IMG/VR virus record: IMGVR_UViG_3300042868_007959
Coordinates: 62,001-126,000 of that record
Direction: 5' to 3' (one strand)
Length of the DNA stretch: 64,000 nt
Numbering within the stretch: position 1 is the stretch's first letter; every line of letters starts with the position of its first letter. Made by a program: the position numbers and the translations under genes. The notes under the pieces are model-generated. The model was not told where the DNA came from. It made no database searches and was given only the letters and a program-made list of their open reading frames with translations. This document shows, in pieces, positions 1 to 64,000 of the stretch.

Positions 1-850
1 CATCATCATTATCGTCATCATCACCTATAAATGGTGAATAACTATTACTATATGTTTCAGTAATTATTTTTTTCTTATGAATATATTTTATATTACCCAA
101 ATGAGAAATTAATTTTTCACCTGCAATGAGAGAATCTGATACTTCACTGATAACCACATATTCTTGATTAGTATGTTGTTTGTAATAACCACAACCCAAA
201 TTAAGACAGTTGAAGTCGTATTTAGTTGCCAATTGATTAACGTCAGTAAATGGATCATTACTAAATTTAGTATAACCAGATTCGTTTAAAGTCGCCTTAA
301 TTTTATCCTTAAAATCTAAATCGAAAAGATTAACTCCCCAACAAACTTCACTTATCCAATTATTAGATGGTGCATCAAACTGAATTGCGTACCCCACATT
401 ATCAAAGAAGGCATCATCAGATTCTTTAGAACCTTTCATACCTATCTCTTCTTCAACAAAGAAAGCCCCTTTTAAGTTATCGAATTTGTTGAAGAGTTCT
501 AAACAAACAAAGACACCACACTTATCATCCCCACCAATACCTGTTTGTATTTCTGTAGTGGGATGAAAGGCAATTAGATTATCGTCATTTTCTTTAATGA
601 TTAGACGTTCTTTATTTTCAATTAAGGTAATATGTGATCTATGAACTGTATCCATATGTGAAACGACACAAGGGAAATGTTCTTGCGGATAGGTTACCAT
701 ACCCTTAGTAAGATAGAGATTACCTTTTTTATCGGTGTAATACTCTATACCGTTAGTTTTTGCAAACTCTATTATGTAGTCTCTAACCATACTTTCATCA
801 CCAGATATTGATGGTAGGGACAAAACTTCTTTTAAAAAATCTAAATTCAT
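1..850 (-). CDS. Zinc peptidase, M20/M28/M42-like (3' end outside window)
   Basis: Not in the ORF track because it runs off the window. Manual translation from ATG at 850: MNLDFLKEVLSLPSISGDE...SHMDTVH...GIGGDDKCG...VEEEIGMKGS...QH, the typical two-zinc peptidase ligand set. Confidence 0.8.
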   Translation of the reverse strand, partial: MNLDFLKEVLSLPSISGDESMVRDYIIEFAKTNGIEYYTDKKGNLYLTKGMVTYPQEHFPCVVSHMDTVHRSHITLIENKERLIIKENDDNLIAFHPTTEIQTGIGGDDKCGVFVCLELFNKFDNLKGAFFVEEEIGMKGSKESDDAFFDNVGYAIQFDAPSNNWISEVCWGVNLFDLDFKDKIKATLNESGYTKFSNDPFTDVNQLATKYDFNCLNLGCGYYKQHTNQEYVVISEVSDSLIAGEKLISHLGNIKYIHKKKIITETYSNSYSPFIGDDDDNDD

Positions 851-974
851 ATCTTATTTTTAGACAAATATATGGAATAGATTCCGAATAACCAAATTTT
901 TATTGATTTATTATTTACAAAATAATATTAATACTGATATTTATAATAATAACATTTTAAAAAAACTTAATCAA

Positions 975-1076
975 ATGGGTTGCGGTTGTAAAAAGAAAAA
1001 ACCAGTGGTTACTACTCAAAGTAGTAATCAAAGTACTACTCAAAGTAGTAATCAGTCAAATAATAGTGGTAACTAA
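975..1076 (+). CDS. 33-aa micro-ORF MGCGCKKKKPVVTTQSSNQSTTQSSNQSNNSGN
   Basis: Manual translation; internal 20-nt direct repeat; preceded by GATATTTAT motif at 936-944. Confidence 0.55.
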   Translation: MGCGCKKKKPVVTTQSSNQSTTQSSNQSNNSGN

Positions 1077-1499
1077 TTAAGTTAATTGATTTGCGGGTCC
1101 TCTAGCAGGCTCAACCGACCACGGTGAGCTATCTATTGGATTCGCAACTCCCCTATTTACATCTTTAAGAGGCCAAACAGTAGAAGATCCACCAGCAGGT
1201 GCACCTTCATCCTCCTCGTCTAATATTTCTTCATCAGTATAATCATCAATACCGATACCATATTCAGTTACGACAAGTCCGTACCCACCTTCTTTATCAT
1301 AGTACCCTAAATAGATATCATTATCATCATACACTACTGTTTCGTATGCATTACTATCAAACCTAAGTCTTTTAGGTTCACCATTAACCCATTTAAGTAT
1401 TTTCTTATACCAACTTTTAGGATCTTTGATTGTTTCACCAAATTCCCTAATTAGTATTTTTTTATATTGACTTTCTGTAATTATTATTTTCATCACCAA
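1077..1499 (-). CDS. Hypothetical protein with N-terminal ITESQ motif
   Basis: ORF track; MKIIITESQYKKILIRE; C-terminal duplicated W-x-RG-x-AN motif. Confidence 0.8.
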   Translation of the reverse strand: MVMKIIITESQYKKILIREFGETIKDPKSWYKKILKWVNGEPKRLRFDSNAYETVVYDDNDIYLGYYDKEGGYGLVVTEYGIGIDDYTDEEILDEEDEGAPAGGSSTVWPLKDVNRGVANPIDSSPWSVEPARGPANQLT

Positions 1500-1843
1500 T
1501 TTCTTTCTTTATTGTTAATAACATTTAGCAATTTAACTTTTATGTTTTTATTTCCAGTCATATCCATTATTTCCCCTTTTATATCATAGAAAAAACTACC
1601 TACATCTGCACTATCAAAAATAGAATCAATATAAATTATTAAACCAATTTCATTATCAAAAGAAGTTGCAACTTCGACATTTTCTACTATATCCAATATT
1701 TCACAATCAACATCCTCATCAGCATAATCCCAATCCTCATCTTCTGTAGCGTGTTCACACTTATCCCTTAAATTATTTAATGAGATGTCCACTATTTTTT
1801 GATAAACAGTTTTAAGTTGGTTTTCAGTTATTAAAACTTTCAT
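1493..1843 (-). CDS. Hypothetical protein with ITE motif
   Basis: ORF track; MKVLITENQLK; overlaps neighbours, consistent with coupling. Confidence 0.8.
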   Translation of the reverse strand: MKVLITENQLKTVYQKIVDISLNNLRDKCEHATEDEDWDYADEDVDCEILDIVENVEVATSFDNEIGLIIYIDSIFDSADVGSFFYDIKGEIMDMTGNKNIKVKLLNVINNKERNW

Positions 1844-2421
1844 TCTATTAATTTTATATAGGATTTATATTGATCTGGCGTCCAATCAGTTGAAAAATCA
1901 AATAAAGTATCTCTAGCCATATCCCTCACAAGTTCTGCATCATCCAAATCCCAATCCAAATCAGGAAACTGATTGGGGTATGTGTCCACTAACTCTATAT
2001 CATTAAAATTTCGATCTCTAATTTTAGAAATGACATTTTTTAATGCCTCTTGACGTGATCCTGCCCTAACAGTAATTTCATAATCTAAAAATGATCTAGC
2101 AGTAATTACAGTTGGTAAGTTAGCCTTTATTACATAAGTACCTTGAAATTCCAACGGAGTATTTAAAAATGTTTCATATTCCCCATCAGGTAAATCTCTA
2201 AATGTTTTTTCATAGTTATGTACTATTGTAGTTGCATCAACATCACTCAAATCCCAATTAAACATTAAATCTTCAATAGTTTTATCGGCATTAGTATAGA
2301 TATTTTTTAATGCCCTCATAATTCTTAGGACTTTTGGAGTGATTAAATCTCCAACAGACGATGATTCAGTATCCTCTTTAAATAATTTTTTATATTGTTT
2401 TTCAGTTAATTTAATTTTCAT
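1840..2421 (-). CDS. Hypothetical protein with LTE motif
   Basis: ORF track; MKIKLTEKQYKKLFKE. Confidence 0.8.
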   Translation of the reverse strand: MKIKLTEKQYKKLFKEDTESSSVGDLITPKVLRIMRALKNIYTNADKTIEDLMFNWDLSDVDATTIVHNYEKTFRDLPDGEYETFLNTPLEFQGTYVIKANLPTVITARSFLDYEITVRAGSRQEALKNVISKIRDRNFNDIELVDTYPNQFPDLDWDLDDAELVRDMARDTLFDFSTDWTPDQYKSYIKLIE

Positions 2422-2422
2422 C

Positions 2423-2803
2423 TTAAACGGTTTTTGTTAAAGTTAAATCTACACTAGATGATTTAATTGTGAATGTATTTAATTGTTTTTTGACATGTGA
2501 AATTATATCATTCATTTGATTCGTGTCTATATTAAAAGTTTTACCTGTACTATCTTTTACACCATAACCATCTTCAGTCTCCCATATATTTTTGATTAAA
2601 ACTCCACCATCATAAAATAAAGTGTTTACCTTTAATTTATAATAGTAAACCATATCTTTATACATCACTTTAAGTTGTCCAGAGTATTTACCATATTTCG
2701 GATCATCCCAATTAATAGGTACTGCACTAACCTTAGTATTGGAAACTATAATAGTTTCTATAAGTAAATTATTAAATTGACTTTCTGTAATAACTATTCT
2801 CAT
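2423..2803 (-). CDS. Hypothetical protein with ITESQ motif
   Basis: ORF track; MRIVITESQFNNLLIE. Confidence 0.8.
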   Translation of the reverse strand: MRIVITESQFNNLLIETIIVSNTKVSAVPINWDDPKYGKYSGQLKVMYKDMVYYYKLKVNTLFYDGGVLIKNIWETEDGYGVKDSTGKTFNIDTNQMNDIISHVKKQLNTFTIKSSSVDLTLTKTV

Positions 2804-3114
2804 TAATTAGTCTTTTCCTCGTCTTTATTTTTATGTCTTAATGAACCAATTGTTTCGATTACATTTAAAAATTTACCACCAAAAGTATAACCCGCAAATA
2901 AAACCATTGCATATTCTAAGGCATCTATGATAATTTGGAACTTATTTAAATCCAATGTATTTTCTTTACTAACACCTTTAAACATTAACACACCTAGTGT
3001 AATATAATATGCGATGATTGCCCACAACAGATATACTCTACTTTGAGAGTACATACCTTTTTCTGTAAGCATGTCTTTAAATATTTTCATAATTAATTTA
3101 ATTTTATTACTCAT
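2803..3114 (-). CDS. Two-TM membrane protein (holin-like, unverified)
   Basis: Two hydrophobic segments and a basic C-terminus. Confidence 0.6.
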   Translation of the reverse strand: MSNKIKLIMKIFKDMLTEKGMYSQSRVYLLWAIIAYYITLGVLMFKGVSKENTLDLNKFQIIIDALEYAMVLFAGYTFGGKFLNVIETIGSLRHKNKDEEKTN

Positions 3115-3160
3115 AAAATAAAACGTTTAAATTGTTATTATAATAAATATCTTTAAAAAC

Positions 3161-3186
3161 AAAAAACCCAACTAATGTTGGGTTTT
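3161..3186 (-). terminator. Intrinsic terminator
   Basis: AAAACCCAAC-TAAT-GTTGGGTTTT hairpin with U-run, downstream of trxA. Confidence 0.7.
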
Positions 3187-3190
3187 GATA

Positions 3191-3481
3191 TTATAAAATT
3201 TCTTTTATTTTTTTATTTAAGACAGATTCACTGAGAACACCACTATTCCTCCAAATCTGTTTACCCTCTTTAACTAAGACTATGGTAGGTATAGTCCTTA
3301 TCTGAAATTGAGCGGCGACACTCCTATCCTCATCTATGTTAATTTTTACTACTTCAATATCACTATTATTTTTTTTAAAACTTTCTATAATAGGATTCAT
3401 CATCCTACAAGGTCCGCACCATTCTGCCCAAAAATCAATCAAAACAGGTTTTTCTGATTGTAATATAGTTTCTAATTCCAT
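3191..3481 (-). CDS. trxA: Thioredoxin
   Basis: DFWAEWCGPC active site; IRTIPT cis-Pro motif. Confidence 0.95.
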   Translation of the reverse strand: MELETILQSEKPVLIDFWAEWCGPCRMMNPIIESFKKNNSDIEVVKINIDEDRSVAAQFQIRTIPTIVLVKEGKQIWRNSGVLSESVLNKKIKEIL

Positions 3482-3554
3482 CTATAAATTTTATTTAATT
3501 ATTATTATATTATAAATATAAAAGGGGATTAAAAATCCCCCTCTGAAATAATAT

Positions 3555-3980
3555 TTATTTTACTTCTAATACCTCTACGTCAAAAATTAATTTTTTACCT
3601 GCCATAGGATGGTTGGCATCAATTTTAACACCTTCCTCATTAATTTCGGTAACAACTACGTTTATTGTACCCTTATCTCCAGTAGATTGTAAGAAATCAC
3701 CTACATTAACTCCTTCAGGTGCTCTGTCATTAGGGATAATTGTTACTAACCCATCAAGATACTCACCATAACCTTCTTCAGGATCAATCTCGATAGTTTT
3801 TTTATCTCCCTTATTTAAACCAACTAAACCTTTTTCAAATCCATTGATTAATGTACCCTGTCCTAAAACTATATTTAAAGGTTCTCTACCTTCCGCTAAA
3901 GAAGTGTCGAATACTGTACCGTCCTCAAATCTTCCTGTGTAGTGGACTACTACACCCTTACCATTTTCTACTGTCATCAT
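3555..3980 (-). CDS. FKBP-type peptidyl-prolyl isomerase, SlyD/SlpA-like (no His-rich tail)
   Basis: VHYTGRFEDGTVFDTS...GFEKGL...DANHPMAGKKLIFDVEV. Confidence 0.92.
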   Translation of the reverse strand: MMTVENGKGVVVHYTGRFEDGTVFDTSLAEGREPLNIVLGQGTLINGFEKGLVGLNKGDKKTIEIDPEEGYGEYLDGLVTIIPNDRAPEGVNVGDFLQSTGDKGTINVVVTEINEEGVKIDANHPMAGKKLIFDVEVLEVK

Positions 3981-4028
3981 TTTATTTTTTTTAAATTATA
4001 ATGATAAAAAAATAAATAGTAAAGTATT

Positions 4029-4451
4029 TTATAATTTTATTTCGAACCTATCTTTCATTATTTGAATTTTGTCTTCAGGAACACCATGTTCATTTATACC
4101 TTCGTGTCTATTTTCTACAATAATTGAGAACACTTTATAATCATACTGTTTTGCCAACTCATAATAACGTTCCATTTCCCATTCTTGTGTAAATGTATTA
4201 GAAACTGCAATCTCTCTGTAGAAGTTATCGTTAATCAGTGAATCCTTCATATATGTTTCAACTGTATCCTGACAGAATTTATGTGCGTCTTTGATTTTAC
4301 TAAAATCAAAATTATATTCTCCAGTCTCTTTATCGACAAAATATTTGTCCGCCTCACAAACTAAAAAATCGTGTTCCACTAATCTTTTGGCGAATGTAGA
4401 TTTACCTGAACCAGGTACTCCTCTTACTATATATAAAATTTTATCATCCAT
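4029..4451 (-). CDS. P-loop kinase (AAA_33 / polynucleotide-kinase-like)
   Basis: IVRGVPGSGKST Walker A; EAD; VSNTFTQEWEM; NEHGVP. Confidence 0.85.
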   Translation of the reverse strand: MDDKILYIVRGVPGSGKSTFAKRLVEHDFLVCEADKYFVDKETGEYNFDFSKIKDAHKFCQDTVETYMKDSLINDNFYREIAVSNTFTQEWEMERYYELAKQYDYKVFSIIVENRHEGINEHGVPEDKIQIMKDRFEIKL

Positions 4452-4469
4452 TTTATTCTGATTTAAAGG

Positions 4470-4685
4470 TTAACAACTTTCTTGATATTCTTTTCCTCCT
4501 TGTGTAATAGCATCTAATACTCTAAATAAAGGAACTAATATAGTACCATTGGTATAGACTTCTTCTTTATCTTTAAAACTATAATCAATTATAAAATCAA
4601 TAATCTTAAGCTGCTCATCTGTCAATGTTGTAGAATCTAATCTACTTTTTACAGATATATCATTTTTTATTTCTTCTTTGTCCAT
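4470..4685 (-). CDS. Hypothetical protein
   Basis: ORF track 4470-4760; more likely start MDKEEIK at 4685. Confidence 0.6.
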   Translation of the reverse strand: MDKEEIKNDISVKSRLDSTTLTDEQLKIIDFIIDYSFKDKEEVYTNGTILVPLFRVLDAITQGGKEYQESC

Positions 4686-4790
4686 CTTATTTTGATTTAG
4701 GTAGTTTTTATTAGGATACGGATATTGCAATAATAGCGATAAAAGTAAACCATATGACAACTACGATTATTGTTACTAAATTTGGGTTTT

Positions 4791-4973
4791 TCATCTTTTA
4801 TATATCAAATAAGTTACTACCAAAATAACGATTAAAAGTAATACTGGTATCCACAATGGTGCAGTTACCCACCACCAACTCCAATCAACGTGATTAGTTA
4901 GTTTTAGAACCATAAAAATAAGGAATAGAATCATACCTAATCCTATCCCACTTGATGAACTGTTTTCACTCAT
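4791..4973 (-). CDS. Small membrane protein (LKL..vdWSWWWV.aPLW family common in phages)
   Basis: Two TM segments with WSWWWVTAPLW motif. Confidence 0.75.
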   Translation of the reverse strand: MSENSSSSGIGLGMILFLIFMVLKLTNHVDWSWWWVTAPLWIPVLLLIVILVVTYLIYKR

Positions 4974-4987
4974 AATTTATTATTTAT

Positions 4988-5644
4988 TTATATTCTTTTT
5001 TCGTGATGATCTTTTGGTAAACATAATTTTTTAATTGGTTGATTTTTAACAATGGTTAAAATTTCATCCAAAGATAAGGGACATAAATTATTACCATCTA
5101 CACCCACATCCAATGATTTACCGTCACCCAATCTTAAATTAGTTGGTAGGTGTACGTGACCATGTAAATGTATTGTACCATCATTCATACTATCCCACGA
5201 TGCAATTGGGTAGTGCATACAGACAAAAGAGTATTTGTCCATCAACCCCTTACCCAAAATAGATGGTCTACGAACATCTAAAAACAAATAGTCGTGTGTT
5301 GAGGAAAAAATATCTTGTATATCTTCTTTGTTTTTGCGAATGTGGTGATCGTGATTCCCATAAGTTAAATGAACATTCTTACAGATTATTCTATTACGAA
5401 ATTCCTCTATTTTCTCAAATCCACCAAAACTCCAATCACCCAAATGAATCAATACATCATCTTCACCAACAACCTCATTAATATTATTCACTAATGTGTC
5501 ATTCATATGATTGAGTGAATTAAACTTACGTGTTAGCTTTTCTGCACCAACCCAACCAGTTGTTGCAGAACAAATATTTGCGTGATTATAATGTGTATCA
5601 CTCGTAAAAAATAACCGTTGCCCTTTTTCTAATACTAATTTCAT
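4988..5644 (-). CDS. Calcineurin-like metallophosphoesterase
   Basis: SDTH, LGDWS, GNHD, HYP, HGHVH, DVGVD motifs. Confidence 0.92.
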   Translation of the reverse strand: MKLVLEKGQRLFFTSDTHYNHANICSATTGWVGAEKLTRKFNSLNHMNDTLVNNINEVVGEDDVLIHLGDWSFGGFEKIEEFRNRIICKNVHLTYGNHDHHIRKNKEDIQDIFSSTHDYLFLDVRRPSILGKGLMDKYSFVCMHYPIASWDSMNDGTIHLHGHVHLPTNLRLGDGKSLDVGVDGNNLCPLSLDEILTIVKNQPIKKLCLPKDHHEKRI

Positions 5645-5667
5645 TTTACAAATATATTTATAATTTT

Positions 5668-6318
5668 TTAATATTCCAAACTTTTAGGTAAAAATAATAG
5701 GGTTGGGTTCTTCTTTTGAATATCTAAGTTTGGGTATTCCTCTTTAAATTTCATCACGTCAAACTTCTTAGTGATTAAATGGTACCCATTTTTAGTTGGG
5801 ATAATAGCTTCAATCTTTGGACCAACTTCATGTCCAATTGGTATTCCTACCTCGTCAAATTTAACTTTGGTAATTGGATTACATTTATATTCAATAAATG
5901 CCATCATTACTGGACTAGGTATATGACTATCATCGATATCTATAATCCACCTCTTCTCGTGAGTTTTAATTTGACCAACAACTGAGTCAAATAAACCTTG
6001 TTGTTTATCTACACCATCTCTAATACGTTCTGCCAGTATCGCCAACATATTAAGGGAAACATCCTTATGGTTTTGTTTCTGAACATGAATATATGCCCTC
6101 GCCTTAAACATTTCACAAAGTTGTTTAATCTCGTCATACCTCTTTTCAAGATGATCAATAGATTCTATACAGTAAGTTTTAATTGTTCTTACTGACTGAT
6201 GATTATCTCTTTCCCCTTCAGGTTGATCCTTTTTACGTTTAAAAACATATAACATATAAAAATCACCTTTATCAGTGAAATGTAATAGTGGTTTTATTAA
6301 TTCTAAGTTATCTATCAT
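5668..6318 (-). CDS. Conserved phage protein with AEP/primpol-like motifs
   Basis: WIIDIDD (hhhDhD) and TKNGYHL (sxH) resemble AEP motifs I and II. Confidence 0.6.
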   Translation of the reverse strand: MIDNLELIKPLLHFTDKGDFYMLYVFKRKKDQPEGERDNHQSVRTIKTYCIESIDHLEKRYDEIKQLCEMFKARAYIHVQKQNHKDVSLNMLAILAERIRDGVDKQQGLFDSVVGQIKTHEKRWIIDIDDSHIPSPVMMAFIEYKCNPITKVKFDEVGIPIGHEVGPKIEAIIPTKNGYHLITKKFDVMKFKEEYPNLDIQKKNPTLLFLPKSLEY

Positions 6319-7370
6319 AGTTTCCTAAATTTTGGTTTTAAAGCACTCCATATAATTTTATCATAATCTTTACCATCCCACATCGCAAACATAATTGCCT
6401 TTGCAATTGGATGGTGATTCTTAATATGTTCCGCAAATTCTTTCTTAGTTGGTTCTACTTCTATATCACCGTATTTACCAAATCTAAAATAATCATAAGT
6501 TTTACCTAGTTGGTTATAGTATTGGTACCAATGATACCCCAAACTACTGGCGTAAGTTTTAATCTTACCATAAAATTCATCAGGAACATCTTTAAGAAAA
6601 TCTTCTATTTTACCACCACTAGATAAAATTTCCCATACAGTTGTAGTTGATACATTTGTCATTATTTTATGTAATCTGAGATATTCTTCACCCTTTATCT
6701 TCATTCTGTCACCATTAGAAAATTTAACTACATAACCCTCTTCATCATCTTTTATTATATTTTTTAAGGTAGTAAAATCAGTTATGCCATCATATTTTTT
6801 AACTACTCTGAATCCTATATTTTGAATTAAATTTTTTAATCTTAAATCTACATCTTCACTATGTAAGACAACTTCATTTTCGGTTTTAGTATTTATCATA
6901 CCTAATAACACTAAATCCTCAAAATCATACTGTACCACTATTCGATTATCATCGTATATGATTTCAAATAAATAAGTATAATCTTTATGTAACTTATCGT
7001 AATCATATTTTTGTAATAAATCAAAACCCTTTATAGATTGTTCAGAAGTGAATGAACCTCTAGTTGCCAATACCCATTGATCACCATAATGAAATAGAAT
7101 TCCTAATGAACCATCCATTTTATCATAAACGTCAAATTCAGATGTGGTAGTATGTTTACCTTCTTCCATATTAAAGAATTTTTTAAATGGTCTACCAACA
7201 ATATCACCATCGGAATTTGTTACTAATCCCCTACACATCAGAGTTATATTATCCCATAATGATTCGTATTGTACTTTTTCACTATAATTCCAAATAGTTA
7301 GATCCAAAGTAGGGTGAACTTGTTTATGTAATAAACCCTTATCAAAATATTCATTTAAAATTTCATTCAT
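6315..7370 (-). CDS. T4 Rnl1-type RNA ligase
   Basis: CRGLV, PFKKFFN, motif I KMDGSLG, LFEII, EGYVV, KIKGEEY. Confidence 0.92.
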   Translation of the reverse strand: MNEILNEYFDKGLLHKQVHPTLDLTIWNYSEKVQYESLWDNITLMCRGLVTNSDGDIVGRPFKKFFNMEEGKHTTTSEFDVYDKMDGSLGILFHYGDQWVLATRGSFTSEQSIKGFDLLQKYDYDKLHKDYTYLFEIIYDDNRIVVQYDFEDLVLLGMINTKTENEVVLHSEDVDLRLKNLIQNIGFRVVKKYDGITDFTTLKNIIKDDEEGYVVKFSNGDRMKIKGEEYLRLHKIMTNVSTTTVWEILSSGGKIEDFLKDVPDEFYGKIKTYASSLGYHWYQYYNQLGKTYDYFRFGKYGDIEVEPTKKEFAEHIKNHHPIAKAIMFAMWDGKDYDKIIWSALKPKFRKL

Positions 7371-7398
7371 AATGCAAATATACTATTTTTTTTTATAT

Positions 7399-7424
7399 AA
7401 AAAAACCCACATATGTGGGTTTTT
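7399..7424 (-). terminator. Intrinsic terminator
   Basis: AAAAACCCAC-ATAT-GTGGGTTTTT hairpin after NAMPT. Confidence 0.7.
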
Positions 7425-7444
7425 CTAAATATATGTTATTTTTT

Positions 7445-8959
7445 TTAAACATTTTCTAAAACCTTAGTCAATCTTTCTCTAATTTGAGTAAGGGTTGTTT
7501 GGTTATAAAATACACCATCTTCATAGATTGCTTTTAAATCACCAGTATTTTCACCCGACCAAGTTTGTTGATCAACTAATTTATACCCACCTTCACCTGT
7601 TGTTACTCTAAGTAATCCAGTTGCAGATTTTTTGGTACCATCGTCAGTGATTGGATCTTTGAATATTTCACGACCCTCAATTGAGAATGATGGACTTCCT
7701 GACTCCGCCATATGTTTAACTTCAACATAGGTTGCTTTCATTGCGAATCCAAATGTATCACGTGTGTTGTATTGGTAAGTGAATGAACCGATACCCAAAA
7801 CAACATTTGTTGATGCAAATCCTTTTGCTTCTAATCTAGCGCAAATTTCATTTGCTCTATCGATTGTAATTGAGTCGCCATAGATTGCTCCGATATGTGG
7901 ATCAAGTACTTTATAACCTTGTTCGTTTATTGTTCCACCGAATACATCCCAAAGCAATTCAATAACACCTTTAAGTTCAGGCATTAATTCGGTTCCTTTT
8001 TCATTACCTAATTTAATTCCACAAATAATATCAACTGGATCACCAGAGTCAGGACGAATAACCAATTTACCATCACGACTCATAATTTCTTCTTTCAAAG
8101 TAACTACGTGTTCAGTACATACTTTCCACAAGTCCCATGTATCGGATACTACTGAAAGGATTCCAGTTGGGTATGTTTCTAATAATCTACGGAATGTTTC
8201 TATTTCATCTTCTTTACCACCAGCACACATTACTGAATGTTCTGTCGCATTTACTGAACCACCAACAAAACCTTCTTCACCGTAATATTTACGAGCCCCA
8301 TAAATTGCTGGAAGTGAATCTGTTCCTGAGAATGATGTTAGATGTCCAATACCTGATGAAATAGTTGCATCGATTGAGTCTAATCCTCTCATTGAGAAGT
8401 CGTGTCCTTGCCAATCAACAAACCAAGCTCTTTCAGTATCGGTTTTTTCTTGCCAAGATGTTAATACCTTTCTGTAGTTATGTGCAATGGTTGCTGAAGT
8501 CATTGGTTTCCAAAGTAAGTTAGAGATAATCGTCTCCAAATAATTAGTTACCCAATAAAAATCAGGATGTGTATTGTAGATTGTTAACACAGGAATCTTT
8601 TCCCCAATTACAGAACCCTCCTCAATTGACTTTACCTTAATAGGTAAGTATTGTAAATCCCAAAGAGCTTCAAAATGTGATACATCATAATCTGTGTTAA
8701 GATACATAGATAATTCTTTTTTCATTTCTCCACAAACATGTTCTTTTGGTTGGTGGAAGAAATCTTTCTCGAATGATTCATGAATTATTTTCATAACCAT
8801 TTGTTGACCAAAAGACACTATCTCTTTACAGTGTTTTGGTGCGTGTTTCAAACTTCTAGGTGTGAAATTTGAATAGACTAATGTTGTACCCTTTGGATAC
8901 TGCTGATGATGTCCTGTTTTGTAACCATCTGTTAAAAGTAACGGATTGATGTTTCTCAT
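7445..8959 (-). CDS. nadV: Nicotinamide phosphoribosyltransferase-like (NAMPT/Namat)
   Basis: LLTDGYKTGH, HDFSMRG, NATEHSVM, SVVSDTWD, IRPDSGDP, IYGDSIT, GIGS, KKSATG. Confidence 0.95.
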   Translation of the reverse strand: MRNINPLLLTDGYKTGHHQQYPKGTTLVYSNFTPRSLKHAPKHCKEIVSFGQQMVMKIIHESFEKDFFHQPKEHVCGEMKKELSMYLNTDYDVSHFEALWDLQYLPIKVKSIEEGSVIGEKIPVLTIYNTHPDFYWVTNYLETIISNLLWKPMTSATIAHNYRKVLTSWQEKTDTERAWFVDWQGHDFSMRGLDSIDATISSGIGHLTSFSGTDSLPAIYGARKYYGEEGFVGGSVNATEHSVMCAGGKEDEIETFRRLLETYPTGILSVVSDTWDLWKVCTEHVVTLKEEIMSRDGKLVIRPDSGDPVDIICGIKLGNEKGTELMPELKGVIELLWDVFGGTINEQGYKVLDPHIGAIYGDSITIDRANEICARLEAKGFASTNVVLGIGSFTYQYNTRDTFGFAMKATYVEVKHMAESGSPSFSIEGREIFKDPITDDGTKKSATGLLRVTTGEGGYKLVDQQTWSGENTGDLKAIYEDGVFYNQTTLTQIRERLTKVLENV

Positions 8960-8979
8960 TTTTTATTTTTATTTATTTA

Positions 8980-9456
8980 TTATTCAAAGTTAGTGATAAA
9001 AAAGTTATCAGTCAAAAGATTTTCAATATTTTCATATAAAGGTATATTATATCTTTCACAAACTATTTCAACATTACCCTTTCTCCAAAAACCTTCTGGA
9101 CAACAAACCAATAGTTTCCCACTAGACGCATATAATCCTAATTCCAATAAAGATATCGGTGATTTTGAATCAGGTAATAAGTAAAGGATTATAATATCCG
9201 ATTTATTAAGTGCGTCTAATTCCCAATTAACTTGTTGATAGAACTGTGGGTTTTCTATTTTTTGTTCCCAAGAAGAATCCCATTCGTCTCTGCGTGGGTT
9301 TAGAATAGTATAAGGTATGTCTTTTAAAATTACAGTTACTTTCGTTTGCCAATCTTCTGAATTACCCATTTCAATTGTACCCGCCAAAAATACTTTAGTA
9401 AACCCTTTTTTACTATTTTTAACTACTGACTGAGGTGCTTTAATTACATTTTTCAT
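8980..9456 (-). CDS. Nucleoside 2-deoxyribosyltransferase-like protein
   Basis: VFLAGTI...DWQ...LNPRR...QVNWELDAL...SPISLLELG. Confidence 0.85.
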   Translation of the reverse strand: MKNVIKAPQSVVKNSKKGFTKVFLAGTIEMGNSEDWQTKVTVILKDIPYTILNPRRDEWDSSWEQKIENPQFYQQVNWELDALNKSDIIILYLLPDSKSPISLLELGLYASSGKLLVCCPEGFWRKGNVEIVCERYNIPLYENIENLLTDNFFITNFE

Positions 9457-9618
9457 TATTGTTTTTTTATATAAAATTTTCTATTAGGTTCATCATAATC
9501 TAAAGACATATCTCTAATTAGTGCCGAATATACCCAATTACATAACATTTCATTAGGACATATACAGACTAACTGATCATTTATTATTTCTCCATTATCA
9601 GGATCAATATCATTATAT

Positions 9619-9873
9619 CTAATCTCTATCATTTAGTTCTGTGATTACTTTTATTCTTTGTGTAGGAACTTCTATTATTGATTTATCGCATGATTTGATA
9701 GTAGTAATACCACTATCACTACTACTTACTGAAGTACAATCCATTTCCGTTCCATCAGTGAAAACAACGTGTTGATCACATTTTTTATCATCTTCAATTA
9801 TTAGATATAAAATGATACCATAACCTAATGATATAGTTAATGCAATTAGTATAATTCTTGTTATTCTATTCAT
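9619..9873 (-). CDS. Hypothetical membrane-anchored protein
   Basis: N-terminal TM helix, Cys-containing beta domain. Confidence 0.65.
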   Translation of the reverse strand: MNRITRIILIALTISLGYGIILYLIIEDDKKCDQHVVFTDGTEMDCTSVSSSDSGITTIKSCDKSIIEVPTQRIKVITELNDRD

Positions 9874-9875
9874 AA

Positions 9876-10757
9876 TTAAAATACATTAATTTGTGTTAAA
9901 TAATCTTTGTTAACAGTATAGTCTGAATTATATTCTACATCATAATTTGATCTTGAATTAGTACAATATATGTGTTTAATATGCTGACTTAATTCATATA
10001 ATCCGTTTGAGAAAATACCGTGAGTTATTGCTAATGAAACATTTGCCAATGGTCTTTCTTTATGTATTGCCTTAGCGATTTCGATAAAGGTTCTTCCACC
10101 GTCACAAATATCATCAACAATTAAAAAGTCATTAATTTTAGAATCGATAAAATCTAATGGAACATGAGTACTTAAAATTTTACCACTTTTAATGTCTCTA
10201 TGTTTTGACGCAATTAAAATATCTCTATCGTATTCTAATTTTTCTGCCAAATTATAAACCTTTTTCAATGCTCCCGCATCTGGTGAAACCAAAGTAAATG
10301 AATCAACTGCATTCCTTAGACTAATTTTATTATATTCTGTTAATGCAACTTTGATGAACCAAGAATTATCTGAAACTATTAAGTTGTTAATACAGGCAGG
10401 CGCTACATCACTATGAACATCAATACATGTTACTGATTCATAATTTTGTGCATTTATAATAGGTGCAATAACATCTCTTAAATAAGATGTACCACCAGTT
10501 ACAAATTGTCTATCACTTCTCGCCCCTAATATGTATGGGATGTATAAATGTATTTTCTCCACTTTTAGATTTCTAAGTGCCTTAGTTGCACATAATATTA
10601 ATTCTAAATCTTTAAAAGAATTAAACCTAGACTTAATGGTTACTTCTTTTATAGGAAAAGTATGACTCCCAATAACGATATCTTGTTGTCCATCAGGAAA
10701 TTTAGATATCTTATATTTTATATTACTATTTTCTAAATTTTCTAAATTTAATTTCAT
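9876..10757 (-). CDS. prs: Ribose-phosphate pyrophosphokinase-like (Prs/Adps)
   Basis: FPDGQ, PYILGARSDR, DVHS, VSPDAGA, IVDDICDGGRTF, THGIFS. Confidence 0.92.
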   Translation of the reverse strand: MKLNLENLENSNIKYKISKFPDGQQDIVIGSHTFPIKEVTIKSRFNSFKDLELILCATKALRNLKVEKIHLYIPYILGARSDRQFVTGGTSYLRDVIAPIINAQNYESVTCIDVHSDVAPACINNLIVSDNSWFIKVALTEYNKISLRNAVDSFTLVSPDAGALKKVYNLAEKLEYDRDILIASKHRDIKSGKILSTHVPLDFIDSKINDFLIVDDICDGGRTFIEIAKAIHKERPLANVSLAITHGIFSNGLYELSQHIKHIYCTNSRSNYDVEYNSDYTVNKDYLTQINVF

Positions 10758-10769
10758 ATATGTTTTTTA

Positions 10770-12371
10770 TTAAAGTGGTAAAGTAGTAAAATCTATTTTA
10801 TTATTTTTATCTCTACTAAAGATGATATGTTGTGCCCTACCATCATTATGGATGATAACATGTGTCTGTAACCAACCACTAGGACCATTATTATACCCAA
10901 CTCTTAGTTTTGTACTCGTACCTACTGCCAATGCCCCATCTTTACGTCCTGGTGAGTGATAATGTCCAACAACAATTTTAGTATTCAATTTACGAAATTG
11001 TTGTAAAGAACCTCTACTACCATTAGATCCAACGTCACCATGTTGTCCTAGTTCCCAATTCTTCACTTTGTAAGAATCATTTCTACCTAATGTGATAAAT
11101 TTAGGGTATCTCTCATTGATGATGTCAGGTATTACACCTTTAACGTCACTAGGATTTTCACCGTATTGTTTTAAAAGTCTGGAACTTAAATCCATATACA
11201 ATGGTGCGTTTTTAAATGTAGGTTGTTTTTTCCAATCCTCATTTTTTAACCATCTATCTACAAAGTCATCATGATTTGATCTAACTATAACCACATTTTC
11301 AAAATCACTAAATCTATCTAGTTGATCCATCATAGTGAATATTTCTTTACCTAAATCATTAGTCCCATTCATTTCTTTACCATATTGTACAAATGGATCT
11401 TTCATCTGGTGGTGACTTATAGAGTCTCCATCAAATACATCATGTAGAATAACATGTTTAGGGACTAAATCTACCATTAAATCAAATGTAGATTCTAATA
11501 CATCTTCATCGTGATGTCCGTAGTGAAGGTCACCTAAAATTATCGCAGATACGGATGAATTTTTATTAACGACACCTTTTTCTACTCTATTATATAAGTC
11601 TGAAAAATTACCACTCTTATCATCGGCAGTTACTTGTCTGACAAAAAATGTATCTTCATCTTTAATTTCCACAATAACAAAACCAAAAGTATGATGAAAT
11701 TCACCTTTCTTACCTGATTTAGAATCAGTGTAATTCTTTTTAGTTATTGATCCTGTCGTTAACATCATCTTAGGTTTTTGTTTAACTAAAACAGGTATTG
11801 TCTCCATATGTACCTTTGGTGAACCAAAAATACAAGAATTAATTCCACTCAAACCTTGTAATCCTGTCATAGGATCAACTGCGGTTGGTTGTATTTTAAC
11901 ATCTGATAGAATAGAAACATATTTATGTATGTCATGTCTATTAGCATCTAAGTACTTAACTATCTTACTATCCCAAAATTCGTTATTTTCTTGATTACTA
12001 GTCCATACAGATGTTGGATTTTTGTATCTACCTGCAATAACATGTATATCAGCACCCAAATGATTTGCGTATGCCTCCATATTGGTGAGTAATCCGTTAT
12101 GGACAGGTGTATTATTTTGTGCCCAAGTAATTAAAAATATCTTTTTATCTTTATCATACTTTTTTAATTTGGCAGCCTCAAATTGTTCCGACTCTTTATC
12201 TACTTTCTCTTTGAAATTAAATTTCTCCGAACACCATTTTCTTATAGTCCTTTCCGATCTATCGAAATACTCAATTAGAATTGACATTCTCTCATCCCAC
12301 TTTAAGTTTTTGTCAGTGTAGATGGAATAAGCATGTTCTATGTCTTTTTCTGTTACATCTTTAAATTTCAT
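10770..12371 (-). CDS. Large metallophosphoesterase-family protein with HTH-like N-terminus
   Basis: GDLH, HDVFDG, SNHD, HGD, GHYH motifs in C-terminal half; SERTIRKW near N-terminus. Confidence 0.7.
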   Translation of the reverse strand: MKFKDVTEKDIEHAYSIYTDKNLKWDERMSILIEYFDRSERTIRKWCSEKFNFKEKVDKESEQFEAAKLKKYDKDKKIFLITWAQNNTPVHNGLLTNMEAYANHLGADIHVIAGRYKNPTSVWTSNQENNEFWDSKIVKYLDANRHDIHKYVSILSDVKIQPTAVDPMTGLQGLSGINSCIFGSPKVHMETIPVLVKQKPKMMLTTGSITKKNYTDSKSGKKGEFHHTFGFVIVEIKDEDTFFVRQVTADDKSGNFSDLYNRVEKGVVNKNSSVSAIILGDLHYGHHDEDVLESTFDLMVDLVPKHVILHDVFDGDSISHHQMKDPFVQYGKEMNGTNDLGKEIFTMMDQLDRFSDFENVVIVRSNHDDFVDRWLKNEDWKKQPTFKNAPLYMDLSSRLLKQYGENPSDVKGVIPDIINERYPKFITLGRNDSYKVKNWELGQHGDVGSNGSRGSLQQFRKLNTKIVVGHYHSPGRKDGALAVGTSTKLRVGYNNGPSGWLQTHVIIHNDGRAQHIIFSRDKNNKIDFTTLPL

Positions 12372-12425
12372 AATGTTTTTTTTTAAATTTAATTATAATT
12401 TTATTAAAAATCAATAGATTAGATT

Positions 12426-13160
12426 TTATAATTCAAATGTGGGTTTTAACCAAAGTCCTCTACTGAATATTAATTTAGTAAAACCTGGTATTCTTTGTTC
12501 CACCATACCAAATAAAGTTAATGTCGCCACAGTATCATGTTTCATCATTTTTAAAACTTCCTCTCTGATTCTTTCTGCAGATACAACATCTTTAAGTTTA
12601 TCCATTATTTCAGGTTGTTCCATAGCCCTAAAAATAGACTGGTGTATGAAGAATCCTTTAGTGATAGAAAATCTTAATGCCCTAAGAAATCTGAGTGGAT
12701 CATCCATCATTGTTTGTTCGGCAGGTAAAGGAGTTTTTAGTAGTCTCGCACTTAAATGACCTTTACCGCCAAATAAATCAATTAGATTCCCATTTTCATC
12801 TTCCGCCATCGAATTCAATGTGAAATCTCTTCTAATTAGATCATCTTCTAATGTCCCTAATTCTAAAATAGGTTGTCTAGTCCCTTCTTTGTAACCGACC
12901 TCTTTTCTTGCGAGAACAAAGTCCGCAACTAATCCTTCGTTAACATCACCTTTAGGAAATTTAGCTCTGATAGTGAACATCTCTGGAGTAGAAAGGAATA
13001 TAGTAAACTCTTTATGTTCCATCCATTGTTTCATTATTTCGAAACCTTCATCTACTGTTCTATCTATGTTGTCGAGTACAAATGTGAAGTCAATATCTTT
13101 AGATTCAACACCTAAGATACTATCTCTTACACAACCACCAACTTTATATATCTGAGGCAT
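12426..13160 (-). CDS. cca: CCA-adding tRNA nucleotidyltransferase (class II, short)
   Basis: VGGCVRD, KDIDF, RRDFTLN, DLFGG, DDPLRFLRA, SAERIREE; adjacent to CCA-less tRNAs. Confidence 0.88.
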   Translation of the reverse strand: MPQIYKVGGCVRDSILGVESKDIDFTFVLDNIDRTVDEGFEIMKQWMEHKEFTIFLSTPEMFTIRAKFPKGDVNEGLVADFVLARKEVGYKEGTRQPILELGTLEDDLIRRDFTLNSMAEDENGNLIDLFGGKGHLSARLLKTPLPAEQTMMDDPLRFLRALRFSITKGFFIHQSIFRAMEQPEIMDKLKDVVSAERIREEVLKMMKHDTVATLTLFGMVEQRIPGFTKLIFSRGLWLKPTFEL

Positions 13161-13162
13161 AA

Positions 13163-13399
13163 CTATTCAGGTAATAATCCAACTCTCTCAATGAGATTCC
13201 AAACTCTTTCTTTGTATTGATCAACTGTTTCATCACCAATTTCAGTTATTCCACGATCAGTCATTTCAGCTAGATAATCTAAAAGTTCTCTAGTAACTTT
13301 ATCGATATCTTCGATAGATAGTTCACCTCTCTTAACTCCGTTTTTTAGGATTTGGTACTTTACCATAACCATTTTAGAAACTTTTACACCCATAGTCAT
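13163..13399 (-). CDS. Hypothetical protein
   Basis: ORF track. Confidence 0.7.
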   Translation of the reverse strand: MTMGVKVSKMVMVKYQILKNGVKRGELSIEDIDKVTRELLDYLAEMTDRGITEIGDETVDQYKERVWNLIERVGLLPE

Positions 13400-13478
13400 T
13401 TGTTTTATTTTATCAAAGATATATATAATACTTCAATCTGCCAAATTTTTTGGTTATTTATATTGGTTATAAATAAGG

Positions 13479-13625
13479 TGATAGTGATGGAGTACCCGTC
13501 TCGCTCCAATCTTAAGTGCTTAATCGTAGTTTTACGAGGCCTCGGCACTGTCCTTTTCAGGGGGTGATGAATTCCTGATCCACTCTGGATTGTCGACATC
13601 CGTTGAGTGGGGAAAACCACTATCA
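13479..13625 (-). ncRNA. Unidentified ~147-nt multibranch structured RNA
   Basis: GC-rich island; closing helix TGATAGTGGT/ATCACTATCA enclosing four hairpins. Strand inferred from context. Confidence 0.55.
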
Positions 13626-13643
13626 GTATTTTAATTGTTTATG

Positions 13644-13717
13644 TGGTCCTTGTTGGAATCGAACCAACCACCTACTGATTATGAGTCAGTTGCTCTAACC
13701 GAATGAGCTAAAGGACC
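13644..13717 (-). tRNA. tRNA-Ile2/Met (CAT), Ile2-like body
   Basis: GGTCCTT/AAGGACC acceptor, CT-CAT-AA loop, TTCGATT T-loop; no CCA. Confidence 0.9.
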
Positions 13718-13878
13718 AATTAGCGGAGATTTCATCCCATCCATTGATCACCCAAGGACTCGTTTCTAATGTATTTGGCACTCCGCCATTGTAAGTTTTC
13801 TGTTGCTTACGCCCTCATTCGTGGACTTCCGACATCCCAATGAGTTTTACCGTCCTATCGGAGTCAGGTAACCGCTTG

Positions 13879-13970
13879 TAGTCAGGACAGGACTCGAACC
13901 TGTATGTACAGTTATACAGAACTGCACATCCCTGTATGGATATTTGCGTCTACCATTTCGCCACCTGACT
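13879..13970 (-). ncRNA. tRNA-scaffold element F (non-canonical anticodon arm)
   Basis: AGTCAGG/CCTGACT acceptor, Leu-type D arm, ACAGG-TTCGAGT-CCTGT T arm; 42-nt insert with two hairpins. Confidence 0.8.
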
Positions 13971-14080
13971 ATAAAAACACACTCTTCAGCTTTCTACTTC
14001 CAGCTCCGAGAAATTATATATAACTTAGCCCATCTCACCGCTGTATGGGAACTGAAGTTTATGTGTCTTAAGGTTGAGAG

Positions 14081-14157
14081 CCTCTGTGTTGTAATGTTAA
14101 TTCTACATTTACATTATTTATTACGTTTAATTCCTTTCTCAAGGGAACAACACAATA
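14081..14157 (-). repeat. Structured repeat copy 1 (GAGA-tetraloop three-way motif)
   Basis: Shares identical 12-nt and 25-nt blocks with 15604-15674. Confidence 0.75.
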
Positions 14158-14161
14158 ATTA

Positions 14162-14237
14162 TAGATAGGGTGGGATTCGAACCCACAATGAACAACCTTA
14201 AAAGGACTCGGCACCGTGCCTCATTACGCTCCTACCT
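14162..14237 (-). ncRNA. tRNA-scaffold element G
   Basis: AGGTAGG/CCTATCT acceptor, GTGGG-TTCGAAT-CCCAC T arm; no canonical anticodon arm. Confidence 0.7.
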
Positions 14238-14243
14238 ACACTG

Positions 14244-14320
14244 AACTACCCATAGGACTCGAACCTACAACCCTTCGGCCTTAGTGACCAATGTGCAAAC
14301 CAATTTACACCATAAGTAGT
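14244..14320 (-). tRNA. tRNA with CTA anticodon (amber-suppressor-like; non-canonical A33)
   Basis: ACTACTT/GGGTAGT acceptor; TTGGT-CA CTA AG-GCCGA anticodon arm; canonical T arm. Confidence 0.65.
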
Positions 14321-14416
14321 TAATCAAGAAAACATATCAGAAATTACTGGTACCAAATCTCACTGCGATATATGATACATCTTCTTGTTAGGATTGGTTA
14401 ATTACTCCTATCTTTG

Positions 14417-14488
14417 TACTCCCACGGAGAATCGAACTCCGATTTTCAGGATGAAAACCTGATGTCCTAACCGTTAGACGATGGGAGC
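14417..14488 (-). tRNA. tRNA-Glu(TTC)
   Basis: Full cloverleaf; TCAGG-TT TTC AT-CCTGA. Confidence 0.95.
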
Positions 14489-14707
14489 AAATTGTGACAA
14501 CCTTTGGGTTCGATTGTCACTTTTACGTGAAAGGAGTGATCAGACCCTCTAACATCACGAGTGTAAGTTTTTCACATTAAACTATCTCTACAAAACGTCA
14601 GTTTTTATCGCCCTTAAACTGAATAAACGGTTTGACACTTTGTATCCCCTTTTTTAAGTGCGTGATACATCTTCTCTCAAACTGAACTCTACTGAGAACA
14701 CTCCCTG

Positions 14708-14779
14708 CGGTCTATGAGAGAATCGAACTCTCGGCACATCCGTGACAGGGATGTATGTTAGCCACTACACTAATAAACC
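14708..14779 (-). tRNA. tRNA-Asp(GTC)
   Basis: CATCC-CT GTC AC-GGATG; G73. Confidence 0.95.
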
Positions 14780-15004
14780 AAGTTTCCCCACTCTGAGATT
14801 ACAAGTGAGTAGTCGTATCGGTTTTTTTTCTATTTGAAAAACCTGATGGGCATCCCCGTTGAAAAAGTCAGCTCTATACGTCAGCAGTGCAGAACCTCGC
14901 TACTGTTATTCTGAATCGATTGCCTTAGGGAGGCGTTTTTTAACCCTATCCATTGTTAAATGAGTCTTGGATAAAAGACTACTGAGTATCTCTTACTCAT
15001 TATG

Positions 15005-15161
15005 TAGTTGGGGTAGGACTCGAACCTACATAAACACTTTGAAATTTACCTACGCACCGTGAGGTAGTGTTCTTCATCATTTGCATTGCCTAACCATTGA
15101 TCGATTTTACGTTTCGGCTGCCGTGCGTGTCAATAAGCGTCTACCATTTCGCCACCCAACC
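15005..15161 (-). ncRNA. tRNA-scaffold element E (107-nt structured insert)
   Basis: GGTTGGG/CCCAACT acceptor, GCGAAATGGTAGACGC D arm, GTAGG-TTCGAGT-CCTAC T arm. Confidence 0.8.
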
Positions 15162-15209
15162 ATACTACATCTCCTTTCGATTCTATAAGGAATCTACTCC
15201 GTTCTGTTG

Positions 15210-15283
15210 TACACCCGCCAGGATTCGAACCTGGGACCTATTCATTAGAAGTGAATTGCTCTATCCAGCTGAGCTACGGGTGC
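15210..15283 (-). tRNA. tRNA-Arg(TCT)
   Basis: ATTCA-CT TCT AA-TGAAT. Confidence 0.95.
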
Positions 15284-15502
15284 AAATAAAAGATGATAAA
15301 TGGATTTATCAGGAATCTGGCTATAACCATAAACACTTCCTATAATTTCTATACTATTGTCATTAGCGTATATGAGCTTCACACACCATTAGAGAGTCGG
15401 GTTGTTACATCAATACAATTAAGATCGAATACCTTTCCTTAGTGTGTACCTTTGCGTCACGTCTCTCCACGCTTACCATTCTACGCTTTGTATCATCTTT
15501 TG

Positions 15503-15586
15503 TACTCGAATCGGGACTTGAACCCGAACGGGCAATTGCCCACAAGATTTTAAGTCTGGCGTGTCTACCGATTCCACCATCCGAGC
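15503..15586 (-). tRNA. tRNA-Leu(TAA)
   Basis: CCAGA-CT TAA AA-TCTTG; long variable arm. Confidence 0.95.
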
Positions 15587-15603
15587 TTATGAGGGTGAGA
15601 AGT

Positions 15604-15674
15604 CCTCTGTGTTGTGAGTTTTAGAACCAAAGGAACCGCACCCATCCATCCTTTCTCAAGGGAACAACACAATA
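15604..15674 (-). repeat. Structured repeat copy 2
   Basis: See copy 1 at 14081-14157. Confidence 0.75.
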
Positions 15675-15685
15675 TTCTTTATAAC

Positions 15686-15703
15686 CAATATGTCAATGAA
15701 CTT
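15686..15703 (-). promoter_or_regulatory. boxA-like antitermination element
   Basis: AAGTTCATTGACATATTG directly after the promoter, before tRNA cluster 1. Confidence 0.65.
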
Positions 15704-15714
15704 ATTTTCTTTTT

Positions 15715-15745
15715 CAAAGTTAAATATAAAAAACCAAATTGTCAA
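15715..15745 (-). promoter_or_regulatory. Bacteroidota-type sigma70 promoter
   Basis: TTGACA-17 nt-TAACTTTG (-33 TTG / -7 TAnnTTTG consensus). Confidence 0.75.
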
Positions 15746-15764
15746 TTATTTTTAAACTTTTTTT

Positions 15765-16025
15765 TTATTTCCTTTTTGATAATATGTCATCAATCTTCTG
15801 TAATGTTTCTGGATCTGTTATTGGTAAAAGAGAAATAATATCTAATCGTGTTTTCATTTCTTCTTTTAACCCCCAACCACTACCACAGGTTTTTGCTTGT
15901 TCACCAAACATATTAATAAACTGATCCTCAACAACACTTCTCAATGGATAATCACCACCAAAAGGTACTTTACTTCTGTCAATAGGACCTATTTTACAAA
16001 ACCAATATTCTAAATTATTTTCCAT
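15765..16025 (-). CDS. Hypothetical protein
   Basis: ORF track; starts 15 nt after tRNA-like element D. Confidence 0.75.
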   Translation of the reverse strand: MENNLEYWFCKIGPIDRSKVPFGGDYPLRSVVEDQFINMFGEQAKTCGSGWGLKEEMKTRLDIISLLPITDPETLQKIDDILSKRK

Positions 16026-16040
16026 TTATTTTATTTTTTG

Positions 16041-16112
16041 TAGTTAGAGTAGAACTCTAACCTACGACTTAGATATTATGAGGATCTAGATATACCACTG
16101 TTCTACCCCGAT
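16041..16112 (-). pseudogene. Degenerate tRNA-like element D (CAT loop, broken acceptor)
   Basis: TAGAT-CCTCATAAT-ATCTA; 3' end GTAGGTTAGAGTTCTACTCTAACTACA resembles the scaffold family. Confidence 0.6.
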
Positions 16113-16117
16113 ATATA

Positions 16118-16387
16118 TTATTTCAATAAACTTATAACATACGGTTTAAATATGGTTAATTTAGTTCCGTCTGAATTATAATACCAGACAGAATCCTTGT
16201 TCATACCGTATATCGTATCAGTATATGCAACTGCTGGTCGAAGTTCTTGTGTTACATTTACTTCATTCCAATCAACTTGTCTTTCGATCATGACTGGAAC
16301 TTGACCTTCAATTTTGTACTTATAAGTTTTACCTTTACAAGAAAGGAATAAAACCGTTAATACTGTTGTATAAAATACCTTTTTCAT
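16118..16387 (-). CDS. Putative lipoprotein
   Basis: MKKVFYTTVLTVLFLSC lipobox. Confidence 0.75.
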   Translation of the reverse strand: MKKVFYTTVLTVLFLSCKGKTYKYKIEGQVPVMIERQVDWNEVNVTQELRPAVAYTDTIYGMNKDSVWYYNSDGTKLTIFKPYVISLLK

Positions 16388-16401
16388 AACTATTTGTTTT
16401 G

Positions 16402-16518
16402 TAGTCAGAACAGGATTCGAACCTGTGTTTACACTTTACTTGTATTAGTTGTGTCCGATAGATTGGGTATCAATACATTTCCCGCACCACCTGCTCTTAA
16501 CCACTGAGCTACCTGACT
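16402..16518 (-). ncRNA. tRNA-scaffold element C
   Basis: AGTCAGG/TCTGACT acceptor, class-I D arm GCTCAGTGGTTAAGAGC, ~66-nt insert, ACAGG-TTCGAAT-CCTGT. Confidence 0.8.
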
Positions 16519-16525
16519 ATTTTAT

Positions 16526-16597
16526 TTAACGATTCGGAAACCAATATTCCCCTATATAGTAACCATTTTCATTACACCATTGTTCTAATTCATTCAT
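16526..16597 (-). CDS. 23-aa micro-ORF MNELEQWCNENGYYIGEYWFPNR
   Basis: Manual translation; exactly fills the gap between elements B and C, with an A-rich leader. Confidence 0.55.
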   Translation of the reverse strand: MNELEQWCNENGYYIGEYWFPNR

Positions 16598-16612
16598 AAT
16601 TTTTATTTTTTG

Positions 16613-16737
16613 TAGTCAGGACAGGATTCGAACCTGTATGATAACTTATGAGCAGTCTTAACGGGTCTTTCGAGGTTACTCGCGTTATCTTTACTATTAA
16701 CCTTTATTCATGCGTCTACCAATTCCGCCACCTGACT
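16613..16737 (-). ncRNA. tRNA-scaffold element B
   Basis: AGTCAGG/CCTGACT, GCGGAATTGGTAGACGC, 74-nt insert with GATAAC/GTTATC stem, canonical T arm. Confidence 0.82.
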
Positions 16738-16742
16738 ATTTG

Positions 16743-16937
16743 TTAATCTTGTCTTGAGTTAATATAACCAAATACATTTTCACCAAAAACAGATTTCATT
16801 GCCGTTTCAAAAATGTAATGGTTGTAATCATTGTCTTCATAGTATTCTTCATCATTATCAACGAAATCAAGGTATTCTTGACAGATTTTTTTTAATTCAT
16901 CTAAATTTGGTTTTTCTAATTGATGTGGTTTTTCCAT
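16743..16937 (-). CDS. Hypothetical protein
   Basis: ORF track; lies between elements A and B. Confidence 0.75.
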   Translation of the reverse strand: MEKPHQLEKPNLDELKKICQEYLDFVDNDEEYYEDNDYNHYIFETAMKSVFGENVFGYINSRQD

Positions 16938-16953
16938 GTTATTTTATTTTTTG

Positions 16954-17035
16954 TAGTCAGGACAGGATTCGAACCTGTAACATAACAATCGCTTTCAACC
17001 TTCTAGTTAGCGTCTACCAATTCCGCCACCTGACT
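16954..17035 (-). ncRNA. tRNA-scaffold element A
   Basis: Frame identical to B; 31-nt insert without a canonical 7-nt anticodon loop. Confidence 0.8.
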
Positions 17036-17079
17036 ATATTAAAAAGGGAGTGATGTTAACGACTCACCCCCATTATTTA

Positions 17080-18027
17080 TTACTTAATGTTTAGGAATGT
17101 TCCTGATCCACCTGCTACAGTAGTTGGTAATTTTCCATCCCATTTCTGAGCCTTTAAAAACTCAACGTATAAAGGTGTAATCTCTTTTTGTTTGAGTTTC
17201 ATTGTTAAGGCAGATGCTTGTGCATCAATCACTGATTTCGCAGAATCACCTCTAGCAATTGCAATTTTCTCAAACGCCTCTGCCTGTGCAACCAAAGTAC
17301 GTTGCTGAGCCGCCTGTGCCTCTTGTACCGCTTTAGTTTTACCTTCGATAGCTTTTTGTAGTGACTTAGGTGGGATAATATTAGTACGTAACTGAGATAC
17401 TGTAAACCACTTAGATACTCTTTTATTACACTCCACTATGATAGCTGATTCAAATTCTTCTCTTTTATTAAAGATTGCGTCAACTTCCCAACGATTGGCT
17501 ACATCATTAACAGATGATACGATAGCGTTCTTTAACCATCCCTGCTCAATCTCTTTAATGTCTAATCGAAGGTTGGTAAACATATCCCCAATCGCATCTT
17601 CTCTAAGTGAATAGTTAAAAGACGGTTTGATTGTTGCGGCAAACCCACCTTTTGTGATAACTTGTTGTGCATCGTACTCAATGTGTTGTTGAAACAGTGG
17701 GAATTCTTTTACTTGTTCCGTCCAATCGTTATAAACAACCCATCCTGTTTTGTACTGATACTTTGCAACACCTCTTTCAGAACCAGTTAAATTAACTTTA
17801 AGTCCTTTGTTACCCGCATCAATTCTCTCAATTGCGAATGGTTGTAATAATCCAACCAAAATCGATAAAAATAAAATTCCGATAGGTTTTACTAACCACT
17901 TTGAGTTAAAATTGTCACTATCATCACCCCATCGATCCTTTCCTGTAATATACATTACATCTTTTGTTGTAAACGCAGTAAATACTGCGACTAATAACCC
18001 AATAATAAAAATACTAAATCCAATCAT
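17080..18027 (-). CDS. SPFH/band-7/prohibitin domain membrane protein
   Basis: Two TM helices, RIDAGNKGLKV..., coiled-coil KTKAVQEAQAA, KWDGKLP tail. Confidence 0.88.
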   Translation of the reverse strand: MIGFSIFIIGLLVAVFTAFTTKDVMYITGKDRWGDDSDNFNSKWLVKPIGILFLSILVGLLQPFAIERIDAGNKGLKVNLTGSERGVAKYQYKTGWVVYNDWTEQVKEFPLFQQHIEYDAQQVITKGGFAATIKPSFNYSLREDAIGDMFTNLRLDIKEIEQGWLKNAIVSSVNDVANRWEVDAIFNKREEFESAIIVECNKRVSKWFTVSQLRTNIIPPKSLQKAIEGKTKAVQEAQAAQQRTLVAQAEAFEKIAIARGDSAKSVIDAQASALTMKLKQKEITPLYVEFLKAQKWDGKLPTTVAGGSGTFLNIK

Positions 18028-18218
18028 TTTTCTTTGTTTTTGTTTTTAAATAAAATACTTGCGGTTATGCCTACTAAATATATAAGGACTCCTACCAACC
18101 CGACAAACCCTAAAAGTTGGAGGTACCCGTTAACTTCTCTATTTACGATGTACTCACCGTAAAGTGATATGATTACTATAAAACCTAACCACATCAATAC
18201 TAATTTAAAATAATTCAT
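18024..18218 (-). CDS. Small membrane protein
   Basis: Two TM segments. Confidence 0.7.
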   Translation of the reverse strand: MNYFKLVLMWLGFIVIISLYGEYIVNREVNGYLQLLGFVGLVGVLIYLVGITASILFKNKNKEK

Positions 18219-18245
18219 TTTCTTTTTTTTACAAATATATGTTAT

Positions 18246-18581
18246 TTAATCCATAACTCCTAATTTATTTTCTAAAAAATAACATTCTTTTAAATCATAA
18301 AAAATTCCATTGGTTGATTCAATCTGAAATGTAGGCTGGAATGCCATATATTTTATCTCACCTTTAGACTCTGGTTTTTCCATTGTCCTAGTACCTTTAA
18401 CTGAATGATCCGCAATATATATTAATGACTTTTCTGTGTCTTCATCAAAAATAAAAGACTGTTGTACAGATATACGTTTGACTATACCTTTGGCTCTACC
18501 GTATTTACTTTTATAAACAAATTCTCTACCAACATACATCTCATTAAAGGTATCTCTTAATTTACTTAAATTTTCTTCCAT
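18246..18581 (-). CDS. Hypothetical protein
   Basis: ORF track. Confidence 0.7.
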   Translation of the reverse strand: MEENLSKLRDTFNEMYVGREFVYKSKYGRAKGIVKRISVQQSFIFDEDTEKSLIYIADHSVKGTRTMEKPESKGEIKYMAFQPTFQIESTNGIFYDLKECYFLENKLGVMD

Positions 18582-18584
18582 ATA

Positions 18585-18947
18585 TTATATTTTTTTTACT
18601 AATACTGATACTGTTCCGATATTTTTTTTAGATATCTTTTCAAAACAGGATAAACTCAAATCAATGTGTCTATTACCACCGTTACTAACATCAGTTATCT
18701 CAACGGTATCTATTTTATTATTTGTGGTGTTGGTTACTTTTAAAAGACTACCCTTTGTTATTCTGTCACCATATACCCTACCGACATTTAAATTCAGATC
18801 CCTTATTAAATCGTTACTTACTGCCGCAGTTGAGTGTTTTCGGTATACTTTTTTATGTTTAGTGGTATCATACCAAGTTGCCCTACATTTATATTCATTT
18901 GTAGTTAGTAACATTAATGTAGTACACATTATTAAAATTTTAATCAT
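18585..18947 (-). CDS. RlpA-like double-psi beta-barrel protein
   Basis: ATWY...TAA...GSLLKVTN...VEITD...RHIDLS; likely start MIKILI at 18947. Confidence 0.8.
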   Translation of the reverse strand: MIKILIMCTTLMLLTTNEYKCRATWYDTTKHKKVYRKHSTAAVSNDLIRDLNLNVGRVYGDRITKGSLLKVTNTTNNKIDTVEITDVSNGGNRHIDLSLSCFEKISKKNIGTVSVLVKKI

Positions 18948-19088
18948 ATATTTTTTTATGTTTAGATTTTCTATTATATAAATTTTTAGGTGTTTCTGAC
19001 CTAGATACAAAACGACCATCAAAAAATCCTGCCTCAATTTGTTGATAACGCATTTGAGTTCTTACCATTTTATGTTGATCATATTTTT

Positions 19089-19286
19089 TCATACTAATCT
19101 ATTATATATTTTAAATGACATAAAAAAAATATCTATGTAAAGAAAATTTTTACTAAAATTAATACCAAATAATGAATTATCCAAAGATCTATTAAAAATA
19201 TCCCCATCGTAATGGAATAAATGTAAAACAAAACCGTTCCAACTACTCCATTCACTACAAAATATTATAAAATTATTTATTTTCAT
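19089..19286 (-). CDS. Hypothetical protein
   Basis: ORF track. Confidence 0.55.
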   Translation of the reverse strand: MKINNFIIFCSEWSSWNGFVLHLFHYDGDIFNRSLDNSLFGINFSKNFLYIDIFFMSFKIYNRLV

Positions 19287-19878
19287 CCTTATCTATATTT
19301 AATTCACATCTAATTTTGTTTGAGGAGTTATCCTTTCTATGAGTGAAATGTGTATGAGAGTCAACTGTCATAGTATTTCTATCAGGATTATTCTTCCACT
19401 TTTCATGTCTTATAACTTGTACAATATCAAACGCCATTCTACAACTATCATCAACAGATGGGTGATGAATACCCCAAGAACCATTACTATTCATCGTTGT
19501 ATCATTTATTAATAAATTACGAGGTTGTACCAACATCATATCTACATTATCTCTAATTCTATGATACCTAGAATAATCGGTACTTAATTTAACATCCTTT
19601 AATTTCTTCCATTCTTTTTTATCACACCAACGATTCAATTTCTTATCAACTGAACCATTTATTAATGCCTTTCCGTTTTTGATTTCGAGAATTTCACCTT
19701 GTGGTGTTCTATCACCGACTTCAGGTTCTTTAGTAGGTCTACATACATCCTCCAAATATATTTCAAATGTAGGGTGTTCTTTTATAACGTTAAATTGTCC
19801 TATACCTACTCTAGAATAGAAATCTAACGCTTGTTGTACCAACCAAAGTTGTTCATCTGTTAATTCTAATTTATTCAT
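19273..19878 (-). CDS. Hypothetical protein
   Basis: ORF track; overlaps neighbours. Confidence 0.75.
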   Translation of the reverse strand: MNKLELTDEQLWLVQQALDFYSRVGIGQFNVIKEHPTFEIYLEDVCRPTKEPEVGDRTPQGEILEIKNGKALINGSVDKKLNRWCDKKEWKKLKDVKLSTDYSRYHRIRDNVDMMLVQPRNLLINDTTMNSNGSWGIHHPSVDDSCRMAFDIVQVIRHEKWKNNPDRNTMTVDSHTHFTHRKDNSSNKIRCELNIDKDENK

Positions 19879-20257
19879 CTTTTTTATATTTTAAATATTG
19901 TTTAACATATTCATATGTAGACTCAAATGAAAAACATATAGGGTTACCATTCTCATCGTGTGCACCATATGATTTTACAGGGTCTTTCTCAATTATTTTT
20001 CCAGTTTCTTTATCAAATGTAGGCATCGAAGACCAATCTTTAGTACCCCAATCATTCTCATATATAAACCAAGTAATCCAATCAATACCTTCATCTGTAT
20101 AATGAGAACTTAATGTTGCATTTAACATTCCTTCTACTTTGGTTTCCAATCGATATTTACCTTCAAAAAAATCAAAACCCATTCCGTATAACTCACTAAA
20201 ATCTTCACTTAGACTTTTATATGACATCAGTACCCCTAAAAATTCTTCGTATTTCAT
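19871..20257 (-). CDS. Hypothetical protein
   Basis: ORF track; WFIYENDWG motif. Confidence 0.75.
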   Translation of the reverse strand: MKYEEFLGVLMSYKSLSEDFSELYGMGFDFFEGKYRLETKVEGMLNATLSSHYTDEGIDWITWFIYENDWGTKDWSSMPTFDKETGKIIEKDPVKSYGAHDENGNPICFSFESTYEYVKQYLKYKKDE

Positions 20258-20538
20258 ATTAATTTTGTTTTTAACAATATTTTACCTTCACCTTCTTTAG
20301 ATCTTTCGATAGACTCAATCACTAAACCTTTTAAGTCTTCATGTATATATTCCATATCCATATCAACACTAATAAAAGGTCCACCAGATGGATCAATCGC
20401 ATGATAATTTAAAAAATTACCTTCTTCGTCCACATTGAATAGGTATCGGTAATAGTCACCACCCTTCATTTCAAACGTATCACCTTCTCTAATAAAAAGT
20501 ATTTCGTTTCTATATCTGTTTATAAATTTATATTCCAT
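20254..20538 (-). CDS. Hypothetical protein
   Basis: ORF track; DPSGGPFI motif. Confidence 0.75.
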   Translation of the reverse strand: MEYKFINRYRNEILFIREGDTFEMKGGDYYRYLFNVDEEGNFLNYHAIDPSGGPFISVDMDMEYIHEDLKGLVIESIERSKEGEGKILLKTKLI

Positions 20539-20557
20539 CTTTTTTATTTTTTATTAT

Positions 20558-21310
20558 TCATAAACCTCTTTCTTTCATTAAATCAACATATTCTTTTTGT
20601 TTCTCAATTAAAATATATTGTCTATTATTATTTTTTGCTGCTAGTCCTGTAGTCCCCGTTCCAGCAAAACAATCTAAAACAACCTCACCTTCTTTTGTTG
20701 TTAATAATAAACAAGTTTCAGGTAGGGCTATGGGAAATCCTCCGTGCCCATATTGTGATTTAGTTTCTTTTCTACCAAAATCATTTTTGGATACTTTATT
20801 ACCTTGATTAAATGGTATTTCCCAAACATTACCCACATTTTTTGTTTTGAAGATAGTAGGATTTTTATTATATGCTCCATCTTTATTTAAATCAACACCA
20901 GCCGATGTATGTCTTAACATAAACACATACTCAACCTGATTGGTTAATTGTCTATTAGAATTACAAGGTTGTTGATTAAATCTATACCATATTACCGTAT
21001 CGTGTAATTTATACATCAATTCTTCTGTTGCAATATTTAATATCTCAAATGCTCTAGTAGTTACTTCACTATCATTTATTACATTTAACCATAATGTTCC
21101 TGTTGGTTTAAGAACTCTCTTACATTCAATTAACCACTTCTTAGTCCATCTAATATATTGGGCATAAGAATTGAAATATGCTTCATAAGCAAATCCCTTC
21201 CAATAAGGAGGTGATGTGATAATACAATCAATACTACCATCCTTTAATTTTTTTAATTCTTCTATACAATCCCCTTCTATTATTGATTGGTGATTTACTT
21301 TTTTTTCCAT
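20558..21310 (-). CDS. N4-C/N6-A DNA methyltransferase (beta class)
   Basis: ITSPPY (motif IV) before VLDCFAGTGTT (motif I). Confidence 0.92.
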   Translation of the reverse strand: MEKKVNHQSIIEGDCIEELKKLKDGSIDCIITSPPYWKGFAYEAYFNSYAQYIRWTKKWLIECKRVLKPTGTLWLNVINDSEVTTRAFEILNIATEELMYKLHDTVIWYRFNQQPCNSNRQLTNQVEYVFMLRHTSAGVDLNKDGAYNKNPTIFKTKNVGNVWEIPFNQGNKVSKNDFGRKETKSQYGHGGFPIALPETCLLLTTKEGEVVLDCFAGTGTTGLAAKNNNRQYILIEKQKEYVDLMKERGL

Positions 21311-21480
21311 AATTACCTTTTATTTTTTAATTCTTCTTTTAATGATTCGTAAATATCAGTTAACAGATTTACATCATGTAATTTTTTTACAGTTTCCACT
21401 GTGTCTTGATTAACGGTTGAAGATATTAATACGTTATCTTCATCATCAAGTAGTTGTAGTTTAATTTTCATATTTTTTAA

Positions 21481-21861
21481 TTATCTATTTTTAAATTTTT
21501 CATATTCTTCATCACAAAGAGTTCTGTACCAACCAAGATCCTTTCTCAACTCACCTGGTTTTCCTGTTTCTTCACAAATTTCATAACTTTTTCTCTCTGC
21601 CTCAGTTATTTTTTTGAATATTTCATCACTACCTCCATTGATGTAGAATCTAAGTCCACCAAATTTTTCTTTTACTTGACAAGTTTGTTTATCCCAACCC
21701 AAAGTTATTAGATCTTCAATTAATTCCTTTATCAATTCAAACCAACCATTATTAACATCAAAAAAGTTACAATCTTTAATGGGTTCCCTATCTGAATAGA
21801 AACCGTTTTCTAATCCCCCAATGGAAACTAAAAATTCGTTCATTTGTTCATTAGTCATCAT
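21481..21861 (-). CDS. Conserved phage hypothetical protein
   Basis: GW...QVKEKFGGLRFY...CEETG motif. Confidence 0.8.
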   Translation of the reverse strand: MMTNEQMNEFLVSIGGLENGFYSDREPIKDCNFFDVNNGWFELIKELIEDLITLGWDKQTCQVKEKFGGLRFYINGGSDEIFKKITEAERKSYEICEETGKPGELRKDLGWYRTLCDEEYEKFKNR

Positions 21862-21876
21862 ATTTTTTATTTAAAG

Positions 21877-22167
21877 TTAAAGATTATTTTTGTCTTTGTC
21901 AAATTCATCTAGATTATCATACAATCCGTTTTCCTGATCCATTCTCATAATTTCGGATAGATGAAATTCTTGACATTTTTTCAAATCAATCCCATGATTT
22001 AATCCTGAAATAAAATCATCCTTTTCCCAACCAAAAGAACCCTCAGAGAAATATAACCCTAAAACTATACCTATCTCATTTCCTATATCAGAAGAATCCC
22101 CATTATCATATGGTAGGTTAGATAACCTTTCAGAAATTTCTTTACAAACTGTTAAAAAATCACTCAT
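21877..22167 (-). CDS. Hypothetical protein
   Basis: ORF track. Confidence 0.7.
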   Translation of the reverse strand: MSDFLTVCKEISERLSNLPYDNGDSSDIGNEIGIVLGLYFSEGSFGWEKDDFISGLNHGIDLKKCQEFHLSEIMRMDQENGLYDNLDEFDKDKNNL

Positions 22168-22264
22168 AACTTAATAAAAATTTCTACCACAATGAATCAT
22201 AGAATTAATTTTTTCTTTTTCTAAAAAATTAATGTAGTTAATTATCTTTTTTAGTATTTTCATA

Positions 22265-22525
22265 TCAAACAATTAATTTATCTATTACTATACCTTTTTC
22301 ATTTAATTCTTCGATTAAAAGTTCTAAGAATGAATCAACACCATCATATACGGTTGGTTTTTCATCTTTTTCCTCCATATCCTCAAATTTATAATATAAT
22401 TTTTTCTTTGTATTATAAACCATTTCCCACAATACCATCGCCATATCAGTTGATTTAGTCATCCTCTCAAATTCCATTCTATCATCGAAATCTGTTAAAT
22501 CAAATTCTAATTTTGCCTTACTCAT
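22265..22525 (-). CDS. Hypothetical protein
   Basis: ORF track. Confidence 0.75.
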   Translation of the reverse strand: MSKAKLEFDLTDFDDRMEFERMTKSTDMAMVLWEMVYNTKKKLYYKFEDMEEKDEKPTVYDGVDSFLELLIEELNEKGIVIDKLIV

Positions 22526-22536
22526 CGTTTTCCATT

Positions 22537-23085
22537 TTATATATTTAAAAATTTTATTATTCTTTCTTTAATCCCACTTTGTTTAATACCTTCTGTACTC
22601 TTAGGTGTCAACACAAAATTATCAAGTCCCCAATCTCTCCAATTCTCACCATTCTTACCCATATCCAAATCATCAACTGCAACCCAATGAGTTATTTCTG
22701 GATGATTATGTAGATATTGTTTTATTTCAATTGATCTAGTTTGTTCTAAATCCCATTGTGGTGACCACATAAAATTGTTTCCATGAACGGTACATTCACT
22801 TAACATCGGTGTTAAGTCTATTGGTGGTTTAATACCTCTAGTTATATACATTTCTTTCATTTGTTCTAATGTACCCCATCTTTTCCAGTCTGAAGAGATA
22901 ACTAATTCACATCCTGTTTCCTCAATAATTTTTTTGAGTACTTTAATTGCCTTATCGTCAAAATTATCCATTCTTACATCTAAAGGGGTTTCGGGATTAC
23001 TATCGTATCCTTTTTTCTTAAACCTACCTCCCCAGTTGTTTGCCAAACATATCACACCATCGTGATCTAAAAATATTACTTTCAT
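22537..23085 (-). CDS. HAD phosphatase, Swiss-Army-Knife RNA-repair type
   Basis: IFLDHDGV, VISSDW, R..EI..YL, WVAVDD. Confidence 0.85.
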   Translation of the reverse strand: MKVIFLDHDGVICLANNWGGRFKKKGYDSNPETPLDVRMDNFDDKAIKVLKKIIEETGCELVISSDWKRWGTLEQMKEMYITRGIKPPIDLTPMLSECTVHGNNFMWSPQWDLEQTRSIEIKQYLHNHPEITHWVAVDDLDMGKNGENWRDWGLDNFVLTPKSTEGIKQSGIKERIIKFLNI

Positions 23086-23086
23086 A

Positions 23087-23524
23087 TTAAACTGTGTGTT
23101 CTATTTGTACTCTTACACAATCTTGTGGTAGTCTATGTAAGTGTAAGTAATTATTTATATAACCCATAATATTTGCACTACCAACTGCGTTAGCGGAATG
23201 AGTTACTACTCTAACAACTGTCTTACCATCCAGCCATTGATTAACTAACCATTTGGCACAATCGTATCCAGTCTTTTCTGTAATGTTATCATAGTTGATT
23301 GTATAATTCTTAACTACACCATAATGCCATTCCTGCATTGCAGAATCACCCAAATCGTGATCTAATGAAATTAGATCAATGTTATCCAATCCTACCGTAT
23401 TTACTTTTTGGACGAACTCATCATAAGAACGAACAACTGTCCATTCCTCAATACCATCAACCCATTCATTATTAGGACTTAACGGTGTCCTAACGTCATC
23501 TAAATATATTCTATACTTTTCCAT
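23087..23524 (-). CDS. Cyclic-phosphate-processing receiver-like domain protein
   Basis: IYLDDVRTP, ISLDHDLG, TGYDCAKWL, HSAN.VG. Confidence 0.8.
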   Translation of the reverse strand: MEKYRIYLDDVRTPLSPNNEWVDGIEEWTVVRSYDEFVQKVNTVGLDNIDLISLDHDLGDSAMQEWHYGVVKNYTINYDNITEKTGYDCAKWLVNQWLDGKTVVRVVTHSANAVGSANIMGYINNYLHLHRLPQDCVRVQIEHTV

Positions 23525-23533
23525 ATTTTTTAT

Positions 23534-23842
23534 TTATAAATTTATTTTATTATCCAAACAATATTTTATTATGTATTCCCTCAAATTAACTATAGATTCT
23601 TTAAAATCAATTTTTTCGAAATCATTCGACCATCTTTCAGACTTTTTATCATCCTCTAATAATTCAAAACAACTTTTATTAATTTCAGAAATAAGTTGTT
23701 TTAATATAATAGTTTGATCACTTTTTTGTTTATTTTCAACAACCTCATCCTCCAATTCCCTACAATAATCGATCAAACTATCAACTGGTTCTAAATCCAT
23801 TAAATGTTCATTACCTTTGAATATCTGATTTATTGATCTCAT
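23534..23842 (-). CDS. Hypothetical protein
   Basis: ORF track. Confidence 0.7.
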   Translation of the reverse strand: MRSINQIFKGNEHLMDLEPVDSLIDYCRELEDEVVENKQKSDQTIILKQLISEINKSCFELLEDDKKSERWSNDFEKIDFKESIVNLREYIIKYCLDNKINL

Positions 23843-24531
23843 AGAAATACTATTTCATTAGTAAACATATCCCATTCTACATTAACGGGTTTATTTCTGA
23901 ATTCATATCTACCATTAAGAACTGCCGCATTTATATAGTGAGTATTACCATCGAATACATAACCATAACCTTCGTGAATATGTCCAAATATATGTATTTT
24001 AGGTTTCATATCCTCCACAACTTTTAATAGTTCTTCACAACCAACATTTACATTATCATAATAAACATAATCTAATTTACCGTATGGTGGACCATGTGTG
24101 ATAAGTATATCAGTATCTTTAGGAATCATATCCCATTTTTCTTTTATCTTTTCACCTCTAGGTAGATTAAATGCCCAATTATGGAACTCTGGTTGCCAAG
24201 GTGATCCATAAATAACTAATTGTTGATCTTCTTCATCATACAGATCCAATCTTTCGTCTTGAAGGTACTCAATAGTTTTATATCCTGTTAATAAACCTCT
24301 TATTTTTTCGTTATCATCTTGAAACCCAAAATCATGATTACCCGCAATAAATACTTTGGTATCATAATTATCTATTTCATCAAACCACTTCATAAAGTTT
24401 TCAATCTCTGTTATATATCCCCTACTAGTGATGTCACCACCACAAATAAGTAAATCACCACCAGGAAGAAAATCTTTTATCTGTAAATGTTTGGTGTGTG
24501 TATCACTAATAAATGTTATCTTTTTTTTCAT
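23839..24531 (-). CDS. Metallophosphoesterase (MPPED/239FB-like)
   Basis: SDTH, GGDIT, AGNHD, YGSPW, THGPP, FGHIHE. Confidence 0.92.
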   Translation of the reverse strand: MKKKITFISDTHTKHLQIKDFLPGGDLLICGGDITSRGYITEIENFMKWFDEIDNYDTKVFIAGNHDFGFQDDNEKIRGLLTGYKTIEYLQDERLDLYDEEDQQLVIYGSPWQPEFHNWAFNLPRGEKIKEKWDMIPKDTDILITHGPPYGKLDYVYYDNVNVGCEELLKVVEDMKPKIHIFGHIHEGYGYVFDGNTHYINAAVLNGRYEFRNKPVNVEWDMFTNEIVFL

Positions 24532-24533
24532 AC

Positions 24534-25277
24534 CTACTTCTTTTTAAATTGTTCAAACCATTCTTTAAATGCTCCAAAGTATTTGAATTCTTTTTCACCA
24601 AATGTATATGCAGCTCTTACCATTTTTTCAACTTCTTCCTCACTATACATTCTTTCAGCTTGCCATTTAGCACCTTCAATAAAACACTCTTTTGATGCAT
24701 CACATATATCAATACCATTTATAACATAAACTCCTTCAATATATCTTTTCTTAGCTGCTTCTTCAAGTGTTTCTTGTTTAGGTCCAGTATTACAAGTGCA
24801 AATATCCTTAATACAACCATACTCTTTTATATGTTCGCATTCTTGTTTAGGTTCTTCTTGTGGAATGATGATTTTGTATCCCACAAAAGGTTCAACCGTA
24901 AAATCAGAATATCTTTTCTGAACAGAAACGTGCTCACAACTCGGATTCTTAACAAACCATTGTAAAAAAGTATCATCAATAACTTGTACACCATCTTTGA
25001 TTAAGTCTTGGTCGGTTGTTAGGATGATTTTTTTAAAAGTAATATCTTCAAATTGAGTATCAATAAATGAATACTTTTGTACGTTACCACCCCCCTTATA
25101 AAGAGAACTAATCTTAACAACCCAATCATCTTCTTTAATTTCTTCATCAGAAGTGATATAGATGTTTTGATATTCTGAACCATTATAAAAATCAAAGTTC
25201 CTAGTAAGTTTTAATTCACCACTCACTTTAAATAACCTACTTGGTTTATCTGTTGGTACTAAATGTATGTTTTTCAT
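24534..25277 (-). CDS. Hypothetical modular phage protein
   Basis: KQETLEEAA...YSEEEV...WFEQFKKK tail paralogous to 33796-34017. Confidence 0.75.
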   Translation of the reverse strand: MKNIHLVPTDKPSRLFKVSGELKLTRNFDFYNGSEYQNIYITSDEEIKEDDWVVKISSLYKGGGNVQKYSFIDTQFEDITFKKIILTTDQDLIKDGVQVIDDTFLQWFVKNPSCEHVSVQKRYSDFTVEPFVGYKIIIPQEEPKQECEHIKEYGCIKDICTCNTGPKQETLEEAAKKRYIEGVYVINGIDICDASKECFIEGAKWQAERMYSEEEVEKMVRAAYTFGEKEFKYFGAFKEWFEQFKKK

Positions 25278-25278
25278 A

Positions 25279-25779
25279 TCAAATCTTTCTAAGTATTAAA
25301 CAACCATCTGAATCAAGTTTTGGATTACCTGTAGTTATACACTCACCTTTTCTGTTTACACCATCACAAGTAGGATCTAAACATTCTTCAACTATCTCAA
25401 CATCCCATTCAGTTTGTTGTAGTGATGTAATATATTCACCCAATGTTTCCTTATGATCTTGAAACTTTAATGCCTTGTTCCAACAATTCATCATATCTTC
25501 TAAAGTGAATAATTTATTTTTATTCAATTCGATTGATTTTTGGAATCCTTGTTTGAATGATCCGTAGTTATCTCCAACCTCATTATTATTGTTTGACCAT
25601 TTATGACTATTCACGTCAATCCATTCTTCAGCCAACTCATCCAAATCATAACCACGCTCAATTGATTCACAGTTTTTAACAGATAACCTAGCATAAGGTG
25701 CGTTCTCATCTGTAGCATACATAATGTTGTTTACTAATAGCATCCAACCATTATCTAATTTATTTAGTTTTGTTTTCAT
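25279..25779 (-). CDS. Hypothetical protein
   Basis: ORF track. Confidence 0.72.
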   Translation of the reverse strand: MKTKLNKLDNGWMLLVNNIMYATDENAPYARLSVKNCESIERGYDLDELAEEWIDVNSHKWSNNNNEVGDNYGSFKQGFQKSIELNKNKLFTLEDMMNCWNKALKFQDHKETLGEYITSLQQTEWDVEIVEECLDPTCDGVNRKGECITTGNPKLDSDGCLILRKI

Positions 25780-26155
25780 ACCTTTTAATTTTTTCTAACT
25801 CTTCCTTCAATACATCAACTTCGTATTCCCATTTTTCCATATCATAAAGATGATCATTATATTGACATCTTTTGACATTGAACTCCATAATATAGAGTTC
25901 TCTTTCTACGTCTTTTATAGTTCTTTTATTCATAATGTTTAACCAAAAAAACCACCAAAGTATAAAATAGAAGTATAAATTAAAACACTGATAAATGTCA
26001 CAAAAAAATCATGATCACCAGTTTTTGGTTTACCGTGCAAGTGTGCACCGAATAATAAGTTTGTCCCCAAAAGTATTATCATTAAAATTTGACTCATTCC
26101 CATATTAAAATTTTAGTTAATACAAAACTAATAATTATTTTCCAATAAAACAAAT

Positions 26156-26536
26156 TTATTTGAATTTACCAACTGGACATTCATCAATAAGTTGTTTTAG
26201 TTTGTCTTTTAACTTGTTGAACTCTTTTCTACCTTTTATCAATGTTTTACACTTTGGATAAAATCGTATTGTGTCTTCAAATTTTTCAGTTTCAATTTCA
26301 AAATCAAAAATAATATTTTCAATATTCTTATAATACCCAATATCAATATCAAACCAAGGAAAGTTTTCACCCCAATTTTTATGTCCCCAACAAGATTGTG
26401 TTGTCCCAATGTTGTTATAATTCAATAAAACAATTAATTCTCTAATACCCTCATCAATACCACAACCCAATCCATCGGTAATTATTTTTGATTTCTCATC
26501 TATTTTTTTATATCTATCATTCATAGGATAAAACAA
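26156..26536 (-). CDS. Hypothetical protein
   Basis: IDEGI...LN...TTQSCWGH motif. Confidence 0.72.
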   Translation of the reverse strand: MFYPMNDRYKKIDEKSKIITDGLGCGIDEGIRELIVLLNYNNIGTTQSCWGHKNWGENFPWFDIDIGYYKNIENIIFDFEIETEKFEDTIRFYPKCKTLIKGRKEFNKLKDKLKQLIDECPVGKFK

Positions 26537-26551
26537 ATTAATAACTAAAAA

Positions 26552-26603
26552 TATAACAAATGATAAACAACATTAAAACGATTGTTTATCATCGGACGTT
26601 ATA
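26552..26603. repeat. attC-like inverted-repeat element 1
   Basis: TATAAC-AA-ATGATAAACAA...TTGTTTATCAT-CGGAC-GTTATA; identical to 28580-28631. Confidence 0.7.
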
Positions 26604-26628
26604 ACCAATACTACGAAAGTGTTCCAAA

Positions 26629-26826
26629 TTAAGTTTTTTCAAGTAATGAATTATCCAATTCTATATCTAAACCAAATAGTGATTTTTCAATTACTTCACG
26701 TATTGTTAATGTTGGTTCATCTTTCATAATATTTAAACAAACTAACATTAACTCATTTGTTCTATCAGTTTGATTGGTGAATTTAATCACATAATCAATA
26801 AATTTTAAATCATCAAAATGTTTCAT
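26629..26826 (-). CDS. Hypothetical protein
   Basis: ORF track. Confidence 0.6.
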   Translation of the reverse strand: MKHFDDLKFIDYVIKFTNQTDRTNELMLVCLNIMKDEPTLTIREVIEKSLFGLDIELDNSLLEKT

Positions 26827-26828
26827 AA

Positions 26829-27197
26829 TTAATTAAGTATTATTTCACCACACATTCTTTCATTATTTATAAATTCCTCACCATCAAACAATTTATCACT
26901 GAATTTAACACCAGCACCAATAATTTCACCTTCTTTTCTTTGAATAAAATGTTTTAATTCAAAAATATCATTACGATAAATAAAGATTCTATCAATCTCA
27001 TTTTCAAAAATAACATCATATTTATCATCAAAAATACTTGTATCAACAATGTCTAATAAACTAGTTGGTATTTTTATAATATTTTGTCCATTCATTAAAC
27101 ACGCTTTACTGATTTGTGCCGAAATTTGATTTGATTTAGTTAGTAATAACTGTGATGTTATCTCACCAGTTAATTTAATTTTCCAAGATGTTTCCAT
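26829..27197 (-). CDS. Hypothetical protein
   Basis: ORF track; own TATATTTG promoter upstream. Confidence 0.7.
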   Translation of the reverse strand: METSWKIKLTGEITSQLLLTKSNQISAQISKACLMNGQNIIKIPTSLLDIVDTSIFDDKYDVIFENEIDRIFIYRNDIFELKHFIQRKEGEIIGAGVKFSDKLFDGEEFINNERMCGEIILN

Positions 27198-27297
27198 AAT
27201 TTTTCTTTTTTTTTTACAAATATACTAATTATTTTTCATTTAATCAAGTTTTATCTTAAAATCACCGTACTGGTTATAACCAATACTACTTTTGTTC

Positions 27298-27678
27298 TTA
27301 GATGTTAGTATCTGAGTTAAAACTTTTTAAAATTTCTTGACATTTCCTCCAAGAAAAACAATCTTCACCCTCATAAAACCAATCATCAGTTTTAAAATTT
27401 GGATGTTTCTTATCATTATCATACTCTTCACCAAAATCTCTGGTTAATGAATATACCTCATTGTTAATAATTAAAGTAACTGTCATAGTACCAATCCACG
27501 CACCTTTCATATATTCATCTTCAATGATCCTATTGGTTGATGTTACGTTAACTGAATCTGGTTCGTGTTTGAATATGACTTTAAAATCATCTTTTATCAT
27601 AGTTTCCAGTGATTGTGGGGAACCTTCCATTAACCCATATAATCTACTTACAATAAATTCTTTGTATTTGTTTTCCAT
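27298..27678 (-). CDS. Hypothetical protein
   Basis: ORF track. Confidence 0.7.
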   Translation of the reverse strand: MENKYKEFIVSRLYGLMEGSPQSLETMIKDDFKVIFKHEPDSVNVTSTNRIIEDEYMKGAWIGTMTVTLIINNEVYSLTRDFGEEYDNDKKHPNFKTDDWFYEGEDCFSWRKCQEILKSFNSDTNI

Positions 27679-27886
27679 TGTTTTAGTATTTCTTTAATAA
27701 CATCTTCCCATTGATTGGTTTCGGTTATATGTTTAATTTTGTTTTCTGAAAAAGAAGATACTTGTCTATGACCTTCTTTATCAGTAATAATAATCTCCAT
27801 TTTAGATTCCATAATCTATTTTTTTTTACAAATATACTAATTATTTCCCAATTAGTCAAGTTTTATCTTAAAATCACCGTACTGGT

Positions 27887-27978
27887 TATAACAACGTGTA
27901 TATTCAAGTTTGCATCAGCATTTGTGCATAATTCAAATTTAATCAAAGCAAACCTGAAATATACACGCATCCGTTATA
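27887..27978. repeat. attC-like inverted-repeat element 2
   Basis: TATAAC-AA-CGTGTATATT...AATATACACG-CATCC-GTTATA. Confidence 0.68.
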
Positions 27979-27990
27979 CACAATATTTTT

Positions 27991-28179
27991 TTACCCACCC
28001 AAAACCCATTTCATTAACGCATTCATTGAGTGTTGTTCATTTTCACCATTAATGTGTTCTTGTATATTTTCAATAGTTACATCATCGTATTTATTTGGAT
28101 TTCTAACCTTATCCATTAATAATTCAAGATGTCTTAACATTTCATCGTATTTTTCTCTAATTTCGGTTTCCGTTCTCAT
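27991..28179 (-). CDS. Hypothetical protein
   Basis: ORF track. Confidence 0.7.
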   Translation of the reverse strand: MRTETEIREKYDEMLRHLELLMDKVRNPNKYDDVTIENIQEHINGENEQHSMNALMKWVLGG

Positions 28180-28511
28180 AATTTTTCAACCCATTCTAAA
28201 TTTTTAGTTAATGTCCATAAACAATTAACATCATCTACATCTTTACTAACAAATCTTTCTGTTATATCTTCACCAGTGTCAACATTCTTTACAGATTTTA
28301 TTTTTAAAAATGGATTTTGACCAACAAGTTCAACTAATAAATCAGATGGTTTTGGTGTTGGTTCTTCTTTGAAGATGTTTTTGAAAAACTCTTTATGTTC
28401 ACCACTAATTTCAAGCGAATTTATTTTACTTTCACGTTCTTCTGTTAATGAATAATCTTTATCATTACCTTTTATTAAGTAAACACCATTCTTTAATTCT
28501 TCTTTTTCCAT
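28176..28511 (-). CDS. Hypothetical protein
   Basis: ORF track. Confidence 0.7.
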   Translation of the reverse strand: MEKEELKNGVYLIKGNDKDYSLTEERESKINSLEISGEHKEFFKNIFKEEPTPKPSDLLVELVGQNPFLKIKSVKNVDTGEDITERFVSKDVDDVNCLWTLTKNLEWVEKL

Positions 28512-28579
28512 AATTTATATTTTTTTTACAAATATACTAATTTATTTTTAATTTATCAACCCTCCCACAAAATACTGTG

Positions 28580-28631
28580 TATAACAAATGATAAACAACA
28601 TTAAAACGATTGTTTATCATCGGACGTTATA
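28580..28631. repeat. attC-like inverted-repeat element 3
   Basis: Exact copy of element 1. Confidence 0.7.
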
Positions 28632-28632
28632 T

Positions 28633-28788
28633 TCAATTAAAAATTACTAACATAAGTAGAAAAATTACTATAAAAAGTTGTATTGTGTAATTATTTGTTG
28701 TTATGTAGTCATAACCAAGATTGATTGTTACTTCCTCATTTTCCCAATCATCCCACTTTTTATATAATTTTTTTATAAATTTAATCAT
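28633..28788 (-). CDS. 51-aa membrane micro-ORF
   Basis: Manual translation MIKFIKKLYKKWDDWENEEVTINLGYDYITTNNYTIQLFIVIFLLMLVIFN; stop abuts element 3. Confidence 0.6.
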   Translation of the reverse strand: MIKFIKKLYKKWDDWENEEVTINLGYDYITTNNYTIQLFIVIFLLMLVIFN

Positions 28789-28802
28789 AATTTTTAACTA
28801 AA

Positions 28803-28893
28803 TATAACAAGGTATATGTGAAATACCTCATAAAGTTTCTACTAAATTTTAAAGTTCTGTGGTAAGGTACTTCACATATACCCGACCGTTATA
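28803..28893. repeat. attC-like inverted-repeat element 4
   Basis: TATAAC-AA-GGTATATGTGAA...TTCACATATACC-CGACC-GTTATA; contains the TAA stop of the upstream ORF. Confidence 0.68.
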
Positions 28894-29083
28894 AAACATT
28901 ATAGTTGTTTTTTATTTTACTCCATAATTTTCCAAAAGCATTACCCATATTTCTATCATTAAAATCAATTGCACCTTGAATATACGCATCATTTACAATT
29001 TTCTCTAGTTCATAGTATGTAAATGAATATTTTTTTGATTCTTGCTTTACTATTTCTTTCTTTCTAAATAATTTTCCTATCAT
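28889..29083 (-). CDS. Hypothetical protein
   Basis: ORF track 28889-29155 overlaps tRNA-Leu; likely start MIGKLF at 29083. Confidence 0.6.
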   Translation of the reverse strand: MIGKLFRKKEIVKQESKKYSFTYYELEKIVNDAYIQGAIDFNDRNMGNAFGKLWSKIKNNYNVL

Positions 29084-29149
29084 AATAAACGTTTTATAAC
29101 AACAAATATAGATATTAATTTCTATATAAACAAATTTTTTTAAAAATAG

Positions 29150-29224
29150 TACCAAAGGTGAGATTCGAACTCACAAACCTTTGTTTCTAAGACAAAGAGG
29201 TATACCGATTCCCGTCACTTTGGC
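29150..29224 (-). tRNA. tRNA-Leu(TAG), short variable loop
   Basis: TTTGT-CT TAG AA-ACAAA; 5-nt variable region. Confidence 0.88.
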
Positions 29225-29230
29225 ATTTTG

Positions 29231-29303
29231 AGCAGGTAGAGAGAATCGAACTCTCGTCCTCTGATTGGAAGTCAGACATAATAAGCCACTATACGATACC
29301 TGC
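29231..29303 (-). tRNA. tRNA-Gly(TCC)
   Basis: TCTGA-CT TCC AA-TCAGA; U73. Confidence 0.95.
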
Positions 29304-29473
29304 ATTAAGATTATTTTCTCTTAATCTTTTTTTTTAATTTAATAAATTTTATTAATCTTATTAAATTAATAGAATTTTTTCTAGACTCGATAATATTAAA
29401 ATTATCTTTCGATGATCTACCAGAACCCGTCATTACCTCTCTCATACTTATTTATTTTACTTTTTATTATTTG

Positions 29474-29547
29474 TGGATACATCTCGGCTTCGAACCGAGG
29501 ACTCCTGAGTGCAAATCAGGTGTGATAGCCAGCTTCACCAATGACCC
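29474..29547 (-). tRNA. tRNA-Ala(TGC), one-nt acceptor bulge
   Basis: CCTGA-TT TGC AC-TCAGG; G3:U70. Confidence 0.85.
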
Positions 29548-29550
29548 AAA

Positions 29551-29628
29551 TGGTTGCGGGACTGGGACTCGAACCCAGAACTTCGGCTTATGAGACCGAC
29601 GAGATAACCAATTTCTACATATCCCGCA
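29551..29628 (-). tRNA. tRNA-Met(CAT), initiator-like, CCA encoded
   Basis: TGCGGGA/TCCCGCA-A-CCA; TCGGT-CT CAT AA-GCCGA. Confidence 0.92.
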
Positions 29629-29661
29629 ATTTTTAATTACACCGAATTCGGTATAATTGAG

Positions 29662-29736
29662 TTCCCCCGACAGGATTCGAACCTGTGGCCCGTACATTAA
29701 AAGTGTAATGCTCTAAACCAACTGAGCTACGAGGGA
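29662..29736 (-). tRNA. tRNA-Lys(TTT)
   Basis: TTACA-CT TTT AA-TGTAC. Confidence 0.93.
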
Positions 29737-29742
29737 TTGTTG

Positions 29743-29814
29743 AGGTTTCGCTCAGATTCGAACTGAGGACACTTGATTACAAATCAAGAGTTTTACCGAC
29801 TAAACTACAAAACC
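29743..29814 (-). tRNA. tRNA-Thr(TGT)
   Basis: CTTGA-TT TGT AA-TCAAG. Confidence 0.93.
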
Positions 29815-29820
29815 TAATTG

Positions 29821-29894
29821 TCACCCGTATGGGATTTGAACCCATGATCTTTTCCGTGAAAGGGAAACGACTTAAACCGCTTGTCCAACGGGCG
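29821..29894 (-). tRNA. tRNA-Glu(TTC)
   Basis: TTTCC-CT TTC AC-GGAAA. Confidence 0.93.
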
Positions 29895-29902
29895 ATATTT
29901 AG

Positions 29903-29975
29903 TAGTCTCTGTAGGGTTCGAACCTACGACAACTTGCATGTAAAACAAGTGCTCTACCAACTGAGCTAAGAGACT
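29903..29975 (-). tRNA. tRNA-Val(TAC)
   Basis: CTTGT-TT TAC AT-GCAAG. Confidence 0.95.
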
Positions 29976-29976
29976 G

Positions 29977-30052
29977 TGGCGGTCCATGACGGTTACGATC
30001 CGTCTACTCTACCGTGACAGGGTAGGATGATAAGCCATTTCACCAATAGACC
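29977..30052 (-). tRNA. tRNA-Asp(GTC), atypical T-loop, CCA encoded
   Basis: CTACC-CT GTC AC-GGTAG; T-loop ATCGTAA. Confidence 0.88.
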
Positions 30053-30056
30053 ATTT

Positions 30057-30202
30057 AAATGATAATCAGGATTAGATTATATACGTGCTCTACCAACTGA
30101 GCTACCGCCGCCCCGAAGGACAACGGACAGGATTCGAACCTGCGACACCGAGCTTAAAAGGCTAATGTAATTGTTGCTGAAACAATCCTTTTATTATCAT
30201 TT
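30057..30202 (-). ncRNA. Y-RNA-like (YrlA-like) RNA with circularly permuted tRNA-Lys module
   Basis: Terminal stem AAATGATAAT/ATTATCATTT; order: CT-TTT-AA hairpin, T arm, acceptor CCGTTGTCC-TTCG-GGGCGGCGG, D arm GCTCAGTTGGTAGAGC. Confidence 0.78.
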
Positions 30203-30203
30203 G

Positions 30204-30289
30204 AGGAAGAGGTAGGATTCGAACCTACGGTACCTTTCAGTACGCTAGTTTTCAAGACTAGTACAATAAACCAACTCTGTCACTCTTCC
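30204..30289 (-). tRNA. tRNA-Ser(TGA)
   Basis: CTAGT-CT TGA AA-ACTAG; long variable arm. Confidence 0.95.
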
Positions 30290-30298
30290 AATTTTTAC

Positions 30299-30315
30299 CA
30301 ATACGTCAAAGAACT
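30299..30315 (-). promoter_or_regulatory. boxA-like element
   Basis: AGTTCTTTGACGTATTG between the terminator and first tRNA. Confidence 0.7.
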
Positions 30316-30321
30316 AAAAAC

Positions 30322-30350
30322 AAAAAACCCTAAGTTCTCACTTAGGGTTT
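30322..30350 (-). terminator. Attenuator terminator 1
   Basis: AAACCCTAAG-TGAGAA-CTTAGGGTTT-TTT upstream of the tRNA-Ser(TGA) operon. Confidence 0.8.
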
Positions 30351-30379
30351 CCATTATATAGTATTTAAATTTTTAAATG

Positions 30380-30478
30380 TTATCTATTACAATATACCCT
30401 AAGATCTGGTTGCAGCGAATCCGCTCCCTCCATTTTCGTCTTAACGACCTCTAATCTGTATGTCATTGTATTTTTCAT
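30380..30478 (-). CDS. Putative leader peptide 1 (32 aa) MKNTMTYRLEVVKTKMEGADSLQPDLRVYCNR
   Basis: Manual translation; lies between promoter and terminator; contains antiterminator copy CTTAGGGT at 30396-30403. Confidence 0.6.
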   Translation of the reverse strand: MKNTMTYRLEVVKTKMEGADSLQPDLRVYCNR

Positions 30479-30509
30479 TGAAATTTTTACCTTTTTAATT
30501 AAATATACA

Positions 30510-30541
30510 TAAAGTTACGAAAGTTTCTTCAAAAAGTCAAA
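30510..30541 (-). promoter_or_regulatory. Bacteroidota-type promoter
   Basis: TTTGAC...TAACTTTA. Confidence 0.65.
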
Positions 30542-30578
30542 TAATTTTTAATTTTTTTTAAAATTTATTTTATTTAAG

Positions 30579-30652
30579 AGGTCAGAGAGGGATTCGAACC
30601 CCCGAATAATGGATTTGCAGTCCACCCCTTTAAACCACTCAGGCATCTGACC
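30579..30652 (-). tRNA. tRNA-Cys(GCA)
   Basis: GTGGA-CT GCA AA-TCCAT; U73. Confidence 0.95.
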
Positions 30653-30721
30653 ATTAGTTCACTAAACTATAATTTGCTCGATAAACTATATCTGTTTATT
30701 GTAGCAAAAATAAGTTTATTG

Positions 30722-30794
30722 TACACTCTGAGAGATTCGAACTCCCATCTTATAGTCCGTAGCCATATGTTCTGATCCGTTGAACTAAGAGTGT
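30722..30794 (-). tRNA. tRNA-Arg(ACG)
   Basis: TATGG-CT ACG GA-CTATA. Confidence 0.93.
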
Positions 30795-30796
30795 AT

Positions 30797-30871
30797 TGGT
30801 AGGGATGGGTGGAGTCGAACCACCGAGACAACTGTATAAGAGTTGCATGTTCACCGTTACATCACATCCCC
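30797..30871 (-). tRNA. tRNA-Ile(TAT), CCA encoded
   Basis: CAACT-CT TAT AC-AGTTG; A73-CCA. Confidence 0.88.
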
Positions 30872-30878
30872 ATTTTTG

Positions 30879-30966
30879 CGGAAAGAATAGGATTCGAACC
30901 TATGGTACCCTTACGAGTACAACACCTTAGCAGGGTGCCTCAATAAACCAACTCTGACATCTTTCC
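30879..30966 (-). tRNA. tRNA-Ser(GCT)
   Basis: GCACC-CT GCT AA-GGTGT; long variable arm; G73. Confidence 0.95.
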
Positions 30967-30971
30967 ATTTG

Positions 30972-31045
30972 GGTGTATGACGGGAATTGAACCCGTGACC
31001 TTTTGATTCACAATCAAACACTCTAACCAACTGAGCTACATACAC
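30972..31045 (-). tRNA. tRNA-His(GTG), no encoded G-1
   Basis: TTTGA-TT GTG AA-TCAAA; C73; base at -1 is T. Confidence 0.92.
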
Positions 31046-31047
31046 AG

Positions 31048-31118
31048 TTGTCTCCCAAGGATTCGAACCTCGATTCAGTGGTCCAAAACCACTTGTCCTG
31101 CCTTTAGACGAGGAGACA
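31048..31118 (-). tRNA. tRNA-Gln(TTG)
   Basis: AGTGG-TT TTG GA-CCACT. Confidence 0.93.
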
Positions 31119-31181
31119 ATTTAAAATTATTCACTACCCAAATATCGAATTTTTTACTACTTTTGGGAAGTTAATAATTAG

Positions 31182-31256
31182 TCTGGGTAGCGAGACTCGA
31201 ACTCACATTATGTCCACATCCCAAATGTGGCGGCTTACCAATTAGCCAATACCCAG
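31182..31256 (-). tRNA. tRNA-Pro(TGG)
   Basis: CCACA-TT TGG GA-TGTGG. Confidence 0.93.
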
Positions 31257-31263
31257 TTAAAAG

Positions 31264-31337
31264 TGGTGATGGGTGGAATCGAACCACCGACAACCTAGAT
31301 CTTCAATCTAGTGCTCTACCAACTGAGCTACATCACC
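31264..31337 (-). tRNA. tRNA-Phe(GAA)
   Basis: CTAGA-TT GAA GA-TCTAG. Confidence 0.95.
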
Positions 31338-31342
31338 ATTTG

Positions 31343-31415
31343 CACATCTCCAAGGATTCGAACCCTGATCAAACGATTTGGAGTCGTTTATGCTAAACCA
31401 TTACACCAGAGATGT
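31343..31415 (-). tRNA. tRNA-Trp(CCA)
   Basis: AACGA-CT CCA AA-TCGTT; G73. Confidence 0.95.
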
Positions 31416-31419
31416 GTAT

Positions 31420-31498
31420 AAATGTTCAGGAAGACTTTTTGTTTTCAAATTTCCGATCTTGATTTTTTTATTTTGCTGAAATCTTCCTTTTAACATTT
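31420..31498 (-). ncRNA. Minimal Y-RNA-like stem (no tRNA module)
   Basis: AAATGTT-AAAAGGAAGA-TTTCAGCAA...GTCTTCC-TG-AACATTT; same architecture as the 30057-30202 terminal stem. Confidence 0.65.
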
Positions 31499-31499
31499 G

Positions 31500-31582
31500 T
31501 GAGGGTAGTAGGATTCGAACCTACTCAGTCATAGACAACAGATTTACAGTCTGCCCCAACTCTCCAACTTTGGCGTACCCCC
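31500..31582 (-). tRNA. tRNA-Tyr(GTA)
   Basis: GCAGA-CT GTA AA-TCTGT; long variable arm. Confidence 0.95.
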
Positions 31583-31598
31583 ATTATTAATTTAATCA

Positions 31599-32138
31599 CT
31601 AAACATTTATTAAACCCGCATGTATTTCTGAATGACAATTAGAACACACTAAAATACATTTATCTACTTCATATTTTAATTTTTCGAAGGATAAACTTTT
31701 ACCTGATATTGTAAAATCTTTACTATTAGGATTTAAATGGTGGAATTCTAACGCATTAAAACATTTGTTATATCCACAAATTTGACACTTACCACCTTTA
31801 TATTCTACTAATCTAATTTTCACTCTCTTTCTCCATAAAATAACAGATTCAGAAGATGTCATTGTTTTAATTCTATCTTTAGTTTTAATATATTTTTTTA
31901 AAGTATCAAAAGAACGTTTAGTTATTTTAGATACTTTTTTTATTGAACCTAGTTCATCATATAATTTTTGATATAATTCAATGTCCTCTTTAGTAGTTTT
32001 TTGATTATTATCACCTAAACCATTCATTTTACAATGATAAGAAACTGTAGACATTGCACACCCTAAAATCTTAGTTATCTCTTTATACGTTTTACCTTCT
32101 TTTCTTAATTCTAAAATTTTTTTCGAATACCTTTCCAT
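31599..32138 (-). CDS. HNH homing endonuclease with N-terminal HTH
   Basis: KTYKEITKILGCAMSTVSYH; GGKCQICGY...LEFHHLNP...KCILVCSNCHSEIH. Confidence 0.9.
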   Translation of the reverse strand: MERYSKKILELRKEGKTYKEITKILGCAMSTVSYHCKMNGLGDNNQKTTKEDIELYQKLYDELGSIKKVSKITKRSFDTLKKYIKTKDRIKTMTSSESVILWRKRVKIRLVEYKGGKCQICGYNKCFNALEFHHLNPNSKDFTISGKSLSFEKLKYEVDKCILVCSNCHSEIHAGLINV

Positions 32139-32215
32139 AAGATTAACATTTTTAATTAATAAATATGGTATAATACTAATAATTTAATTTTAAAAAATCA
32201 ATAGGTAAAAAATTG

Positions 32216-32302
32216 CTGACGGGGTGGGATTCGAACCCACGGTGGAGAAATTCTCGTCGGATTAACAGTCCGATGCGTTCGGCCTACTACGCGAACCCGT
32301 CA
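32216..32302 (-). tRNA. tRNA-Asn(GTT) with long variable arm
   Basis: TCGGA-CT GTT AA-TCCGA; 16-nt variable arm with GAGA/TCTC stem; G73. Confidence 0.88.
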
Positions 32303-32315
32303 TTTACTTTCATAA

Positions 32316-32333
32316 CAATATGTCAAAGAACTT
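32316..32333 (-). promoter_or_regulatory. boxA-like element
   Basis: AAGTTCTTTGACATATTG. Confidence 0.7.
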
Positions 32334-32341
32334 TTGTTCTG

Positions 32342-32417
32342 TCGGTATGGTAGGGATCGAACCTACGAATCTTCTCGATATCAGCGAGATGCCTTAAACC
32401 AACTTGGCCACATACCG
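32342..32417 (-). tRNA. tRNA-Ile(GAT)
   Basis: TCTCG-CT GAT AT-CGAGA. Confidence 0.95.
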
Positions 32418-32426
32418 TAATAAATT

Positions 32427-32458
32427 AAAAAACCCCAACTCATTTCTGAATTGGGGTT
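32427..32458 (-). terminator. Attenuator terminator 2
   Basis: AACCCCAATTCA-GAAA-TGAGTTGGGGTT-TTTT. Confidence 0.82.
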
Positions 32459-32484
32459 CCACTTTGGTTTTATTTAATATCTAC

Positions 32485-32571
32485 TTAAAATTTATCCATA
32501 ATATACCCCAATCCGCCGCTATACGGTTGACACCATTGACTAAAATTAATATGTATATTATTTGTTTTCAT
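32485..32571 (-). CDS. Putative leader peptide 2 (28 aa) MKTNNIHINFSQWCQPYSGGLGYIMDKF
   Basis: Manual translation; contains antiterminator copy ATTGGGGT at 32505-32512. Confidence 0.6.
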   Translation of the reverse strand: MKTNNIHINFSQWCQPYSGGLGYIMDKF

Positions 32572-32596
32572 TTTTACTGTTATAATTAAATATATA

Positions 32597-32628
32597 CAAA
32601 TATAGGAAAGTTTCATTTAAAAGTCAAA
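32597..32628 (-). promoter_or_regulatory. Bacteroidota-type promoter
   Basis: TTTGAC...TATATTTG. Confidence 0.72.
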
Positions 32629-32768
32629 TATATTTTAAAATTTTTTTTTATTGGTAATATGGTACGTATTTTGTTAAGGTTATTTTCTTAATAACTAACA
32701 CCGTAAAAATATAAAACCCCCTTACACTAATAAGGGGGTTTATTTTTAATAACCAACAAAGTTTATTA

Positions 32769-32939
32769 CTACTTAACTTCGTTTGAAGTTGCTTCTACTG
32801 AAGTACTATCACTAGTAGTTACATTAGAAGTTGCTTCTGAAGTTGCTTCTGTACTTGCGTTTTCAGATGCTTCTGTTGAGTTACCTCCGCAAGACACTAA
32901 CAATGACATTACGGTTAATACTAAAAAAATTTTTTTCAT
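32769..32939 (-). CDS. 56-aa Ser/Thr-rich lipoprotein
   Basis: MKKIFLVLTVMSLLVSC-GGNSTEASENASTEATSEATS...; lipobox; followed by terminator ~32714-32742. Confidence 0.8.
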   Translation of the reverse strand: MKKIFLVLTVMSLLVSCGGNSTEASENASTEATSEATSNVTTSDSTSVEATSNEVK

Positions 32940-33090
32940 TTTAAAAAATTTAATTTAATTGTTATTAAGGCTTTTCACCCATCGGAGATTATAAGTATCT
33001 CTAACTTCTTTTATGTTACAAATTTAACATAAATATATTAAATGTCAAAATATTATAACACTATTGTTAAATATTTTAACATATTTTAGG

Positions 33091-33393
33091 TTATTCCTTA
33101 CCATATTTTTTTCTTAAATATTCTCCCCAATCTGACTGTTTCCTTCCATTTACAAAGAACCATCCTAAATTTAGTTCAAACCATTTAATAAATTTATTTA
33201 CTAAAATCATAATTAAAAAATTTAAAGTTACTACAAAAAATACAACATATGGTAATAAAGGGATCCAACTGATAACTTTACCATACCATTTTAAACTATC
33301 CTTCATTACCCCTTCACAAACCAATATATACTGGATGAATAATAGAAAGAAAATAAATAAAAAAACAACTGTTATTCCAATAATCTCAAACAT
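33091..33393 (-). CDS. Membrane protein
   Basis: Two hydrophobic segments. Confidence 0.7.
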   Translation of the reverse strand: MFEIIGITVVFLFIFFLLFIQYILVCEGVMKDSLKWYGKVISWIPLLPYVVFFVVTLNFLIMILVNKFIKWFELNLGWFFVNGRKQSDWGEYLRKKYGKE

Positions 33394-33401
33394 AACTAAT
33401 C

Positions 33402-33635
33402 TTATTCTGATTTTTTAATAATTTCACAATCAACTAAATATTTAGAAGGTATTGTGACTCTGTGTTTTCCTCTAGGTGGTGAAAGTTTAATTAAATGACT
33501 ATCATCCGCTTCTAAAATTAAACAATCATTTGTTTTTTCAATTACAAACCAAATTTTAGTTTTATCATTATGACTGTAAAATCTTTTAGATGTAAAAGTT
33601 ACAACATCACCAACAATACATTCTTCTTCTGTCAT
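33402..33635 (-). CDS. Hypothetical protein
   Basis: ORF track. Confidence 0.6.
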   Translation of the reverse strand: MTEEECIVGDVVTFTSKRFYSHNDKTKIWFVIEKTNDCLILEADDSHLIKLSPPRGKHRVTIPSKYLVDCEIIKKSE

Positions 33636-33795
33636 ATCATTTCTTTTTTTGTGAGTTTAACACGTATTACTTCTCCACCTTCAAAATTTTCAAAAATATT
33701 TTGTGTAAAAACATTACCTATTTTTATAGATTTATCTTTTGTAAAAAATGATGTTATTTTACCTCGTTTACTTTTCATATATATGTAAGGCATAG

Positions 33796-34017
33796 TTATT
33801 TCTTTTTAAATTGTTCAAACCACTGTGTTAACGACATTCTTTCTCCACCACCTAAGAAATATTCTGTATGTTTAAATAAAATATCATATACTTCTTCCTC
33901 ACTATAACTATTTTCTTTACATTCTGTATAACCACGTTTGAATGCAATTCTTTCCATCAATTGATTTTCATCTGAGTAAAAATCTTTTGCAAGTTCTTCA
34001 AGTGTTTCTTGTTTCAT
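33796..34017 (-). CDS. Hypothetical protein, paralog of the 24534-25277 C-terminus
   Basis: KQETLEE...YSEEEV...WFEQFKKK. Confidence 0.75.
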   Translation of the reverse strand: MKQETLEELAKDFYSDENQLMERIAFKRGYTECKENSYSEEEVYDILFKHTEYFLGGGERMSLTQWFEQFKKK

Positions 34018-34478
34018 AACTTTTCTTTTACAAGTTCAATTAGTTTTGTTAGACAAGCAAGTTCTGCGTCTTCGTATGTTCTATATATGTCAGAATATTG
34101 ACCTATATTATTTTCCCAACCCCACTCTTGTTCAGTTAGATCTTTTGGGTTTCCATAAAATGTGTTATAGGTAAAAACAAATTTAGGTTCTGTGGTACAA
34201 TCGGTTAACACTTCGGGAAATATCAGGTACTTCTCTCTAAACCATCTAAATGCTTGTGAGTATGTTGGTGCTGCAACTCTAAGTGAATTAAAATCGTTGA
34301 CATAAAACTTGCTACTTTGTGTACCATTAATTCTAAATCCTGAAGAATACAATCTTACCGTATCTGTTATGCTAAAATTTTGTTCATCAAATCCTGACCA
34401 TATAGCAAAACATGATCCATCATATCTAAGTTGCTTCATTCTTAAAGCTAACTCATAAGGTACAAATTCTTTTTCCAT
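34014..34478 (-). CDS. Hypothetical protein, tandem paralog 1
   Basis: MEKEFVPYELAL...APTYSQAFRWFREK...AELACLTKLIE. Confidence 0.8.
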   Translation of the reverse strand: MEKEFVPYELALRMKQLRYDGSCFAIWSGFDEQNFSITDTVRLYSSGFRINGTQSSKFYVNDFNSLRVAAPTYSQAFRWFREKYLIFPEVLTDCTTEPKFVFTYNTFYGNPKDLTEQEWGWENNIGQYSDIYRTYEDAELACLTKLIELVKEKL

Positions 34479-34481
34479 AAC

Positions 34482-34910
34482 TTATTTATTTTCTACAATT
34501 TCAATTAGTTTTTCAAGACAAGCAAGTTCTGCTTCAGGATAAGTATCAAATGTTGGATGACCATTGTTTATAGTAGCAACTATATAACCACTAATTTCAG
34601 TTTCATTACTAATAGTAGATTTGATTACACACAACCACTTATCATTATAAATGTTGATTGAAGGATATAAATTATGCTTCTCTCTAAACCATCTAAATAC
34701 TTGTGAGAATGTTGGTGCTGAAATATAGTGTTCAGGTATCTCTGAATTTTTACAAGTTCTATATCCTGTTAACAAATATTGTTCATTATCATCAACCATA
34801 ATAGGTCTGATTTCGGCAGATTCTTTTTGATAAAAACCAAAACAAGGTTCATCAAATCTAATTGCTTTTAATCTTAATGCTCTATCATAAGGTACAAATT
34901 CTTTTTCCAT
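34482..34910 (-). CDS. Hypothetical protein, tandem paralog 2
   Basis: MEKEFVPYDRAL...APTFSQVFRWFREK...AELACLEKLIE. Confidence 0.8.
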   Translation of the reverse strand: MEKEFVPYDRALRLKAIRFDEPCFGFYQKESAEIRPIMVDDNEQYLLTGYRTCKNSEIPEHYISAPTFSQVFRWFREKHNLYPSINIYNDKWLCVIKSTISNETEISGYIVATINNGHPTFDTYPEAELACLEKLIEIVENK

Positions 34911-35150
34911 ACTTTTATATATTTAACGGTATTTTTCAGAAAATTCTTCATCTACTAATTCAGTAGGATATTCATCCACAATATGACGTTTCCACCAAGA
35001 TATGATATATAATTTAATTTTTTTTATCATAATTACTAATGTTGATTACTGTATAGATTTGCCAATATTAGTCTAACCATTCTGAATTCTCTAACTTTTT
35101 TCAAATTCAGATCGTACTTATCGGCAATATATTTTAAATGAGGATACGCC

Positions 35151-35333
35151 TCACTTATTGTCATTTCCCCTATTCGCATATTCTTCATAATCTTCTTTAT
35201 TTACACAAACATAAACATCCTGATACCAACCAAAAACACATTCATCATACATTTTATATGGTTTGAATTCATCCCAATTAAAGTTATCGATAGTGTCATA
35301 ATATGACTCATTAGGGAAACGTACTCTAGTCAT
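35151..35333 (-). CDS. Hypothetical protein
   Basis: ORF track. Confidence 0.6.
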   Translation of the reverse strand: MTRVRFPNESYYDTIDNFNWDEFKPYKMYDECVFGWYQDVYVCVNKEDYEEYANRGNDNK

Positions 35334-35571
35334 TTAATTAGGGTATTTTTTAACATACTCCACCATTAAATTAGATAGGTATTTCATATTTCTCGATAAT
35401 TCTATTTTTCTAACTTGTTCTTCTGCAGTTAGTCTTTTATGGTTACTTCTACCATTTCTGTTTAACCATTCTTCAAACATTCTTTCGTAATATCCTTCTG
35501 GTGGCATAGTCTTTTATTTTAAAACAAATATATAAATTATTTTTGAATAAACAAAGTAATTTAAAAAATAA

Positions 35572-36141
35572 TTAATCCCACCATCTTTCGATGTGATTAC
35601 TAATTATATTAAATAACAATTTATGACATCTTTCTTGATTCTCATGTGCAATTTCCATCGCAATTAATTTTTTATCCTTTTCCTCAATAGGACGGTTATA
35701 TCTATTTATTACTCCACTTAAAACTTTTTTATACTGTATCGGATACTTTTTGAAGTATTCGTCAAAATTTTCAGATATTAACTCATCTTCCATTGTATAA
35801 TATTCCTCAGTCTCGTCAGTAGGTACAAACTCAAATTTAGATTTATGATAATCCATATATTCCATACCATAAGTGTCATCCTGCTGAAGTTTTATTAGTC
35901 TAGATACTAACAACATACGTTCCGCATCACGTTTGGCTTCAGTATGGAAATTCCTATCACCTATATATTTCGCCTGATTCTCAATTTTAACTCTAAGAAT
36001 CTCATATATGAAAAAAGAATCCCAATCCCTATCTTTCCAAATAGTAGGGAACCATTTCCATAGGTTTTTTACACCTTTAATAAAGTCTTTATGGTAGTAT
36101 CTTGCTTCAAACCTCCACCAATATCTTATTTTATCTATCAT
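35572..36141 (-). CDS. Conserved phage hypothetical protein
   Basis: WFPTIWKDRDWD...IERWWD. Confidence 0.78.
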   Translation of the reverse strand: MIDKIRYWWRFEARYYHKDFIKGVKNLWKWFPTIWKDRDWDSFFIYEILRVKIENQAKYIGDRNFHTEAKRDAERMLLVSRLIKLQQDDTYGMEYMDYHKSKFEFVPTDETEEYYTMEDELISENFDEYFKKYPIQYKKVLSGVINRYNRPIEEKDKKLIAMEIAHENQERCHKLLFNIISNHIERWWD

Positions 36142-36314
36142 ATTAAAATTTATTAGGTTTTAAAAAACTAATTATAAATCCGTAAAAGTAAATGTATTTT
36201 ACATAACCTTGCATTTGACTAAATGTGAATTTATTTGAAATGGATAATCCATACCCAAATATTCTGAACCAAAAAAGTCCACTTCCTTTATACCAACTAA
36301 AAATTTTTTTCATA

Positions 36315-36809
36315 TTATACCATTAAAAATTGTTTCCATTCTTCTTTAATTATACCATTCATTCTTTCTATGAATTGGATGTATGTCGGAGTAAATGGTT
36401 TTCTTAAAAATACCATATCCGCTTCTTCAGGTGTTCTATCATCTTTTTTTAGATTGCATATTCCACAACAAGTAACTAAATTTTTCCAACTATTATCCCC
36501 ACCTCTAGACTTAGGAAGAACATGATCGATAGTTAAATTTTTATTTGTTCCACAGTATACACATTTATGTCCATCTCTCCTAAAAATATTAAATCTACTT
36601 AAAGGAACTTTTTTATATGGCATATAAATAAATCTATTTAATCTTATAACTGAAGGTCTATTAAAATTCTTAAAACTCGATATGATAGGGTTAGACTCGT
36701 CAGAATATACTATCTCCGCCTTTCCCTTGTAAACTAATTTAAACCCTCTATTAAGTGTGGTTACATTTAATGGGGTATAGTCATTATTTAAAACTAATAC
36801 CTTTTCCAT
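36315..36809 (-). CDS. HNH endonuclease (McrA-like/HNH_5 type)
   Basis: VLVLN..Y.PL, PSVIRL, RRDGHKCVYCG, TIDHVLPKSRGG, CCGICN.KK. Confidence 0.92.
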   Translation of the reverse strand: MEKVLVLNNDYTPLNVTTLNRGFKLVYKGKAEIVYSDESNPIISSFKNFNRPSVIRLNRFIYMPYKKVPLSRFNIFRRDGHKCVYCGTNKNLTIDHVLPKSRGGDNSWKNLVTCCGICNLKKDDRTPEEADMVFLRKPFTPTYIQFIERMNGIIKEEWKQFLMV

Positions 36810-36824
36810 AAAACTCTATTTTTT

Positions 36825-37445
36825 TTATAAATGGGATTGTAAAATATCCCTACAATACATTTCTAAATTTGGGTACTCATTTAACACTTCTTTATTTAAA
36901 ACCATACCCCCACTAAACTCTAATTCAGATTTGACAACATGTGTTTGGTTAAATTCATCATTCAATAGTTGGTTATATATTCTAACCCTCTTCGTGTTGA
37001 ATAAATCTGTTTCTTCCCCCAATTTATAATCTGGTGCCCCAAAATACCCAAAAGACGCATAAGGGTGATCCTTTAAAATATTTTTTATTTCACCTACTAA
37101 TAATGAGAATATTTTAAAGGGGATATTCTCTTTAGTTTGGTAACTATATTTATCATAAAACTTTTGTCCTTTATCTGCCAATCTTTGTTGTCTTACATAA
37201 AAATCAGTATTAAGTTTGGGGAAAAAAGAAATAAGGAAATAATCATATTCATACTCCTCTATATGTACAATGTATTTGTATTTAGGAGTATGAAAAGTAT
37301 ACACTCTTAATTTTTTATACTTATTATCAGTCTTAGGATTTTGTGTTTGAACATATCTCCAACCAAACTTATCCCTAAGTTCATCCGATTGTTCTTGTGA
37401 AAATTTAATTTCGTTTAATATCCTTTTAATTTTTTTCTGTAACAT
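36825..37445 (-). CDS. Hypothetical protein
   Basis: ORF track; KKIKRILNE N-terminus. Confidence 0.75.
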   Translation of the reverse strand: MLQKKIKRILNEIKFSQEQSDELRDKFGWRYVQTQNPKTDNKYKKLRVYTFHTPKYKYIVHIEEYEYDYFLISFFPKLNTDFYVRQQRLADKGQKFYDKYSYQTKENIPFKIFSLLVGEIKNILKDHPYASFGYFGAPDYKLGEETDLFNTKRVRIYNQLLNDEFNQTHVVKSELEFSGGMVLNKEVLNEYPNLEMYCRDILQSHL

Positions 37446-37623
37446 GATCTCTCTTCACCTTTAATTTCTCATTATATTCTGGCGAATCGAAAACTACCAA
37501 ATCCCAATTACCGTAAAACTTTGGGTTAGTCATAGGACATTCATTAGATTCCATAAGTTCTTTGTTAAACTTATCTGACATTTCTTTCGTATAATTTACA
37601 ACAAATGGAAGTTTTGAGTTCAT
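37426..37623 (-). CDS. Hypothetical protein
   Basis: ORF track. Confidence 0.6.
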   Translation of the reverse strand: MNSKLPFVVNYTKEMSDKFNKELMESNECPMTNPKFYGNWDLVVFDSPEYNEKLKVKRDHVTEKN

Positions 37624-37794
37624 AATCTTTTTATCTATAAAGTAAAATTAATAAAAAAATCCGAATCTGCCAAATTTTTTTATATAAATATTTGTTAAAA
37701 ATAAAAAAGTCCCGAATTAACGGGACTTTAAAGGGCCGATAGGATCACTATCAACTTCCACCACTTCGTTTTTAAGGAACAAAGAAACCTAATG

Positions 37795-38192
37795 TGGAGA
37801 TGGAGGGAGTCGAACCCTCGTCCAATCAAATTGCCATTAAAAATTCATTCACAAGCTTAGTTCATTTTTCTTAATGAACAAAATATTTGGTTTTATTTAT
37901 AACATGGTTACCAACAACCCTGTTTCGATAATTGTTTAGAGAGTTTTACCGTCAACTCTATTTTTTACACCTTTCTGTTTCTAGGTAAGTGTGACCCACC
38001 GATTAAACTAATTCCATTAATTCAATCTCTTCAACCACCGCTGAGCGAGTGATAGAAGTTGGGATACTCATCATATCCTCTGTGTTGTATGCGTTTGCAT
38101 TTATATTTTGATAGGTGTTTAAGGGTTTCCATCTAACCCTGCTTGCATCATTTCAAACTCAACCTTTGACTGTCAAATCCAAAACCATCCCC
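37795..38192 (-). ncRNA. ssrA: tmRNA
   Basis: 5' GGGGATGGTTTTGGATTTGAC; 3' GAGGGTTCGACTCCCTCCATCTCCA; G3:U70; resume context ATAAAT-GCA; tag ORF 38003-38098; no encoded CCA. Confidence 0.93.
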
Positions 38193-38194
38193 AG

Positions 38195-38208
38195 TTTTCA
38201 AAGAACTT
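38195..38208 (-). promoter_or_regulatory. boxA-like element
   Basis: AAGTTCTTTGAAAA, 2 nt upstream of tmRNA. Confidence 0.6.
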
Positions 38209-38386
38209 TTCTTTATTTTATCTTTAGTGTATAATATTCTATCCATCCATTCTCTATCATCATAACGATCTTTTTCTCTATATTTTTCGTCTTCGTATAT
38301 TTTTTTAGATGCTCCCATATTTAACACTTATTATATATATACAAATATATATACTTTTTTCCATAAAAACAAATATTTATAATAAA

Positions 38387-38719
38387 ATGTCATTAAAATT
38401 TTTAAATATAATAAACGAAGAAAAAGAAAGTTGCAAATATCAGATTCGTGATATAGGTGGTGACGTATATTATAAAAAATGTAAGGGTAATTCTAAATGG
38501 ATCTTTACTGATGAGGTGGACTTCTTAAAGAACTCTAAAAAATCTAATATAGAAAAATGGGAGAAACCTAAAGAAAAAAAATCCAAAATTAGACAATTAG
38601 ATGTCCCACAAAAAAAAGGGAATAAATTAGAAGATTTAAAAATCTATTATACTAATCTATCCCCAGATAATTATGAAATCAAAATAGAAGGTGGTAAAAT
38701 TATAATTCTTCCATCTTAA
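38387..38719 (+). CDS. Hypothetical protein
   Basis: ORF track 38309-38719; likely start MSLKFLNIINE at 38387 after ATATTTAT. Confidence 0.72.
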   Translation: MSLKFLNIINEEKESCKYQIRDIGGDVYYKKCKGNSKWIFTDEVDFLKNSKKSNIEKWEKPKEKKSKIRQLDVPQKKGNKLEDLKIYYTNLSPDNYEIKIEGGKIIILPS

Positions 38720-38978
38720 TTTCTAAATCTTTAAAAGAATCATAATCGAATAAATCACTTTTCAAAAGATCAAAAACATCTTTAATCATTTTACCTTGCG
38801 TTTTATGATCTAAACCCTCACAAGCAATTTTAGTAGTCATAACTAATCCACTAACCATAATTGATAATAACTCAAATTTTGTTGGTCCTGAATCACCTTC
38901 ATACATTTCAAAATTTAAATATAATCTACCGTCTTCTTTTACTTCAGAAACAATAGTAACTTTTTTTTTACCTTTCAT
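38700..38978 (-). CDS. Hypothetical protein
   Basis: ORF track. Confidence 0.68.
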   Translation of the reverse strand: MKGKKKVTIVSEVKEDGRLYLNFEMYEGDSGPTKFELLSIMVSGLVMTTKIACEGLDHKTQGKMIKDVFDLLKSDLFDYDSFKDLEIKMEEL

Positions 38979-38979
38979 C

Positions 38980-39468
38980 TTAAACGATTTCTTCGATTAT
39001 ACCAATTAATTCACTAACAACTAATAAAGTTGTTGCAACAATTAAGTTATATGGTATAAAACAATACCCAACTATCCTAACACCAGATTTAATAAAAGAT
39101 ATTATCTGATGCCACTTTTGATTTGGTATCTTATCAATGTCTTTATCACTTTTATAATATTCCACTTTTTGTATCATTTTATCCCTATAAGAATTTAATG
39201 GGTTCTTTTTACCCGTCAATTCCTCATAAAAAGGATTTAACTCACCAGTTTGTGGATCGTGTGTGGGAATCTCAAAATTAGTTTTCCAATTAGAAGATTC
39301 ATTATCATTTAAATTAGATGCGATTTCAATATTACTTAAAACTACCCCAACATTTTCATAGTTAGGTACTGGTGTATTAAGTATCTCTTCTGATAAGACA
39401 TCAAATAATCTTTTAACATCCTCACCAATAAATTCTAATCTTCTTTTATAATCATTTTCTCTTTTCAT
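38980..39468 (-). CDS. Hypothetical protein with C-terminal TM hairpin
   Basis: ORF track. Confidence 0.68.
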   Translation of the reverse strand: MKRENDYKRRLEFIGEDVKRLFDVLSEEILNTPVPNYENVGVVLSNIEIASNLNDNESSNWKTNFEIPTHDPQTGELNPFYEELTGKKNPLNSYRDKMIQKVEYYKSDKDIDKIPNQKWHQIISFIKSGVRIVGYCFIPYNLIVATTLLVVSELIGIIEEIV

Positions 39469-39847
39469 AAGGTTCTTTCATTTGAATTTTAATCATCAAA
39501 CTTGTTACTTCTTCAGGTGATAACCAACCCTCAACCTCTATACTATCATCAGAAAGAGGAAACCCTACCTCAAATGTTTTAACACCATCACCATATAAAC
39601 CTTGACCACCACCAATTACAGAAGCATAGTGTCCATTGTCGAAATTTAATACCGACTGAACTGCACCTTCCATCCATTCATTTCCGTGTTTCCCAAATTT
39701 TAAATCGGAAAACGTTTTAAGATCGTTAGGATATAATTCTTTAATGAAATTAAAATCATAACCCATTTCATTATGTAAAATACTAAATTTTTCGTAGTTA
39801 GGTTTACCACTCAAATAATCTAATAATTTTTGTGTCAGTTTTTCCAT
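39452..39847 (-). CDS. Hypothetical protein
   Basis: F.NG..ASVIGG...YGDG..TFEV motif. Confidence 0.72.
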   Translation of the reverse strand: MEKLTQKLLDYLSGKPNYEKFSILHNEMGYDFNFIKELYPNDLKTFSDLKFGKHGNEWMEGAVQSVLNFDNGHYASVIGGGQGLYGDGVKTFEVGFPLSDDSIEVEGWLSPEEVTSLMIKIQMKEPYEKRK

Positions 39848-39897
39848 AGTTTAAAATTATTGGTAAATATAAGTAAAATAGTTTAATAAAAAAAATT

Positions 39898-40323
39898 TTA
39901 TTGTAAATTATTAATCTTATCATAAATTTTATGGAGTGTATTATCTATCTGAGATTTAATCTGATTTTCATACATTATCCTTTCCTCATCCACTTTTTTA
40001 TCAAAATGGTTAACTAATTTAACTATATCTTTTTTGGGTAATGTAATTACATAATGATATACGTGATTAGTTATTTCAACTTTACTATCTTCCATTATCA
40101 CAAAAATATCAATAGTTTTATTCACTAGATATCTCTTATTAGATAATGGGGCAATTGTATATTTAGTATCTTTGTGATTTATAGTCTTTCTAACTATTGC
40201 AGTACATATAGCTTCATAACCTGTATATTCAAACTTATCTTTAAAAATAGATGCTTCAAATAATTTATAGTTAACAACTATTTTTTTAAGTTTTTTTCTT
40301 AAATAATTTTTAAACCAACCCAT
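39898..40323 (-). CDS. Hypothetical protein
   Basis: ORF track. Confidence 0.72.
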   Translation of the reverse strand: MGWFKNYLRKKLKKIVVNYKLFEASIFKDKFEYTGYEAICTAIVRKTINHKDTKYTIAPLSNKRYLVNKTIDIFVIMEDSKVEITNHVYHYVITLPKKDIVKLVNHFDKKVDEERIMYENQIKSQIDNTLHKIYDKINNLQ

Positions 40324-40324
40324 A

Positions 40325-41230
40325 TTATTTATTTTCTTTATAAAGTTTCAATAGTCTTTCTTTAGCGTAATCACAATAATCCTCAACTAAATCAATCCCT
40401 ATATACTGTCTTCCCATTTTAGATGACGCATACGGTGTAGTTCCTGTACCTGAAAAATTATCTAAAACAATATCATTCGGTTTAGAATATAAGTCAATAA
40501 AATAATTTGCGAACTCTGTTGAGAAAGTTGCTTCGTGTCCTTCTACTTTACCATCATTATTTTTAGCCTCTATAAAATTATAATAGGTATTAAAATATTT
40601 TTGTCCTGTTTTAGAAAGTGACGATACTATTTTATTGGTGGCAAAATTAGGTGTTTTCGCAAATATATAAACCATCTCAACAATTCTAGTTAACCTATTT
40701 GGTTGACCACTTAATGGTACACAAGATTTCTTTTTCCAAGCTGCGGTATCATATATCTCTAATGAAGTGTTTTCAAATACTTCGTTAATTAATAGATAGG
40801 GTAACGATGGATTAAATGTAGTGTAACTATAATTAAATACGATTACACCATCATCAGTTAATATCCTTTCATATTGTTTAAAAACATCTATTAACCAACT
40901 AATGTATTCTTTAACAGGTTGGTTATCCTTTATAAGGTCTTTCGCACCTGGATATTTATGATTATCTTTTCTTATAGATGCTAAATAGGGTGGAGATGTT
41001 AAAATTAAATTAATACTCTTATCTTTAATTTTTTTCATTGTCTCAACAGTATCTCCACAGTATATCTGATTGGTTATTAATCCAACATCTACAGAATTAA
41101 CAACATTAGTTACTTCTTCAGTAGTGTCAACAATAACGTCATTTTGTTTATCGATAATAATTTTTTCCATAGTAATTTCATCAAACAAACTTAATTGTTC
41201 ATTTTTTCTTTTTTTAGGTATTCTTCCCAT
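40325..41230 (-). CDS. N4-C/N6-A DNA methyltransferase (beta class)
   Basis: LTSPPY ... VLDNFSGTGTT. Confidence 0.92.
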   Translation of the reverse strand: MGRIPKKRKNEQLSLFDEITMEKIIIDKQNDVIVDTTEEVTNVVNSVDVGLITNQIYCGDTVETMKKIKDKSINLILTSPPYLASIRKDNHKYPGAKDLIKDNQPVKEYISWLIDVFKQYERILTDDGVIVFNYSYTTFNPSLPYLLINEVFENTSLEIYDTAAWKKKSCVPLSGQPNRLTRIVEMVYIFAKTPNFATNKIVSSLSKTGQKYFNTYYNFIEAKNNDGKVEGHEATFSTEFANYFIDLYSKPNDIVLDNFSGTGTTPYASSKMGRQYIGIDLVEDYCDYAKERLLKLYKENK

Positions 41231-41235
41231 AATAA

Positions 41236-42144
41236 TTAAAATATATGTTTAAATAAATCTAACTGAGTCCCATATGGTGGTAATATATATTTGTTTTCAC
41301 CATAATTCATAATGAGGATTTCTTGACCCATATTTTGTTTAACCCCACTTTTAGCGGCTGCCGCCTTTGCAAACTCTTTTGTTTCCCAAACATAATCGTT
41401 TTTAGGGAACCATTCCCTAAGTAATGGGAAATCATAATAACTTAAAGAGAATTTACCCTTTATAGATTTTAACGAAATTGCTAACCTTTCGTGATCACTT
41501 CTATCAAAATCATGATTAGAATAATAATTTTCTGTTTTCCAATAAGGTGGATCCACATAAAAATAAGTTGTTTCTGAATCATACTTCTGTATTACATCAT
41601 TAAAATCTAAATTTTCAACAAATGAAATCCTATCAAAGTGTTCTCTATATTTTGGATCTTTTAATTTGTCCATAAAAATTAAAATCTTACATCTATATTT
41701 ACCTTTATAATCCATATAATTAGATGTTTCAGGTTTAGATCCAGAAAATATTTGTGTTAAGACATACACATATTTTGCAGCAATTTCATATTTATTTTCT
41801 TCAGTAATTGGAATACCAAAGGAACCGAATAATTCCTTTTGGTATTCCGCAAACATTTCTGAATAAATTTGAGGTGTTTCTGATATACCTAATTGTTGGC
41901 AAGGATAGTTTGAAAGTTCATCCCATAACCTATCATAGTCTTTACAACAATTTAATAGATTCGCATTTAACCCATTAAAATCATTATAGACAACTGTTTT
42001 AAGATTTGGGTACTTTTTCAAATCCATCTTAAAGAATACCCAAAACATACCACTAAATGGTTCAACATATGTTTCTATGTCTTCTGAAATAAATGGAACG
42101 ATCCATTTAGATATTCTCGCCTTACCTCCAATATAACTTATCAT
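41236..42144 (-). CDS. dam: Dam-family (D12) adenine methyltransferase
   Basis: YIGGK, YVEPFSG, VYNDFN, FYVDPPY. Confidence 0.9.
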   Translation of the reverse strand: MISYIGGKARISKWIVPFISEDIETYVEPFSGMFWVFFKMDLKKYPNLKTVVYNDFNGLNANLLNCCKDYDRLWDELSNYPCQQLGISETPQIYSEMFAEYQKELFGSFGIPITEENKYEIAAKYVYVLTQIFSGSKPETSNYMDYKGKYRCKILIFMDKLKDPKYREHFDRISFVENLDFNDVIQKYDSETTYFYVDPPYWKTENYYSNHDFDRSDHERLAISLKSIKGKFSLSYYDFPLLREWFPKNDYVWETKEFAKAAAAKSGVKQNMGQEILIMNYGENKYILPPYGTQLDLFKHIF

Positions 42145-42353
42145 TAGTCTCTTCTACTTTTTTCGATATGCATTTTTATTCTCTCAACTTTTTGAAGTAG
42201 GAATTCTCTATCTTCACTACTGAGTTCAATGGTTTCTGACCATTTCATTCCTAACACACTCATCAACTCCCAATTCTTTTCTTGTATCGATAAAGTGGGA
42301 TCTGTAGCGAGTTTATTTATCGTATTTTCATTATTTGACTGCATCTTCTTCAA
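42144..42353 (-). CDS. Hypothetical protein
   Basis: ORF track. Confidence 0.6.
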   Translation of the reverse strand: MKKMQSNNENTINKLATDPTLSIQEKNWELMSVLGMKWSETIELSSEDREFLLQKVERIKMHIEKSRRD

Positions 42354-42756
42354 TTTGTTTTTGTTCTAAAAGTACTGAGATACTTTCTTTTATTGACTGG
42401 TACGTATCTATACCGTATTTTCTTAATACCCCACTAAATGTACTTACATCAGGATTGATAATTGTAATTTTATCTTTATCCATATCATATACAATCTTAG
42501 CTAAAAGATCATTTACGACATATTCTTTTTGGGTGTCCTCCAACTGATCAAATATTGGTTCGTTAACTTGAATTATGATATCATAATCAGTCATATATTT
42601 TACAATATCTTGTGATTTATTTACCAAACCAAAATCTTTCTTTATTTTGTTATTAGATAAGATTTTAATTTTAATAAATTTAGGAATGGAACTTTCATTA
42701 ATGTGTTTTTGAAACAATTCCAAAGTGTCTTCAAAAACTTCTTCAAATTTTGACAT
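42331..42756 (-). CDS. Phage metallopeptidase-like protein lacking HExxH
   Basis: G.V.K....KY.T.YD.II...DV..F..VL.KYG frame; VNDLLAK where HELxH is expected. Confidence 0.5.
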   Translation of the reverse strand: MSKFEEVFEDTLELFQKHINESSIPKFIKIKILSNNKIKKDFGLVNKSQDIVKYMTDYDIIIQVNEPIFDQLEDTQKEYVVNDLLAKIVYDMDKDKITIINPDVSTFSGVLRKYGIDTYQSIKESISVLLEQKQIEEDAVK

Positions 42757-42811
42757 ATTTTTTTATTTTTTAATTATTAATGGACAATATTAATCATTTA
42801 TTTTCATAATA

Positions 42812-43807
42812 TCAAATTTTTAATGATTTTATTTTTTCTTTTTCTTCTTTATCTATATTTGAAGGTATGTCAACCCATATTTCTAATAACATATCCCCTG
42901 TCATATTATCCCTTACAAACCCTTTATTAGGAACTCTTAACATTGTACCTACTTTAGTACCTGAAGATATTTTAAATCTTATTTTTTTATCCATAGTATC
43001 TACCTCAATAGAATCATTACCTAATACTAAATCCTTATAGGAAAGATTTACTTTCTGGTATATGTCTAATCCCACCCTTTTAAATTTTTCATGTAGAATT
43101 TGTACTACATTAATTAATAAGTCACCTTCTAAACCATTCCTAATTGCGTTACCCATATTATAAACTCTCAATGTTTCACCATCCATAATTCCTTTAGGTG
43201 TATCAAATTCAAATGTCTTATCTTCTTTAATTACACCATTACCTACACAGGTACCACATTTTTTTGTAATTATATTCCCTTCACCATTACACTTAGGACA
43301 GTGAACAGTACTCTGCATTTTACCAAATGGGGTATTCTGAACTTGATTAACCATACCAATCCCATTACAAGTGTCACAACTAATACTATCACCACCAGTC
43401 CCACCACAAGGTGTACATTTTACAAATTTTTTATATATAATTTTTTTATTCGACCCATTATATATTTCTTCTAAAGTGAGTTTAAGATTTATCCTTATGT
43501 CCCCGCCTTTGGATCTCCTATTCTTAATACTACCGTAAAAAGAGGATAATATGTCTTCCATATTATCACCAGCAAATGGATTAGTCCTACCATCTGCAGT
43601 ACCAAACCTATCATAATTTAATTTTTTTTCTTTATCGGACAATACCGAATACGCTTCCGCAATAGATTTAAATTTTTCTTCTGACTCTTTATTATCTGGA
43701 TTTAGATCTGGATGATGTTCTTTAGATAGTTTCCTATACGCCTTTTTTATTTCAGTTTCATCGGCATTTTTACCCACACCTAAAATATTATAATAATCTT
43801 TACTCAT
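42812..43807 (-). CDS. dnaJ: DnaJ chaperone
   Basis: [11 protein letters not shown], four CxxCxGxG repeats, C-terminal domain. Confidence 0.96.
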
Positions 43808-43861
43808 TCTTTATATTTATTTTTTATAAATTATAAGTATTTTTAATTAAAAAATAAAGGT

Positions 43862-44512
43862 ATGGTGTATAGAATTATTATTACCCAGAATGGTAAGAAA
43901 AGAAAAATACTTTATGAGGGGAGAAATGAGAATACTGCAAAGGAAAAATACTTTTCCTCAAAAGATGAAAATATAGTTTTATTACCTAAAAAAAACAATA
44001 CATATAAGAAAATTAAACCAGTGAGTTTTGAAATTCTTTTATTGAAAGAAAAGGAATGGAATGATGTGGATTACTTTGATAGGGATGACTTAGGTAGAAC
44101 TATACCTGTAACATTAAATAGTGATAAATGGAACTTAATACATAAATCAGAATATTTTTATGAGGAGAAATTTAGTGTGTTTGGTTATAAAGAAAGGATG
44201 GACACTAAAAAAATATTAAAACTTTTTTTACTTAATAGAACTAAAGAAGATAAAATTAAACAAGTTAATTACATTAACAATAAATTATTAATATATCAGA
44301 ATTATGATTTTGATATAATTATCTGTAAAAATTCTTATGATACTAAAAGACTATACAATGTCCTTATTGAATTTTGTGAAACGAATAATGTGGATAACAT
44401 TTTATTTACGGGATCAGTAAATAAAAAAAATAGGACTAAAACTTATAAAAGAATTGTAGAAAAAACTGGGTGGACAATTAATAAAACTTATAGATCATCC
44501 ACCCGTCCTTAA
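43862..44512 (+). CDS. Hypothetical protein
   Basis: ORF track; convergent with 44513-44986. Confidence 0.75.
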   Translation: MVYRIIITQNGKKRKILYEGRNENTAKEKYFSSKDENIVLLPKKNNTYKKIKPVSFEILLLKEKEWNDVDYFDRDDLGRTIPVTLNSDKWNLIHKSEYFYEEKFSVFGYKERMDTKKILKLFLLNRTKEDKIKQVNYINNKLLIYQNYDFDIIICKNSYDTKRLYNVLIEFCETNNVDNILFTGSVNKKNRTKTYKRIVEKTGWTINKTYRSSTRP

Positions 44513-44986
44513 TTATTCTACTCCCACTTGAAATTTATTTGATATATCCTCAATTAAATCATTAAGTCTATCAAACTCACTCTCATCTTTAATGTGGACA
44601 GGGTTAATACACTTAATTTCTTCCTTATCATCGGTAGGTAAAAAGAATAGTCTAACTTCATCCCCTTTATTTTCCAAATAGGTTCTCACACTCTCACCAT
44701 AAGTTTCTATCATCTCCCTATTGGCAAATAAATCTCTCTGTAAGTAAAAAACTAAAATTAAAGGTGTGTAACTACTATTTTGTGTTTTAAATTTCTCTAA
44801 CGTAACGTATTCGATATCCTTAGTCGATACATCATATGTTTCACTTAACATATTTTCTTTTTGAGTTCTATCTTCTTCACCAACCGCATCTTTACATTCG
44901 ATAGGATTTCCGTTATCATCATTTACATAAATTAAATAATGTCTAATCCCTTTTTCTAATCTGTTATTTTTAGTAACAATTTTCAT
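44513..44986 (-). CDS. Hypothetical protein
   Basis: ORF track. Confidence 0.75.
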   Translation of the reverse strand: MKIVTKNNRLEKGIRHYLIYVNDDNGNPIECKDAVGEEDRTQKENMLSETYDVSTKDIEYVTLEKFKTQNSSYTPLILVFYLQRDLFANREMIETYGESVRTYLENKGDEVRLFFLPTDDKEEIKCINPVHIKDESEFDRLNDLIEDISNKFQVGVE

Positions 44987-45060
44987 AAATTATATTTTGT
45001 CAATTTTATTATTTTAAATAATTTTAATAAAAATATTTTAAACTGTAAATGTTATAAAAT

Positions 45061-45092
45061 AAAAAAGGGAAAGTATTTCTACTCTCCCTTTT
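45061..45092 (-). terminator. Intrinsic terminator
   Basis: AAAAGGGAGAGT-AGAAAT-ACTTTCCCTTTTTT. Confidence 0.75.
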
Positions 45093-45097
45093 AAATT

Positions 45098-45590
45098 TTG
45101 GTGTCGGAATGGTGATCCTTCTTTTATTTTCGGTGGTAGAGTACCCACCCTAAGTATTTTAATCCGTTCTAGTTCGGATGTCTTATTATTTAGTTGAGAC
45201 AAAACCAACTACTATTTTTTACTTGTAGTAAACAAGAGGTATGTTTTACGACCTAAAGTGTAGGGGTTTCCTACGTTTAAACTCTCCTATGGTCGCCACT
45301 TTATATTTTTTTTCGAGTAAAGTGGTAAAACTCTGATCTATCTGCTTTTTTTCTAGTAAGTGTTTGCAGAAACCATTCGTTTATCGGACTTAAAGGGAAT
45401 TCGTATATTCCCAATCCATTACACCTAATAACATTGTGGTATCGGAATTGTCTGACACTTTACATAACTCTGAGTGGTCCCCCGCTTTCACGGTTTACAC
45501 CCTTATGGTTATATGGGTTATCAAAGCCCCTCTTTCTTAGCTGAATTGTAGTTTTTTAATTTTGCTGCAATTATTCCTTAGCTACCACAA
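45098..45590 (-). ncRNA. Unidentified ~490-nt multi-hairpin RNA region
   Basis: No ORF; more than 10 hairpins; long-range TTGTGGTA/TACCACAA pairing; bounded by boxA and a terminator; 5' part carries the AAGGA..TT.CAGCAA Y-like motif. Confidence 0.6.
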
Positions 45591-45607
45591 ATATTTTCAA
45601 AGAACTT
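45590..45607 (-). promoter_or_regulatory. boxA-like element
   Basis: AAGTTCTTTGAAAATATT immediately after the DUF2828 stop codon. Confidence 0.6.
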
Positions 45608-45608
45608 A

Positions 45609-47024
45609 TTATACAGTTATTACACTATATCTTTTATCATTAACAGTATCCATCATTATGGATTCTGGTGTCATATTTTTACCCCCTAATAGAGACTTTA
45701 GTATTGATGGACTAAATCCCGAAACTAATGCAGTTCCGTTTTTATCAAACTCAACTGGAAAGTTACCACCACTAGAATTTAAATTCCAATATACTACATT
45801 AGGCATTTTATATCCTGCCTCTTTATACATTTCCTCAATCATCGATTGTGCACCCAAACTATTTCTTCTAGTTGCCTGATTGAATTGCATATCAGATAAA
45901 ATTAATATCTTAGTCGGCATAAATTCCTCACTAATATTATTGTTTTTTGCCTGAGTTAGAATTAAGTTAAATACTTTTTCTAAATTAGTACTCATACCCC
46001 AATCTGAACTTATTAATTGTGATAGTCTTTGTTCTAAACTACCTTTTAAATACTGTAATTCAGGACTTTCGGAAAATGTAATAAATGCATCTTTGAAGTT
46101 ACCTTCACTTCTTTCAGAAATATACATACCTAATGATACTGCAATATCCATACAAGTTAGGTTTGGGTTACCTCCCGCTGGACATTCCATAGACCCTGAA
46201 ACGTCAACAACTGGTAAAATTCTTTCTTCAGATCCCTCCATCCAATTAGGTAGTGACTCCCACTGTTTACTATTTACTACTTCATCACCACCCATCTTCA
46301 TAGATTTTATAATGTCGTATGGGTAAACCGCACCTGCATTAACTTTTGCAGTTCCTTCAATTAGAGAATTTTTATACTCCTCATATCTTTCAATATCATT
46401 TCTTTTAAATGATTTTTGGTATCTTGATGATGCCAATGAAGGAATTTTTGAGTAGTCGATTGATTCCCAATCTTTTGAACACATCTTAGTTTCTACAACA
46501 TTAGTTAAATCAACTAACATTTTTCTATATTGTTTAGGAGTAGTTTTAAATAATCTTCTAAGTTTATTTGCCACTTCACCTTTTCTAGGCATCCATTTTG
46601 CACAAAGTCCATCACCGTTAGTTAATGCGGTTTTGATAATTTCAAACATTTCATCCTCTAATTCGGTACCCATAAGGACTAATATATCATCCCATCTACC
46701 AAACTCTGAAATAAAATTTATATTTTTTCTAAGTGTTATAGGTGAGTTGACAGATAGATACTCAATAACGTCTCTAAATACTTTTCTTTCACCCGCACCA
46801 CTTCTAATATCTCTAACCCAAAAAAGTATTTTTGTTGCCACTAAAGGATTTTCTAAAAAGGCTTGATTAAAAAGTTTATTAACCAATTCTTTAGATTTTC
46901 CTCTCATCGCCCCAATAGCGAAAAATAAATCCACACACTTATTAAGTGTCGTAGGATTGGTAACCATACCATTATCGGTTAATGTTACATTTTGTTCTTC
47001 CGTATTAGTTAACTGAGTGTCCAT
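45609..47024 (-). CDS. DUF2828-family protein (helical N-terminus + vWA; TROVE/Ro60-like architecture)
   Basis: RDIRSGAGER, GRWDD, AKWMPR, NAGAVYPYDI, VDVSGSM MIDAS, ILSDMQFN, YWNL, VSGFSP. Confidence 0.85.
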   Translation of the reverse strand: MDTQLTNTEEQNVTLTDNGMVTNPTTLNKCVDLFFAIGAMRGKSKELVNKLFNQAFLENPLVATKILFWVRDIRSGAGERKVFRDVIEYLSVNSPITLRKNINFISEFGRWDDILVLMGTELEDEMFEIIKTALTNGDGLCAKWMPRKGEVANKLRRLFKTTPKQYRKMLVDLTNVVETKMCSKDWESIDYSKIPSLASSRYQKSFKRNDIERYEEYKNSLIEGTAKVNAGAVYPYDIIKSMKMGGDEVVNSKQWESLPNWMEGSEERILPVVDVSGSMECPAGGNPNLTCMDIAVSLGMYISERSEGNFKDAFITFSESPELQYLKGSLEQRLSQLISSDWGMSTNLEKVFNLILTQAKNNNISEEFMPTKILILSDMQFNQATRRNSLGAQSMIEEMYKEAGYKMPNVVYWNLNSSGGNFPVEFDKNGTALVSGFSPSILKSLLGGKNMTPESIMMDTVNDKRYSVITV

Positions 47025-47107
47025 AATCTTTTTTTATCGTTTGTGAATGTAAATATATATACTATTTTTTAAAAAGTCAAATATTTTTTTAAAAAAATTT
47101 AAATTTT

Positions 47108-47734
47108 TTAATTGTCGAACCAAAAAACTATTCTAATATCCTTAGGATCACCTAATTCCAAAAGAGTGTCTACAACTGTCCTAAAAAAATAAGTTCCTAT
47201 CCCTATCTGATCTAATTCATTATCTGTCATATTATAATAATGACTTTCTATAATTTCATCTAAGTATAAAAAATTATGTGAATGTCCATCCATATCCCAT
47301 TGATCACTTAAGTTACAAATTTCTTCAGATACATCATCAGGTAAACCTCTATCCATATCAGCTATCAAATCCATAGAACTATCTCTAACACCTGCTAACG
47401 CACCAAACAAACTATAATTTCTACCATTATACGGTTGATCGGTTCTGGGATCAGATAATTTACCGTATACATGTATTTCTTTTGAGTCATCAGAAAATAA
47501 ATCTACTAAAAATTTATTAAAAACAAATTCTTCTATTTTATTAGAAGGTTGACCACCTTTAAAATATTTTTTTATCATACGATTAGATTCTTCCTTAGTC
47601 AAACCTAAATTATGTTCCATATACTCTTCAGCTTTCTCTAAACTGTAGTCATAGAAAAATTCATTACCGACCTTTTCCCATTTATTAGTTTTAGTATTTC
47701 TTTTTTCTGCAAACATATGTACATCACAACCCAT
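47108..47734 (-). CDS. Conserved phage hypothetical protein
   Basis: MGCDVH...RNYSLFGALAGVR...RGLPDD...HSHNFL...RIVFWFDN. Confidence 0.8.
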   Translation of the reverse strand: MGCDVHMFAEKRNTKTNKWEKVGNEFFYDYSLEKAEEYMEHNLGLTKEESNRMIKKYFKGGQPSNKIEEFVFNKFLVDLFSDDSKEIHVYGKLSDPRTDQPYNGRNYSLFGALAGVRDSSMDLIADMDRGLPDDVSEEICNLSDQWDMDGHSHNFLYLDEIIESHYYNMTDNELDQIGIGTYFFRTVVDTLLELGDPKDIRIVFWFDN

Positions 47735-47780
47735 AATATTTTTTTTTACAAATATAATAAAAATTTTATTATAAACAAAT

Positions 47781-48791
47781 TTATTTATATAATTCTTTCA
47801 GATAATCCATATTCTTTTTAAGAACATTTTTACCCATAAATTTTTCAGTAAACTTTTCGTGTCTATTATATAACATAATACCGTTATAATCTGGAGATTC
47901 ACCTGAAAATATATCTATATACCTATATTTAGGATTCGATGTACTTTGTTTAGCGACATACGCTCTTCTTTTAACTTGAACTAAATAAATTTCACCTTCT
48001 TTTTCCATAATAAGATCGATACCATATATCATATCAATAAAATTACCATTACAACCTTCATAGAGTAAAACGTACCCATCTTCTTGTAAAAGTTCTTTAG
48101 TTAAGTTTTCCACATAATCACCTATCTTAGTATTATTTTTAGTGTTGTATGTGAAATCTTCATATTCGTCTAAAGTAAAATATTTTTCCAATAATTTAGT
48201 TAAGGTTTTACCTTTTATAGTTAATAAGAAATTTTTGATTTCAGTACTATTCATTTTAGATAATTTTTCTATTTGACCACCCTTAATGAACAATGTAGTT
48301 AAAAGTTCTGCTAAATCACTATAATTTGTATTTAATTTATTAACATAACTCCAATCACCATTTTGATCTTTAACTAAACAACAATTATTTAATTTCTGTG
48401 TGTAATATGTTCCATCAGATTTTTTTATGATATCTCCAATTATACCAGTCCTATGTAAATATTCTAATGGTTTCTGGTACATACCATTTAAATTTTCACA
48501 TTCGAATGCATCTCTCAAAACTGTATAGATATTATCTTTCATATCTAGTCCATCCTTATCACATACCCAACTACTCAGTTTTTTTATATTGTCACAAACT
48601 AATTTTTCATTACCATAAAATCTTTCACAACAATAGTATTCTATCATTCTATTTTCAATGATAATATCAGCTTCCTTACGTTCCTTGTCCTCAAATTCAA
48701 CACTTGGGTGACTCAATCCATTATCAAATGTTTCTTTATCATCATTTAAAAGGTAATCCATAAAATCTTTGTGGGTACTATTTTCTTCCAT
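47781..48791 (-). CDS. Hypothetical protein with C-terminal PD-(D/E)xK-like motif
   Basis: E..T..LL...D...GIDLI...LVQVK. Confidence 0.6.
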   Translation of the reverse strand: MEENSTHKDFMDYLLNDDKETFDNGLSHPSVEFEDKERKEADIIIENRMIEYYCCERFYGNEKLVCDNIKKLSSWVCDKDGLDMKDNIYTVLRDAFECENLNGMYQKPLEYLHRTGIIGDIIKKSDGTYYTQKLNNCCLVKDQNGDWSYVNKLNTNYSDLAELLTTLFIKGGQIEKLSKMNSTEIKNFLLTIKGKTLTKLLEKYFTLDEYEDFTYNTKNNTKIGDYVENLTKELLQEDGYVLLYEGCNGNFIDMIYGIDLIMEKEGEIYLVQVKRRAYVAKQSTSNPKYRYIDIFSGESPDYNGIMLYNRHEKFTEKFMGKNVLKKNMDYLKELYK

Positions 48792-48843
48792 ATTATATTT
48801 TTTTATATGTATAATGATATGGAATTTTTAAGTAATTGTCAAA

Positions 48844-49065
48844 TTACTTGATTTCGAAAACAAATGTGATTCCTGCTATGTTAATTTCTATCACATTATT
48901 GTGGATGAAGTTGGTGAGGTTATTATTTGTATTATAAAATAATTCCTCATCTAACTTTTTATGTATTTCCGCATCTAACTTATATTGGATTGTTAATCCT
49001 TCCGTTGGAATTGACTCATTTTCCACACATTCATTTGCTATTTGTAAAACTTTGTCTAAATTCAT
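48844..49065 (-). CDS. Hypothetical protein
   Basis: ORF track. Confidence 0.7.
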   Translation of the reverse strand: MNLDKVLQIANECVENESIPTEGLTIQYKLDAEIHKKLDEELFYNTNNNLTNFIHNNVIEINIAGITFVFEIK

Positions 49066-49066
49066 A

Positions 49067-49258
49067 TTAAAATATTTTCAAAAACTTTTCCCAAGTTCGT
49101 TTAAAAAACGACTTTTTTATTTTTTTTACTTTACCACCATTAAATTTAATGTGGTTACCTAATCCATTTTTTATTTCTTTGATAAAGTTTTCTTTTTTGA
49201 GTTCTGTCTTTAAGTTGTCCAACCTAATGTCAGATTCCACCTTTTTTAATTCGTTCAT
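49067..49258 (-). CDS. Hypothetical protein
   Basis: ORF track. Confidence 0.65.
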   Translation of the reverse strand: MNELKKVESDIRLDNLKTELKKENFIKEIKNGLGNHIKFNGGKVKKIKKSFFKRTWEKFLKIF

Positions 49259-49270
49259 ATTTAATAATAG

Positions 49271-49672
49271 TTAAAATATTCTAACAAGTGAAGAAAATAA
49301 GGTAGGAAATAATGGTTTTGGTAAATCATTTATATCAAACCAACCCCAATCTTGATTTTCTTCGTTTAAATCGCAATCATATTCTTGATCACAAAACCCA
49401 ATAAAAAAATGATAAGGGTACCCCATTTCCCATTGAGTTTCGAATAATATATATTTAATATTATCAGATTTTATATTAGTCTCTTCGTATAACTCTCTTT
49501 TAACCCCATCTAATTCTGTTTCACCATTTTCTATTTTACCACCAAATAAACTCCAAGTATTAGGAAAACTTCCATTTTTTCTTCTTTGCCCTAATAAAAA
49601 TCTATTTGTTGTGGTACATATTAATAAAACTCCACCATATATTTTTCTTTTCATTATAAACTTTCTTGCCAA
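49271..49672 (-). CDS. NUDIX hydrolase
   Basis: GGKIENGETELDGVKRELYEET NUDIX box. Confidence 0.93.
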   Translation of the reverse strand: MARKFIMKRKIYGGVLLICTTTNRFLLGQRRKNGSFPNTWSLFGGKIENGETELDGVKRELYEETNIKSDNIKYILFETQWEMGYPYHFFIGFCDQEYDCDLNEENQDWGWFDINDLPKPLFPTLFSSLVRIF

Positions 49673-51909
49673 TAATAATATTTATCCATTGCGGTTGCAG
49701 GTCTTATTGTACCCCACCCATAAACTTCATTATAGGGTGATCCACCACCACACCTAGGTTTCAAATTTTTAGGTTTAGTAACTCTTTCCTCAAAGTGTAA
49801 ATGAGCACCATGAGATTTACCAGTATTACCCATTAACCCTATCGGATCACCTACTTTTATTTCCTGCCCATTTTTTACATATATCTTAGCTAAATGACCA
49901 TATGCGGAATATATTCCCCCACCATGATTTATAGATACGAAATTACCGTAACCACCACAAACAGATGCGTAATCCACAACACCTGATTTATTACAAACTA
50001 TAACATTTTTACCATAACCATATGGTCCAACAACATCATAACCGTGATGTGGTTTTCCCCACCTATTTGCAGTTGGTAATGAAGTCTTTTTACCTGATGA
50101 GGCACTCGCAACTTTTTTACCTAATACAGGTTTTGGTAGAGTTTTTTTATCAGGTTCAGTTTTTTTATCAGGTTCAGTTTTTTTACTATTACCACTTTTT
50201 ATTTCTCCCGTTTCCATATCGATGAACGAACTTAATTTCTGTAGTATCGGTTTATCTGGCAATCCAACATGTACATGATGGTATGTACCACTATCCCATC
50301 TTGATATTTCCCCAATCGGTGTCCCTAAATCAACTTTTTGTCCTTTAGATATTTTTAAATTCTGTAAATGCGTATAAAATATATCAGGATACCCATTTTC
50401 ACCTGTAACAGTTACTTGTGCACCATAAACTTTACCATCATGATCGTTTTGGTTTCCACCTATTTTACTAACAGTACCCTTTGTTATCGAATAAACAACA
50501 CTTCCAGGTTTTCCAGGTATATCCGTAGCGTTATCCGATTGCCAATTACCTAATTTTCTACTACCATGATTTGCAGGACCATTTTTATCAATTTTTACAC
50601 TTTTACCTATAATATATTTACCACTTCCAACAAATTCATCGTCTTCTGTTTGTGCGTCATAACCTGGTTTACCCTCTCTAACCCATTCTTTACCTTTATG
50701 TTTAAACGCAATTTCAACATAATCGTTTAATGATCCTGTTTTATCTAAACCTGTATTTTTATCACAATCAGATAACATTCTATTAACATAATTTAATCTA
50801 TAACTATCCTGATTAACCCAATTTCTAAATGCGTTACCATCTGCAGTACTTTTTATGTGTTGATTATACAATTTTCGTTCATCCACAGTTAATGTACAAT
50901 TATCATCTTCTATTGAACCCCCTCCATATTTTTCAATATGTTTAGGGTTAAGTGTACCATTATATTTAAGGATTTCTATTACCAGACCACCCGTACCCCA
51001 AGTTTTTAATTCACCAACTTCAGAAGCAATTGACATTGCAGTTATATCATTATTTTTTAATTTTGATACCACATTATTATATCTCCCATTAGTCAAAGTT
51101 TTAACAGTAGCATTTAATCCTGAATTATATGTCTTATAATTTCTTACACCTGGACTAGATCCTGAAGGACATGTTCTACAACCTGTAGGTGTATAACCAA
51201 CACCATTTTTTAAACAATTATAATAACAACCTTCATTTGCCTGATCTCTATATGTTGTAGCAAATGGATTATACGTTGATTCTGATGATTCTCCACTTCT
51301 CCATGCAAAGAAGAACATCATTTTTTCACATGTGACTTTTGTTCCAATAGATTTTAATATATCTTGATAAAATTTAATATCCATAGATGGTGGTAAAATA
51401 ACTTTTCGTCTATTACCTTTATTATTTTTACCAAAATTACACGCCTCTAATGTTTTAAACACTTCTTCTTCTGAATCATCTATTACCGCCACATCACTGT
51501 TATCCTCAACTTCTGCTACGTCACTATTTTCATTATCTACTACTGCGATATCACCACTAACAAAATCACTGTCAATACCACTATCGAATCCAAAAACATT
51601 AGGTAATACTTTATCCCTAGGGTTAATTTTAAAATCTACATAATCCTCTATGATTTTTTCTATCTGTTTCCTTTCCTCAGATGAATATTTAGTGGAATCT
51701 AAATAAACTACCCCATGTTCAATTTTATCGACATAAACATCTTTTGTGATTTTATTCATTGCGAAATAACCTGTTAAATGGGTTAGAGTGTCTAAAATAT
51801 CATGACTAACATCTTTTTCATCTTCAGGATTATTAAATATAAAAAATTGTTCATTTAATAATTTAACTAATTTACTATATTGACTTTCTGTGACTAAAAT
51901 TCTTTTCAT
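49654..51909 (-). CDS. Multi-domain peptidoglycan hydrolase (lysozyme-like + two M23 domains), ITE N-terminus
   Basis: W..GE...NPFAT...YKTYNSGL; M23-1 ATDIP...YTHL...HHVHVG; M23-2 HHGYDV...YGHL...HGAHLHFE; KKTEPD repeat linker. Confidence 0.85.
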   Translation of the reverse strand: MKRILVTESQYSKLVKLLNEQFFIFNNPEDEKDVSHDILDTLTHLTGYFAMNKITKDVYVDKIEHGVVYLDSTKYSSEERKQIEKIIEDYVDFKINPRDKVLPNVFGFDSGIDSDFVSGDIAVVDNENSDVAEVEDNSDVAVIDDSEEEVFKTLEACNFGKNNKGNRRKVILPPSMDIKFYQDILKSIGTKVTCEKMMFFFAWRSGESSESTYNPFATTYRDQANEGCYYNCLKNGVGYTPTGCRTCPSGSSPGVRNYKTYNSGLNATVKTLTNGRYNNVVSKLKNNDITAMSIASEVGELKTWGTGGLVIEILKYNGTLNPKHIEKYGGGSIEDDNCTLTVDERKLYNQHIKSTADGNAFRNWVNQDSYRLNYVNRMLSDCDKNTGLDKTGSLNDYVEIAFKHKGKEWVREGKPGYDAQTEDDEFVGSGKYIIGKSVKIDKNGPANHGSRKLGNWQSDNATDIPGKPGSVVYSITKGTVSKIGGNQNDHDGKVYGAQVTVTGENGYPDIFYTHLQNLKISKGQKVDLGTPIGEISRWDSGTYHHVHVGLPDKPILQKLSSFIDMETGEIKSGNSKKTEPDKKTEPDKKTLPKPVLGKKVASASSGKKTSLPTANRWGKPHHGYDVVGPYGYGKNVIVCNKSGVVDYASVCGGYGNFVSINHGGGIYSAYGHLAKIYVKNGQEIKVGDPIGLMGNTGKSHGAHLHFEERVTKPKNLKPRCGGGSPYNEVYGWGTIRPATAMDKYYYWQESL

Positions 51910-52817
51910 ATTACTGTTATTAATCTTAATAATTTTCTTTTAAATGATTCACCTAAAATATTAAATTTTCTTTCTAAATCAATTAAGAATCTATCGGTTG
52001 ATTTTATCTTTGGTAAATTACCTTCTGTATAATAGAAACACATTATTATTTTGTAAAGTTCACTTTTTCTATCATCTGTGAGATTAGTTATCTCTTTTAA
52101 ATATTCATCTGATTTAAAATTTATCATAGTTTCTGCAAATATATACATTGGTAACCCCTTTAAGATGTCAATAAAATCATTGTAGTCTTTAGGTTCCGCT
52201 TTTGATATCATACTTCCAGCTTGTTGTATAAATGCATTTATTTCAAATGATTGCGAAATATATAACATATATGCGATCCTATCAACTGCGTCCCCATTAA
52301 TATCTCCATTTTTGTAGACTTCTTCACACCCTTTAATTTCTTTTGGTGTTTCTAAATTCCTATTTACCCATTCATATACATGCATAAACTCATGTGATAA
52401 AAAAGATGAAAAATAATAATGTAGTGTACCATAATCAATCTCATCTCTATTTTTAGGTAATTTCATTATAACGTCAAATTCAACATCTAAAATATTATAC
52501 GTATCATCATCATTTTCTATTATTTGAGTATAGAAAGGATTATACCCCATACTAACATCTGCAAAATCGTCATCTATATCATCAATAATCACTGTCATTA
52601 TTATACTATCAATTGGTACATCTTTATAAAAATCTTTCCCCTTAAGTTTTAATGATAATTTTTTTAATGTGTAGACATCCTCTTCCACATCTTGTTTCAT
52701 AATAGTGGGTAGTAATTCGTCAGTTACATAATCCGCCCAATTTTCAACAGTTTTAGAATAACCTCTATTTTCTTTGAGTATTTTTTTATATTGACTTCTA
52801 TTTACAATTACCTTCAT
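51906..52817 (-). CDS. Hypothetical protein with HExxH motif
   Basis: MKVIVNRSQYKKILKE; SHEFMH...FEINA. Confidence 0.7.
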   Translation of the reverse strand: MKVIVNRSQYKKILKENRGYSKTVENWADYVTDELLPTIMKQDVEEDVYTLKKLSLKLKGKDFYKDVPIDSIIMTVIIDDIDDDFADVSMGYNPFYTQIIENDDDTYNILDVEFDVIMKLPKNRDEIDYGTLHYYFSSFLSHEFMHVYEWVNRNLETPKEIKGCEEVYKNGDINGDAVDRIAYMLYISQSFEINAFIQQAGSMISKAEPKDYNDFIDILKGLPMYIFAETMINFKSDEYLKEITNLTDDRKSELYKIIMCFYYTEGNLPKIKSTDRFLIDLERKFNILGESFKRKLLRLITVI

Positions 52818-52871
52818 ATTTAGTATACTTTATAAATAAATATCAATTTTTTTAATAAAAAAGTAAGCATT

Positions 52872-53192
52872 ATGGAATTATTATTATTAATTTTAGTTAG
52901 TTACGGGATTTCTAACATCATTGTATACGGTACAATATTCGAAAGTTTAAGAGAGACTGCCGAAGTATATAACCCTAGTTTTTTTGGTAAACTCTTAGGT
53001 TGTATGATGTGTACCCCTTGGTGGGTTGGATTTTTCTTATCTTTAGGTTCACAATTAAGTGGATTCACCCAATTTTCACCGTTCTACCATTATGGTTTAG
53101 AATTTGCACCTGTATCGATTTTCTTAGATGCCTGTTTAATATCAGGAACTTCTTGGTTAATCCATACAGTACAAGAAAAATTAGAGGTATAA
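52872..53192 (+). CDS. DUF1360-like membrane protein
   Basis: LLGCMMCTPWWVG CxxC within TM helices. Confidence 0.7.
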   Translation: MELLLLILVSYGISNIIVYGTIFESLRETAEVYNPSFFGKLLGCMMCTPWWVGFFLSLGSQLSGFTQFSPFYHYGLEFAPVSIFLDACLISGTSWLIHTVQEKLEV

Positions 53193-53222
53193 AAAAAGAG
53201 GGTTTTAAACCCTCTTTTTTTT
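53191..53222. terminator. Bidirectional terminator
   Basis: A7-GAGGGTT-TT-AAACCCTC-T7 between convergent genes. Confidence 0.78.
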
Positions 53223-53667
53223 ATTCTTCAATTAAGACATTTTCTTTTGTAGGTGGTAGTTCAACACCATTATGTATTTTTGGTGTATTACTAATATCTT
53301 TTAAAGTTGGTTCATCAACTGTTTCCATAACAAACCTTAGTTTTTCTAATTCGTGTAAGGGTTTTTCACTAAATAAAAATTTAAGTTCTTCTATCTTAGC
53401 CTTTAGTAATGTCAATTTATTTTCTTTTTCAATATTGAAATCTATTACAAATTGTACATGTTCTATAACTCTATCAATAGTCCCACTATTTTCTTGTGAG
53501 AAAACCATAAAATAATTTTTATTATTGTTACTTGGTTTATAAGAAACAGTATCGGACTCAAACATATCCCATCCATCTAATAAAACGACATCTACAACAG
53601 GTAGATCTTTTACAAATCTAATACCTGTCACATAAGGTCTCATCTCATTTAATTTTTCGTGAAACAT
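53221..53667 (-). CDS. Hypothetical protein
   Basis: ORF track. Confidence 0.75.
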   Translation of the reverse strand: MFHEKLNEMRPYVTGIRFVKDLPVVDVVLLDGWDMFESDTVSYKPSNNNKNYFMVFSQENSGTIDRVIEHVQFVIDFNIEKENKLTLLKAKIEELKFLFSEKPLHELEKLRFVMETVDEPTLKDISNTPKIHNGVELPPTKENVLIEE

Positions 53668-53862
53668 TTATAAGTTTATTAATACTGTTATTATTGTCGT
53701 AATAAAATAAGAAATAGATATACCTAAAACTAAAAGGGGTAACTTTTCCATTATAAACCTTTCTTCGGTTCTTACATTACGCATCAAAAAGAATGTATTT
53801 CTTACTATATTTAATGTAGATAGTACGAATAAAAATAAATATATGTTATTAAGTATATCCAT
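53668..53862 (-). CDS. Small membrane protein
   Basis: Two TM segments. Confidence 0.7.
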   Translation of the reverse strand: MDILNNIYLFLFVLSTLNIVRNTFFLMRNVRTEERFIMEKLPLLVLGISISYFITTIITVLINL

Positions 53863-53868
53863 ATCTAA

Positions 53869-54051
53869 TTAATCGTTAGCTTCAGTTTTTTTACTGGATA
53901 CATCAACTCTGATGTCTTGACAAAGATTTTTAATGTCTTGACAAGTTTTTCTTACTCTAGTTCCTGCCGCCTTATTTTTTTTGTCATAAAATTTAGTTAC
54001 GTCCTCATTAAGTTCAGAAACTAATTTAGTTAATTGTTCATACAATTCCAT
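53869..54051 (-). CDS. Histone H1-like (Hc1-type, Bacteroidota) protein
   Basis: KF..K.NKAAGTRVRK...IK.L..D.R signature. Confidence 0.82.
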   Translation of the reverse strand: MELYEQLTKLVSELNEDVTKFYDKKNKAAGTRVRKTCQDIKNLCQDIRVDVSSKKTEAND

Positions 54052-54062
54052 TTTAATTTATT

Positions 54063-54305
54063 TTAAACATTGTTATTATTTTCAGTTTTATCATCCAAAT
54101 TAGCCAAAGTACCTAAATAATCACTTAACATCTGTATTTTATTATTTGTTACTGTGATAAATGATAATACAGAATCAAACTCGTTCTTTTTTGAAAGAAA
54201 ATTTTCTTCTTTATTAAGAATTCTATTTAATTCTAGTTCGTAAGTGTCTCTTTGGGATACTAAGTCAGATAAAACTATTTCCAAAAATTTTATTTTTGTA
54301 TTCAT
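54063..54305 (-). CDS. Hypothetical protein
   Basis: ORF track. Confidence 0.7.
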   Translation of the reverse strand: MNTKIKFLEIVLSDLVSQRDTYELELNRILNKEENFLSKKNEFDSVLSFITVTNNKIQMLSDYLGTLANLDDKTENNNNV

Positions 54306-54345
54306 ATATATACCAATATAGTTAAAAGAAGATTAAAAATCAATA

Positions 54346-54813
54346 CTAAATCACATTTTTTAATTTTTTATTCAAACTTTTTTCAAATAATTTATACAAT
54401 TCAATCATTATATCCATATCAGATCTTGATTTTAGTCTATAATAGTTAAAAGATAAGTTAGGTAAGTTATCTATCTTTTCTAGATTTTTATCTTTGTCTT
54501 TATAAAATAATTCATCGTAAAAGAAAAAAAAGTAATTTTTTAAATCATCAGTATCATTAAAAACTATTTTTTCTTTTTTAAAATTATCCATTACTTTTTT
54601 GAAACACCAGTTGTAATGTTCTATCTTTTGGGTATCGTTACCGATATATTCGTCACCCATATATGTGTCGGAAATTAATTTATTTAATGTTTTAATGACA
54701 TCATAATATAAATTACATTTTTCATATTTAACATCATTCGCCTTATACAATAGATTCATTTGTTCGTATGTTAACGGATCTATCATATAACTCATAAATT
54801 CAGAACTATTCAT
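54346..54813 (-). CDS. Hypothetical protein
   Basis: ORF track; ATATTTAT 3 nt upstream. Confidence 0.75.
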   Translation of the reverse strand: MNSSEFMSYMIDPLTYEQMNLLYKANDVKYEKCNLYYDVIKTLNKLISDTYMGDEYIGNDTQKIEHYNWCFKKVMDNFKKEKIVFNDTDDLKNYFFFFYDELFYKDKDKNLEKIDNLPNLSFNYYRLKSRSDMDIMIELYKLFEKSLNKKLKNVI

Positions 54814-54902
54814 AAGATAAATATAATATAATTTATAGAATTATAAAGATAATAACATATCAATTAATTATTGTTGGGGAAACGTATCTTTTTTTTATTT
54901 TG

Positions 54903-55655
54903 TTATTTATTTTGAACCCATTTCATATATTCTTCTATTACCCACATATCTTCTAAAACAGTGTCTTGTATACTATTGAACAGTTGAGAGAAGTGTTTAT
55001 TTAAACTTTCGTTGGATAAATTTTTAAACGTAGGAATGTTCATATATCCACTATCTATTATTTCTTCATATTCACCTCTTTTCAATATTTGTTTGGCATT
55101 AAATTCAGCTAAATCATCATCATGTGTAATAAAATCCCAACCTATACCTTTTCCTGTATCATTAAAAACACCACAATAAAAAATTACATGTGGTAAAGTA
55201 TTCGATTCAAAATACCCTATTATTGAGTAGGATTCTTCCGCAAGTGACTCACTTAAATCCATCATTAACCCTACTTTAAATTCTCCATCACCAACTTTAA
55301 ATAATATTTTACCATTAAAATTATCATTAAAATATTTTAATAATAATGCTGATAACATATCTTTATCGTTAATGTCTAAAGTACCGTATTCAATATTTGA
55401 TACGTCATCTTTAAATAATATATCTTTATATTTTATAAAAAATTTATATAGTGAGTATATCTTATCTAAATCATTTACTCCTGTCATTTCAGAAACTTTA
55501 ATCATCTTTTCGCCATCACTTAAATCAAATTCCTTTGTAGAATATGTACTCTTATCATCATCTACAATATTAAAAGTTTTAAGGATTGCCTTTTCTTGTT
55601 TAGAAATATCTAAATTGTCTATAACGGATTCAGTAATTAATTTTTTAAACTTCAT
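54903..55655 (-). CDS. Hypothetical protein with ITES motif
   Basis: MKFKKLITES. Confidence 0.75.
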   Translation of the reverse strand: MKFKKLITESVIDNLDISKQEKAILKTFNIVDDDKSTYSTKEFDLSDGEKMIKVSEMTGVNDLDKIYSLYKFFIKYKDILFKDDVSNIEYGTLDINDKDMLSALLLKYFNDNFNGKILFKVGDGEFKVGLMMDLSESLAEESYSIIGYFESNTLPHVIFYCGVFNDTGKGIGWDFITHDDDLAEFNAKQILKRGEYEEIIDSGYMNIPTFKNLSNESLNKHFSQLFNSIQDTVLEDMWVIEEYMKWVQNK

Positions 55656-55760
55656 ATTAATAAATATTACTTAAATTAAAAAACCGTCAGACAATAAAGG
55701 TTGATTTAAAAAAGTCATTAAAAATTTGGTGGATTCAATTTAAATTAGTAATTTAGTTCT

Positions 55761-56177
55761 ATGAAAACTATCCTTTTAACCCTATCGTTATTTTTTGTGA
55801 ATTTAGTTAGTTCACAAGTTATTAAAATTCAAGTGTCTGAGGTTATGGATACCTATGGTTACGACACAAGTGTGACAAATTTTTTAAAAGACACAACCCT
55901 TATCTTTGAGACAAGAAAAGTTAATGGTGTTTATAATATCGATTTAACACATAAAACTTTTATCCACATAAAAGATAATGTAGTTGAGAGTGAGGGTGAG
56001 ATATCCTTTGAATGTAAAAATGGGGTTATATCGGTTAATTTTTTATTTGATGGATATAATATTTGGATGGTTATTAATACCGATATATATAATGAACAAG
56101 TAACTTGGTTCTCAGTATCCAATAATTTTATTGACTTAACTAAATTTACAGGATTTATAATTGTGAAAGGTTCTTAA
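55761..56177 (+). CDS. Secreted hypothetical protein
   Basis: Signal peptide MKTILLTLSLFFVNLVSS-Q (Q at +1, common in Bacteroidota). Confidence 0.72.
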   Translation: MKTILLTLSLFFVNLVSSQVIKIQVSEVMDTYGYDTSVTNFLKDTTLIFETRKVNGVYNIDLTHKTFIHIKDNVVESEGEISFECKNGVISVNFLFDGYNIWMVINTDIYNEQVTWFSVSNNFIDLTKFTGFIIVKGS

Positions 56178-56180
56178 AAT

Positions 56181-56209
56181 AAAAAACCCATCTTTTGATG
56201 GGTTTTTTT
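56181..56209. terminator. Bidirectional terminator
   Basis: A6-CCCATC-TTTT-GATGGG-T7. Confidence 0.78.
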
Positions 56210-56210
56210 A

Positions 56211-57584
56211 TTAAGATTTAGATGGTATTTTAGGAGTAGTAGTTAAAGCTGCCCTTGTCTGAATATCAGGTTTAATATACGTATCGTAAAACCAATTCCA
56301 TATAGTGTATTTTGGGTTTTTAGAATCGACAGGTTGATTCCATATTTTAAGTTTTTCATCCGTAACAAATTGTTGAGACTCAATAAATCCTTTTAAAGAC
56401 TTTAATCCGACAGATGCTTCAGAAAATAGACTTTGTATCATCTTAGAATTACCCCAAGAAAACTGTAATGGACTTCTTCCTATGAAAGCTAATGAATGCC
56501 ATATGTTCACAACAAATAGTACCATACCGTTATTGTCTCCCCCTCCCGCATAGAAACCTAATTTTTTTGCGTATGGGTTTTCAGTGGACGGATTAGAAGG
56601 TACACCTACAAATTTACTAAAAGTATCACTGTCTTTAAAATCTAATTTATATGTAATACCATCTGGAGTTTTATATACTTCCTTTAAATATTGTCTCGCA
56701 GTTACCGATTGGTTATTACCTAATACTCTACTTTTTTCTTCTTCCGTAATTAATAATTTATTCATATTCTTAGATGACTCATATAACCTTTTAAAATTAT
56801 TAGTTTCTTCACCATAGTTATTAGTTTTACCCATAGAATCTTCATATGAATAATTGAATAATTTTTTCATTTTATCCATATCTTCATTAATCATACTCTT
56901 ATTTTTATGGGATATTACAGTACCTTCGTTAATAGAATCGTCCCATCTTACTTTATATGTTTGGTTACCATCTGTCATTAAGAATACATTACCGTCTGTT
57001 TTATAACTTTCTGGAATCAATACTTTCATATCATACTCAGATTCAAATTCATTTTTAAAGTTTAATCTTTTCATTTTTTTTGTTTTTGATTCGTTTGTTA
57101 CTCTAACTTTAGGAGTTAAGTGATACTCTTCTGGTTTTCCGTATTTATGTTTAATATATTTTTTACTATTATCTTTTAATGTTTCATAGGTTTCATCTTC
57201 TTCATCAGTTTCACCAAAACCATCATGTGTCCCAAATTCTTTATCGTATTCAGAAGTATCATTTAATTTATCCATTCTTTCTGAAAAAGATTTAAATACT
57301 TCAGTATCCTCATTATCATACTTCAAACCTAACATTTTACCAGCACCAAGATCTTCTATTTCATATGCTTCTTCGTATTCTGATCTATTATATTTAGGTG
57401 ATTTAAAATCATCCTCATTATCAAATTTATAATAATCTGACAATTTTTTATCGAAATTCTTAAGGGCATCAGAATTAAATTCCCCACTTTTAGATCTAGC
57501 ATCCATTGCCTTAGCCAATCCCGCAGGTTGTTTATCTTCCCTTATAGTAATTTTACTTTTTTTAGTTAAGAATCTTCTTTCCAT
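56211..57584 (-). CDS. Hypothetical, probable virion/head protein
   Basis: ORF track to 57608; likely start MERR at 57584; internal INE/LYE/LLITEEEK motifs. Confidence 0.72.
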   Translation of the reverse strand: MERRFLTKKSKITIREDKQPAGLAKAMDARSKSGEFNSDALKNFDKKLSDYYKFDNEDDFKSPKYNRSEYEEAYEIEDLGAGKMLGLKYDNEDTEVFKSFSERMDKLNDTSEYDKEFGTHDGFGETDEEDETYETLKDNSKKYIKHKYGKPEEYHLTPKVRVTNESKTKKMKRLNFKNEFESEYDMKVLIPESYKTDGNVFLMTDGNQTYKVRWDDSINEGTVISHKNKSMINEDMDKMKKLFNYSYEDSMGKTNNYGEETNNFKRLYESSKNMNKLLITEEEKSRVLGNNQSVTARQYLKEVYKTPDGITYKLDFKDSDTFSKFVGVPSNPSTENPYAKKLGFYAGGGDNNGMVLFVVNIWHSLAFIGRSPLQFSWGNSKMIQSLFSEASVGLKSLKGFIESQQFVTDEKLKIWNQPVDSKNPKYTIWNWFYDTYIKPDIQTRAALTTTPKIPSKS

Positions 57585-57675
57585 TTTTCTTTTATTTATA
57601 AATATCACTTTTTTATAAAAAATTTTGGTAGATTAAAATATTTATACTATATTTGTTCTTATAAAATCAAACATT

Positions 57676-57951
57676 ATGAAAAAGTCAATTTTAATTATCG
57701 CAATGATTACCCTTTCTAATTTAGGGTTTAGTCAAACTATCAGTAATCAAAATAATACTGATGTAAATACAAAAAATTTAGTTGTAAATGATTTAGGTTA
57801 TGACCCTAAAGTTTTAGGTGATAAAACTGTAGAATCACTTAACGGTAAAAGTCAAGAAGAAAAAGAATGGTTTAAAAATACTTTTGTTCATAAAAGAGGT
57901 CAATTTAAAATCCCCTCTACACCAATAGTAGACCCATACTCTGAAAGATAA
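57676..57951 (+). CDS. Secreted hypothetical protein
   Basis: Signal peptide MKKSILIIAMITLSNLGFS-Q. Confidence 0.72.
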   Translation: MKKSILIIAMITLSNLGFSQTISNQNNTDVNTKNLVVNDLGYDPKVLGDKTVESLNGKSQEEKEWFKNTFVHKRGQFKIPSTPIVDPYSER

Positions 57952-57970
57952 TATCTAAGTCTTGGGTGGA

Positions 57971-58402
57971 TTAAAGACTATTAAAATAATCTTCCCAAGC
58001 TTTATCTGTACCACTATCCATAGTACAAAAATAAGGAAGACTTTTCATTGGTCCACTATATGATATTAATGCAATACTATCAACAGTTGCATCAATTTCA
58101 TTACTAAATCTATCACCTAAAGATTCGATAGGTACTATATCTAACATAAATTGTCCTTCATCACCTGCATTTCCTGCCACATTATCCATAGCACCAGCAA
58201 CACTTCTAGTTAAAAGAAGTCTTTTTATTCCTTTAGGTAAATTATATTGTTGATTATATGTTAAACCATTTTCTCTAAAAGATGTATTCCTTTCAGTGTT
58301 TTTACAAAAAATATTTAATTCGGCACCAACTGGTTGTTCATTTAATAATCTTTTATTCGCCTCCATTATCATTTCTCTCTTTATTTTATCAATTCTACCC
58401 AT
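57971..58402 (-). CDS. Hypothetical protein (IME/LNE motif)
   Basis: KREMIMEANKRLLNE. Confidence 0.72.
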   Translation of the reverse strand: MGRIDKIKREMIMEANKRLLNEQPVGAELNIFCKNTERNTSFRENGLTYNQQYNLPKGIKRLLLTRSVAGAMDNVAGNAGDEGQFMLDIVPIESLGDRFSNEIDATVDSIALISYSGPMKSLPYFCTMDSGTDKAWEDYFNSL

Positions 58403-58403
58403 T

Positions 58404-59693
58404 TTACTTCAATTTTAAATTACCTTTTTTTATTATTTTACTCTCACTATAAAATTCTATAGCTTCGGGACTTTGGTTACAATAAGGGAAAGTTTTACAT
58501 TTTTCTTTTACCCTCACTTTTTGATATCCTAAATTAGTCATATCTGGTTGTGTTTTTTTAACGGGTACTTTACCAGGACCCTTATCTGTTAACATAAATT
58601 TACTTTTTCCCCAACCTGATGTCGCATAAGTAGCGTTTGACGAAGCTCCAGTTGCTTCTTCAACTGAATTATCATCACACACACAATTTTCTTTAAGACT
58701 ATCACACTCATCACAGTAATTAACTACCTCATCCTCAGAAATCATTTTAGATTTATTTGGTTTATTAAATCTATTACTAAATAATCTATTAATTGGTCCA
58801 CCAGCTCTACCTACAAAAGATCCTGAAGATGATGCACCTGTGCCCTCATCAACCTCACCTTCTTCTGAATCAAAATCCTCTACCTCATTTTCGTCTTTAT
58901 ATCTTTGGAAGTCCTCTATTTCCTTTTTTCTTCTTTCTTGCTCTTCTTCTTTTCTTTTTCTAATTACATTAAAAATATCATCTTTACTAAATCTCTTTTC
59001 AGATTTCTGTTTTAATTGATCCCTAAGACTTTTAGTTATTTCATTATAATCTAAATCTTCGTTCATACCACCTTTAAATGATATTTCAACCCCATCTACA
59101 GTAATCTTACCTTTATTATGTAAATCTTTCATTTCTTTTTTAGAAAGTCGTAACGATTTTTTATTCTTTTGGTTTTTATCACCTATCGATATTATCCCAT
59201 ATTCAGAGTCACTATAAAAATTAGGTGTTTCTGATATATGATCCATAGCTATTTTTTTAGCTTCTTTTTTATCATCACTGTGTTCCATCTCTATCTTAGT
59301 ACCAATAAAGATTTCTTTCCTTATATCTTCTATATCTAAATTATGTTTCTCAGCAATTTCTTTCTCAGTTAAATTATTTTTAGATTCACTAAATCTTATC
59401 TTTTTTAAATCTGGTGTTCCTGATGATGATGCCGCAGCTTTAAATTGTTTACCAATTTCTGACATACCCTCCTCTAAATTTTCTTCACCAAGTTTAATTC
59501 TCATTAAACCAATAAGATTTTCTAATTTATCTAATTTGTCATCTGGTAACGAATGCATTTTATTTAATTGGTTATACATTTTAACTGCCACTTTTAATTG
59601 ACCAGAATTTTTACATGAAAGAATAACATCCTTAGTTCTTTCATAATCACCCATCATTTTATTAGTATCCATCATTTTATTGAGTTTATCCAA
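58404..59693 (-). CDS. Hypothetical, probable head protein with DUF5661-like segment
   Basis: GTKIEMEHS....AKKIAMDHI.E...FY; duplicated E-(G/A)TGASS motifs. Confidence 0.72.
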   Translation of the reverse strand: MDKLNKMMDTNKMMGDYERTKDVILSCKNSGQLKVAVKMYNQLNKMHSLPDDKLDKLENLIGLMRIKLGEENLEEGMSEIGKQFKAAASSSGTPDLKKIRFSESKNNLTEKEIAEKHNLDIEDIRKEIFIGTKIEMEHSDDKKEAKKIAMDHISETPNFYSDSEYGIISIGDKNQKNKKSLRLSKKEMKDLHNKGKITVDGVEISFKGGMNEDLDYNEITKSLRDQLKQKSEKRFSKDDIFNVIRKRKEEEQERRKKEIEDFQRYKDENEVEDFDSEEGEVDEGTGASSSGSFVGRAGGPINRLFSNRFNKPNKSKMISEDEVVNYCDECDSLKENCVCDDNSVEEATGASSNATYATSGWGKSKFMLTDKGPGKVPVKKTQPDMTNLGYQKVRVKEKCKTFPYCNQSPEAIEFYSESKIIKKGNLKLK

Positions 59694-59932
59694 AATTGTC
59701 TTTTAATCCACAATTCTTTATATAATTGTACTAAAACGTCTTTATTAATATCTAAGATATCTTTTCTTAAATTTTTACCTTTTAGTTCTTTTTGTATTAT
59801 TTTTAATACTTTTTTTTCTAAATCATCACCAAAAGCGTTTTTTATTTCTTTTCGTATCATAACCCCAATTTGATTTTCATCAGTTTGAGTTAAAGATTCT
59901 TTAATAGTATGCCTTAAGTGATTTTTATCCAT
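59672..59932 (-). CDS. Hypothetical protein
   Basis: ORF track. Confidence 0.72.
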   Translation of the reverse strand: MDKNHLRHTIKESLTQTDENQIGVMIRKEIKNAFGDDLEKKVLKIIQKELKGKNLRKDILDINKDVLVQLYKELWIKRQFWINSIK

Positions 59933-59977
59933 ATAAAATATTTCTATATAAATATTAAGAAAAAGTAAAAGATGTAA

Positions 59978-60763
59978 TTATTTATTTTTAAAATTCGATA
60001 AACGATAAAGATATTTCAACCCAACTTGTCTATTTGTATTACCATCTATCATCAACATATGTTTTTTATATTGAACTGCAAATGCTAAAGATACTGCATT
60101 TGGGATATCTTGATTGAAACTACTTTGGAATCCTCCACCCAATAACAATCCCCATTTACTTTGTTTCTCTGGTGTTGGTAAAGGTAAACTATTTATGTCC
60201 ATTGAGTCGACAATTAACCATTCAGGGCCAATAAGTCTAGATTTCCATATACCTCTATCTGTTTCTGTCATAACAATCTGTAGAGGTAATTTACCAAAAG
60301 TAAATTCACCTTTATAGAATGCAGTTTTTCTATTGACAAAACCATTCCATGTGATAAAACTATTCTTTTCATCAGGATAGTTTAATTTTAAGTCTATTCT
60401 ATTGGTGTCATTTTTATTAACTGACCCAAAACCTTCTGTCACTTTACCTTCTAACGTAACTATAGTATTGTTTATCATTAAAAGTCTCTCATCTTGTTTT
60501 TTAATCAATCTAAATAAATCTTCATTCTGTTCTTTTAACTGATTATTTAAATCTTTTTCACTATTAAAATAATTAACTAATTTTGCGTATTGACCGTCTG
60601 ATTCTTTAGTGGTTTTATCCATACTTAAAATCACCTTATTACCGTTATTGATTTCATCATATAATTTTTTTTGCATCTGGTTGTATTTAACCCAACCAAA
60701 TAGCATTAAAATTATTATCACAACAGATAATACTATCAATAATATATCTTTAATATTTTTCAT
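59978..60763 (-). CDS. Membrane-anchored coiled-coil protein
   Basis: N-terminal TM, coiled coil, beta-rich C-terminus. Confidence 0.75.
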   Translation of the reverse strand: MKNIKDILLIVLSVVIIILMLFGWVKYNQMQKKLYDEINNGNKVILSMDKTTKESDGQYAKLVNYFNSEKDLNNQLKEQNEDLFRLIKKQDERLLMINNTIVTLEGKVTEGFGSVNKNDTNRIDLKLNYPDEKNSFITWNGFVNRKTAFYKGEFTFGKLPLQIVMTETDRGIWKSRLIGPEWLIVDSMDINSLPLPTPEKQSKWGLLLGGGFQSSFNQDIPNAVSLAFAVQYKKHMLMIDGNTNRQVGLKYLYRLSNFKNK

Positions 60764-61290
60764 TACATTGCACCACTTTCTTCTTCTTCACCAGTTTCAG
60801 CGTTTTCTAATGGTTCAGGACCAGTCTCTTCATTTTCTTCGTCCCTTGTATCGTTTTTATATTCTTCTGCAATTTTAGTAGCCCATTCATTTGCCCAAGA
60901 TTCATAATAAGCAACTAACTTTTGAATTTGTGTAAGTGTTTGATCATTTAATTGTAACAAATCTGCAGTAATATAAACACCTCTTGTGTCATCTAAAGAA
61001 TAAAACCATTCAATACTACTATCAGTAAACTTACCACTGAACTCAACATTTTGTGCCTTAGGATATAATCTAAATCTATTAAATTTAACTCTAGGTGTTA
61101 CAGTATCTCTGAATTTCTTTTCTTCTTCAGAAAGTTCTGATGGATCCAAATCCTTATCTTCTTTAGATTCGTCAGCCTCTCTAAGGAGTCTACTTTTTTG
61201 TTTATTTTCTCTGATAAGTATATTTTTTCTATTTCTATCAGATTCTCTAATTAACTCTAACATTTTTTTAGTTACATCGTGTTCACTCAT
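60763..61290 (-). CDS. Hypothetical protein (IRE/LRE motifs)
   Basis: ORF track. Confidence 0.75.
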   Translation of the reverse strand: MSEHDVTKKMLELIRESDRNRKNILIRENKQKSRLLREADESKEDKDLDPSELSEEEKKFRDTVTPRVKFNRFRLYPKAQNVEFSGKFTDSSIEWFYSLDDTRGVYITADLLQLNDQTLTQIQKLVAYYESWANEWATKIAEEYKNDTRDEENEETGPEPLENAETGEEEESGAM

Positions 61291-61300
61291 ATCTTTTTTT

Positions 61301-61909
61301 TTAATTTTCTATTAATTCTTTAAAATTTTTAAATTCCCAACTAGGATTTAAATCTGTACTATCTTTATAATAGTTGCTTCTGTACGTTATTCCTTCAAAA
61401 TACTCCACACCATCTATAAATGTATTATGTCCAACACAATTTTTAGGTATTTCATATTTTTCGCAAAGATATTTAACTAAATTTGCGCAAGAGATAATTT
61501 GTTTTTTAGTGTATGAGTCCCAATACGTAAACCCACGCCACCTTTTTTCAAATACATTCTTACTTTTATTATAAATATTGCCAACCCAATTAAAATACTC
61601 ATTGTTGAGTAAATCTTTTTGTAACCAACCTTGATTTTCTATCAAAATAGATATTATTTTCTTATCCATAGATTTATTCTCTAAAAAATCTGAGTACATC
61701 GATGGGTTAAAGTGTTGAACTATTTCACCATTCTTAAAAATAGTAAAGGTGGAGGTTTTTTTATAATCTCCACCCATTCTAGTTTTCCAACCTTTTATAT
61801 GATAATCTTTTTCAGAAAAACTGTTACCTATAACAATTTGTCTTTTATTAAACTCAGTCTTATAGAAATTTTTTTCATCTAACTCATATTTTTCTAAGTT
61901 AATATCCAT
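61301..61909 (-). CDS. N-acetylmuramoyl-L-alanine amidase (Amidase_2) fold, degenerate Zn site
   Basis: RQIVIGNS, F.I...GEI.Q, ISI..EN, Q..S...L...L..KY.IP, VGHN, D..P. Confidence 0.65.
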   Translation of the reverse strand: MDINLEKYELDEKNFYKTEFNKRQIVIGNSFSEKDYHIKGWKTRMGGDYKKTSTFTIFKNGEIVQHFNPSMYSDFLENKSMDKKIISILIENQGWLQKDLLNNEYFNWVGNIYNKSKNVFEKRWRGFTYWDSYTKKQIISCANLVKYLCEKYEIPKNCVGHNTFIDGVEYFEGITYRSNYYKDSTDLNPSWEFKNFKELIEN

Positions 61910-62883
61910 TAATCTATTCTTTTAATATCACTTCTTTTATTTTTAGTCCCAACTGGAGGAGAATTTTTTTGTTCTTTATATTTTTTTAAGGCGTTTTGTA
62001 ATAACTCATTAGGACTTTGTTCTTCTTTAATTAGTGCATTAAAAAAAACTTCAGCATCTTTTTCACTTAATTCTTTATCAATACTCTCCATATCGGTAAT
62101 TAACTTTTCTTCATCATCTAACCCATCGTTTAATGTATTGTCCCAAACGCTCATATCGTCTTCGTCATCTTCGTCTTCAATTGGATCTACATAGTAAGGT
62201 GTAAATGCTAATGCGGAAGGTTCATCTTCAATATCCTCTTTTGTTGGTATGGGTAATTTACCTTCTTCCCTCAATCTATTAACTCTACCCCAAACTTCCT
62301 TTTGTATGTCATAATATTTACTTACTACATCGTCACCTACCACCTCTTCCATTTTAGTAGTGGTATCATCTATTGTTTCTTTTATTTCTTTAGTATCGAC
62401 TGTATCCTCATTCGTTGAATCTACTTTTTCGTATTTAACAAAAAAGTGTAGTGATGTTAATGATATTATTGGTAATAAACCACCTTCTAAAAATGCCAAC
62501 CATCTTTTCATAGAAGGTATGTCTGTTGGATCAGATCCTACCAATTCCCACATAGGACCAGTTAACTCAACCCAAGATTTAAATAGCTCACCATTGGGGT
62601 CTATTTCTTTATATGAAAAGAATATATTACCTATCATTTGGATTAATGTCACAATACCAAACATAAACCAAACACCACCCTTAATTTTATTAGTTGCCGC
62701 AACTAATGCAGTCATAGCACCAACCTCAATCGCAACTGATAAATAAATTGCCCAATTTAATGGGTTTGCGATATTATACCAAGTAACTACGTGCGAAATA
62801 GAAATTGCCGCAACTAGTAAAATCGGTACTAAAAACATTGCCCTATTAGGATTATTTTTAATCCATTCCCAGATTTTTTTCAT
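61909..62883 (-). CDS. Membrane protein with acidic C-terminus
   Basis: Four N-terminal TM segments. Confidence 0.75.
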   Translation of the reverse strand: MKKIWEWIKNNPNRAMFLVPILLVAAISISHVVTWYNIANPLNWAIYLSVAIEVGAMTALVAATNKIKGGVWFMFGIVTLIQMIGNIFFSYKEIDPNGELFKSWVELTGPMWELVGSDPTDIPSMKRWLAFLEGGLLPIISLTSLHFFVKYEKVDSTNEDTVDTKEIKETIDDTTTKMEEVVGDDVVSKYYDIQKEVWGRVNRLREEGKLPIPTKEDIEDEPSALAFTPYYVDPIEDEDDEDDMSVWDNTLNDGLDDEEKLITDMESIDKELSEKDAEVFFNALIKEEQSPNELLQNALKKYKEQKNSPPVGTKNKRSDIKRID

Positions 62884-62908
62884 TATAATTGATGTTATTA
62901 GTTTACTA

Positions 62909-63238
62909 TTATTTTTGGAGTTTTTTGATATTTTCCTTTACAACCATGTGTAACTCCATTAACTGTTCACTTCTGTTTTTTTCAGATATATAATCATCAT
63001 ATTCAGAATGTACTTTTAATTTCTCAACTCTGATTACTTCCGAAATATCTTTGATGGTGTCTTTTTGTCCATTAATGACAAAATTTAAACTATCAATAAC
63101 TTTAGAGTTATGTATTTCCTCTTTTTGTAATTTTTTTACTTCACTAGATTTAATACAAGACCTAAAGAAGAAAATAAATAACAATGTTGACAAGATGTGA
63201 ATCTTATACTTTTTCAAAAATTCGATAAAATTTTTCAT
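62909..63238 (-). CDS. Membrane-anchored/lipoprotein-like protein
   Basis: LFIFFFRSC followed by coiled coil. Confidence 0.7.
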   Translation of the reverse strand: MKNFIEFLKKYKIHILSTLLFIFFFRSCIKSSEVKKLQKEEIHNSKVIDSLNFVINGQKDTIKDISEVIRVEKLKVHSEYDDYISEKNRSEQLMELHMVVKENIKKLQK

Positions 63239-63313
63239 ACTTTTTTTTTAATAAATATAATATTTTTTACTTTTAAAGTAAATAGAAAAAAAATGGGGGA
63301 TAATCCCCCAAAT

Positions 63314-64000
63314 TTATATGTTAAATATTCCACCCATATTATTCCTAATTTTTCTGATGGCACCCTCTTTTATTTGTCTGACTCTTTCTTTTGTAAGTCC
63401 TACCTCATCTCCTATCATTTCCAGTGTCATAGGTTCACCATTAATACCGTAATAACAATTAATTATCTCAATCTCTCTAGCGGATAAACCTCTAATTATT
63501 CGATTCATTTCTTTAGCTTTAAGATATTCTTCTTCCTCAGTGAAAATGTCTGGTCTTTTAAAGAAATTATCTTCTAATAGATTAATCATTTCTTCACCAT
63601 CCTCATTAATAGTCATATTATATGATATACAAATAGGTGTAGATATTTGTTCTACTTCATCATTTTGAGGATTTCTTTGGTTTTCTTTTTCAAAAGATTC
63701 TATTTGTTTCTTTATTTTAGATAGTTTATTTATAATATTACCTGGTAATCTAACAGTTCTAGAATTATCATTCAAAGATTGTAATATAGATTGTTTAATC
63801 CACCATATCGCATATGATATAAATCTGAAACCTTTAGTATGATCAAATCTTTTTGCTGCCGTAATTAATCCATAATTACCTTCAGAAATTAAATCTGCAA
63901 TTGGTAATCCTTGATTTTGGTATTCCTTAGCCACTTTAATAACAAATCTTAAATTTGCCTTAACTAATTGGTTTAGGGCATTTTGATCCCCATCTTTAAT
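63314..64000 (-). CDS. RNA polymerase sigma-70 factor, RpoD-like (5' end outside window)
   Basis: Extends upstream of the track start: ALNQLVKANLRFVIKVAKEYQNQG...DLISEGN...FISYAIWWIKQ...VRLP...TLEMIG..LTKERVRQI. Confidence 0.93.
   Translation of the reverse strand: MKDGDQNALNQLVKANLRFVIKVAKEYQNQGLPIADLISEGNYGLITAAKRFDHTKGFRFISYAIWWIKQSILQSLNDNSRTVRLPGNIINKLSKIKKQIESFEKENQRNPQNDEVEQISTPICISYNMTINEDGEEMINLLEDNFFKRPDIFTEEEEYLKAKEMNRIIRGLSAREIEIINCYYGINGEPMTLEMIGDEVGLTKERVRQIKEGAIRKIRNNMGGIFNI

What the first reader, a model, noticed from the sequence alone, without database searches (positions are those of the whole stretch)
30057..30202. Circularly permuted tRNA-Lys embedded in a Y-RNA-like stem
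Read 5'-3': closing stem, AAAAGGATTG-TTTCAGCAA, anticodon-like hairpin AGC-CTTTTAA-GCT, variable loop, T arm GCAGG-TTCGAAT-CCTGT, 9-bp acceptor-like helix capped by UUCG, D arm, closing stem. The 3' half thus precedes the 5' half and there is no chargeable end. Known: bacterial YrlA Y RNAs are tRNA mimics with a loop-closed acceptor joined to a Ro60-binding stem. Unlike my recollection of YrlA, this one retains a UUU anticodon loop, the target of PrrC-type nucleases. Inference: a Ro-tethered decoy or sensor for anti-tRNA-Lys defences.
Basis: partly seen in the sequence, partly recalled or inferred. Interest (0 to 1): 0.85.

Follow-up and report, generated by a model that had tools for sequence, protein, structure and literature searches.

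The report
Phage Y RNA shaped like tRNA-Lys
A large phage encodes, inside its tRNA gene array, a small RNA that is a complete but circularly rearranged, unchargeable copy of lysine tRNA joined to a docking stem for the phage's Ro60-like protein. It is a variant of bacterial Y RNAs that, unlike the described ones, keeps a genuine anticodon loop.

Summary
On the minus strand, 30202-30053 fills the gap between tRNA-Ser and tRNA-Asp. It folds as terminal helix, AAAA/UG internal loop, 6-bp inner helix, CAGCAA motif, then a full tRNA cloverleaf in permuted order. The acceptor is capped by UUCG. The anticodon stem is split between nt 28 and 29, and the loop is CUUUUAA. With the module removed and the cap opened, ARAGORN calls it tRNA-Lys(UUU). 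More than 25 distinct homologs in viral metagenomes keep every helix through compensatory changes. In the loop, U33 and U36-A37-A38 stay fixed and positions 34-35 vary (UUU, GUU, UCU, UGU, AUU, GAU). The helix + CAGCAA + UG module recurs beside Ro-like (DUF2828) genes: 44 of 80 loci on the gene strand versus 2 on the opposite strand. The window's DUF2828 protein models as a Ro60 ring. Rfam YrlA matches only the T/acceptor/D core (33 bits; gathering score 69), and described YrlA lacks an anticodon loop. Verdict: a new variant of the YrlA-type Y RNA, very probably the partner of the phage Ro-like protein. The decoy or sensor role against anticodon nucleases is plausible but untested.

The parts
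30053..30202 (-). Whole RNA: tRNA-Lys(UUU)-shaped Y RNA, filling the gap between tRNA-Ser and tRNA-Asp
30193..30202 (-). Terminal (outer) helix, 5' strand; pairs with 30057-30066
   Evidence: MFE and centroid; same layout in the paralog at 31420-31498
30057..30066 (-). Terminal (outer) helix, 3' strand
30183..30192 (-). AAAA internal loop plus inner module helix 5' strand GGAUUG
   Evidence: covaries (GGAUUG/CAAUCC, GGAUGG/CCAUCC and others)
30067..30074 (-). Inner module helix 3' strand UAAUCC followed by the conserved UG
30174..30179 (-). CAGCAA motif (family consensus C-N-G-C-A/G-A) just 3' of the inner helix; presumed Ro-like protein contact
30151..30163 (-). Anticodon-like hairpin: nt 29-31 AGC, 7-nt loop CUUUUAA, nt 39-41 GCU
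30149..30150 (-). C42-G43, pairing with C27-G28 (30084-30085) to complete the 5-bp anticodon stem
   Evidence: (YrlA alignment pairs these)
30144..30148 (-). Variable loop GUGUC (G46, C48 as in tRNA)
   Evidence: sequence inspection
30127..30143 (-). T arm GCAGG-UUCGAAU-CCUGU
30105..30126 (-). Acceptor-like helix, 9 bp (7 + 2), closed by a UUCG tetraloop; no free 3' end
   Evidence: 12 unrelated helix versions, 95% canonical
30084..30104 (-). U8-A9, D arm GCUC-AGUUGGUA-GAGC, A26, C27-G28
30075..30083 (-). 3' linker UAUAUAAUC (family consensus UAYA + A-rich)
31420..31498 (-). Second, simple Y-like RNA (no tRNA domain) between tRNA-Tyr and tRNA-Trp, with the same outer helix / AAA(A) / inner helix / CAGCAA / UG layout
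45609..47024 (-). Ro60-like protein (Pfam DUF2828 + DUF7788; PHROG 850 'RNA-binding protein'), presumed protein partner
6315..7370 (-). T4 Rnl1-type RNA ligase (context: tRNA repair capacity in the same genome)

Best explanation
The element is a phage Y RNA of the YrlA type, made from the tRNA operon and freed when the flanking tRNA-Ser and tRNA-Asp are processed. Its terminal module (outer helix, AAAA/UG internal loop, 6-bp inner helix, CAGCAA) is the docking site for the phage's Ro60-like protein (45609-47024). Its body is a full tRNA-Lys(UUU) look-alike. All tertiary-contact nucleotides and an authentic 7-nt anticodon loop are present. The acceptor end is sealed by UUCG, so it cannot be charged. 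The chain ends leave the fold between nt 28 and 29 of the anticodon stem. Shown: the anatomy, the selection on every helix, the anticodon-type conservation of the loop, the Ro60 fold of the protein, and the genomic link between this module and Ro-like genes. Inferred: that this RNA binds this protein, and that the RNP presents a tRNA-Lys anticodon arm to a factor that reads it. I consider the most likely use to be in the conflict over tRNA cleavage, either as bait for anticodon nucleases or as a handle that brings the Ro-like protein (and repair by the phage's Rnl1-type ligase) to that site. That last step carries about 0.25-0.3 on its own.
For: Anatomy and fold. The YrlA core matches at 33.2 bits, E 1.3e-5. 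The de-permuted sequence is called tRNA-Lys(ttt). Homologs: 21 distinct permuted relatives from one scan, and more from loop-unconstrained scans. The acceptor-like helix has 12 unrelated versions with 80/84 canonical cells, versus 0.54 with shuffled partners. The module helix has 8 versions, all canonical. Hairpin stems AGC/GCU, AGG/CCU and AGA/UCU covary. The loop keeps Y32-U33 and U36-A37-A38 while positions 34-35 vary: UUU, GUU, UCU, UGU, AUU, GAU. Arrays that carry a mimic also carry a canonical tRNA with the same anticodon. The module sits next to Ro-like genes in FelixO1, Listeria LP-048, Staphylococcus S-CoN_Ph3, Campylobacter F358, Enterococcus EfV12-phi1 and metagenomic L010 and L141. 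In 80 Ro-like loci, 44 have the module within 800 nt on the gene strand, versus 2 on the opposite strand and 1-5 in shuffles. A second RNA in the window has the same module. Protein: AF2 pLDDT 82.8, and the top five PDB fold matches are all Ro60/TROVE. The DxSxS MIDAS motif is invariant. Literature: YrlA mimics the D arm, T arm and acceptor and is encoded next to Ro60 (PMC4201824). A Felixounavirus Ro60-like gp130 counters the Ppl defence, and its authors guessed that some neighbouring 'tRNAs' are Y RNAs (PMC11482910). Thermus phage Ro60 binds phage Y-like RNAs (PMC12135203).
Against: In this phage the RNA lies 15 kb from the Ro-like gene, so pairing rests on analogy and on the shared module. 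The score is below Rfam's YrlA gathering threshold. The module motif is CAGCAA, not the published GNCGAAN0-1G. There are no expression, binding or cleavage data. The anticodon census is biased by the search patterns used.
Confidence: 0.72

Rival explanations
1. Y RNA as above, but the tRNA-like body only stabilises the RNA or tethers Ro to an exonuclease such as PNPase. On this view the anticodon hairpin is a leftover of the tRNA ancestor with no reader of its own.
For: This is the default view for YrlA and Yrn1 (PMC4201824; PMC12135203). Many Ro-linked phage RNAs with the same module carry quite different, non-tRNA bodies.
Against: The loop keeps U33 and U36-A37-A38 across relatives whose stems and acceptor helices have been completely rewritten. 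Changes are confined to positions 34-35 and give real anticodons. A vestige would drift or be lost, as in described YrlA.
Confidence: 0.18
2. A circularly permuted tRNA gene in the manner of the alga Cyanidioschyzon merolae. The ends would be joined by an RNA ligase, the cap opened by RNase P and 3' trimming, and CCA added, giving a working tRNA-Lys.
For: The de-permuted sequence is a perfect tRNA-Lys. The phage has an Rnl1-type ligase. Relatives exist with the same insert but a normal open acceptor end, some with encoded CCA. M. smegmatis YrlA is cut by RNase P and receives CCA (PMC4201824).
Against: A canonical tRNA with the same anticodon sits in the same array here and in relatives. Caps are stable tetraloops on helices of 5-10 contiguous base pairs, with no conserved discriminator or CCA. 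No bulge-helix-bulge motif is visible at the 28/29 junction by inspection. The stem module is shared with non-tRNA RNAs next to Ro-like genes.
Confidence: 0.06
3. The stem module binds some protein other than the Ro-like one, or none. The RNA would act alone as a sponge for lysyl-tRNA synthetase or for anticodon-loop modification enzymes (t6A37, mnm5s2U34).
For: All permuted relatives keep U36-A37-A38, the context of t6A37 (own knowledge). Lys and Asn synthetases read the anticodon (own knowledge). In this phage the gene and the RNA are not adjacent.
Against: The module is strongly and strand-specifically linked to Ro-like genes. A second module-bearing RNA and a conserved noncoding stretch beside the Ro-like gene occur in the same genome.
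Confidence: 0.1
4. A rearranged tRNA pseudogene or an assembly artefact.
For: tRNA arrays are recombination-prone, and homing endonuclease genes sit in this array.
Against: The same architecture occurs on dozens of independent contigs with compensatory changes in all helices. Two Singulisphaera (Planctomycetes) genomes carry it in a YrlA-TROVE-RtcB operon.
Confidence: 0.01

Closest known systems
YrlA (Rfam RF02553), the tRNA-like Y RNA of Salmonella, Mycobacterium and many other bacteria and some phages
   Same: Same order (stem, V loop, T arm, loop-closed acceptor, D arm, stem). Nearly identical D-arm and T-loop sequences, and the same 'CGUAU' after the D arm. It is a partner of a Ro60-type protein. 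The YUA preceding the clamp corresponds to YrlA's conserved YUAY.
   Different: It keeps a hairpin with a 7-nt anticodon-type loop, where YrlA goes straight from YUA into the stem. The docking motif is CAGCAA + UG rather than GNCGAAN0-1G. It scores 33 bits against a gathering score of 69. It is encoded in a tRNA array 15 kb from the protein gene. The partner is of the DUF2828 clade, not Pfam TROVE.
Deinococcus radiodurans Yrn1
   Same: A Y RNA with tRNA-like features, modelled with a possible 'anticodon arm' (PMC4201824).
   Different: In Yrn1 that arm has a 6-nt loop, the D arm is doubtful, and the arms are oriented differently. Here the loop has 7 nt with U33 and A37, and the whole cloverleaf is intact.
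Circularly permuted tRNA genes of Cyanidioschyzon merolae and split or permuted archaeal tRNAs
   Same: The 3' half is encoded before the 5' half. Relatives with an insert in place of the permutation coexist.
   Different: No BHB splice motif is visible. The breakpoint is inside the anticodon stem (28/29). The acceptor is sealed by a stable tetraloop. The element is redundant with a canonical isoacceptor. The flanking helix is a protein-docking module.
Yrl1/Yrl2 of Thermus phage phiLo and the Ro60-like gp130 of Felixounavirus Bas63
   Same: A phage-encoded Ro60-type protein with phage-encoded Y-like RNAs. gp130 has a reported anti-defence phenotype.
   Different: The phiLo RNAs are simple stem-bulge-stem RNAs with a CGAA motif. 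No Bas63 RNA has been defined. None is reported with an anticodon loop.
tmRNA and viral tRNA-like structures (TYMV TLS)
   Same: RNAs that copy the tRNA L-shape for a non-decoding purpose.
   Different: Those keep a chargeable CCA end and replace or lack a true anticodon loop. This one does the opposite.

Membership tests
YrlA / Y RNA-like (RF02553) | Reaches the curated Rfam gathering score (69 bits) | tested here: not met
   No hit at gathering. Local hit of 33.2 bits to model positions 24-84 only. Relatives score 28-47 bits.
YrlA / Y RNA-like (RF02553) | tRNA-like domain in the order T arm, loop-closed acceptor-like stem, D arm, with conserved D/T sequences | tested here: met
YrlA / Y RNA-like (RF02553) | 5'/3' ends form a stem carrying the Ro60-binding motif GNCGAAN0-1G | tested here: inconclusive
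   The stem is present and covaries. The motif is CAGCAA (relatives: CNGCAA, CAGCGA), which is similar but not the published motif. It is conserved beside phage Ro-like genes.
YrlA / Y RNA-like (RF02553) | Encoded next to a Ro60 ortholog | tested here: not met
   It lies 15 kb from 45609-47024 in the window. However, module-bearing relatives are adjacent in L001, L010, L141, FelixO1 and others.
YrlA / Y RNA-like (RF02553) | No anticodon loop (as described for YrlA) | tested here: not met
   A hairpin with loop CUUUUAA is present and conserved.
YrlA / Y RNA-like (RF02553) | Bound by the Ro60 protein in vivo | not testable with these tools
   Needs immunoprecipitation or EMSA.
Ro60 / TROVE proteins (for the partner, 45609-47024) | HEAT-repeat ring plus vWA domain with a MIDAS motif | tested here: met
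   AF2 model pLDDT 82.8. Foldseek top five are all Ro60/TROVE, E 8e-9 to 6e-6, TM about 0.6. D274-S276-S278 is invariant.
Ro60 / TROVE proteins (for the partner, 45609-47024) | Matches Pfam TROVE (PF05731) | tested here: not met
   Pfam gives DUF2828 + DUF7788 only. There is a weak sequence hit to phage TROVE 9l5y/9kop, E 0.0024.
Canonical tRNA | Contiguous cloverleaf with free 5' and 3' acceptor ends, recognised by tRNA finders | tested here: not met
   Not called by ARAGORN. The Rfam tRNA model gives 15 bits. It is called tRNA-Lys only after in-silico de-permutation.
Permuted tRNA genes (C. merolae type) | 3' half upstream of the 5' half | tested here: met
Permuted tRNA genes (C. merolae type) | Bulge-helix-bulge motif at the junction, and maturation to a functional tRNA that the genome needs | tested here: not met
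   No BHB is seen by inspection of the 28/29 flanks here and in L002. A canonical tRNA-Lys(UUU) is present at 29661-29736, and likewise in relatives. Maturation itself is not testable here.

The most novel reading that the evidence does not exclude
The RNA is a new kind of anti-defence device. On this reading the Ro-like RNP displays an authentic, unchargeable tRNA-Lys anticodon arm (in other phages Asn, Arg, Thr or Ile). That arm would intercept host anticodon nucleases as bait. Alternatively, being cut would report the attack and trigger Ro-like or ligase action. The wider implication is a whole class of phage 'tRNA genes' with inserts, or in permuted order, that are not for decoding.
Probability: 0.2. 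Interest if true: 0.9.

Novelty: new variant of a known kind. Interest (0 to 1): 0.68.

Why it matters
What the tRNA-like domain of bacterial Y RNAs is for is an open question. A widespread natural variant that keeps a complete anticodon arm points to recognition of the anticodon loop, and that can be tested directly. The arm's identity switches between phages while U33 and U36-A37-A38 stay fixed. The work also gives a usable signature (helix, CAGCAA, UG) for the RNA partners of the very common phage DUF2828/Ro-like proteins. One of those proteins already has an anti-defence phenotype but no known RNA. Finally, it shows that some long or odd 'tRNAs' in phage arrays are the same RNA in another circular permutation, which matters for annotation.

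Tried and rejected
- Megablast of the tRNA region against the phage collection found nothing.
- Blastn hits to adjacent tRNA pairs (T arm of one, D arm of the next) were set aside as trivial look-alikes.
- Loci fetched through the neighbouring ORF were useless, because that ORF is a mobile HNH endonuclease.
- The 8-bp hairpin of the MFE fold was rejected. Its outer pairs are not kept in relatives and would consume the V loop.
- MAFFT and RNAalifold could not align the length-variable acceptor helices. Their covariation was therefore counted from anchored parses in a script, and no covariance model was built.
- An Rfam scan around the Ro-like gene found nothing.
- I looked for reports that PARIS-type nucleases also target Asn or Thr tRNAs and found none.
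- Literature searches for anticodon-bearing Y RNAs, phage Y RNA decoys or DUF2828 function returned no such description. Chen et al.'s supplementary tables are not held, so I cannot exclude that such variants are drawn there.

Full report
**1. What is there**

The window is part of a large phage genome. It is identical to part of a 254-kb IMG/VR contig (L008). All 28 tRNA genes called by ARAGORN, and a tmRNA gene, lie on the minus strand.

The finding occupies exactly the 150-nt gap between tRNA-Ser (30203-30289) and tRNA-Asp (29977-30052). Read 5' to 3' on the minus strand, it contains:
- a 10-bp terminal helix (30202-30193 with 30066-30057);
- an asymmetric internal loop, AAAA on the 5' side and UG on the 3' side;
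- a 6-bp inner helix, GGAUUG with UAAUCC;
- UUU-CAGCAA and a 10-nt A/U-rich linker;
- the hairpin AGC-CUUUUAA-GCU, then CG, then V loop GUGUC;
- T arm GCAGG-UUCGAAU-CCUGU;
- a 9-bp helix closed by UUCG;
- U8-A9, D arm GCUC-AGUUGGUA-GAGC, A26 and CG;
- a 9-nt linker beginning UAUA, and the closing strands.

The fold is much more stable than shuffles (-44 kcal/mol, z = -3.6, 0 of 200).

**2. How the cloverleaf closes**

The CG after the hairpin (nt 42-43) pairs with the CG after A26 (nt 27-28). The 3-bp hairpin supplies pairs 29-41, 30-40 and 31-39. Together these make an ordinary 5-bp anticodon stem with a 7-nt loop, C32-U33-UUU-A37-A38. Its backbone is open between nt 28 and 29, and the two chain ends run off from there into the terminal module.

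The nucleotides used for tRNA tertiary contacts are all in place: U8, A14, G15, G18-G19, G46, C48 and U54-U55-C56. I cut out the module and opened the cap in silico. ARAGORN then calls the 76-mer tRNA-Lys(ttt). As encoded, ARAGORN does not call it, and the Rfam tRNA model gives it only 15 bits.

It is not a recent copy of the phage's own tRNA-Lys at 29661-29736. Identity is 72%, no more than to several other tRNAs.

**3. Relatives and selection**

Pattern scans of IMG/VR gave dozens of loci. Among them are 21 distinct sequences with the same permuted architecture, and further ones came from scans that left the loop free.

| Helix | Distinct versions | Canonical pairing | Control |
|---|---|---|---|
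| Acceptor-like helix | 12 unrelated | 80 of 84 cells | 0.54 mean, 0.75 maximum with strands paired across versions |
| Inner module helix | 8 | all canonical | - |
| T stem | 5 | all canonical | - |
| Anticodon-like hairpin | 3 (AGC/GCU, AGG/CCU, AGA/UCU) | all canonical | - |

RNAalifold on the MAFFT alignment independently recovers the module helix, the hairpin, the T arm and the D arm. Many caps are UUCG tetraloops, and contiguous cap helices run from 5 to 10 bp (one parse stops at 3 bp at an A-C mismatch), with no conserved discriminator or CCA.

The loop behaves like an anticodon loop:
- Position 32 is C or A, U33 is fixed, and U36-A37-A38 are fixed.
- Only positions 34-35 change.
- The triplets seen are UUU, GUU (the commonest), UCU, UGU, AUU and GAU.

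This census is biased by my search patterns, and the sequences are related. It shows the pattern of constraint, not frequencies. Wherever enough of the array was fetched, a canonical tRNA with the same anticodon is also present. The mimic is therefore not needed for decoding.

**4. The same RNA in other topologies**

Vibrio phage D479 and several metagenomic phages carry 'long tRNAs' of 116-136 nt. These have normal open acceptor ends and an insert of about 45-55 nt at the same place, after nt 27-28. In most of them the insert reads UAU + A-rich, a helix closed by a loop, then N-C-N-G-C-A-A and an A/U-rich linker. That is the window's module with the loop and the chain ends exchanged. One group (L034-type) carries a different insert at the same site.

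One such RNA (L010) has the very same AGC-CUUUUAA-GCU-CG. Another (D479) has a GUU version with the same D arm.

A third arrangement, in which the module helix replaces the acceptor stem, occurs in L152 and L153. What is conserved is therefore the spatial combination of a tRNA body and the module, not the position of the ends.

**5. The module marks RNAs of phage Ro-like proteins**

The protein at 45609-47024 matches Pfam DUF2828 + DUF7788 and PHROG 850 'RNA-binding protein'. It has relatives in 711 phage records, some annotated 'Ro-like'.

An AlphaFold model built on 30 homologs has pLDDT 82.8. Its five best PDB matches are all Ro60/TROVE proteins: Thermus phage phiLo, Xenopus (two entries), Deinococcus and human. 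E-values run from 8e-9 to 6e-6, with TM about 0.6 for four of the five and 0.34 for Deinococcus. The vWA MIDAS motif DxSxS is invariant.

Unannotated gaps immediately beside this gene hold one to four RNAs of the form 'helix strand, UUA/UAA, CAGCAA, 30-200 nt, complementary strand, UG'. I saw this in FelixO1, Listeria LP-048, Staphylococcus S-CoN_Ph3, Campylobacter F358, Enterococcus EfV12-phi1 and metagenomic L010. One FelixO1 copy and one in L141 contain a permuted tRNA-like body.

| Where the module was sought (80 loci fetched through the protein) | Loci with the module within 800 nt of the gene |
|---|---|
| Gene strand | 44 (71 copies) |
| Opposite strand | 2 |
| Shuffled flanks | 1-5 |

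One contig appears in both the element set and the Ro-like set (L156 and L104).

The window itself has more of the same:
- A second, simple RNA with the same outer helix / AAA(A) / inner helix / CAGCAA / UG layout lies at 31420-31498 between two tRNAs.
- A noncoding stretch of about 550 nt sits directly downstream of the Ro-like gene. It contains CAGCAA and GAAUGG-UUU-CUGCAA, and it is about 80% identical at the DNA level in seven loci whose proteins are 56-82% identical.

**6. Relation to what is known**

YrlA RNAs are encoded next to Ro60 orthologs in more than 250 bacteria and phages. They mimic the D arm, the T arm and the acceptor stem (PMC4201824). The crystal-structure paper states that YrlA has a closed acceptor and 'lacks the anticodon loop' (bioRxiv 10.1101/312249).

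The Rfam YrlA model aligns to the window's T/acceptor/D core and pairs the two CG dinucleotides, but it reaches only 33 bits against a gathering score of 69. In that alignment the conserved YUA of YrlA is followed directly by the stem. In the window it is followed by the extra hairpin and then the stem. The element therefore looks like YrlA with the anticodon hairpin retained.

The variant is not confined to phages or to DUF2828 partners. Two Singulisphaera (Planctomycetes) chromosomes carry a permuted element with AGG-CUGUUAA-CCU or AGG-CUAUUAA-CCU. A second YrlA-like RNA follows it, then a Pfam TROVE protein and RtcB. Rfam gives 46-47 bits to those elements.

Phage Ro60 homologs that bind phage Y-like RNAs are known from Thermus phage phiLo (PMC12135203). 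The Felixounavirus Bas63 homolog gp130 counters the Ppl defence, and its authors suggested that some neighbouring tRNA genes might be Y RNAs (PMC11482910). I found no paper describing Y RNAs with anticodon loops or the CAGCAA module. Chen et al.'s supplementary figures are not held.

**7. How it most likely works**

Shown:
- The RNA is under selection as a sealed, full tRNA-Lys shape fused to a module.
- That module is genomically tied to Ro60-fold proteins.
- The loop is constrained as an anticodon loop.
- The mimic duplicates a canonical isoacceptor.

Inferred:
- RNase P at tRNA-Asp and 3' processing of tRNA-Ser release it. A terminator-like site lies upstream of tRNA-Ser at 30352-30323.
- The module binds the 45609-47024 protein.
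- The RNP offers a tRNA-Lys anticodon arm to a factor that reads it.

Several facts make the conflict over tRNA cleavage the most likely arena, with the RNA as bait or as a cleavage-sensing handle. tRNA-Lys(UUU) is the substrate of PrrC (own knowledge) and of PARIS AriB (PMC11464382). A related Ro-like gene is an anti-defence gene. Ro/Y/RtcB operons respond to damaged tRNAs in Salmonella (PMC7790460, abstract). This phage carries an Rnl1-type RNA ligase.

This last step is not supported by any direct result. Synthetases and modification enzymes (t6A37, wobble-U enzymes) are equally sequence-specific readers of that loop.

**8. Rivals**

- A functional permuted tRNA gene is unlikely. The isoacceptor is redundant, the caps are tetraloops, no discriminator or CCA is conserved, no BHB is seen, and the module is shared with non-tRNA RNAs.
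- A vestigial hairpin is hard to square with the loop conservation.
- A pseudogene or an artefact is excluded by the comparative data.

**9. Verdict**

The protein partner is well supported by analogy. The decoy or sensor function is open. This is a new variant of a known kind (YrlA-type Y RNA). It has broader implications for phage 'tRNA' annotation and for the function of the tRNA-like domain of Y RNAs.

Noticed in passing
window 31420-31498 (-): A second Y-like RNA without a tRNA body lies between tRNA-Tyr and tRNA-Trp. Its layout is outer helix, AAA(A), 10-bp inner helix, CAGCAA, about 35 nt A-rich, complementary strand, then outer helix. This is the same module layout as the main element.
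   Followed up: partly
window 45055-45608 (-): About 550 nt of noncoding sequence lies directly downstream of the Ro-like gene and ends in a terminator-like hairpin. It is about 80% identical in DNA in seven related loci (L066, L067, L101, L102, L105, L109, L114). It contains CAGCAA and GAAUGG-UUU-CUGCAA with a matching CCAUUC 260 nt later. There is no Rfam match. It is probably one or more large Y-like or other structured RNAs.
   Followed up: partly
window 13879-17035 (-): Four tRNA-like elements share the same acceptor stem (AGUCAGG ... CCUGACU); a fifth, related element with a different acceptor stem lies at about 16040-16120. Several are followed by ACAAAAAAUAAAA and a small ORF. Two of the four (16402-16518 and 16613-16737) are 117 and 125 nt long with large inserts. 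Rfam calls them tRNA but ARAGORN does not. ARAGORN gives one a 4-base anticodon (13878-13970).
   Followed up: no
window 37792-38192 (-): A phage-encoded tmRNA (113 bits) with a 31-residue tag reading frame.
   Followed up: no
window 6315-7370, 7445-8959, 9876-10757 (-): A T4 Rnl1-type RNA ligase lies next to a nicotinamide/nicotinate phosphoribosyltransferase and a phosphoribosyltransferase-domain protein (NAD salvage genes).
   Followed up: no
window 31599-32138 and 36315-36809 (-): HNH homing endonuclease genes: one inside the tRNA array (31599-32138), the other a few kb beyond it, beside the tmRNA gene. A DnaJ homolog is at 42812-43807, and two DNA methyltransferases are at 40325-42144.
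   Followed up: no
L015 (Vibrio phage D479) 1710-3144: At least five annotated or unannotated 'long tRNAs' carry the Y-type module as an insert after nt 27-28. In one case the insert sits inside the anticodon loop. Anticodon-like loops include UUC, GUU, CUU and AGG. Some have discriminators matching the cognate synthetase rules, so they might be chargeable.
   Followed up: partly
L034, L035, L048, L054, L056, L059, L060, L146: These are arrays of tRNAs. Some members (Asn GUU, Cys GCA) carry a different ~53-nt insert at the same 28/29 site. That insert contains a CCC-GCAA-GGG hairpin and ends in GGGUUACUU, the same words that precede the hairpin in the Singulisphaera YrlA-like RNA. L146 is binned in a Bacteroidaceae MAG.
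   Followed up: no
L148 (Singulisphaera sp. Ch08) 2308-5260 (-); L147: A cellular operon with two YrlA-like RNAs (the first with an anticodon-type hairpin), then a TROVE protein, then RtcB. A repeated GGUGGUGCAG(R)AU word may be its Ro-binding motif.
   Followed up: partly
L063 (Listeria phage LP-048) 1942-2493 and 6325-7536: A ROOL RNA match (90 bits, just under its gathering score) lies 1 kb upstream of the Ro-like gene, and an RtcB ligase lies 1.3 kb downstream. Three CAGCAA-module RNAs sit directly upstream of the gene.
   Followed up: no
L155 11895-12070; L152/L153: L155 is a permuted mimic with a UGU (Thr-like) loop and two tandem T arms. In L152 and L153 the module helix replaces the acceptor stem, and the order is D arm, anticodon arm, T arm.
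   Followed up: no
L126, L128, L138 and others, flanks of Ro-like genes: Module-bounded RNAs of 180-230 nt have conserved non-tRNA interiors. One example is a recurring GGGUU-AGA-GGUAAAUG-CCCC hairpin just before the closing strand. This suggests several classes of effector domain on the same docking module.
   Followed up: no

Follow-up and report, generated by a model that had tools for sequence, protein, structure and literature searches.

We found that the gene at positions 45609 to 47024 of a stretch of freshwater jumbo phage DNA encodes what structure prediction identifies as a Ro60-like ring protein, from a lineage placed by Pfam outside TROVE, and that RNAs built on a closing stem followed by CAGCAA accompany homologs of this gene on the same strand. 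It is likely that the DUF2828 ring belongs to a Ro60-like lineage and that the CAGCAA elements are its cognate Y-like RNAs, which the protein would bind. Because many unrelated phages, Felix O1 and Listeria P100-like phages among them, also show this pairing of protein and RNA, the two together look like a separate, undefined branch of the Ro/Y-RNA particle.

Ro60/Y-RNA particles occur in animals, in about 5% of bacteria, and in a few phages. The RNA docking site of Ro60/Rsr is GGUCCGA/GNCGAA and, to our knowledge, all known particles of this type use a related docking motif. Ro60/Rsr proteins bind Y RNA on the outer face of their ring. The phage studied here has a genome of 253,879 bp (254 kb), of which we analyzed a 64-kb window (the whole stretch of 64,000 nucleotides to which all positions refer). 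The region had no megablast match among cultured phages. The relevant features are listed below; R1 is a covariance model built from the elements of other phages alone, with the window excluded.

6315 to 7370, minus strand: T4 Rnl1-type RNA ligase (PF09511, E 1.7e-18)
29977 to 30052, minus strand: tRNA-Asp, contiguous at its 5' end with the 3' end of element 1 (ARAGORN)
30053 to 30202, minus strand: element 1, a 150-nt Y-like RNA (MFE fold, partial YrlA match, R1 match of the 5' half, tRNA borders)
30203 to 30289, minus strand: tRNA-Ser, contiguous at its 3' end with the 5' end of element 1 (ARAGORN)
31342 to 31415, minus strand: tRNA-Trp, contiguous at its 5' end with the 3' end of element 2 (ARAGORN)
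31416 to 31498, minus strand: element 2, a Y-like RNA of 83 nt whose insert is short and A-rich (MFE fold, best R1 match in the window)
31499 to 31582, minus strand: tRNA-Tyr, contiguous at its 3' end with the 5' end of element 2 (ARAGORN)
45061 to 45088, minus strand: terminator-like hairpin and U run at the end of the noncoding region (sequence; stem covaries in relatives)
45102 to 45577, minus strand: conserved structured RNA of about 476 nt, directly 3' of the protein gene (86% identity, covarying stems, metatranscriptome contigs)
45434 to 45590, minus strand: module A, from RNAalifold pairing (both helices kept in 8 sequences)
45609 to 47024, minus strand: gene for the 471-residue Ro60-like protein (Pfam DUF2828 and DUF7788; PHROGs phrog_850, "RNA-binding protein")

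The protein consists of a HEAT-repeat ring and, after it, a vWA domain in which the DxSxS MIDAS motif is intact. The MIDAS residues D274, S276, S278, T346, and D378 are invariant across 61 homologs, and the homolog alignment also contains an RDxRGGxGER motif. Pfam TROVE (PF05731) had no match anywhere in the genome, while control genomes were positive. A sequence profile search of the PDB gave marginal Ro60 matches, so a comparison of folds was needed. The AF2 model (pLDDT 92, pTM 0.91) shows a closed HEAT-like ring plus the vWA domain. In a Foldseek search against the PDB, the best 13 matches were all Ro60/Rsr proteins, among them Ro60 of Thermus phage phiLo, and they aligned over the full length (E 3e-9 to 4e-6, TM up to 0.67); matches ranking below these aligned the vWA domain alone. 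The weak sequence matches were exclusively to Ro60/TROVE chains, and phmmer against the phiLo TROVE protein gave an E value of 0.0024. The initial annotation had inferred a DUF2828-TROVE relationship from architecture and proposed this AlphaFold/Foldseek comparison with Ro60; on the predicted structure, the relationship holds at the level of the fold. The Ro-likeness of the protein is already known from phage annotations, as PHROG 850 and the SEA-PHAGES "Ro-like RNA binding protein" (BigCheese gp55, LeBron gp53, and Felix O1 ORF42) are the same protein family. These labels concern the protein only and rest on remote homology, and the records of Felix O1, BigCheese, and LP-048 annotate no RNA partner.

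A pattern scan for AAGGA-N(2-6)-T[TG]CAGCAA found three exact matches in the window, all on the minus strand (30174-30190, 31473-31489, and 45562-45579), and none beyond these in the whole 253,879-bp genome. Shuffling predicts 0.01 matches in the window, a figure to be read with the fact that the pattern was composed post hoc, when the sites had already been seen. The three copies originally described are thus real. The third lies 30 nt past the stop codon of the DUF2828 gene, directly downstream of it as was claimed. Elements 1 and 2 are on the same strand as the gene at a distance of 14 to 15.6 kb, and their linkage to it in the window therefore rests on the pattern in other phages.

Element 1 exactly fills the gap between tRNA-Ser and tRNA-Asp, and element 2 exactly fills the gap between tRNA-Tyr and tRNA-Trp. 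The initial annotation had placed them at 30057-30202 and 31420-31498; their true ends, 30053-30202 and 31416-31498, are those of the tRNA gaps. Both fold as it described, with an outer stem, an internal loop, and an inner stem. In element 1 (MFE z score, -3.6), the outer stem is followed by an AAA/G internal loop, the inner stem AGGAUUG/UAAUCCU, UUU, and CAGCAA. Element 2 (z score, -2.75) has the outer stem AAAUGUU/AACAUUU, an AAA/G loop, and the stem AGGAAGAUUU/AAGUCUUCCU, followed by CAGCAA. Element 2, which has homologs in G002, G003, and L150, was the top R1 match in the window (42 bits, E 1e-6, full length), although R1 was built without it. The 5' half of element 1 was the second best (24.2 bits, E 0.009).

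The insert of element 1 is a permuted, complete tRNA mimic like that of YrlA, whereas elements 2 and 3 have no tRNA-like domain. The parts of the mimic are a CUUUUAA-loop hairpin, a T arm, a UUCG-capped 9-bp acceptor stem, and a D arm; comparison with the G003 homolog shows covariation in the acceptor and T stems. This homolog has CUGCAA instead of CAGCAA, so the hexamer is not absolutely invariant. Against Rfam YrlA, element 1 scored 33.2 bits (E 6e-6, model positions 24 to 84 matched), below the gathering threshold of 69 bits, with the closing-stem parts of the model unmatched. The known Ro site GNCGAAN(0-1)G, from which the CAGCAA motif differs, is absent near the 5' end of element 1, which reads AGGAUUGUUUCAGCAA, a closing stem without CGAA.

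The third site was first described as a hairpin of the same kind at 45538-45583. We found that this stretch folds no better than shuffled sequences (z score, +1.26) and that its R1 score is not significant (13.6 bits, E 2); the motif instead belongs to an RNA of about 476 nt. A short-range hairpin from RNAalifold, in which CAGCAA pairs with an upstream UUUGUG, had no covariation, and long-range helices were preferred when more sequences were included. The noncoding region past the gene, of about 550 nt, is 86% identical across relatives and has the motif at its 5' end and the terminator-like hairpin, whose stem covaries (alignment columns 542 to 569), at its other end. The 476-nt RNA begins with GGAAU-AAUUG-CAGCAA, and the conserved partners with which this end pairs are at least about 130 nt downstream. 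In module A, an outer helix pairs UUGUGGUA (45590-45583) with UACCACAA (45441-45434) and an inner helix pairs GGAAU (45577-45573) with AUUCC (45448-45444), with CAGCAA at 45567-45562; each helix has one compensatory pair among 8 sequences (RNAalifold). The closing helix has two competing AUUCC partners, at 45448-45444 and at 45110-45106. A second module, GAAUGG-UUU-CUGCAA (45378-45364), is closed by CCAUUC (45112-45107).

The RNA is expressed. One metatranscriptome contig with adapters at both ends spans exactly 45102-45577, contigs from two more metatranscriptome runs end at 45103, and the depth in a lake metatranscriptome was 21.6 on the 476-nt RNA versus 2.6 to 6 on the ORF. We consider it rather unlikely that element 3 stands outside the family, its CAGCAA being coincidental, or unrelated, within some other large noncoding RNA or 3' untranslated region. 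Consistently with such an origin, the R1 score and local fold are as given above, the spacer has 5 nt instead of about 3, the closing strand has CCG rather than CCU, and the inner helix is broken by a C-C mismatch in two relatives. However, GGAAUAAYUGCAGCAA is kept directly after the gene in relatives at 56 to 58% protein identity, and the mapped 5' end of the RNA is the exact start of the stem strand. The second module also follows the same plan with CUGCAA, the variant shared by the element 1 homolog.

The co-occurrence of the motif with DUF2828, which had been suggested as a check, was examined in 89 loci of other phages with a homologous DUF2828 gene. CAGCAA near the gene occurred 169 times on the gene strand versus 31 times on the opposite strand and was enriched 5.5-fold within 700 nt. 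Elements with the full architecture numbered 75 on the gene strand and 2 on the other, and an element lay within 2.5 kb in 62 of the 89 loci on the gene strand versus 16 of 89 on the opposite strand. All 77 R1 matches in DUF2828 loci were on the gene strand. The closing stem was paired in 92 to 94% of cases, with a covariation of 0.62 to 0.74 versus 0.17 (shuffles) and no more than 0.14 (slid registers); seeds for R1 were chosen by complementarity, so these pair counts are partly circular and the strand and position statistics are not. We defined the family by a covarying closing stem, a spacer of 1 to 4 nt, CAGCAA, and location on the strand of the DUF2828 gene in the same genome. Elements 1 and 2 fit this definition, and element 3 has the motif and a conserved helix. 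About a quarter of the DUF2828 loci have no element as so defined.

The closing stem is 6 to 11 bp, usually AGG.../...CCU, and is followed by about 3 nt and the single-stranded CAGCAA. It encloses a cargo of about 20 to about 450 nt: in the window, the tRNA mimic of element 1, the short A-rich hairpin of element 2, and the large structured domain of the 476-nt RNA. In the MAFFT alignment of tRNA-like members (n = 12), the 3' closing strands were misplaced.

Scanning IMG/VR for only the 5' motif gave 119 loci, nearly all of them chance matches, with the closing stem in only one; we recycled these loci as controls. In 813 kb of control loci (n = 100), R1 matched two records only, both of which encode DUF2828. 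One further R1 match in the window, at 27900-27961 on the plus strand (E 0.056), reads CAGCAU on the strand opposite the elements and was taken as chance.

The short, conserved motif stands in tandem arrays in intergenic DNA and might thus act as DNA, as a promoter, operator, or recombination site. This we regard as extremely improbable. The strand bias is strict (77/77), the stems keep their pairing through compensatory changes that include G-U pairs, the inserts have tRNA-like folds, and the RNA coverage of one member has discrete ends.

In most other phages, elements lie within 0.7 kb of the gene, and the protein family itself is widespread, being represented in 711 cultured phage records (full-length identity of 31 to 50%) and in thousands of metagenomic clusters. 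Arrays contain up to five elements, often between tRNA genes. In Felix O1, a tRNA cluster follows the DUF2828-type gene, and elements occupy the spaces between its tRNAs. Three elements lie past the "Ro-like" gene of mycobacteriophage BigCheese with no tRNA gene around, and in many metagenomic loci the elements likewise adjoin the gene with no tRNA gene between or around. These loci bear on an alternative that we judge improbable, in which the elements are processing or punctuation structures of tRNA operons, or free tRNA-like decoys, that act independently of DUF2828 and share with it merely a "tRNA region." The window and Felix O1 elements do fill gaps inside tRNA clusters, element 1 is largely a tRNA mimic, and elements 1 and 2 are far from the gene. 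Against this account stand the many loci with elements beside the gene and no tRNA genes. Moreover, a conserved single-stranded hexamer next to a covarying stem resembles a sequence-specific protein site and not a generic RNase site, both control records with R1 matches encode DUF2828, and the tRNA-rich phage Bxz1 has no R1 match.

The DUF2828 system resembles Ro60/Rsr and its Y RNAs in having a protein with a HEAT-repeat ring and a vWA/MIDAS domain (RF02553; PMC4201824, PMC12135203). As with Ro60 and YrlA, small same-strand RNAs lie near the gene, often several per locus, and a closing stem with a short conserved motif carries a variable module; one of them, element 1, has the T arm, capped acceptor stem, and D arm of YrlA (RF02553). 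Unlike Ro60/Rsr, the protein has no Pfam TROVE match, and its sequence similarity is marginal (E about 0.002 to 0.08). Unlike YrlA, in which GNCGAAN(0-1)G or CGAA lies within the stem, CAGCAA comes just past the 5' stem strand; the Rfam model fits the tRNA-like core alone, at a score below gathering; several tRNA-like members have an additional hairpin like an anticodon arm; and arrays reach five, often between tRNA genes, with cargo of about 20 to about 450 nt. YrlA lies within about 4 kb of the Ro gene on the same strand. In the window the strand is likewise shared, with elements 1 and 2 at 14 to 15.6 kb and element 3 adjacent, and most other phages have their elements within 0.7 kb. The motif is distinct from the known Ro site, as the initial annotation held: the canonical TROVE Ro phages Bxz1 and CcrColossus had YrlA-type matches and no R1 match, in a control of two phages that are both GC-rich while R1 is AT-biased. 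The CAGCAA-stem family is absent from Rfam 15 and appears to be undescribed; one 2025 paper speculates on such RNAs.

In the Listeria P100-like phage CKA15, three abundant unannotated transcripts lie less than 2 kb upstream of CKA15_055 on the same strand, and the authors suggested that they might be Y RNAs (PMC12282133). That gene is a DUF2828-type, Rsr-like gene, and the related phage LP-048 has exactly three tandem R1 elements at this position, directly upstream of its gene. The paper defines no motif, structure, or family (PMC12282133), and the R1 matches are known from LP-048. Downstream of the LP-048 gene is an RtcB-like ligase, which recalls the association of Ro60/Rsr loci with RtcB-type ligases. 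The initial annotation noted that Ro60/Rsr genes associate with RNA-repair genes; at our locus none is adjacent. The Rnl1-type ligase, about 38 kb from the DUF2828 gene, is the sole RNA-repair enzyme found in the genome, in which neither RtcB nor an Rnl2-type ligase was found.

By analogy with GGUCCGA/GNCGAA of Ro60/Rsr, the stem and CAGCAA form a putative docking site for the protein, and the closing stem would enclose an exchangeable cargo module. Elements 1 and 2 would be transcribed inside the tRNA cluster, and tRNA trimming could excise them precisely, with RNase P acting at the 3' border and tRNA 3' processing at the 5' border. Because tRNA-Asp abuts element 1, an RNase P cut at the tRNA-Asp 5' end would free that element. 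The particle probably displays its tRNA-like modules to RNA enzymes of the host or phage; these might be a 3'-5' exonuclease (PNPase, for example), tRNA-modifying enzymes, repair enzymes, or tRNA-cleaving defense nucleases.

One speculative extension, which we consider unlikely, is a counterdefense particle, in which the ring shows mimics of tRNAs and anticodon arms that would serve against host nucleases of the tRNA anticodon loop, either as decoys or as a platform for repair or sensing. This idea comes from the anticodon-like loops, the position of the gene beside tRNA clusters, and the co-occurring Rnl1 or RtcB ligases. Lys, Thr, and Asn tRNAs have anticodon loops similar to element loops such as CUUUUAA, CUUGUAA, and CUGUUAA, and 20 of 59 seven-nucleotide loops from MFE folding are anticodon-like, modest support for mimicry. 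A DUF2828-type protein is reportedly present inside the virions of one Listeria phage and could thus act from the first moment of infection.

Taken together, a diverged Ro-like lineage appears to use its own RNA code, a stem plus CAGCAA, with exchangeable cargo. If this is true, partner RNAs would be named for a large family of phage "RNA-binding proteins," the unannotated intervals within tRNA clusters of Felix O1 and other model phages would be explained, and the abundant unexplained transcripts of Listeria P100-like phages would be identified. These phages would also offer tractable laboratory systems for the roles of Ro-type particles during infection. Because Pfam DUF2828 is also known from plants and further eukaryotes, the RNA-binding idea may extend past phages.

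We found exactly three matches to the motif AAGGA-N(2-6)-T[TG]CAGCAA in the window, all on the minus strand, where shuffled sequences predict 0.01, and there was no further match across the whole 253,879-bp genome (29% G+C), of which the window is part. These counts confirm the three motif sites listed in the initial annotation. The minus strand also carries nearly all of the genes in the region. The window contains two clusters holding about 30 tRNAs and one tmRNA, and parts of the region are present in metatranscriptomes from lakes and other fresh water. Two of the three motif sites lie between tRNA genes:

30053-30202, minus strand: element 1, 150 nt, which exactly fills the gap between tRNA-Ser and tRNA-Asp
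31416-31498, minus strand: element 2, 83 nt, which exactly fills the gap between tRNA-Tyr and tRNA-Trp

Elements 1 and 2 are built alike: an outer stem leads through an AAA/G internal loop into an inner stem, which begins with AGGA and closes with UCCU, and CAGCAA follows at the 5' border of the region inside. For these two elements, pairing is kept despite differing stem sequences, as had been claimed. Because both exactly fill the space between tRNAs, the enzymes that trim the neighboring tRNAs would free RNAs of 150 and 83 nt, and we infer that the elements are released in this way.

The insert of element 1 is a permuted tRNA mimic. Its parts are a hairpin whose 7-nt loop reads CUUUUAA, a T arm bearing a canonical T loop, an acceptor stem of 9 bp with a UUCG cap, and a D arm. 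The Rfam YrlA model scored 33.2 bits against element 1 (gathering score, 69) and matched only this tRNA-like core (model positions 24 to 84). In the element 1 homolog of a related phage, compensatory changes preserve the acceptor and T stems. Many tRNA-like members have an anticodon-like hairpin with a 7-nt loop (CUUUUAA, CUUAUAA, CUGUUAA, or CUGUAAA) just before the T arm, and several short members enclose such a hairpin alone, with the loop CUUGUAA, CUUUUAA, or CUUCUAA. Members with this hairpin, from the window and from fetched phage loci (L numbers), include the following:

Window 30128-30170, minus strand: anticodon-like hairpin member
L010 9297-9414: anticodon-like hairpin member
L016 11925-12040: anticodon-like hairpin member
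L239 6497-6620: anticodon-like hairpin member
L200 1317-1436: anticodon-like hairpin member

The loops resemble those of tRNAs reading A-starting codons; a tally of loops in MFE folds lent this modest support only.

The window encodes other tRNA-related features, along with DnaJ, two DNA methyltransferases, and homing endonucleases. A tRNA repair and maturation kit (4988-7370 and 12426-13160, minus strand) comprises an RNA ligase of the Rnl1 type, a metallophosphoesterase two genes off, and a CCA-adding-like nucleotidyltransferase whose gene is immediately upstream of the first tRNA cluster; between these parts lie genes for NAD salvage (NAMPT and PRTase). At 13878-13970 (minus strand), ARAGORN predicted a tRNA of 93 nt whose anticodon has four bases (uaca). 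Three paralogous tRNA-like genes at 16402-17035 (minus strand) have a common acceptor stem and T arm, and a small ORF comes after each of them. In two of these genes (117 and 125 nt), which Rfam but not ARAGORN calls as tRNA, the anticodon region contains long insertions. The tmRNA (37792-38192, minus strand; Rfam, 113 bits) has an unusually long predicted tag peptide.

The third site, element 3, directly follows the DUF2828 gene (45609-47024, minus strand). The hairpin previously placed at 45538-45583 was not supported by folding. Instead, we found that the approximately 550 nt after the gene is entirely noncoding, with many covarying stems and a terminator-like hairpin at its end. Relatives with 80 to 84% protein identity share 86% identity over this stretch. 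RNAalifold, applied to eight sequences that included some from phages with protein identity of just 56 to 58%, paired UUGUGGUA (45590-45583) with UACCACAA (45441-45434) and GGAAU (45577-45573) with AUUCC (45448-45444), each helix with one compensatory change. A second module repeats this plan using a variant of the hexamer (GAAUGG-UUU-CUGCAA, 45378-45364) and closes with CCAUUC (45112-45107); the CUGCAA variant also occurs in a related phage's copy of element 1. A lake metatranscriptome contig spans exactly 45102-45577 with sequencing adapters on both sides, at a depth of 21.6 versus 2.6 to 6 on the gene (contigs are strandless, and depth is a rough guide), and contigs from two other metatranscriptome runs stop at 45103. 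The contig ends and depth fit an abundant, discrete RNA that is about 476 nt long and begins at the first G of GGAAU. The second half of this RNA (45107-45433, minus strand) is a conserved multi-helix domain closed by GAAUGG/CCAUUC, for which there was no Rfam match.

The 471-amino-acid product of the adjacent gene contains DUF2828 and DUF7788 (Pfam), matches phrog_850, "RNA-binding protein" (PHROGs), and belongs to a family of 6,807 clusters at 50% identity. We modeled it with AF2 using 61 diverse homologs as input (pLDDT, 92; pTM, 0.91). The 13 best PDB matches to the model were all Ro60/Rsr proteins, from frog, human, Deinococcus, and Thermus phage phiLo, and aligned over the full length (E, 3e-9 to 4e-6; TM, up to 0.67); matches ranked below these covered the vWA domain only. 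The modeled fold thus supports the suggested relatedness of DUF2828 to Ro/TROVE proteins. Sequence similarity to Ro60 is marginal, and Pfam TROVE had no match anywhere in the genome. The MIDAS residues do not vary among the 61 homologs, which also conserve an RDxRGGxGER motif and several Arg/Lys residues of the helical ring.

We fetched 89 IMG/VR loci, each with a homolog of 36 to 60% identity. Within 700 nt of the gene, 169 CAGCAA sites lay on the same strand (120 kb) versus 31 on the opposite strand, and the density in DNA farther from the gene was about 0.35 per kb. A closing stem was present at 64% of the 169 same-strand sites versus 12 to 19% elsewhere. The full architecture occurred 75 times on the gene strand versus twice on the other, so the proposed link between the motif and DUF2828 extends to other phages. 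Its consensus is (U)AGG-NNNN(N), about 3 nt, CAGCAA, an enclosed cargo of 20 to 250 nt, and (N)NNNN-CCU-G, and tandem arrays of two to five elements are frequent. By stem-plus-motif criteria or R1 (a covariance model described below), 62 of the 89 loci have an element within 2.5 kb on the gene strand, versus 16 of 89 on the opposite strand; a further five loci carry an RNA of the large type seen at element 3. The closing stem is 92 to 94% paired, with covariation scores of 0.62 to 0.74 versus 0.17 when shuffled and no more than 0.14 when the register was slid; because seeds were picked by complementarity, stem pair counts are biased toward structure, and the strand and position statistics are independent of that choice.

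The 31 short members used to build R1 all came from other phages. The model's best match in the window was element 2, at full length (42 bits, E 1e-6); second came element 1, of which the 5' half matched (E 0.009); element 3 was not significant (E 2), and the rest of the genome yielded nothing more. A weak match at 27900-27961 (E 0.056) has CAGCAU and is on the plus strand, opposite to the genes; it is probably due to chance. Across 1.15 Mb of DUF2828 loci, all 77 matches (E ≤ 0.1) were on the gene strand. R1 gave four matches in the control loci (813 kb, all with the bare 5' motif); these fell in two records, both of which encode a DUF2828 homolog.

The gene is present in 711 cultured phage records, annotated as "RNA-binding protein," "Ro-like RNA binding protein," "vWFA protein," or hypothetical. 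In Felix O1, it lies directly upstream of a tRNA cluster, and R1 matches fill the tRNA-Glu/Met and tRNA-Met/Asn gaps and occur after tRNA-Asp, followed by a tRNA-like member. Listeria phage LP-048 has three tandem R1 matches directly upstream of the gene (E 4e-7, 5e-7, and 2e-3). Just downstream of the gene and on its strand (L240 6825-8036) are an RtcB-like ligase, 1.3 kb away, and an HD phosphohydrolase, an arrangement that mirrors the bacterial rsr-yrlBA-rtcBA operon. Mycobacteriophage BigCheese has three elements after the gene (GUGG-NNNN-UAA-CAGCAA ... NNNN-CCAG), the middle one carrying a full tRNA mimic. Bxz1 and CcrColossus, the only two genomes in the specificity control, have canonical TROVE genes with YrlA-type Rfam matches alongside and no R1 match anywhere.

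Canonical phage Ro60 and Yrl RNAs with a CGAA motif are known (PMC4201824, PMC12135203). CKA15, a Listeria P100-like phage, has three unannotated regions with very high transcription less than 2 kb upstream of its Rsr-like gene, and the authors suggested that they might be Y RNAs (PMC12282133, 2025). The DUF2828-type protein of CKA15, encoded outside the structural module, was found in purified virions (20 peptides, 57% coverage) (PMC12282133). In the literature that we covered, which is incomplete so that earlier work may exist, we found no definition of the CAGCAA family and no link between DUF2828 and RNA, and Rfam 15 has no family matching the CAGCAA-stem RNAs. Existing annotations already describe the protein as Ro-like; what appears to be new is the RNA family, with its motif, breadth, and inter-tRNA placement.

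Taken together, the best-supported reading, which we consider likely, is that the protein and these RNAs form a particle of the Ro/Y-RNA type, from a diverged lineage. In it, the stem with CAGCAA would be a putative docking site, and the enclosed module may be cargo displayed to other factors. An alternative role in tRNA-cleavage conflict is attractive because of the tRNA and anticodon-arm mimicry, the adjacency to tRNA clusters, and the co-occurring Rnl1 or RtcB ligases, but it is unproven. By analogy, a diverged Ro/Y-RNA-type particle could tether a host exonuclease.

What the first reader, a model, noticed from the sequence alone, without database searches (positions are those of the whole stretch)
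30322..32628. Two paralogous leader-peptide attenuators gating the tRNA operons
Both tRNA blocks have the same layout: host-type promoter, short ORF (32 aa at 30380-30478; 28 aa at 32485-32571), strong intrinsic terminator, then tRNAs with a boxA. In each leader, the last codons hold an 8-nt copy of the terminator 3' strand (CTTAGGGT; ATTGGGGT) followed by the same ATATT. It can pair with the terminator 5' strand (ACCCTAAG; ACCCCAAT) as an antiterminator, and the two loci covary. Each leader uses 16 different amino acids rather than a run of one. Inference, by analogy with trp/his attenuation: when the host tRNA pool is cut or depleted for almost any codon, the ribosome stalls, the antiterminator forms and phage tRNAs switch on. 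This would be a general translation-stress sensor controlling tRNA supply, which I have not seen described.
Basis: partly seen in the sequence, partly recalled or inferred. Interest (0 to 1): 0.85.

Follow-up and report, generated by a model that had tools for sequence, protein, structure and literature searches.

The report
Codon-matched attenuators of phage tRNA operons
Two tRNA operons of this large Bacteroidota phage are each preceded by a short leader gene and a terminator/antiterminator switch, the leader is written in the codons read by the tRNAs that follow it, and the same layout recurs in more than a hundred other phage contigs, so it most likely lets a phage make its tRNAs only when decoding of those codons is slow.

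Summary
On the minus strand, both loci have a Bacteroidota-type promoter, a short ORF (32 and 28 codons), an 8-10 nt copy of the terminator's 3' strand inside the last codons, a strong intrinsic terminator and a boxA before the tRNAs.

These look like ribosome-mediated attenuators, but not generic stress sensors. Each leader uses the codons read by the tRNAs of its own operon. In leader B, 15 consecutive codons match block B. In leader A, 15 of 21 match block A.

The layout recurs at 118 places in about 114 IMG/VR contigs, and 116 have the short ORF. Across 36 leader families with complete blocks, 65% of leader codons are read by the block that follows, against 41% when blocks are permuted among loci. 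The match:
- holds only in the reading frame
- reaches the isoacceptor level
- peaks 5-13 codons before the antiterminator strand
- stops where a stalled ribosome would begin to cover that strand

The antiterminator covaries with the terminator across families (z about 15). The boxA is that of host rRNA operons. I found no Rfam family and no paper describing this.

The mechanism and its direction are inferred. There are no expression data.

The parts
30510..30541 (-). Promoter A, Bacteroidota type: -33 TTTG (30541-30538), 20-nt spacer, -7 TAACTTTA (30517-30510)
   Evidence: Read from the sequence. The 25-nt pattern is shared only with locus B. A similar promoter lies upstream of 36 of 52 leader families, against 15% of random windows.
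30380..30478 (-). Leader ORF A, 32 codons plus TAA: MKNTMTYRLEVVKTKMEGADSLQPDLRVYCNR
   Evidence: The same peptide occurs in L003/L004, and a variant in L190.
30413..30475 (-). Sensing window of leader A (codons 2-22). 15 of 21 codons are read under strict wobble by block A tRNAs, or 17 of 21 if Val-UAC also reads GTC/GTT.
   Evidence: background 0.40, P=0.0035; the antiterminator stays intact with the ribosome A-site at codons 1-22 only.
30396..30403 (-). Region 2 of A: CTTAGGGT, the antiterminator 5' strand, in codons 26-28
30353..30395 (-). AT-rich spacer of A holding the stop codon. It forms a hairpin that extends the antiterminator helix.
   Evidence: nascent RNA -14.5 kcal/mol, z -2.9
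30316..30352 (-). Intrinsic terminator A: 13-bp stem, GAGA loop, U-tract. 5' strand ACCCTAAG 30348-30341.
30299..30314 (-). boxA of block A, GTTCTTTGACGTATTG
   Evidence: The identical motif lies in 16S-23S spacers of Bacteroidota rRNA operons.
29149..30289 (-). tRNA block A: Ser-UGA, Asp, Val-UAC, Glu, Thr-UGU, Lys, Met, Ala-UGC, Gly-UCC, Leu-UAG
32597..32628 (-). Promoter B: -33 TTTG (32628-32625), 20-nt spacer, -7 TATATTTG (32604-32597)
32485..32571 (-). Leader ORF B, 28 codons plus TAA: MKTNNIHINFSQWCQPYSGGLGYIMDKF
32518..32562 (-). Matched codon run of leader B (codons 4-18). All 15 are read by block B tRNAs.
   Evidence: 15 of 17 codons 2-18, P=1e-5; run of 15, P=1.6e-7; antiterminator intact up to codon 16-18.
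32505..32514 (-). Region 2 of B: GGATTGGGGT, the antiterminator 5' strand
32424..32460 (-). Intrinsic terminator B: 14-bp stem, GAAA loop, U-tract. 5' strand ACCCCAATTC 32457-32448.
32316..32331 (-). boxA of block B, GTTCTTTGACATATTG, after the first tRNA
30578..32417 (-). tRNA block B: Ile-GAU, Asn-GUU, an HNH endonuclease gene (31599-32138), then Tyr, Trp, Phe, Pro-UGG, Gln, His, Ser-GCU, Ile-UAU, Arg-ACG, Cys

Best explanation
Each locus is a ribosome-mediated transcription attenuator that sets how much of a phage tRNA operon is transcribed.

Proposed sequence of events:
1. A host-type promoter starts a transcript whose first about 30 codons are a leader ORF.
2. The middle of that ORF is written in the codons read by the tRNAs encoded downstream.
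3. If those codons are decoded slowly, the ribosome lags or stalls in the sensing window. Region 2, in the last codons, stays bare and pairs with the 5' strand of the terminator, extended by the spacer hairpin. The terminator cannot form.
4. RNA polymerase then runs on into boxA, where host Nus factors presumably make it processive, and into the tRNA genes.
5. If decoding is fast, the ribosome reaches the end of the ORF and covers region 2 and the spacer. The terminator forms and the operon stays off.

The net effect is negative feedback of each tRNA set on its own synthesis. The signal read is total (host plus phage) decoding capacity.

Shown here: the anatomy, the alternative pairing and its covariation, and the codon-to-tRNA match with its frame and position dependence. 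Inferred: that the ORF is translated, the direction of control, the role of Nus factors, and the physiological trigger.
For: Recurrence
- 118 places in about 114 viral contigs have a hairpin terminator directly before boxA and tRNAs.
- 116 of them have a 22-49-codon ORF ending 24-43 nt before the terminator start. The second residue is K in 38 of 52 families, and the 15 nt before the ATG are 61% A.

Alternative pairing
- The best complement to the terminator 5' arm scores 18.6, against 12.6+-0.3 for dinucleotide shuffles (z 20) and 13.1+-0.4 when arms are permuted among the 52 families (z 14.7). It ends a median 11.5 nt before the stop codon.
- The pairing is in the minimum-energy fold of the nascent RNA in 94% of families. 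Mean energy is -16.7 kcal/mol, against -14.4 for the terminator hairpin alone.
- Window A: -14.5 against -19.0 kcal/mol once the 3' arm is present. Window B: -20.3 against -22.3.

Codon match
- 64.9% of leader codons are read by the tRNAs of the block that follows, against 41.5+-2.2% when blocks are permuted (0 of 5000 permutations reach it).
- 88.9% of the block's anticodons are represented in the leader, against 59.9% when permuted.
- Leader 64% against 37% for long-ORF codons of the same locus, higher in 34 of 34 loci and in 25 of 25 sequence clusters.
- Only frame 0 shows the effect: 0.646 against 0.403 for other loci's blocks. Frames +1 and +2 and the antisense triplets sit at background.
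- Ser/Leu/Arg codons fall in the codon box of the block's isoacceptor in 67 of 86 cases, against 46% in long ORFs (p=2e-9).

Position
- The match peaks at 0.7-0.83 from -13 to -5 codons before region 2. It falls to background from -2 onward and in the ORF tail.
- In the window, a footprint model keeps the antiterminator only for A-site codons 1-22 (A) and 1-16/18 (B). The matched runs end exactly there.

Within single genomes
- Window: leader A has 17 codons read by block A and 9 by block B; leader B has 7 and 19.
- L144: 17/29 own block against 3/29 other. L185: 19/26 against 2/26.

Other
- G-ending wobble codons of U34 families make up 39% in leaders against 19% in long ORFs.
- The boxA equals the rRNA-operon boxA of Bacteroidota.
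Against: - There are no transcript, 3'-end or ribosome-profiling data. Translation of the ORFs and the direction of control are inferred.
- In 75% of families the antiterminator also forms in the fold of the whole untranslated leader, so there is no general 1:2 anti-antiterminator. The switch can turn off only if ribosomes load efficiently.
- In B, region 2 lies 18 nt before the stop codon, at the trailing edge of a terminating ribosome. The simple mask then leaves 9 of 10 pairs intact, so blocking would have to be steric or happen while the ribosome passes through.
- Two loci (L021, L066) have an extra promoter between terminator and boxA, so read-through is not the only route to the tRNAs there.
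- The third tRNA block of this phage (15586-13643) has a promoter and boxA but no leader.
- Among closely related leaders, gain or loss of an anticodon in the block does not predict more or fewer cognate codons (34 up, 36 down, 66 equal). My block definitions are noisy.
- Polymerase arriving from block B, already modified at boxA, might ignore terminator A.
- How tightly transcription and translation are coupled in Bacteroidota is not established here.
Confidence: 0.75

Rival explanations
1. General translation-stress sensor. The leader is a generic stretch of mixed codons. Any slowdown of translation, at almost any codon, gives read-through, and the codon content has no specific meaning.
For: The structural switch would respond to any stall inside the sensing window. 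Leaders use 11-19 different amino acids. The concept has a precedent in the Anabaena tRNA array, which is induced by translation inhibitors (PMC8421152).
Against: Codon content is specific to the operon that follows, at codon and isoacceptor level and in frame only. Two leaders in one genome have nearly disjoint codon sets that mirror their own blocks.
Confidence: 0.1
2. The leader senses aminoacylation or amino-acid supply, as classical biosynthetic attenuators do, rather than tRNA abundance. It would couple phage tRNA synthesis to starvation for those amino acids.
For: A ribosome reads ternary-complex supply, so charged-tRNA level and tRNA abundance cannot be separated by sequence analysis. 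The geometry is the same as in trp/his leaders.
Against: The match is at isoacceptor level (Ser TCN against AGY, Arg 19 of 19), which an amino-acid sensor does not need. Making more tRNA does not relieve amino-acid starvation.
Confidence: 0.05
3. The unit is an independent small-protein or small-RNA gene with its own promoter and terminator that merely sits in front of tRNA arrays. The tRNAs would be made by constitutive leak-through or from other promoters. The terminator would act as an insulator, and the upstream complement would be unrelated to regulation.
For: Promoter plus about 150 nt plus a strong terminator is also the layout of an sRNA gene. L021 and L066 have a second promoter after the terminator. 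The full-length fold favours the terminator. Leader A is called as an unnamed gene in three database entries.
Against: Peptides are hypervariable apart from the MK(N/T) start, yet track the downstream tRNA set. The complement covaries with the terminator across families and sits at a fixed distance from the stop codon. In most loci 0-24 nt separate the U-tract from boxA and the tRNA, which leaves no room for a promoter. The match stops exactly where a ribosome would start to mask region 2.
Confidence: 0.05
4. The switch is set without the ribosome, for example by a protein, a small RNA or a tRNA that binds the leader RNA directly (T-box-like). The triplets would then be read as RNA.
For: Triplets complementary to anticodons could in principle pair with tRNAs directly. 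The untranslated leader often adopts the antiterminator fold by itself.
Against: The match exists in one frame only, bounded by an ATG and a stop codon, and involves up to 15 contiguous triplets. No T-box or other Rfam family matches.
Confidence: 0.03

Closest known systems
Leader-peptide transcription attenuators of amino-acid biosynthetic operons (trp, his, leu, pheA; multi-amino-acid leaders of thr and ilvGMEDA/ilvBN) - from established knowledge
   Same: - A short ORF lies right after the promoter.
- An intrinsic terminator has its 5' strand able to pair with an upstream strand instead.
- The regulatory codons are placed so that a stalled ribosome leaves the antiterminator strand free.
- The distances from the stop codon to the terminator are similar.
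   Different: - The regulated genes are tRNAs, not enzymes.
- Instead of a run of one to three kinds of codon, the leader lists up to about 15 different codons, roughly one or more for each tRNA of the operon.
- The antiterminator strand lies inside the ORF, upstream of the stop codon.
- Most members have no conserved 1:2 anti-antiterminator.
- The device is found in phages, not in the bacterial genomes scanned.
T-box riboswitch (Rfam RF00230) - from established knowledge
   Same: It links tRNA status to a terminator/antiterminator choice, and it uses a codon-like specifier.
   Different: A T-box binds one uncharged tRNA directly, without a ribosome, and controls aminoacyl-tRNA synthetase and amino-acid genes. 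Here there is no T-box sequence or fold (no Rfam hit), and the triplets are an in-frame ORF.
rrn / lambda-nut boxA-Nus processive antitermination (PMC3177189, PMC4807359 listed)
   Same: The 16-17 nt motif after the terminator is identical to the boxA found in 16S-23S spacers of Bacteroidota rRNA operons. It precedes untranslated RNA genes.
   Different: boxA lies downstream of the regulated terminator, so it cannot be what decides read-through there. It is an added module. Nus factor binding was not tested.
Anabaena tRNA L-array (trn operon) induced by translational stress (PMC8421152)
   Same: A block of accessory tRNA genes is kept off and switched on when translation is impaired.
   Different: [quoted passage not shown] There is no leader ORF or terminator switch, and no codon-level matching to the array's tRNAs.
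Antibiotic-sensing leader peptides of resistance genes (erm, cat and ABC-F type attenuators) - from established knowledge
   Same: Ribosome stalling on a short leader ORF remodels downstream RNA and switches on a gene that relieves the stall.
   Different: Those sense a drug-bound ribosome at a specific peptide motif. Here the peptide sequence is hypervariable, and it is the codon set that is conserved relative to the cargo.

Membership tests
Ribosome-mediated (leader-peptide) transcription attenuator | Short ORF immediately downstream of a promoter and upstream of the regulated genes | tested here: met
   ORFs 30478-30380 and 32571-32485 lie behind -33/-7 promoters. 116 of 118 related places have such an ORF, and 36 of 52 families have a promoter against 15% of controls.
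Ribosome-mediated (leader-peptide) transcription attenuator | Intrinsic terminator between the leader ORF and the regulated genes | tested here: met
   Mean hairpin energy is -14.4 kcal/mol, followed by a U-tract.
Ribosome-mediated (leader-peptide) transcription attenuator | Mutually exclusive antiterminator that uses the terminator 5' strand and is conserved by covariation | tested here: met
   z 20 against shuffles and z 14.7 against terminator arms permuted among 52 families. Present in the minimum-energy fold of the nascent RNA in 94% of families. Window folds.
Ribosome-mediated (leader-peptide) transcription attenuator | Regulatory codons cognate to the operon's product, placed where a stall frees the antiterminator strand | tested here: met
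   The codons are those read by the operon's own tRNAs, in frame, at isoacceptor level, peaking at -13 to -5 codons and ending at the footprint boundary. The form is unusual: many different codons rather than a run of one.
Ribosome-mediated (leader-peptide) transcription attenuator | Anti-antiterminator (1:2) or pause hairpin that gives termination when the leader is untranslated | tested here: not met
   The full-length folds of A and B show a helix between codons 3-6 and the bases after region 2. However, in 75% of families, and in A and B when the 3' arm is absent, the 2:3 pairing persists in the untranslated fold.
Ribosome-mediated (leader-peptide) transcription attenuator | Translation-dependent change of read-through shown by experiment | not testable with these tools
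   No cultured phage with this layout was found in GenBank phage records, and no transcriptome was available.
T-box riboswitch | Stem I with specifier loop and the conserved T-box sequence in the antiterminator bulge | tested here: not met
   No Rfam match in the leaders at E<=1 in the window, nor at gathering score in 12 related loci.
rrn-type boxA / Nus antitermination site | boxA sequence as found in the host's rRNA operons, located in the transcript before untranslated RNA genes | tested here: met
   GTTCTTTGACRTATTGG is found in 16S-23S spacers (after tRNA-Ala, before 23S) of Chitinophaga, Niabella, Mucilaginibacter and Bacteroidales genomes. There are three copies in the window, each at the head of a tRNA block.
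rrn-type boxA / Nus antitermination site | Binding of NusB-NusE and resistance of polymerase to termination | not testable with these tools
   This needs biochemistry or genetics.
Any curated RNA family (Rfam 15) | Covariance-model match in the leader region | tested here: not met
   Only tRNA, tmRNA and unrelated hits were found.

The most novel reading that the evidence does not exclude
This is a widespread, undescribed class of phage regulatory element. tRNA operons would carry a 'barcode' leader peptide listing the codons of their own tRNAs, so that the ribosome measures the decoding capacity for each of them. Through a terminator/antiterminator switch followed by a borrowed rRNA boxA, the operon would be transcribed only on demand. 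That demand could be early in infection, on a host with a mismatched tRNA pool, or when host tRNAs are cut or depleted.
Probability: 0.7. Interest if true: 0.92.

Novelty: new variant of a known kind. Interest (0 to 1): 0.88.

Why it matters
Why phages carry tRNA genes, and when they use them, is a long-standing question. Proposed answers include codon-usage compensation, replacement of degraded host tRNAs and escape from anticodon nucleases.

A cis-element that reads decoding speed for exactly the tRNAs it controls would be direct evidence that these tRNAs are deployed on demand and kept in balance. It would also make the question testable with simple reporters.

If the reading is right, it would further:
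- be the first case known to me of leader-peptide attenuation controlling tRNA genes, with one leader integrating up to about 15 different codons
- imply functional transcription-translation coupling in Bacteroidota
- explain hundreds of unannotated short ORFs in phage tRNA arrays
- show phages reusing the host rRNA boxA
- offer natural, modular sensors of individual tRNA pools

Tried and rejected
- Rfam scans of the window (E<=1) and of 12 related loci gave nothing in the leaders.
- The GenBank phage collection has no close relative of the region and no match to three abundant leader families or to a terminator-boxA junction. Bacteroides phage DAC15, the best cultured hit to the tRNA/HNH part, has a plain promoter before its tRNAs, with no leader, terminator or boxA.
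- Bacterial genomes: the same T-tract-plus-boxA pattern gives 26 hits in 185,579 species. They are rRNA spacers or chance matches, and none has a leader or tRNA array. I therefore dropped the idea that this is a host device copied by phages.
- A MAFFT alignment of 51 switch regions misaligned region 2 because spacer lengths vary. I did not build a covariance model or count pairs on it. Instead I relied on permutation tests that re-optimise the pairing for every null.
- A conserved 1:2 anti-antiterminator was suggested by the full-length folds of A and B, but it is not general.
- Fine-scale co-evolution of leader codons with gain or loss of tRNAs among related loci gave no signal (34 up, 36 down, 66 equal). 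The anecdote that L176 lacks both tRNA-Glu and Glu codons should not be over-read, because that locus is cut short.
- The idea that the codon match is genome-wide codon bias is rejected by the same-locus ORF control, the ORF-tail control and the frame controls.
- Seven literature searches found no description of leader-peptide control of tRNA operons.


Full report
**What is there.**

The window is part of IMG/VR contig IMGVR_UViG_3300042868_007959, which is 253,879 bp long. It has about 29% G+C and nearly all genes are on the minus strand. It carries 28 tRNA genes and a tmRNA.

Locus A:
- Promoter TTTG-N20-TAACTTTA (30541-30510).
- A 32-codon ORF (30478-30380).
- CTTAGGGT in codons 26-28 (30403-30396).
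- A 13-bp terminator (30352-30323) whose 5' strand is ACCCTAAG.
- GTTCTTTGACGTATTG (30314-30299).
- tRNA-Ser, starting at 30289.

Locus B:
- Promoter TTTG-N20-TATATTTG (32628-32597).
- A 28-codon ORF (32571-32485).
- (GG)ATTGGGGT (32514-32505).
- A 14-bp terminator (32460-32429) with 5' strand ACCCCAAT(TC).
- tRNA-Ile, then GTTCTTTGACATATTG (32331-32316) and the remaining tRNAs.

The two 8-mers differ at two positions, and both differences are compensated in the terminator. The shared promoter pattern occurs only at these two places in the window.

Of the 16 terminator-like hairpins in the window, only these two have a strong upstream complement to their 5' arm (scores 24 and 20; the rest are 15 or less).

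**Folding.**

Before the 3' strand of the terminator exists, the predicted fold of the nascent RNA is the antiterminator. Region 2 pairs with the terminator 5' strand and closes a hairpin formed by the AT-rich spacer. The energies are -14.5 kcal/mol for A (z -2.9) and -20.3 kcal/mol for B (z -3.9).

Once the 3' strand is present, the terminator configuration is only slightly better: -19.0 and -22.3 kcal/mol. The ATATT shared after the 8-mer belongs to the spacer helix that extends the antiterminator.

**It is a family.**

The motif after the terminator is the boxA of Bacteroidota rRNA operons. An exact-pattern scan of one genome for each of 185,579 bacterial and archaeal species gave 26 hits. 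They were mostly in 16S-23S spacers just before 23S rRNA in Chitinophaga, Niabella, Mucilaginibacter and Bacteroidales. None had a leader or a tRNA array.

Among the fetched loci:
- 118 places, in about 114 contigs, have a hairpin terminator directly before boxA and tRNAs.
- 116 of these have a 22-49-codon ORF ending 24-43 nt before the terminator start.
- Most ORFs start MK(N/T/Q) behind an A-rich leader and a -33/-7 promoter.
- Each has a 6-11 nt complement of the terminator 5' arm in its last codons.

Across 52 leader families (70% peptide identity or less), that complement scores 18.6. Dinucleotide shuffles give 12.6+-0.3, and permuting terminator arms among families gives 13.1+-0.4 (z 14.7). 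This is covariation across families. The complement ends a median 11.5 nt before the stop codon.

The 2:3 pairing is in the minimum-energy fold of the nascent RNA in 94% of families.

**The key result: the leaders spell out their operons.**

In leader B, codons 4-18 are AAT AAT ATA CAT ATT AAT TTT AGT CAA TGG TGT CAA CCG TAT AGC. Every one is read by a tRNA of block B (Ile-GAU, Asn, Tyr, Trp, Phe, Pro, Gln, His, Ser-GCU, Ile-UAU, Cys). Only Arg-ACG is not represented.

In leader A, codons 10-22 are GAG GTC GTT AAG ACG AAA ATG GAG GGA GCG GAT TCG CTG. They correspond to block A (Glu, Val, Lys, Thr, Met, Gly, Ala, Asp, Ser-UGA, Leu-UAG).

Serine is TCG in A and AGT/AGC in B, matching the different tRNA-Ser genes downstream.

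Against the codon usage of the window's own long ORFs:
- Leader B has 15 of 17 matching codons, against an expected 35% (P=1e-5).
- Leader A has 15 of 21 under strict wobble, against an expected 40% (P=0.0035).

Across 36 dereplicated families with complete blocks:
- 64.9% of the codons between codon 2 and region 2 are read by the tRNAs of the block that follows. Permuting blocks among loci gives 41.5+-2.2% (0 of 5000 permutations reach the observed value).
- 88.9% of the block's anticodons are represented in the leader, against 59.9% when permuted.

Controls:
- Codons of long ORFs from the same locus match at 37%, and the leader is higher in 34 of 34 loci.
- The leader is higher in 25 of 25 clusters at a 40% identity cut-off.
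- The ORF tail, from region 2 to the stop codon, shows no enrichment (35% against 35%).
- Only frame 0 shows the effect. Frames +1 and +2 and the antisense triplets are at background.
- For Ser, Leu and Arg, the codon box used is that of the block's isoacceptor in 67 of 86 cases, against 46% in long ORFs (p=2e-9).
- In contigs with two leaders, each matches its own block: L144 17/29 against 3/29, and L185 19/26 against 2/26.

Examples:
- MKNLFHTTTSSSTSTSSCDEDTR... precedes Ser, Ser, Thr, Cys, His, Thr, Ser, Glu, Asp.
- MKTLRQTSQLSLHTPSLSRP... precedes His, Ser, Ser, Leu, Arg, Gln, Pro, Thr, Leu, Leu, Ser, Arg, Leu.

**Position fits the mechanism.**

When leaders are aligned on the start of region 2, the own-block match is 0.7-0.83 from -13 to -5 codons. 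It falls to background (0.32-0.41) from -2 onward.

I also modelled a ribosome footprint of -18 to +10 nt around the A-site. In that model the antiterminator survives when the A-site is at codons 1-22 in A and 1-16 (partly to 18) in B. It is lost beyond those points, and the matched runs end exactly there.

A ribosome at the stop codon covers region 2 in A. It would do so in most families, because region 2 ends a median 11.5 nt before the stop codon.

In B, region 2 lies at the trailing edge of such a ribosome. The simple mask does not block it there. This is a weak point of the model.

**Most likely mechanism (inferred).**

- Slow decoding of the operon's own codons leaves region 2 free. The antiterminator forms and polymerase reads through into boxA and the tRNAs.
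- Fast decoding brings the ribosome over region 2 and the spacer. The terminator forms.
- The result is negative feedback of each tRNA set on its own synthesis, reading total (host plus phage) decoding capacity.
- In U34 families, G-ending wobble codons are enriched in leaders: 39% against 19% in long ORFs, and 58% against 19% in leader A. This may tune sensitivity, or it may only serve RNA structure.
- In 75% of families the untranslated leader also adopts the antiterminator fold. The default without ribosomes would therefore be 'on', unlike the trp leader.

**Caveats.**

- There are no expression data.
- Two loci have an extra promoter after the terminator.
- The third tRNA block of this phage has a promoter and boxA but no leader.
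- There is no detectable fine-scale co-evolution of leader and block among close relatives.
- Polymerase already modified at the boxA of block B might ignore terminator A.
- The survey was tied to an exact boxA, and the scans were capped.

**Comparison with what is known.**

The device works like a classical leader-peptide attenuator. It meets that family's structural criteria except a conserved 1:2 helix. It differs in three ways:
- its cargo is tRNA genes
- its leader carries many different codons, roughly one set per tRNA
- it is confined to phages

It is not a T-box, and no Rfam family matches.

The closest functional precedent I found is the Anabaena tRNA array induced by translational stress. 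That array is controlled at its promoter (PMC8421152).

Seven full-text searches found no description of leader-peptide control of tRNA operons. No GenBank phage record carries these leaders.

**Verdict.**

- Observation: confirmed.
It is an attenuator, but the sensor is specific to the operon's own tRNAs rather than to any codon.
- Novelty: a new variant of a known kind, and widespread in uncultivated Bacteroidota phages.

Noticed in passing
window 30053-30202 (minus strand), between tRNA-Ser and tRNA-Asp of block A: A tRNA-like element whose 3' half (T-arm and acceptor 3' strand) comes before its 5' half (acceptor 5' strand and D-arm), as in a circularly permuted tRNA or the tRNA-like domain of a Y RNA. 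Rfam YrlA scores 33 bits, below the gathering score of 69. ARAGORN finds no tRNA there, even when introns are allowed.
   Followed up: partly
window 32215-32302 (minus strand): tRNA-Asn(GUU) is 88 nt long with a long variable arm, which is class II architecture. This is unusual for tRNA-Asn. Leader B contains three AAT codons.
   Followed up: partly
window 13643-15701 (minus strand): A third tRNA block (Leu-UAA, Arg-UCU, Asp, Glu, an odd 93-nt tRNA with a 4-nt anticodon call, Met) has a promoter and a one-mismatch boxA (15701-15686) but no leader ORF or terminator. Its tRNAs are separated by long spacers of 35-39% G+C. These contain further tRNA-like pieces and a repeated element (ATTGTGTTGTTCCCTTGAGAAAGGA...ACAACACAGAGG, near 15672 and 14157).
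   Followed up: no
window 31599-32138 (minus strand): An HNH homing-endonuclease gene is inserted inside tRNA block B (PHROG HNH families, E=1e-28). It is the only part of the region with DNA similarity to Lak megaphages and other phages.
   Followed up: partly
window 37794-38192 (minus strand): A phage-encoded tmRNA with tag peptide ANAYNTEDMMSIPTSITRSAVVEEIELMELV lies about 5 kb upstream of the tRNA arrays. It is another investment of this phage in translation rescue.
   Followed up: no
L003 12472-12594 and L004 6167-6289, compared with window 30549-30680: Two contigs about 98% identical to the window carry leader A and block A. Directly upstream of promoter A they have the end of a protein gene instead of tRNA-Cys and block B. 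Both contigs end about 130 nt further on. Block B with its leader may therefore be an indel between close relatives, or an assembly break at the repeated promoter.
   Followed up: partly
window 27204-27280 / 27815-27892 and 26552-26603 / 28580-28631: Intergenic direct repeats: 78 nt at 94% identity and 52 nt at 100% identity. They coincide with promoter-like TTGACT-N17-TATATT sites, so they are probably repeated promoter modules.
   Followed up: no
L157, tRNA block after the leader MKQHSIYNLQ...: One related phage array contains a tRNA with anticodon UUA, an ochre-suppressor type. This hints at stop-codon reassignment in some members of this phage group.
   Followed up: no
window 32714-32741 and 32773-32940 (minus strand): A bidirectional terminator sits just upstream of promoter B. 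It follows a small ORF with a lipoprotein-like signal (MKKIFLVLTVMSLLVSCGG...) and a Ser/Thr/Glu-rich tail.
   Followed up: no
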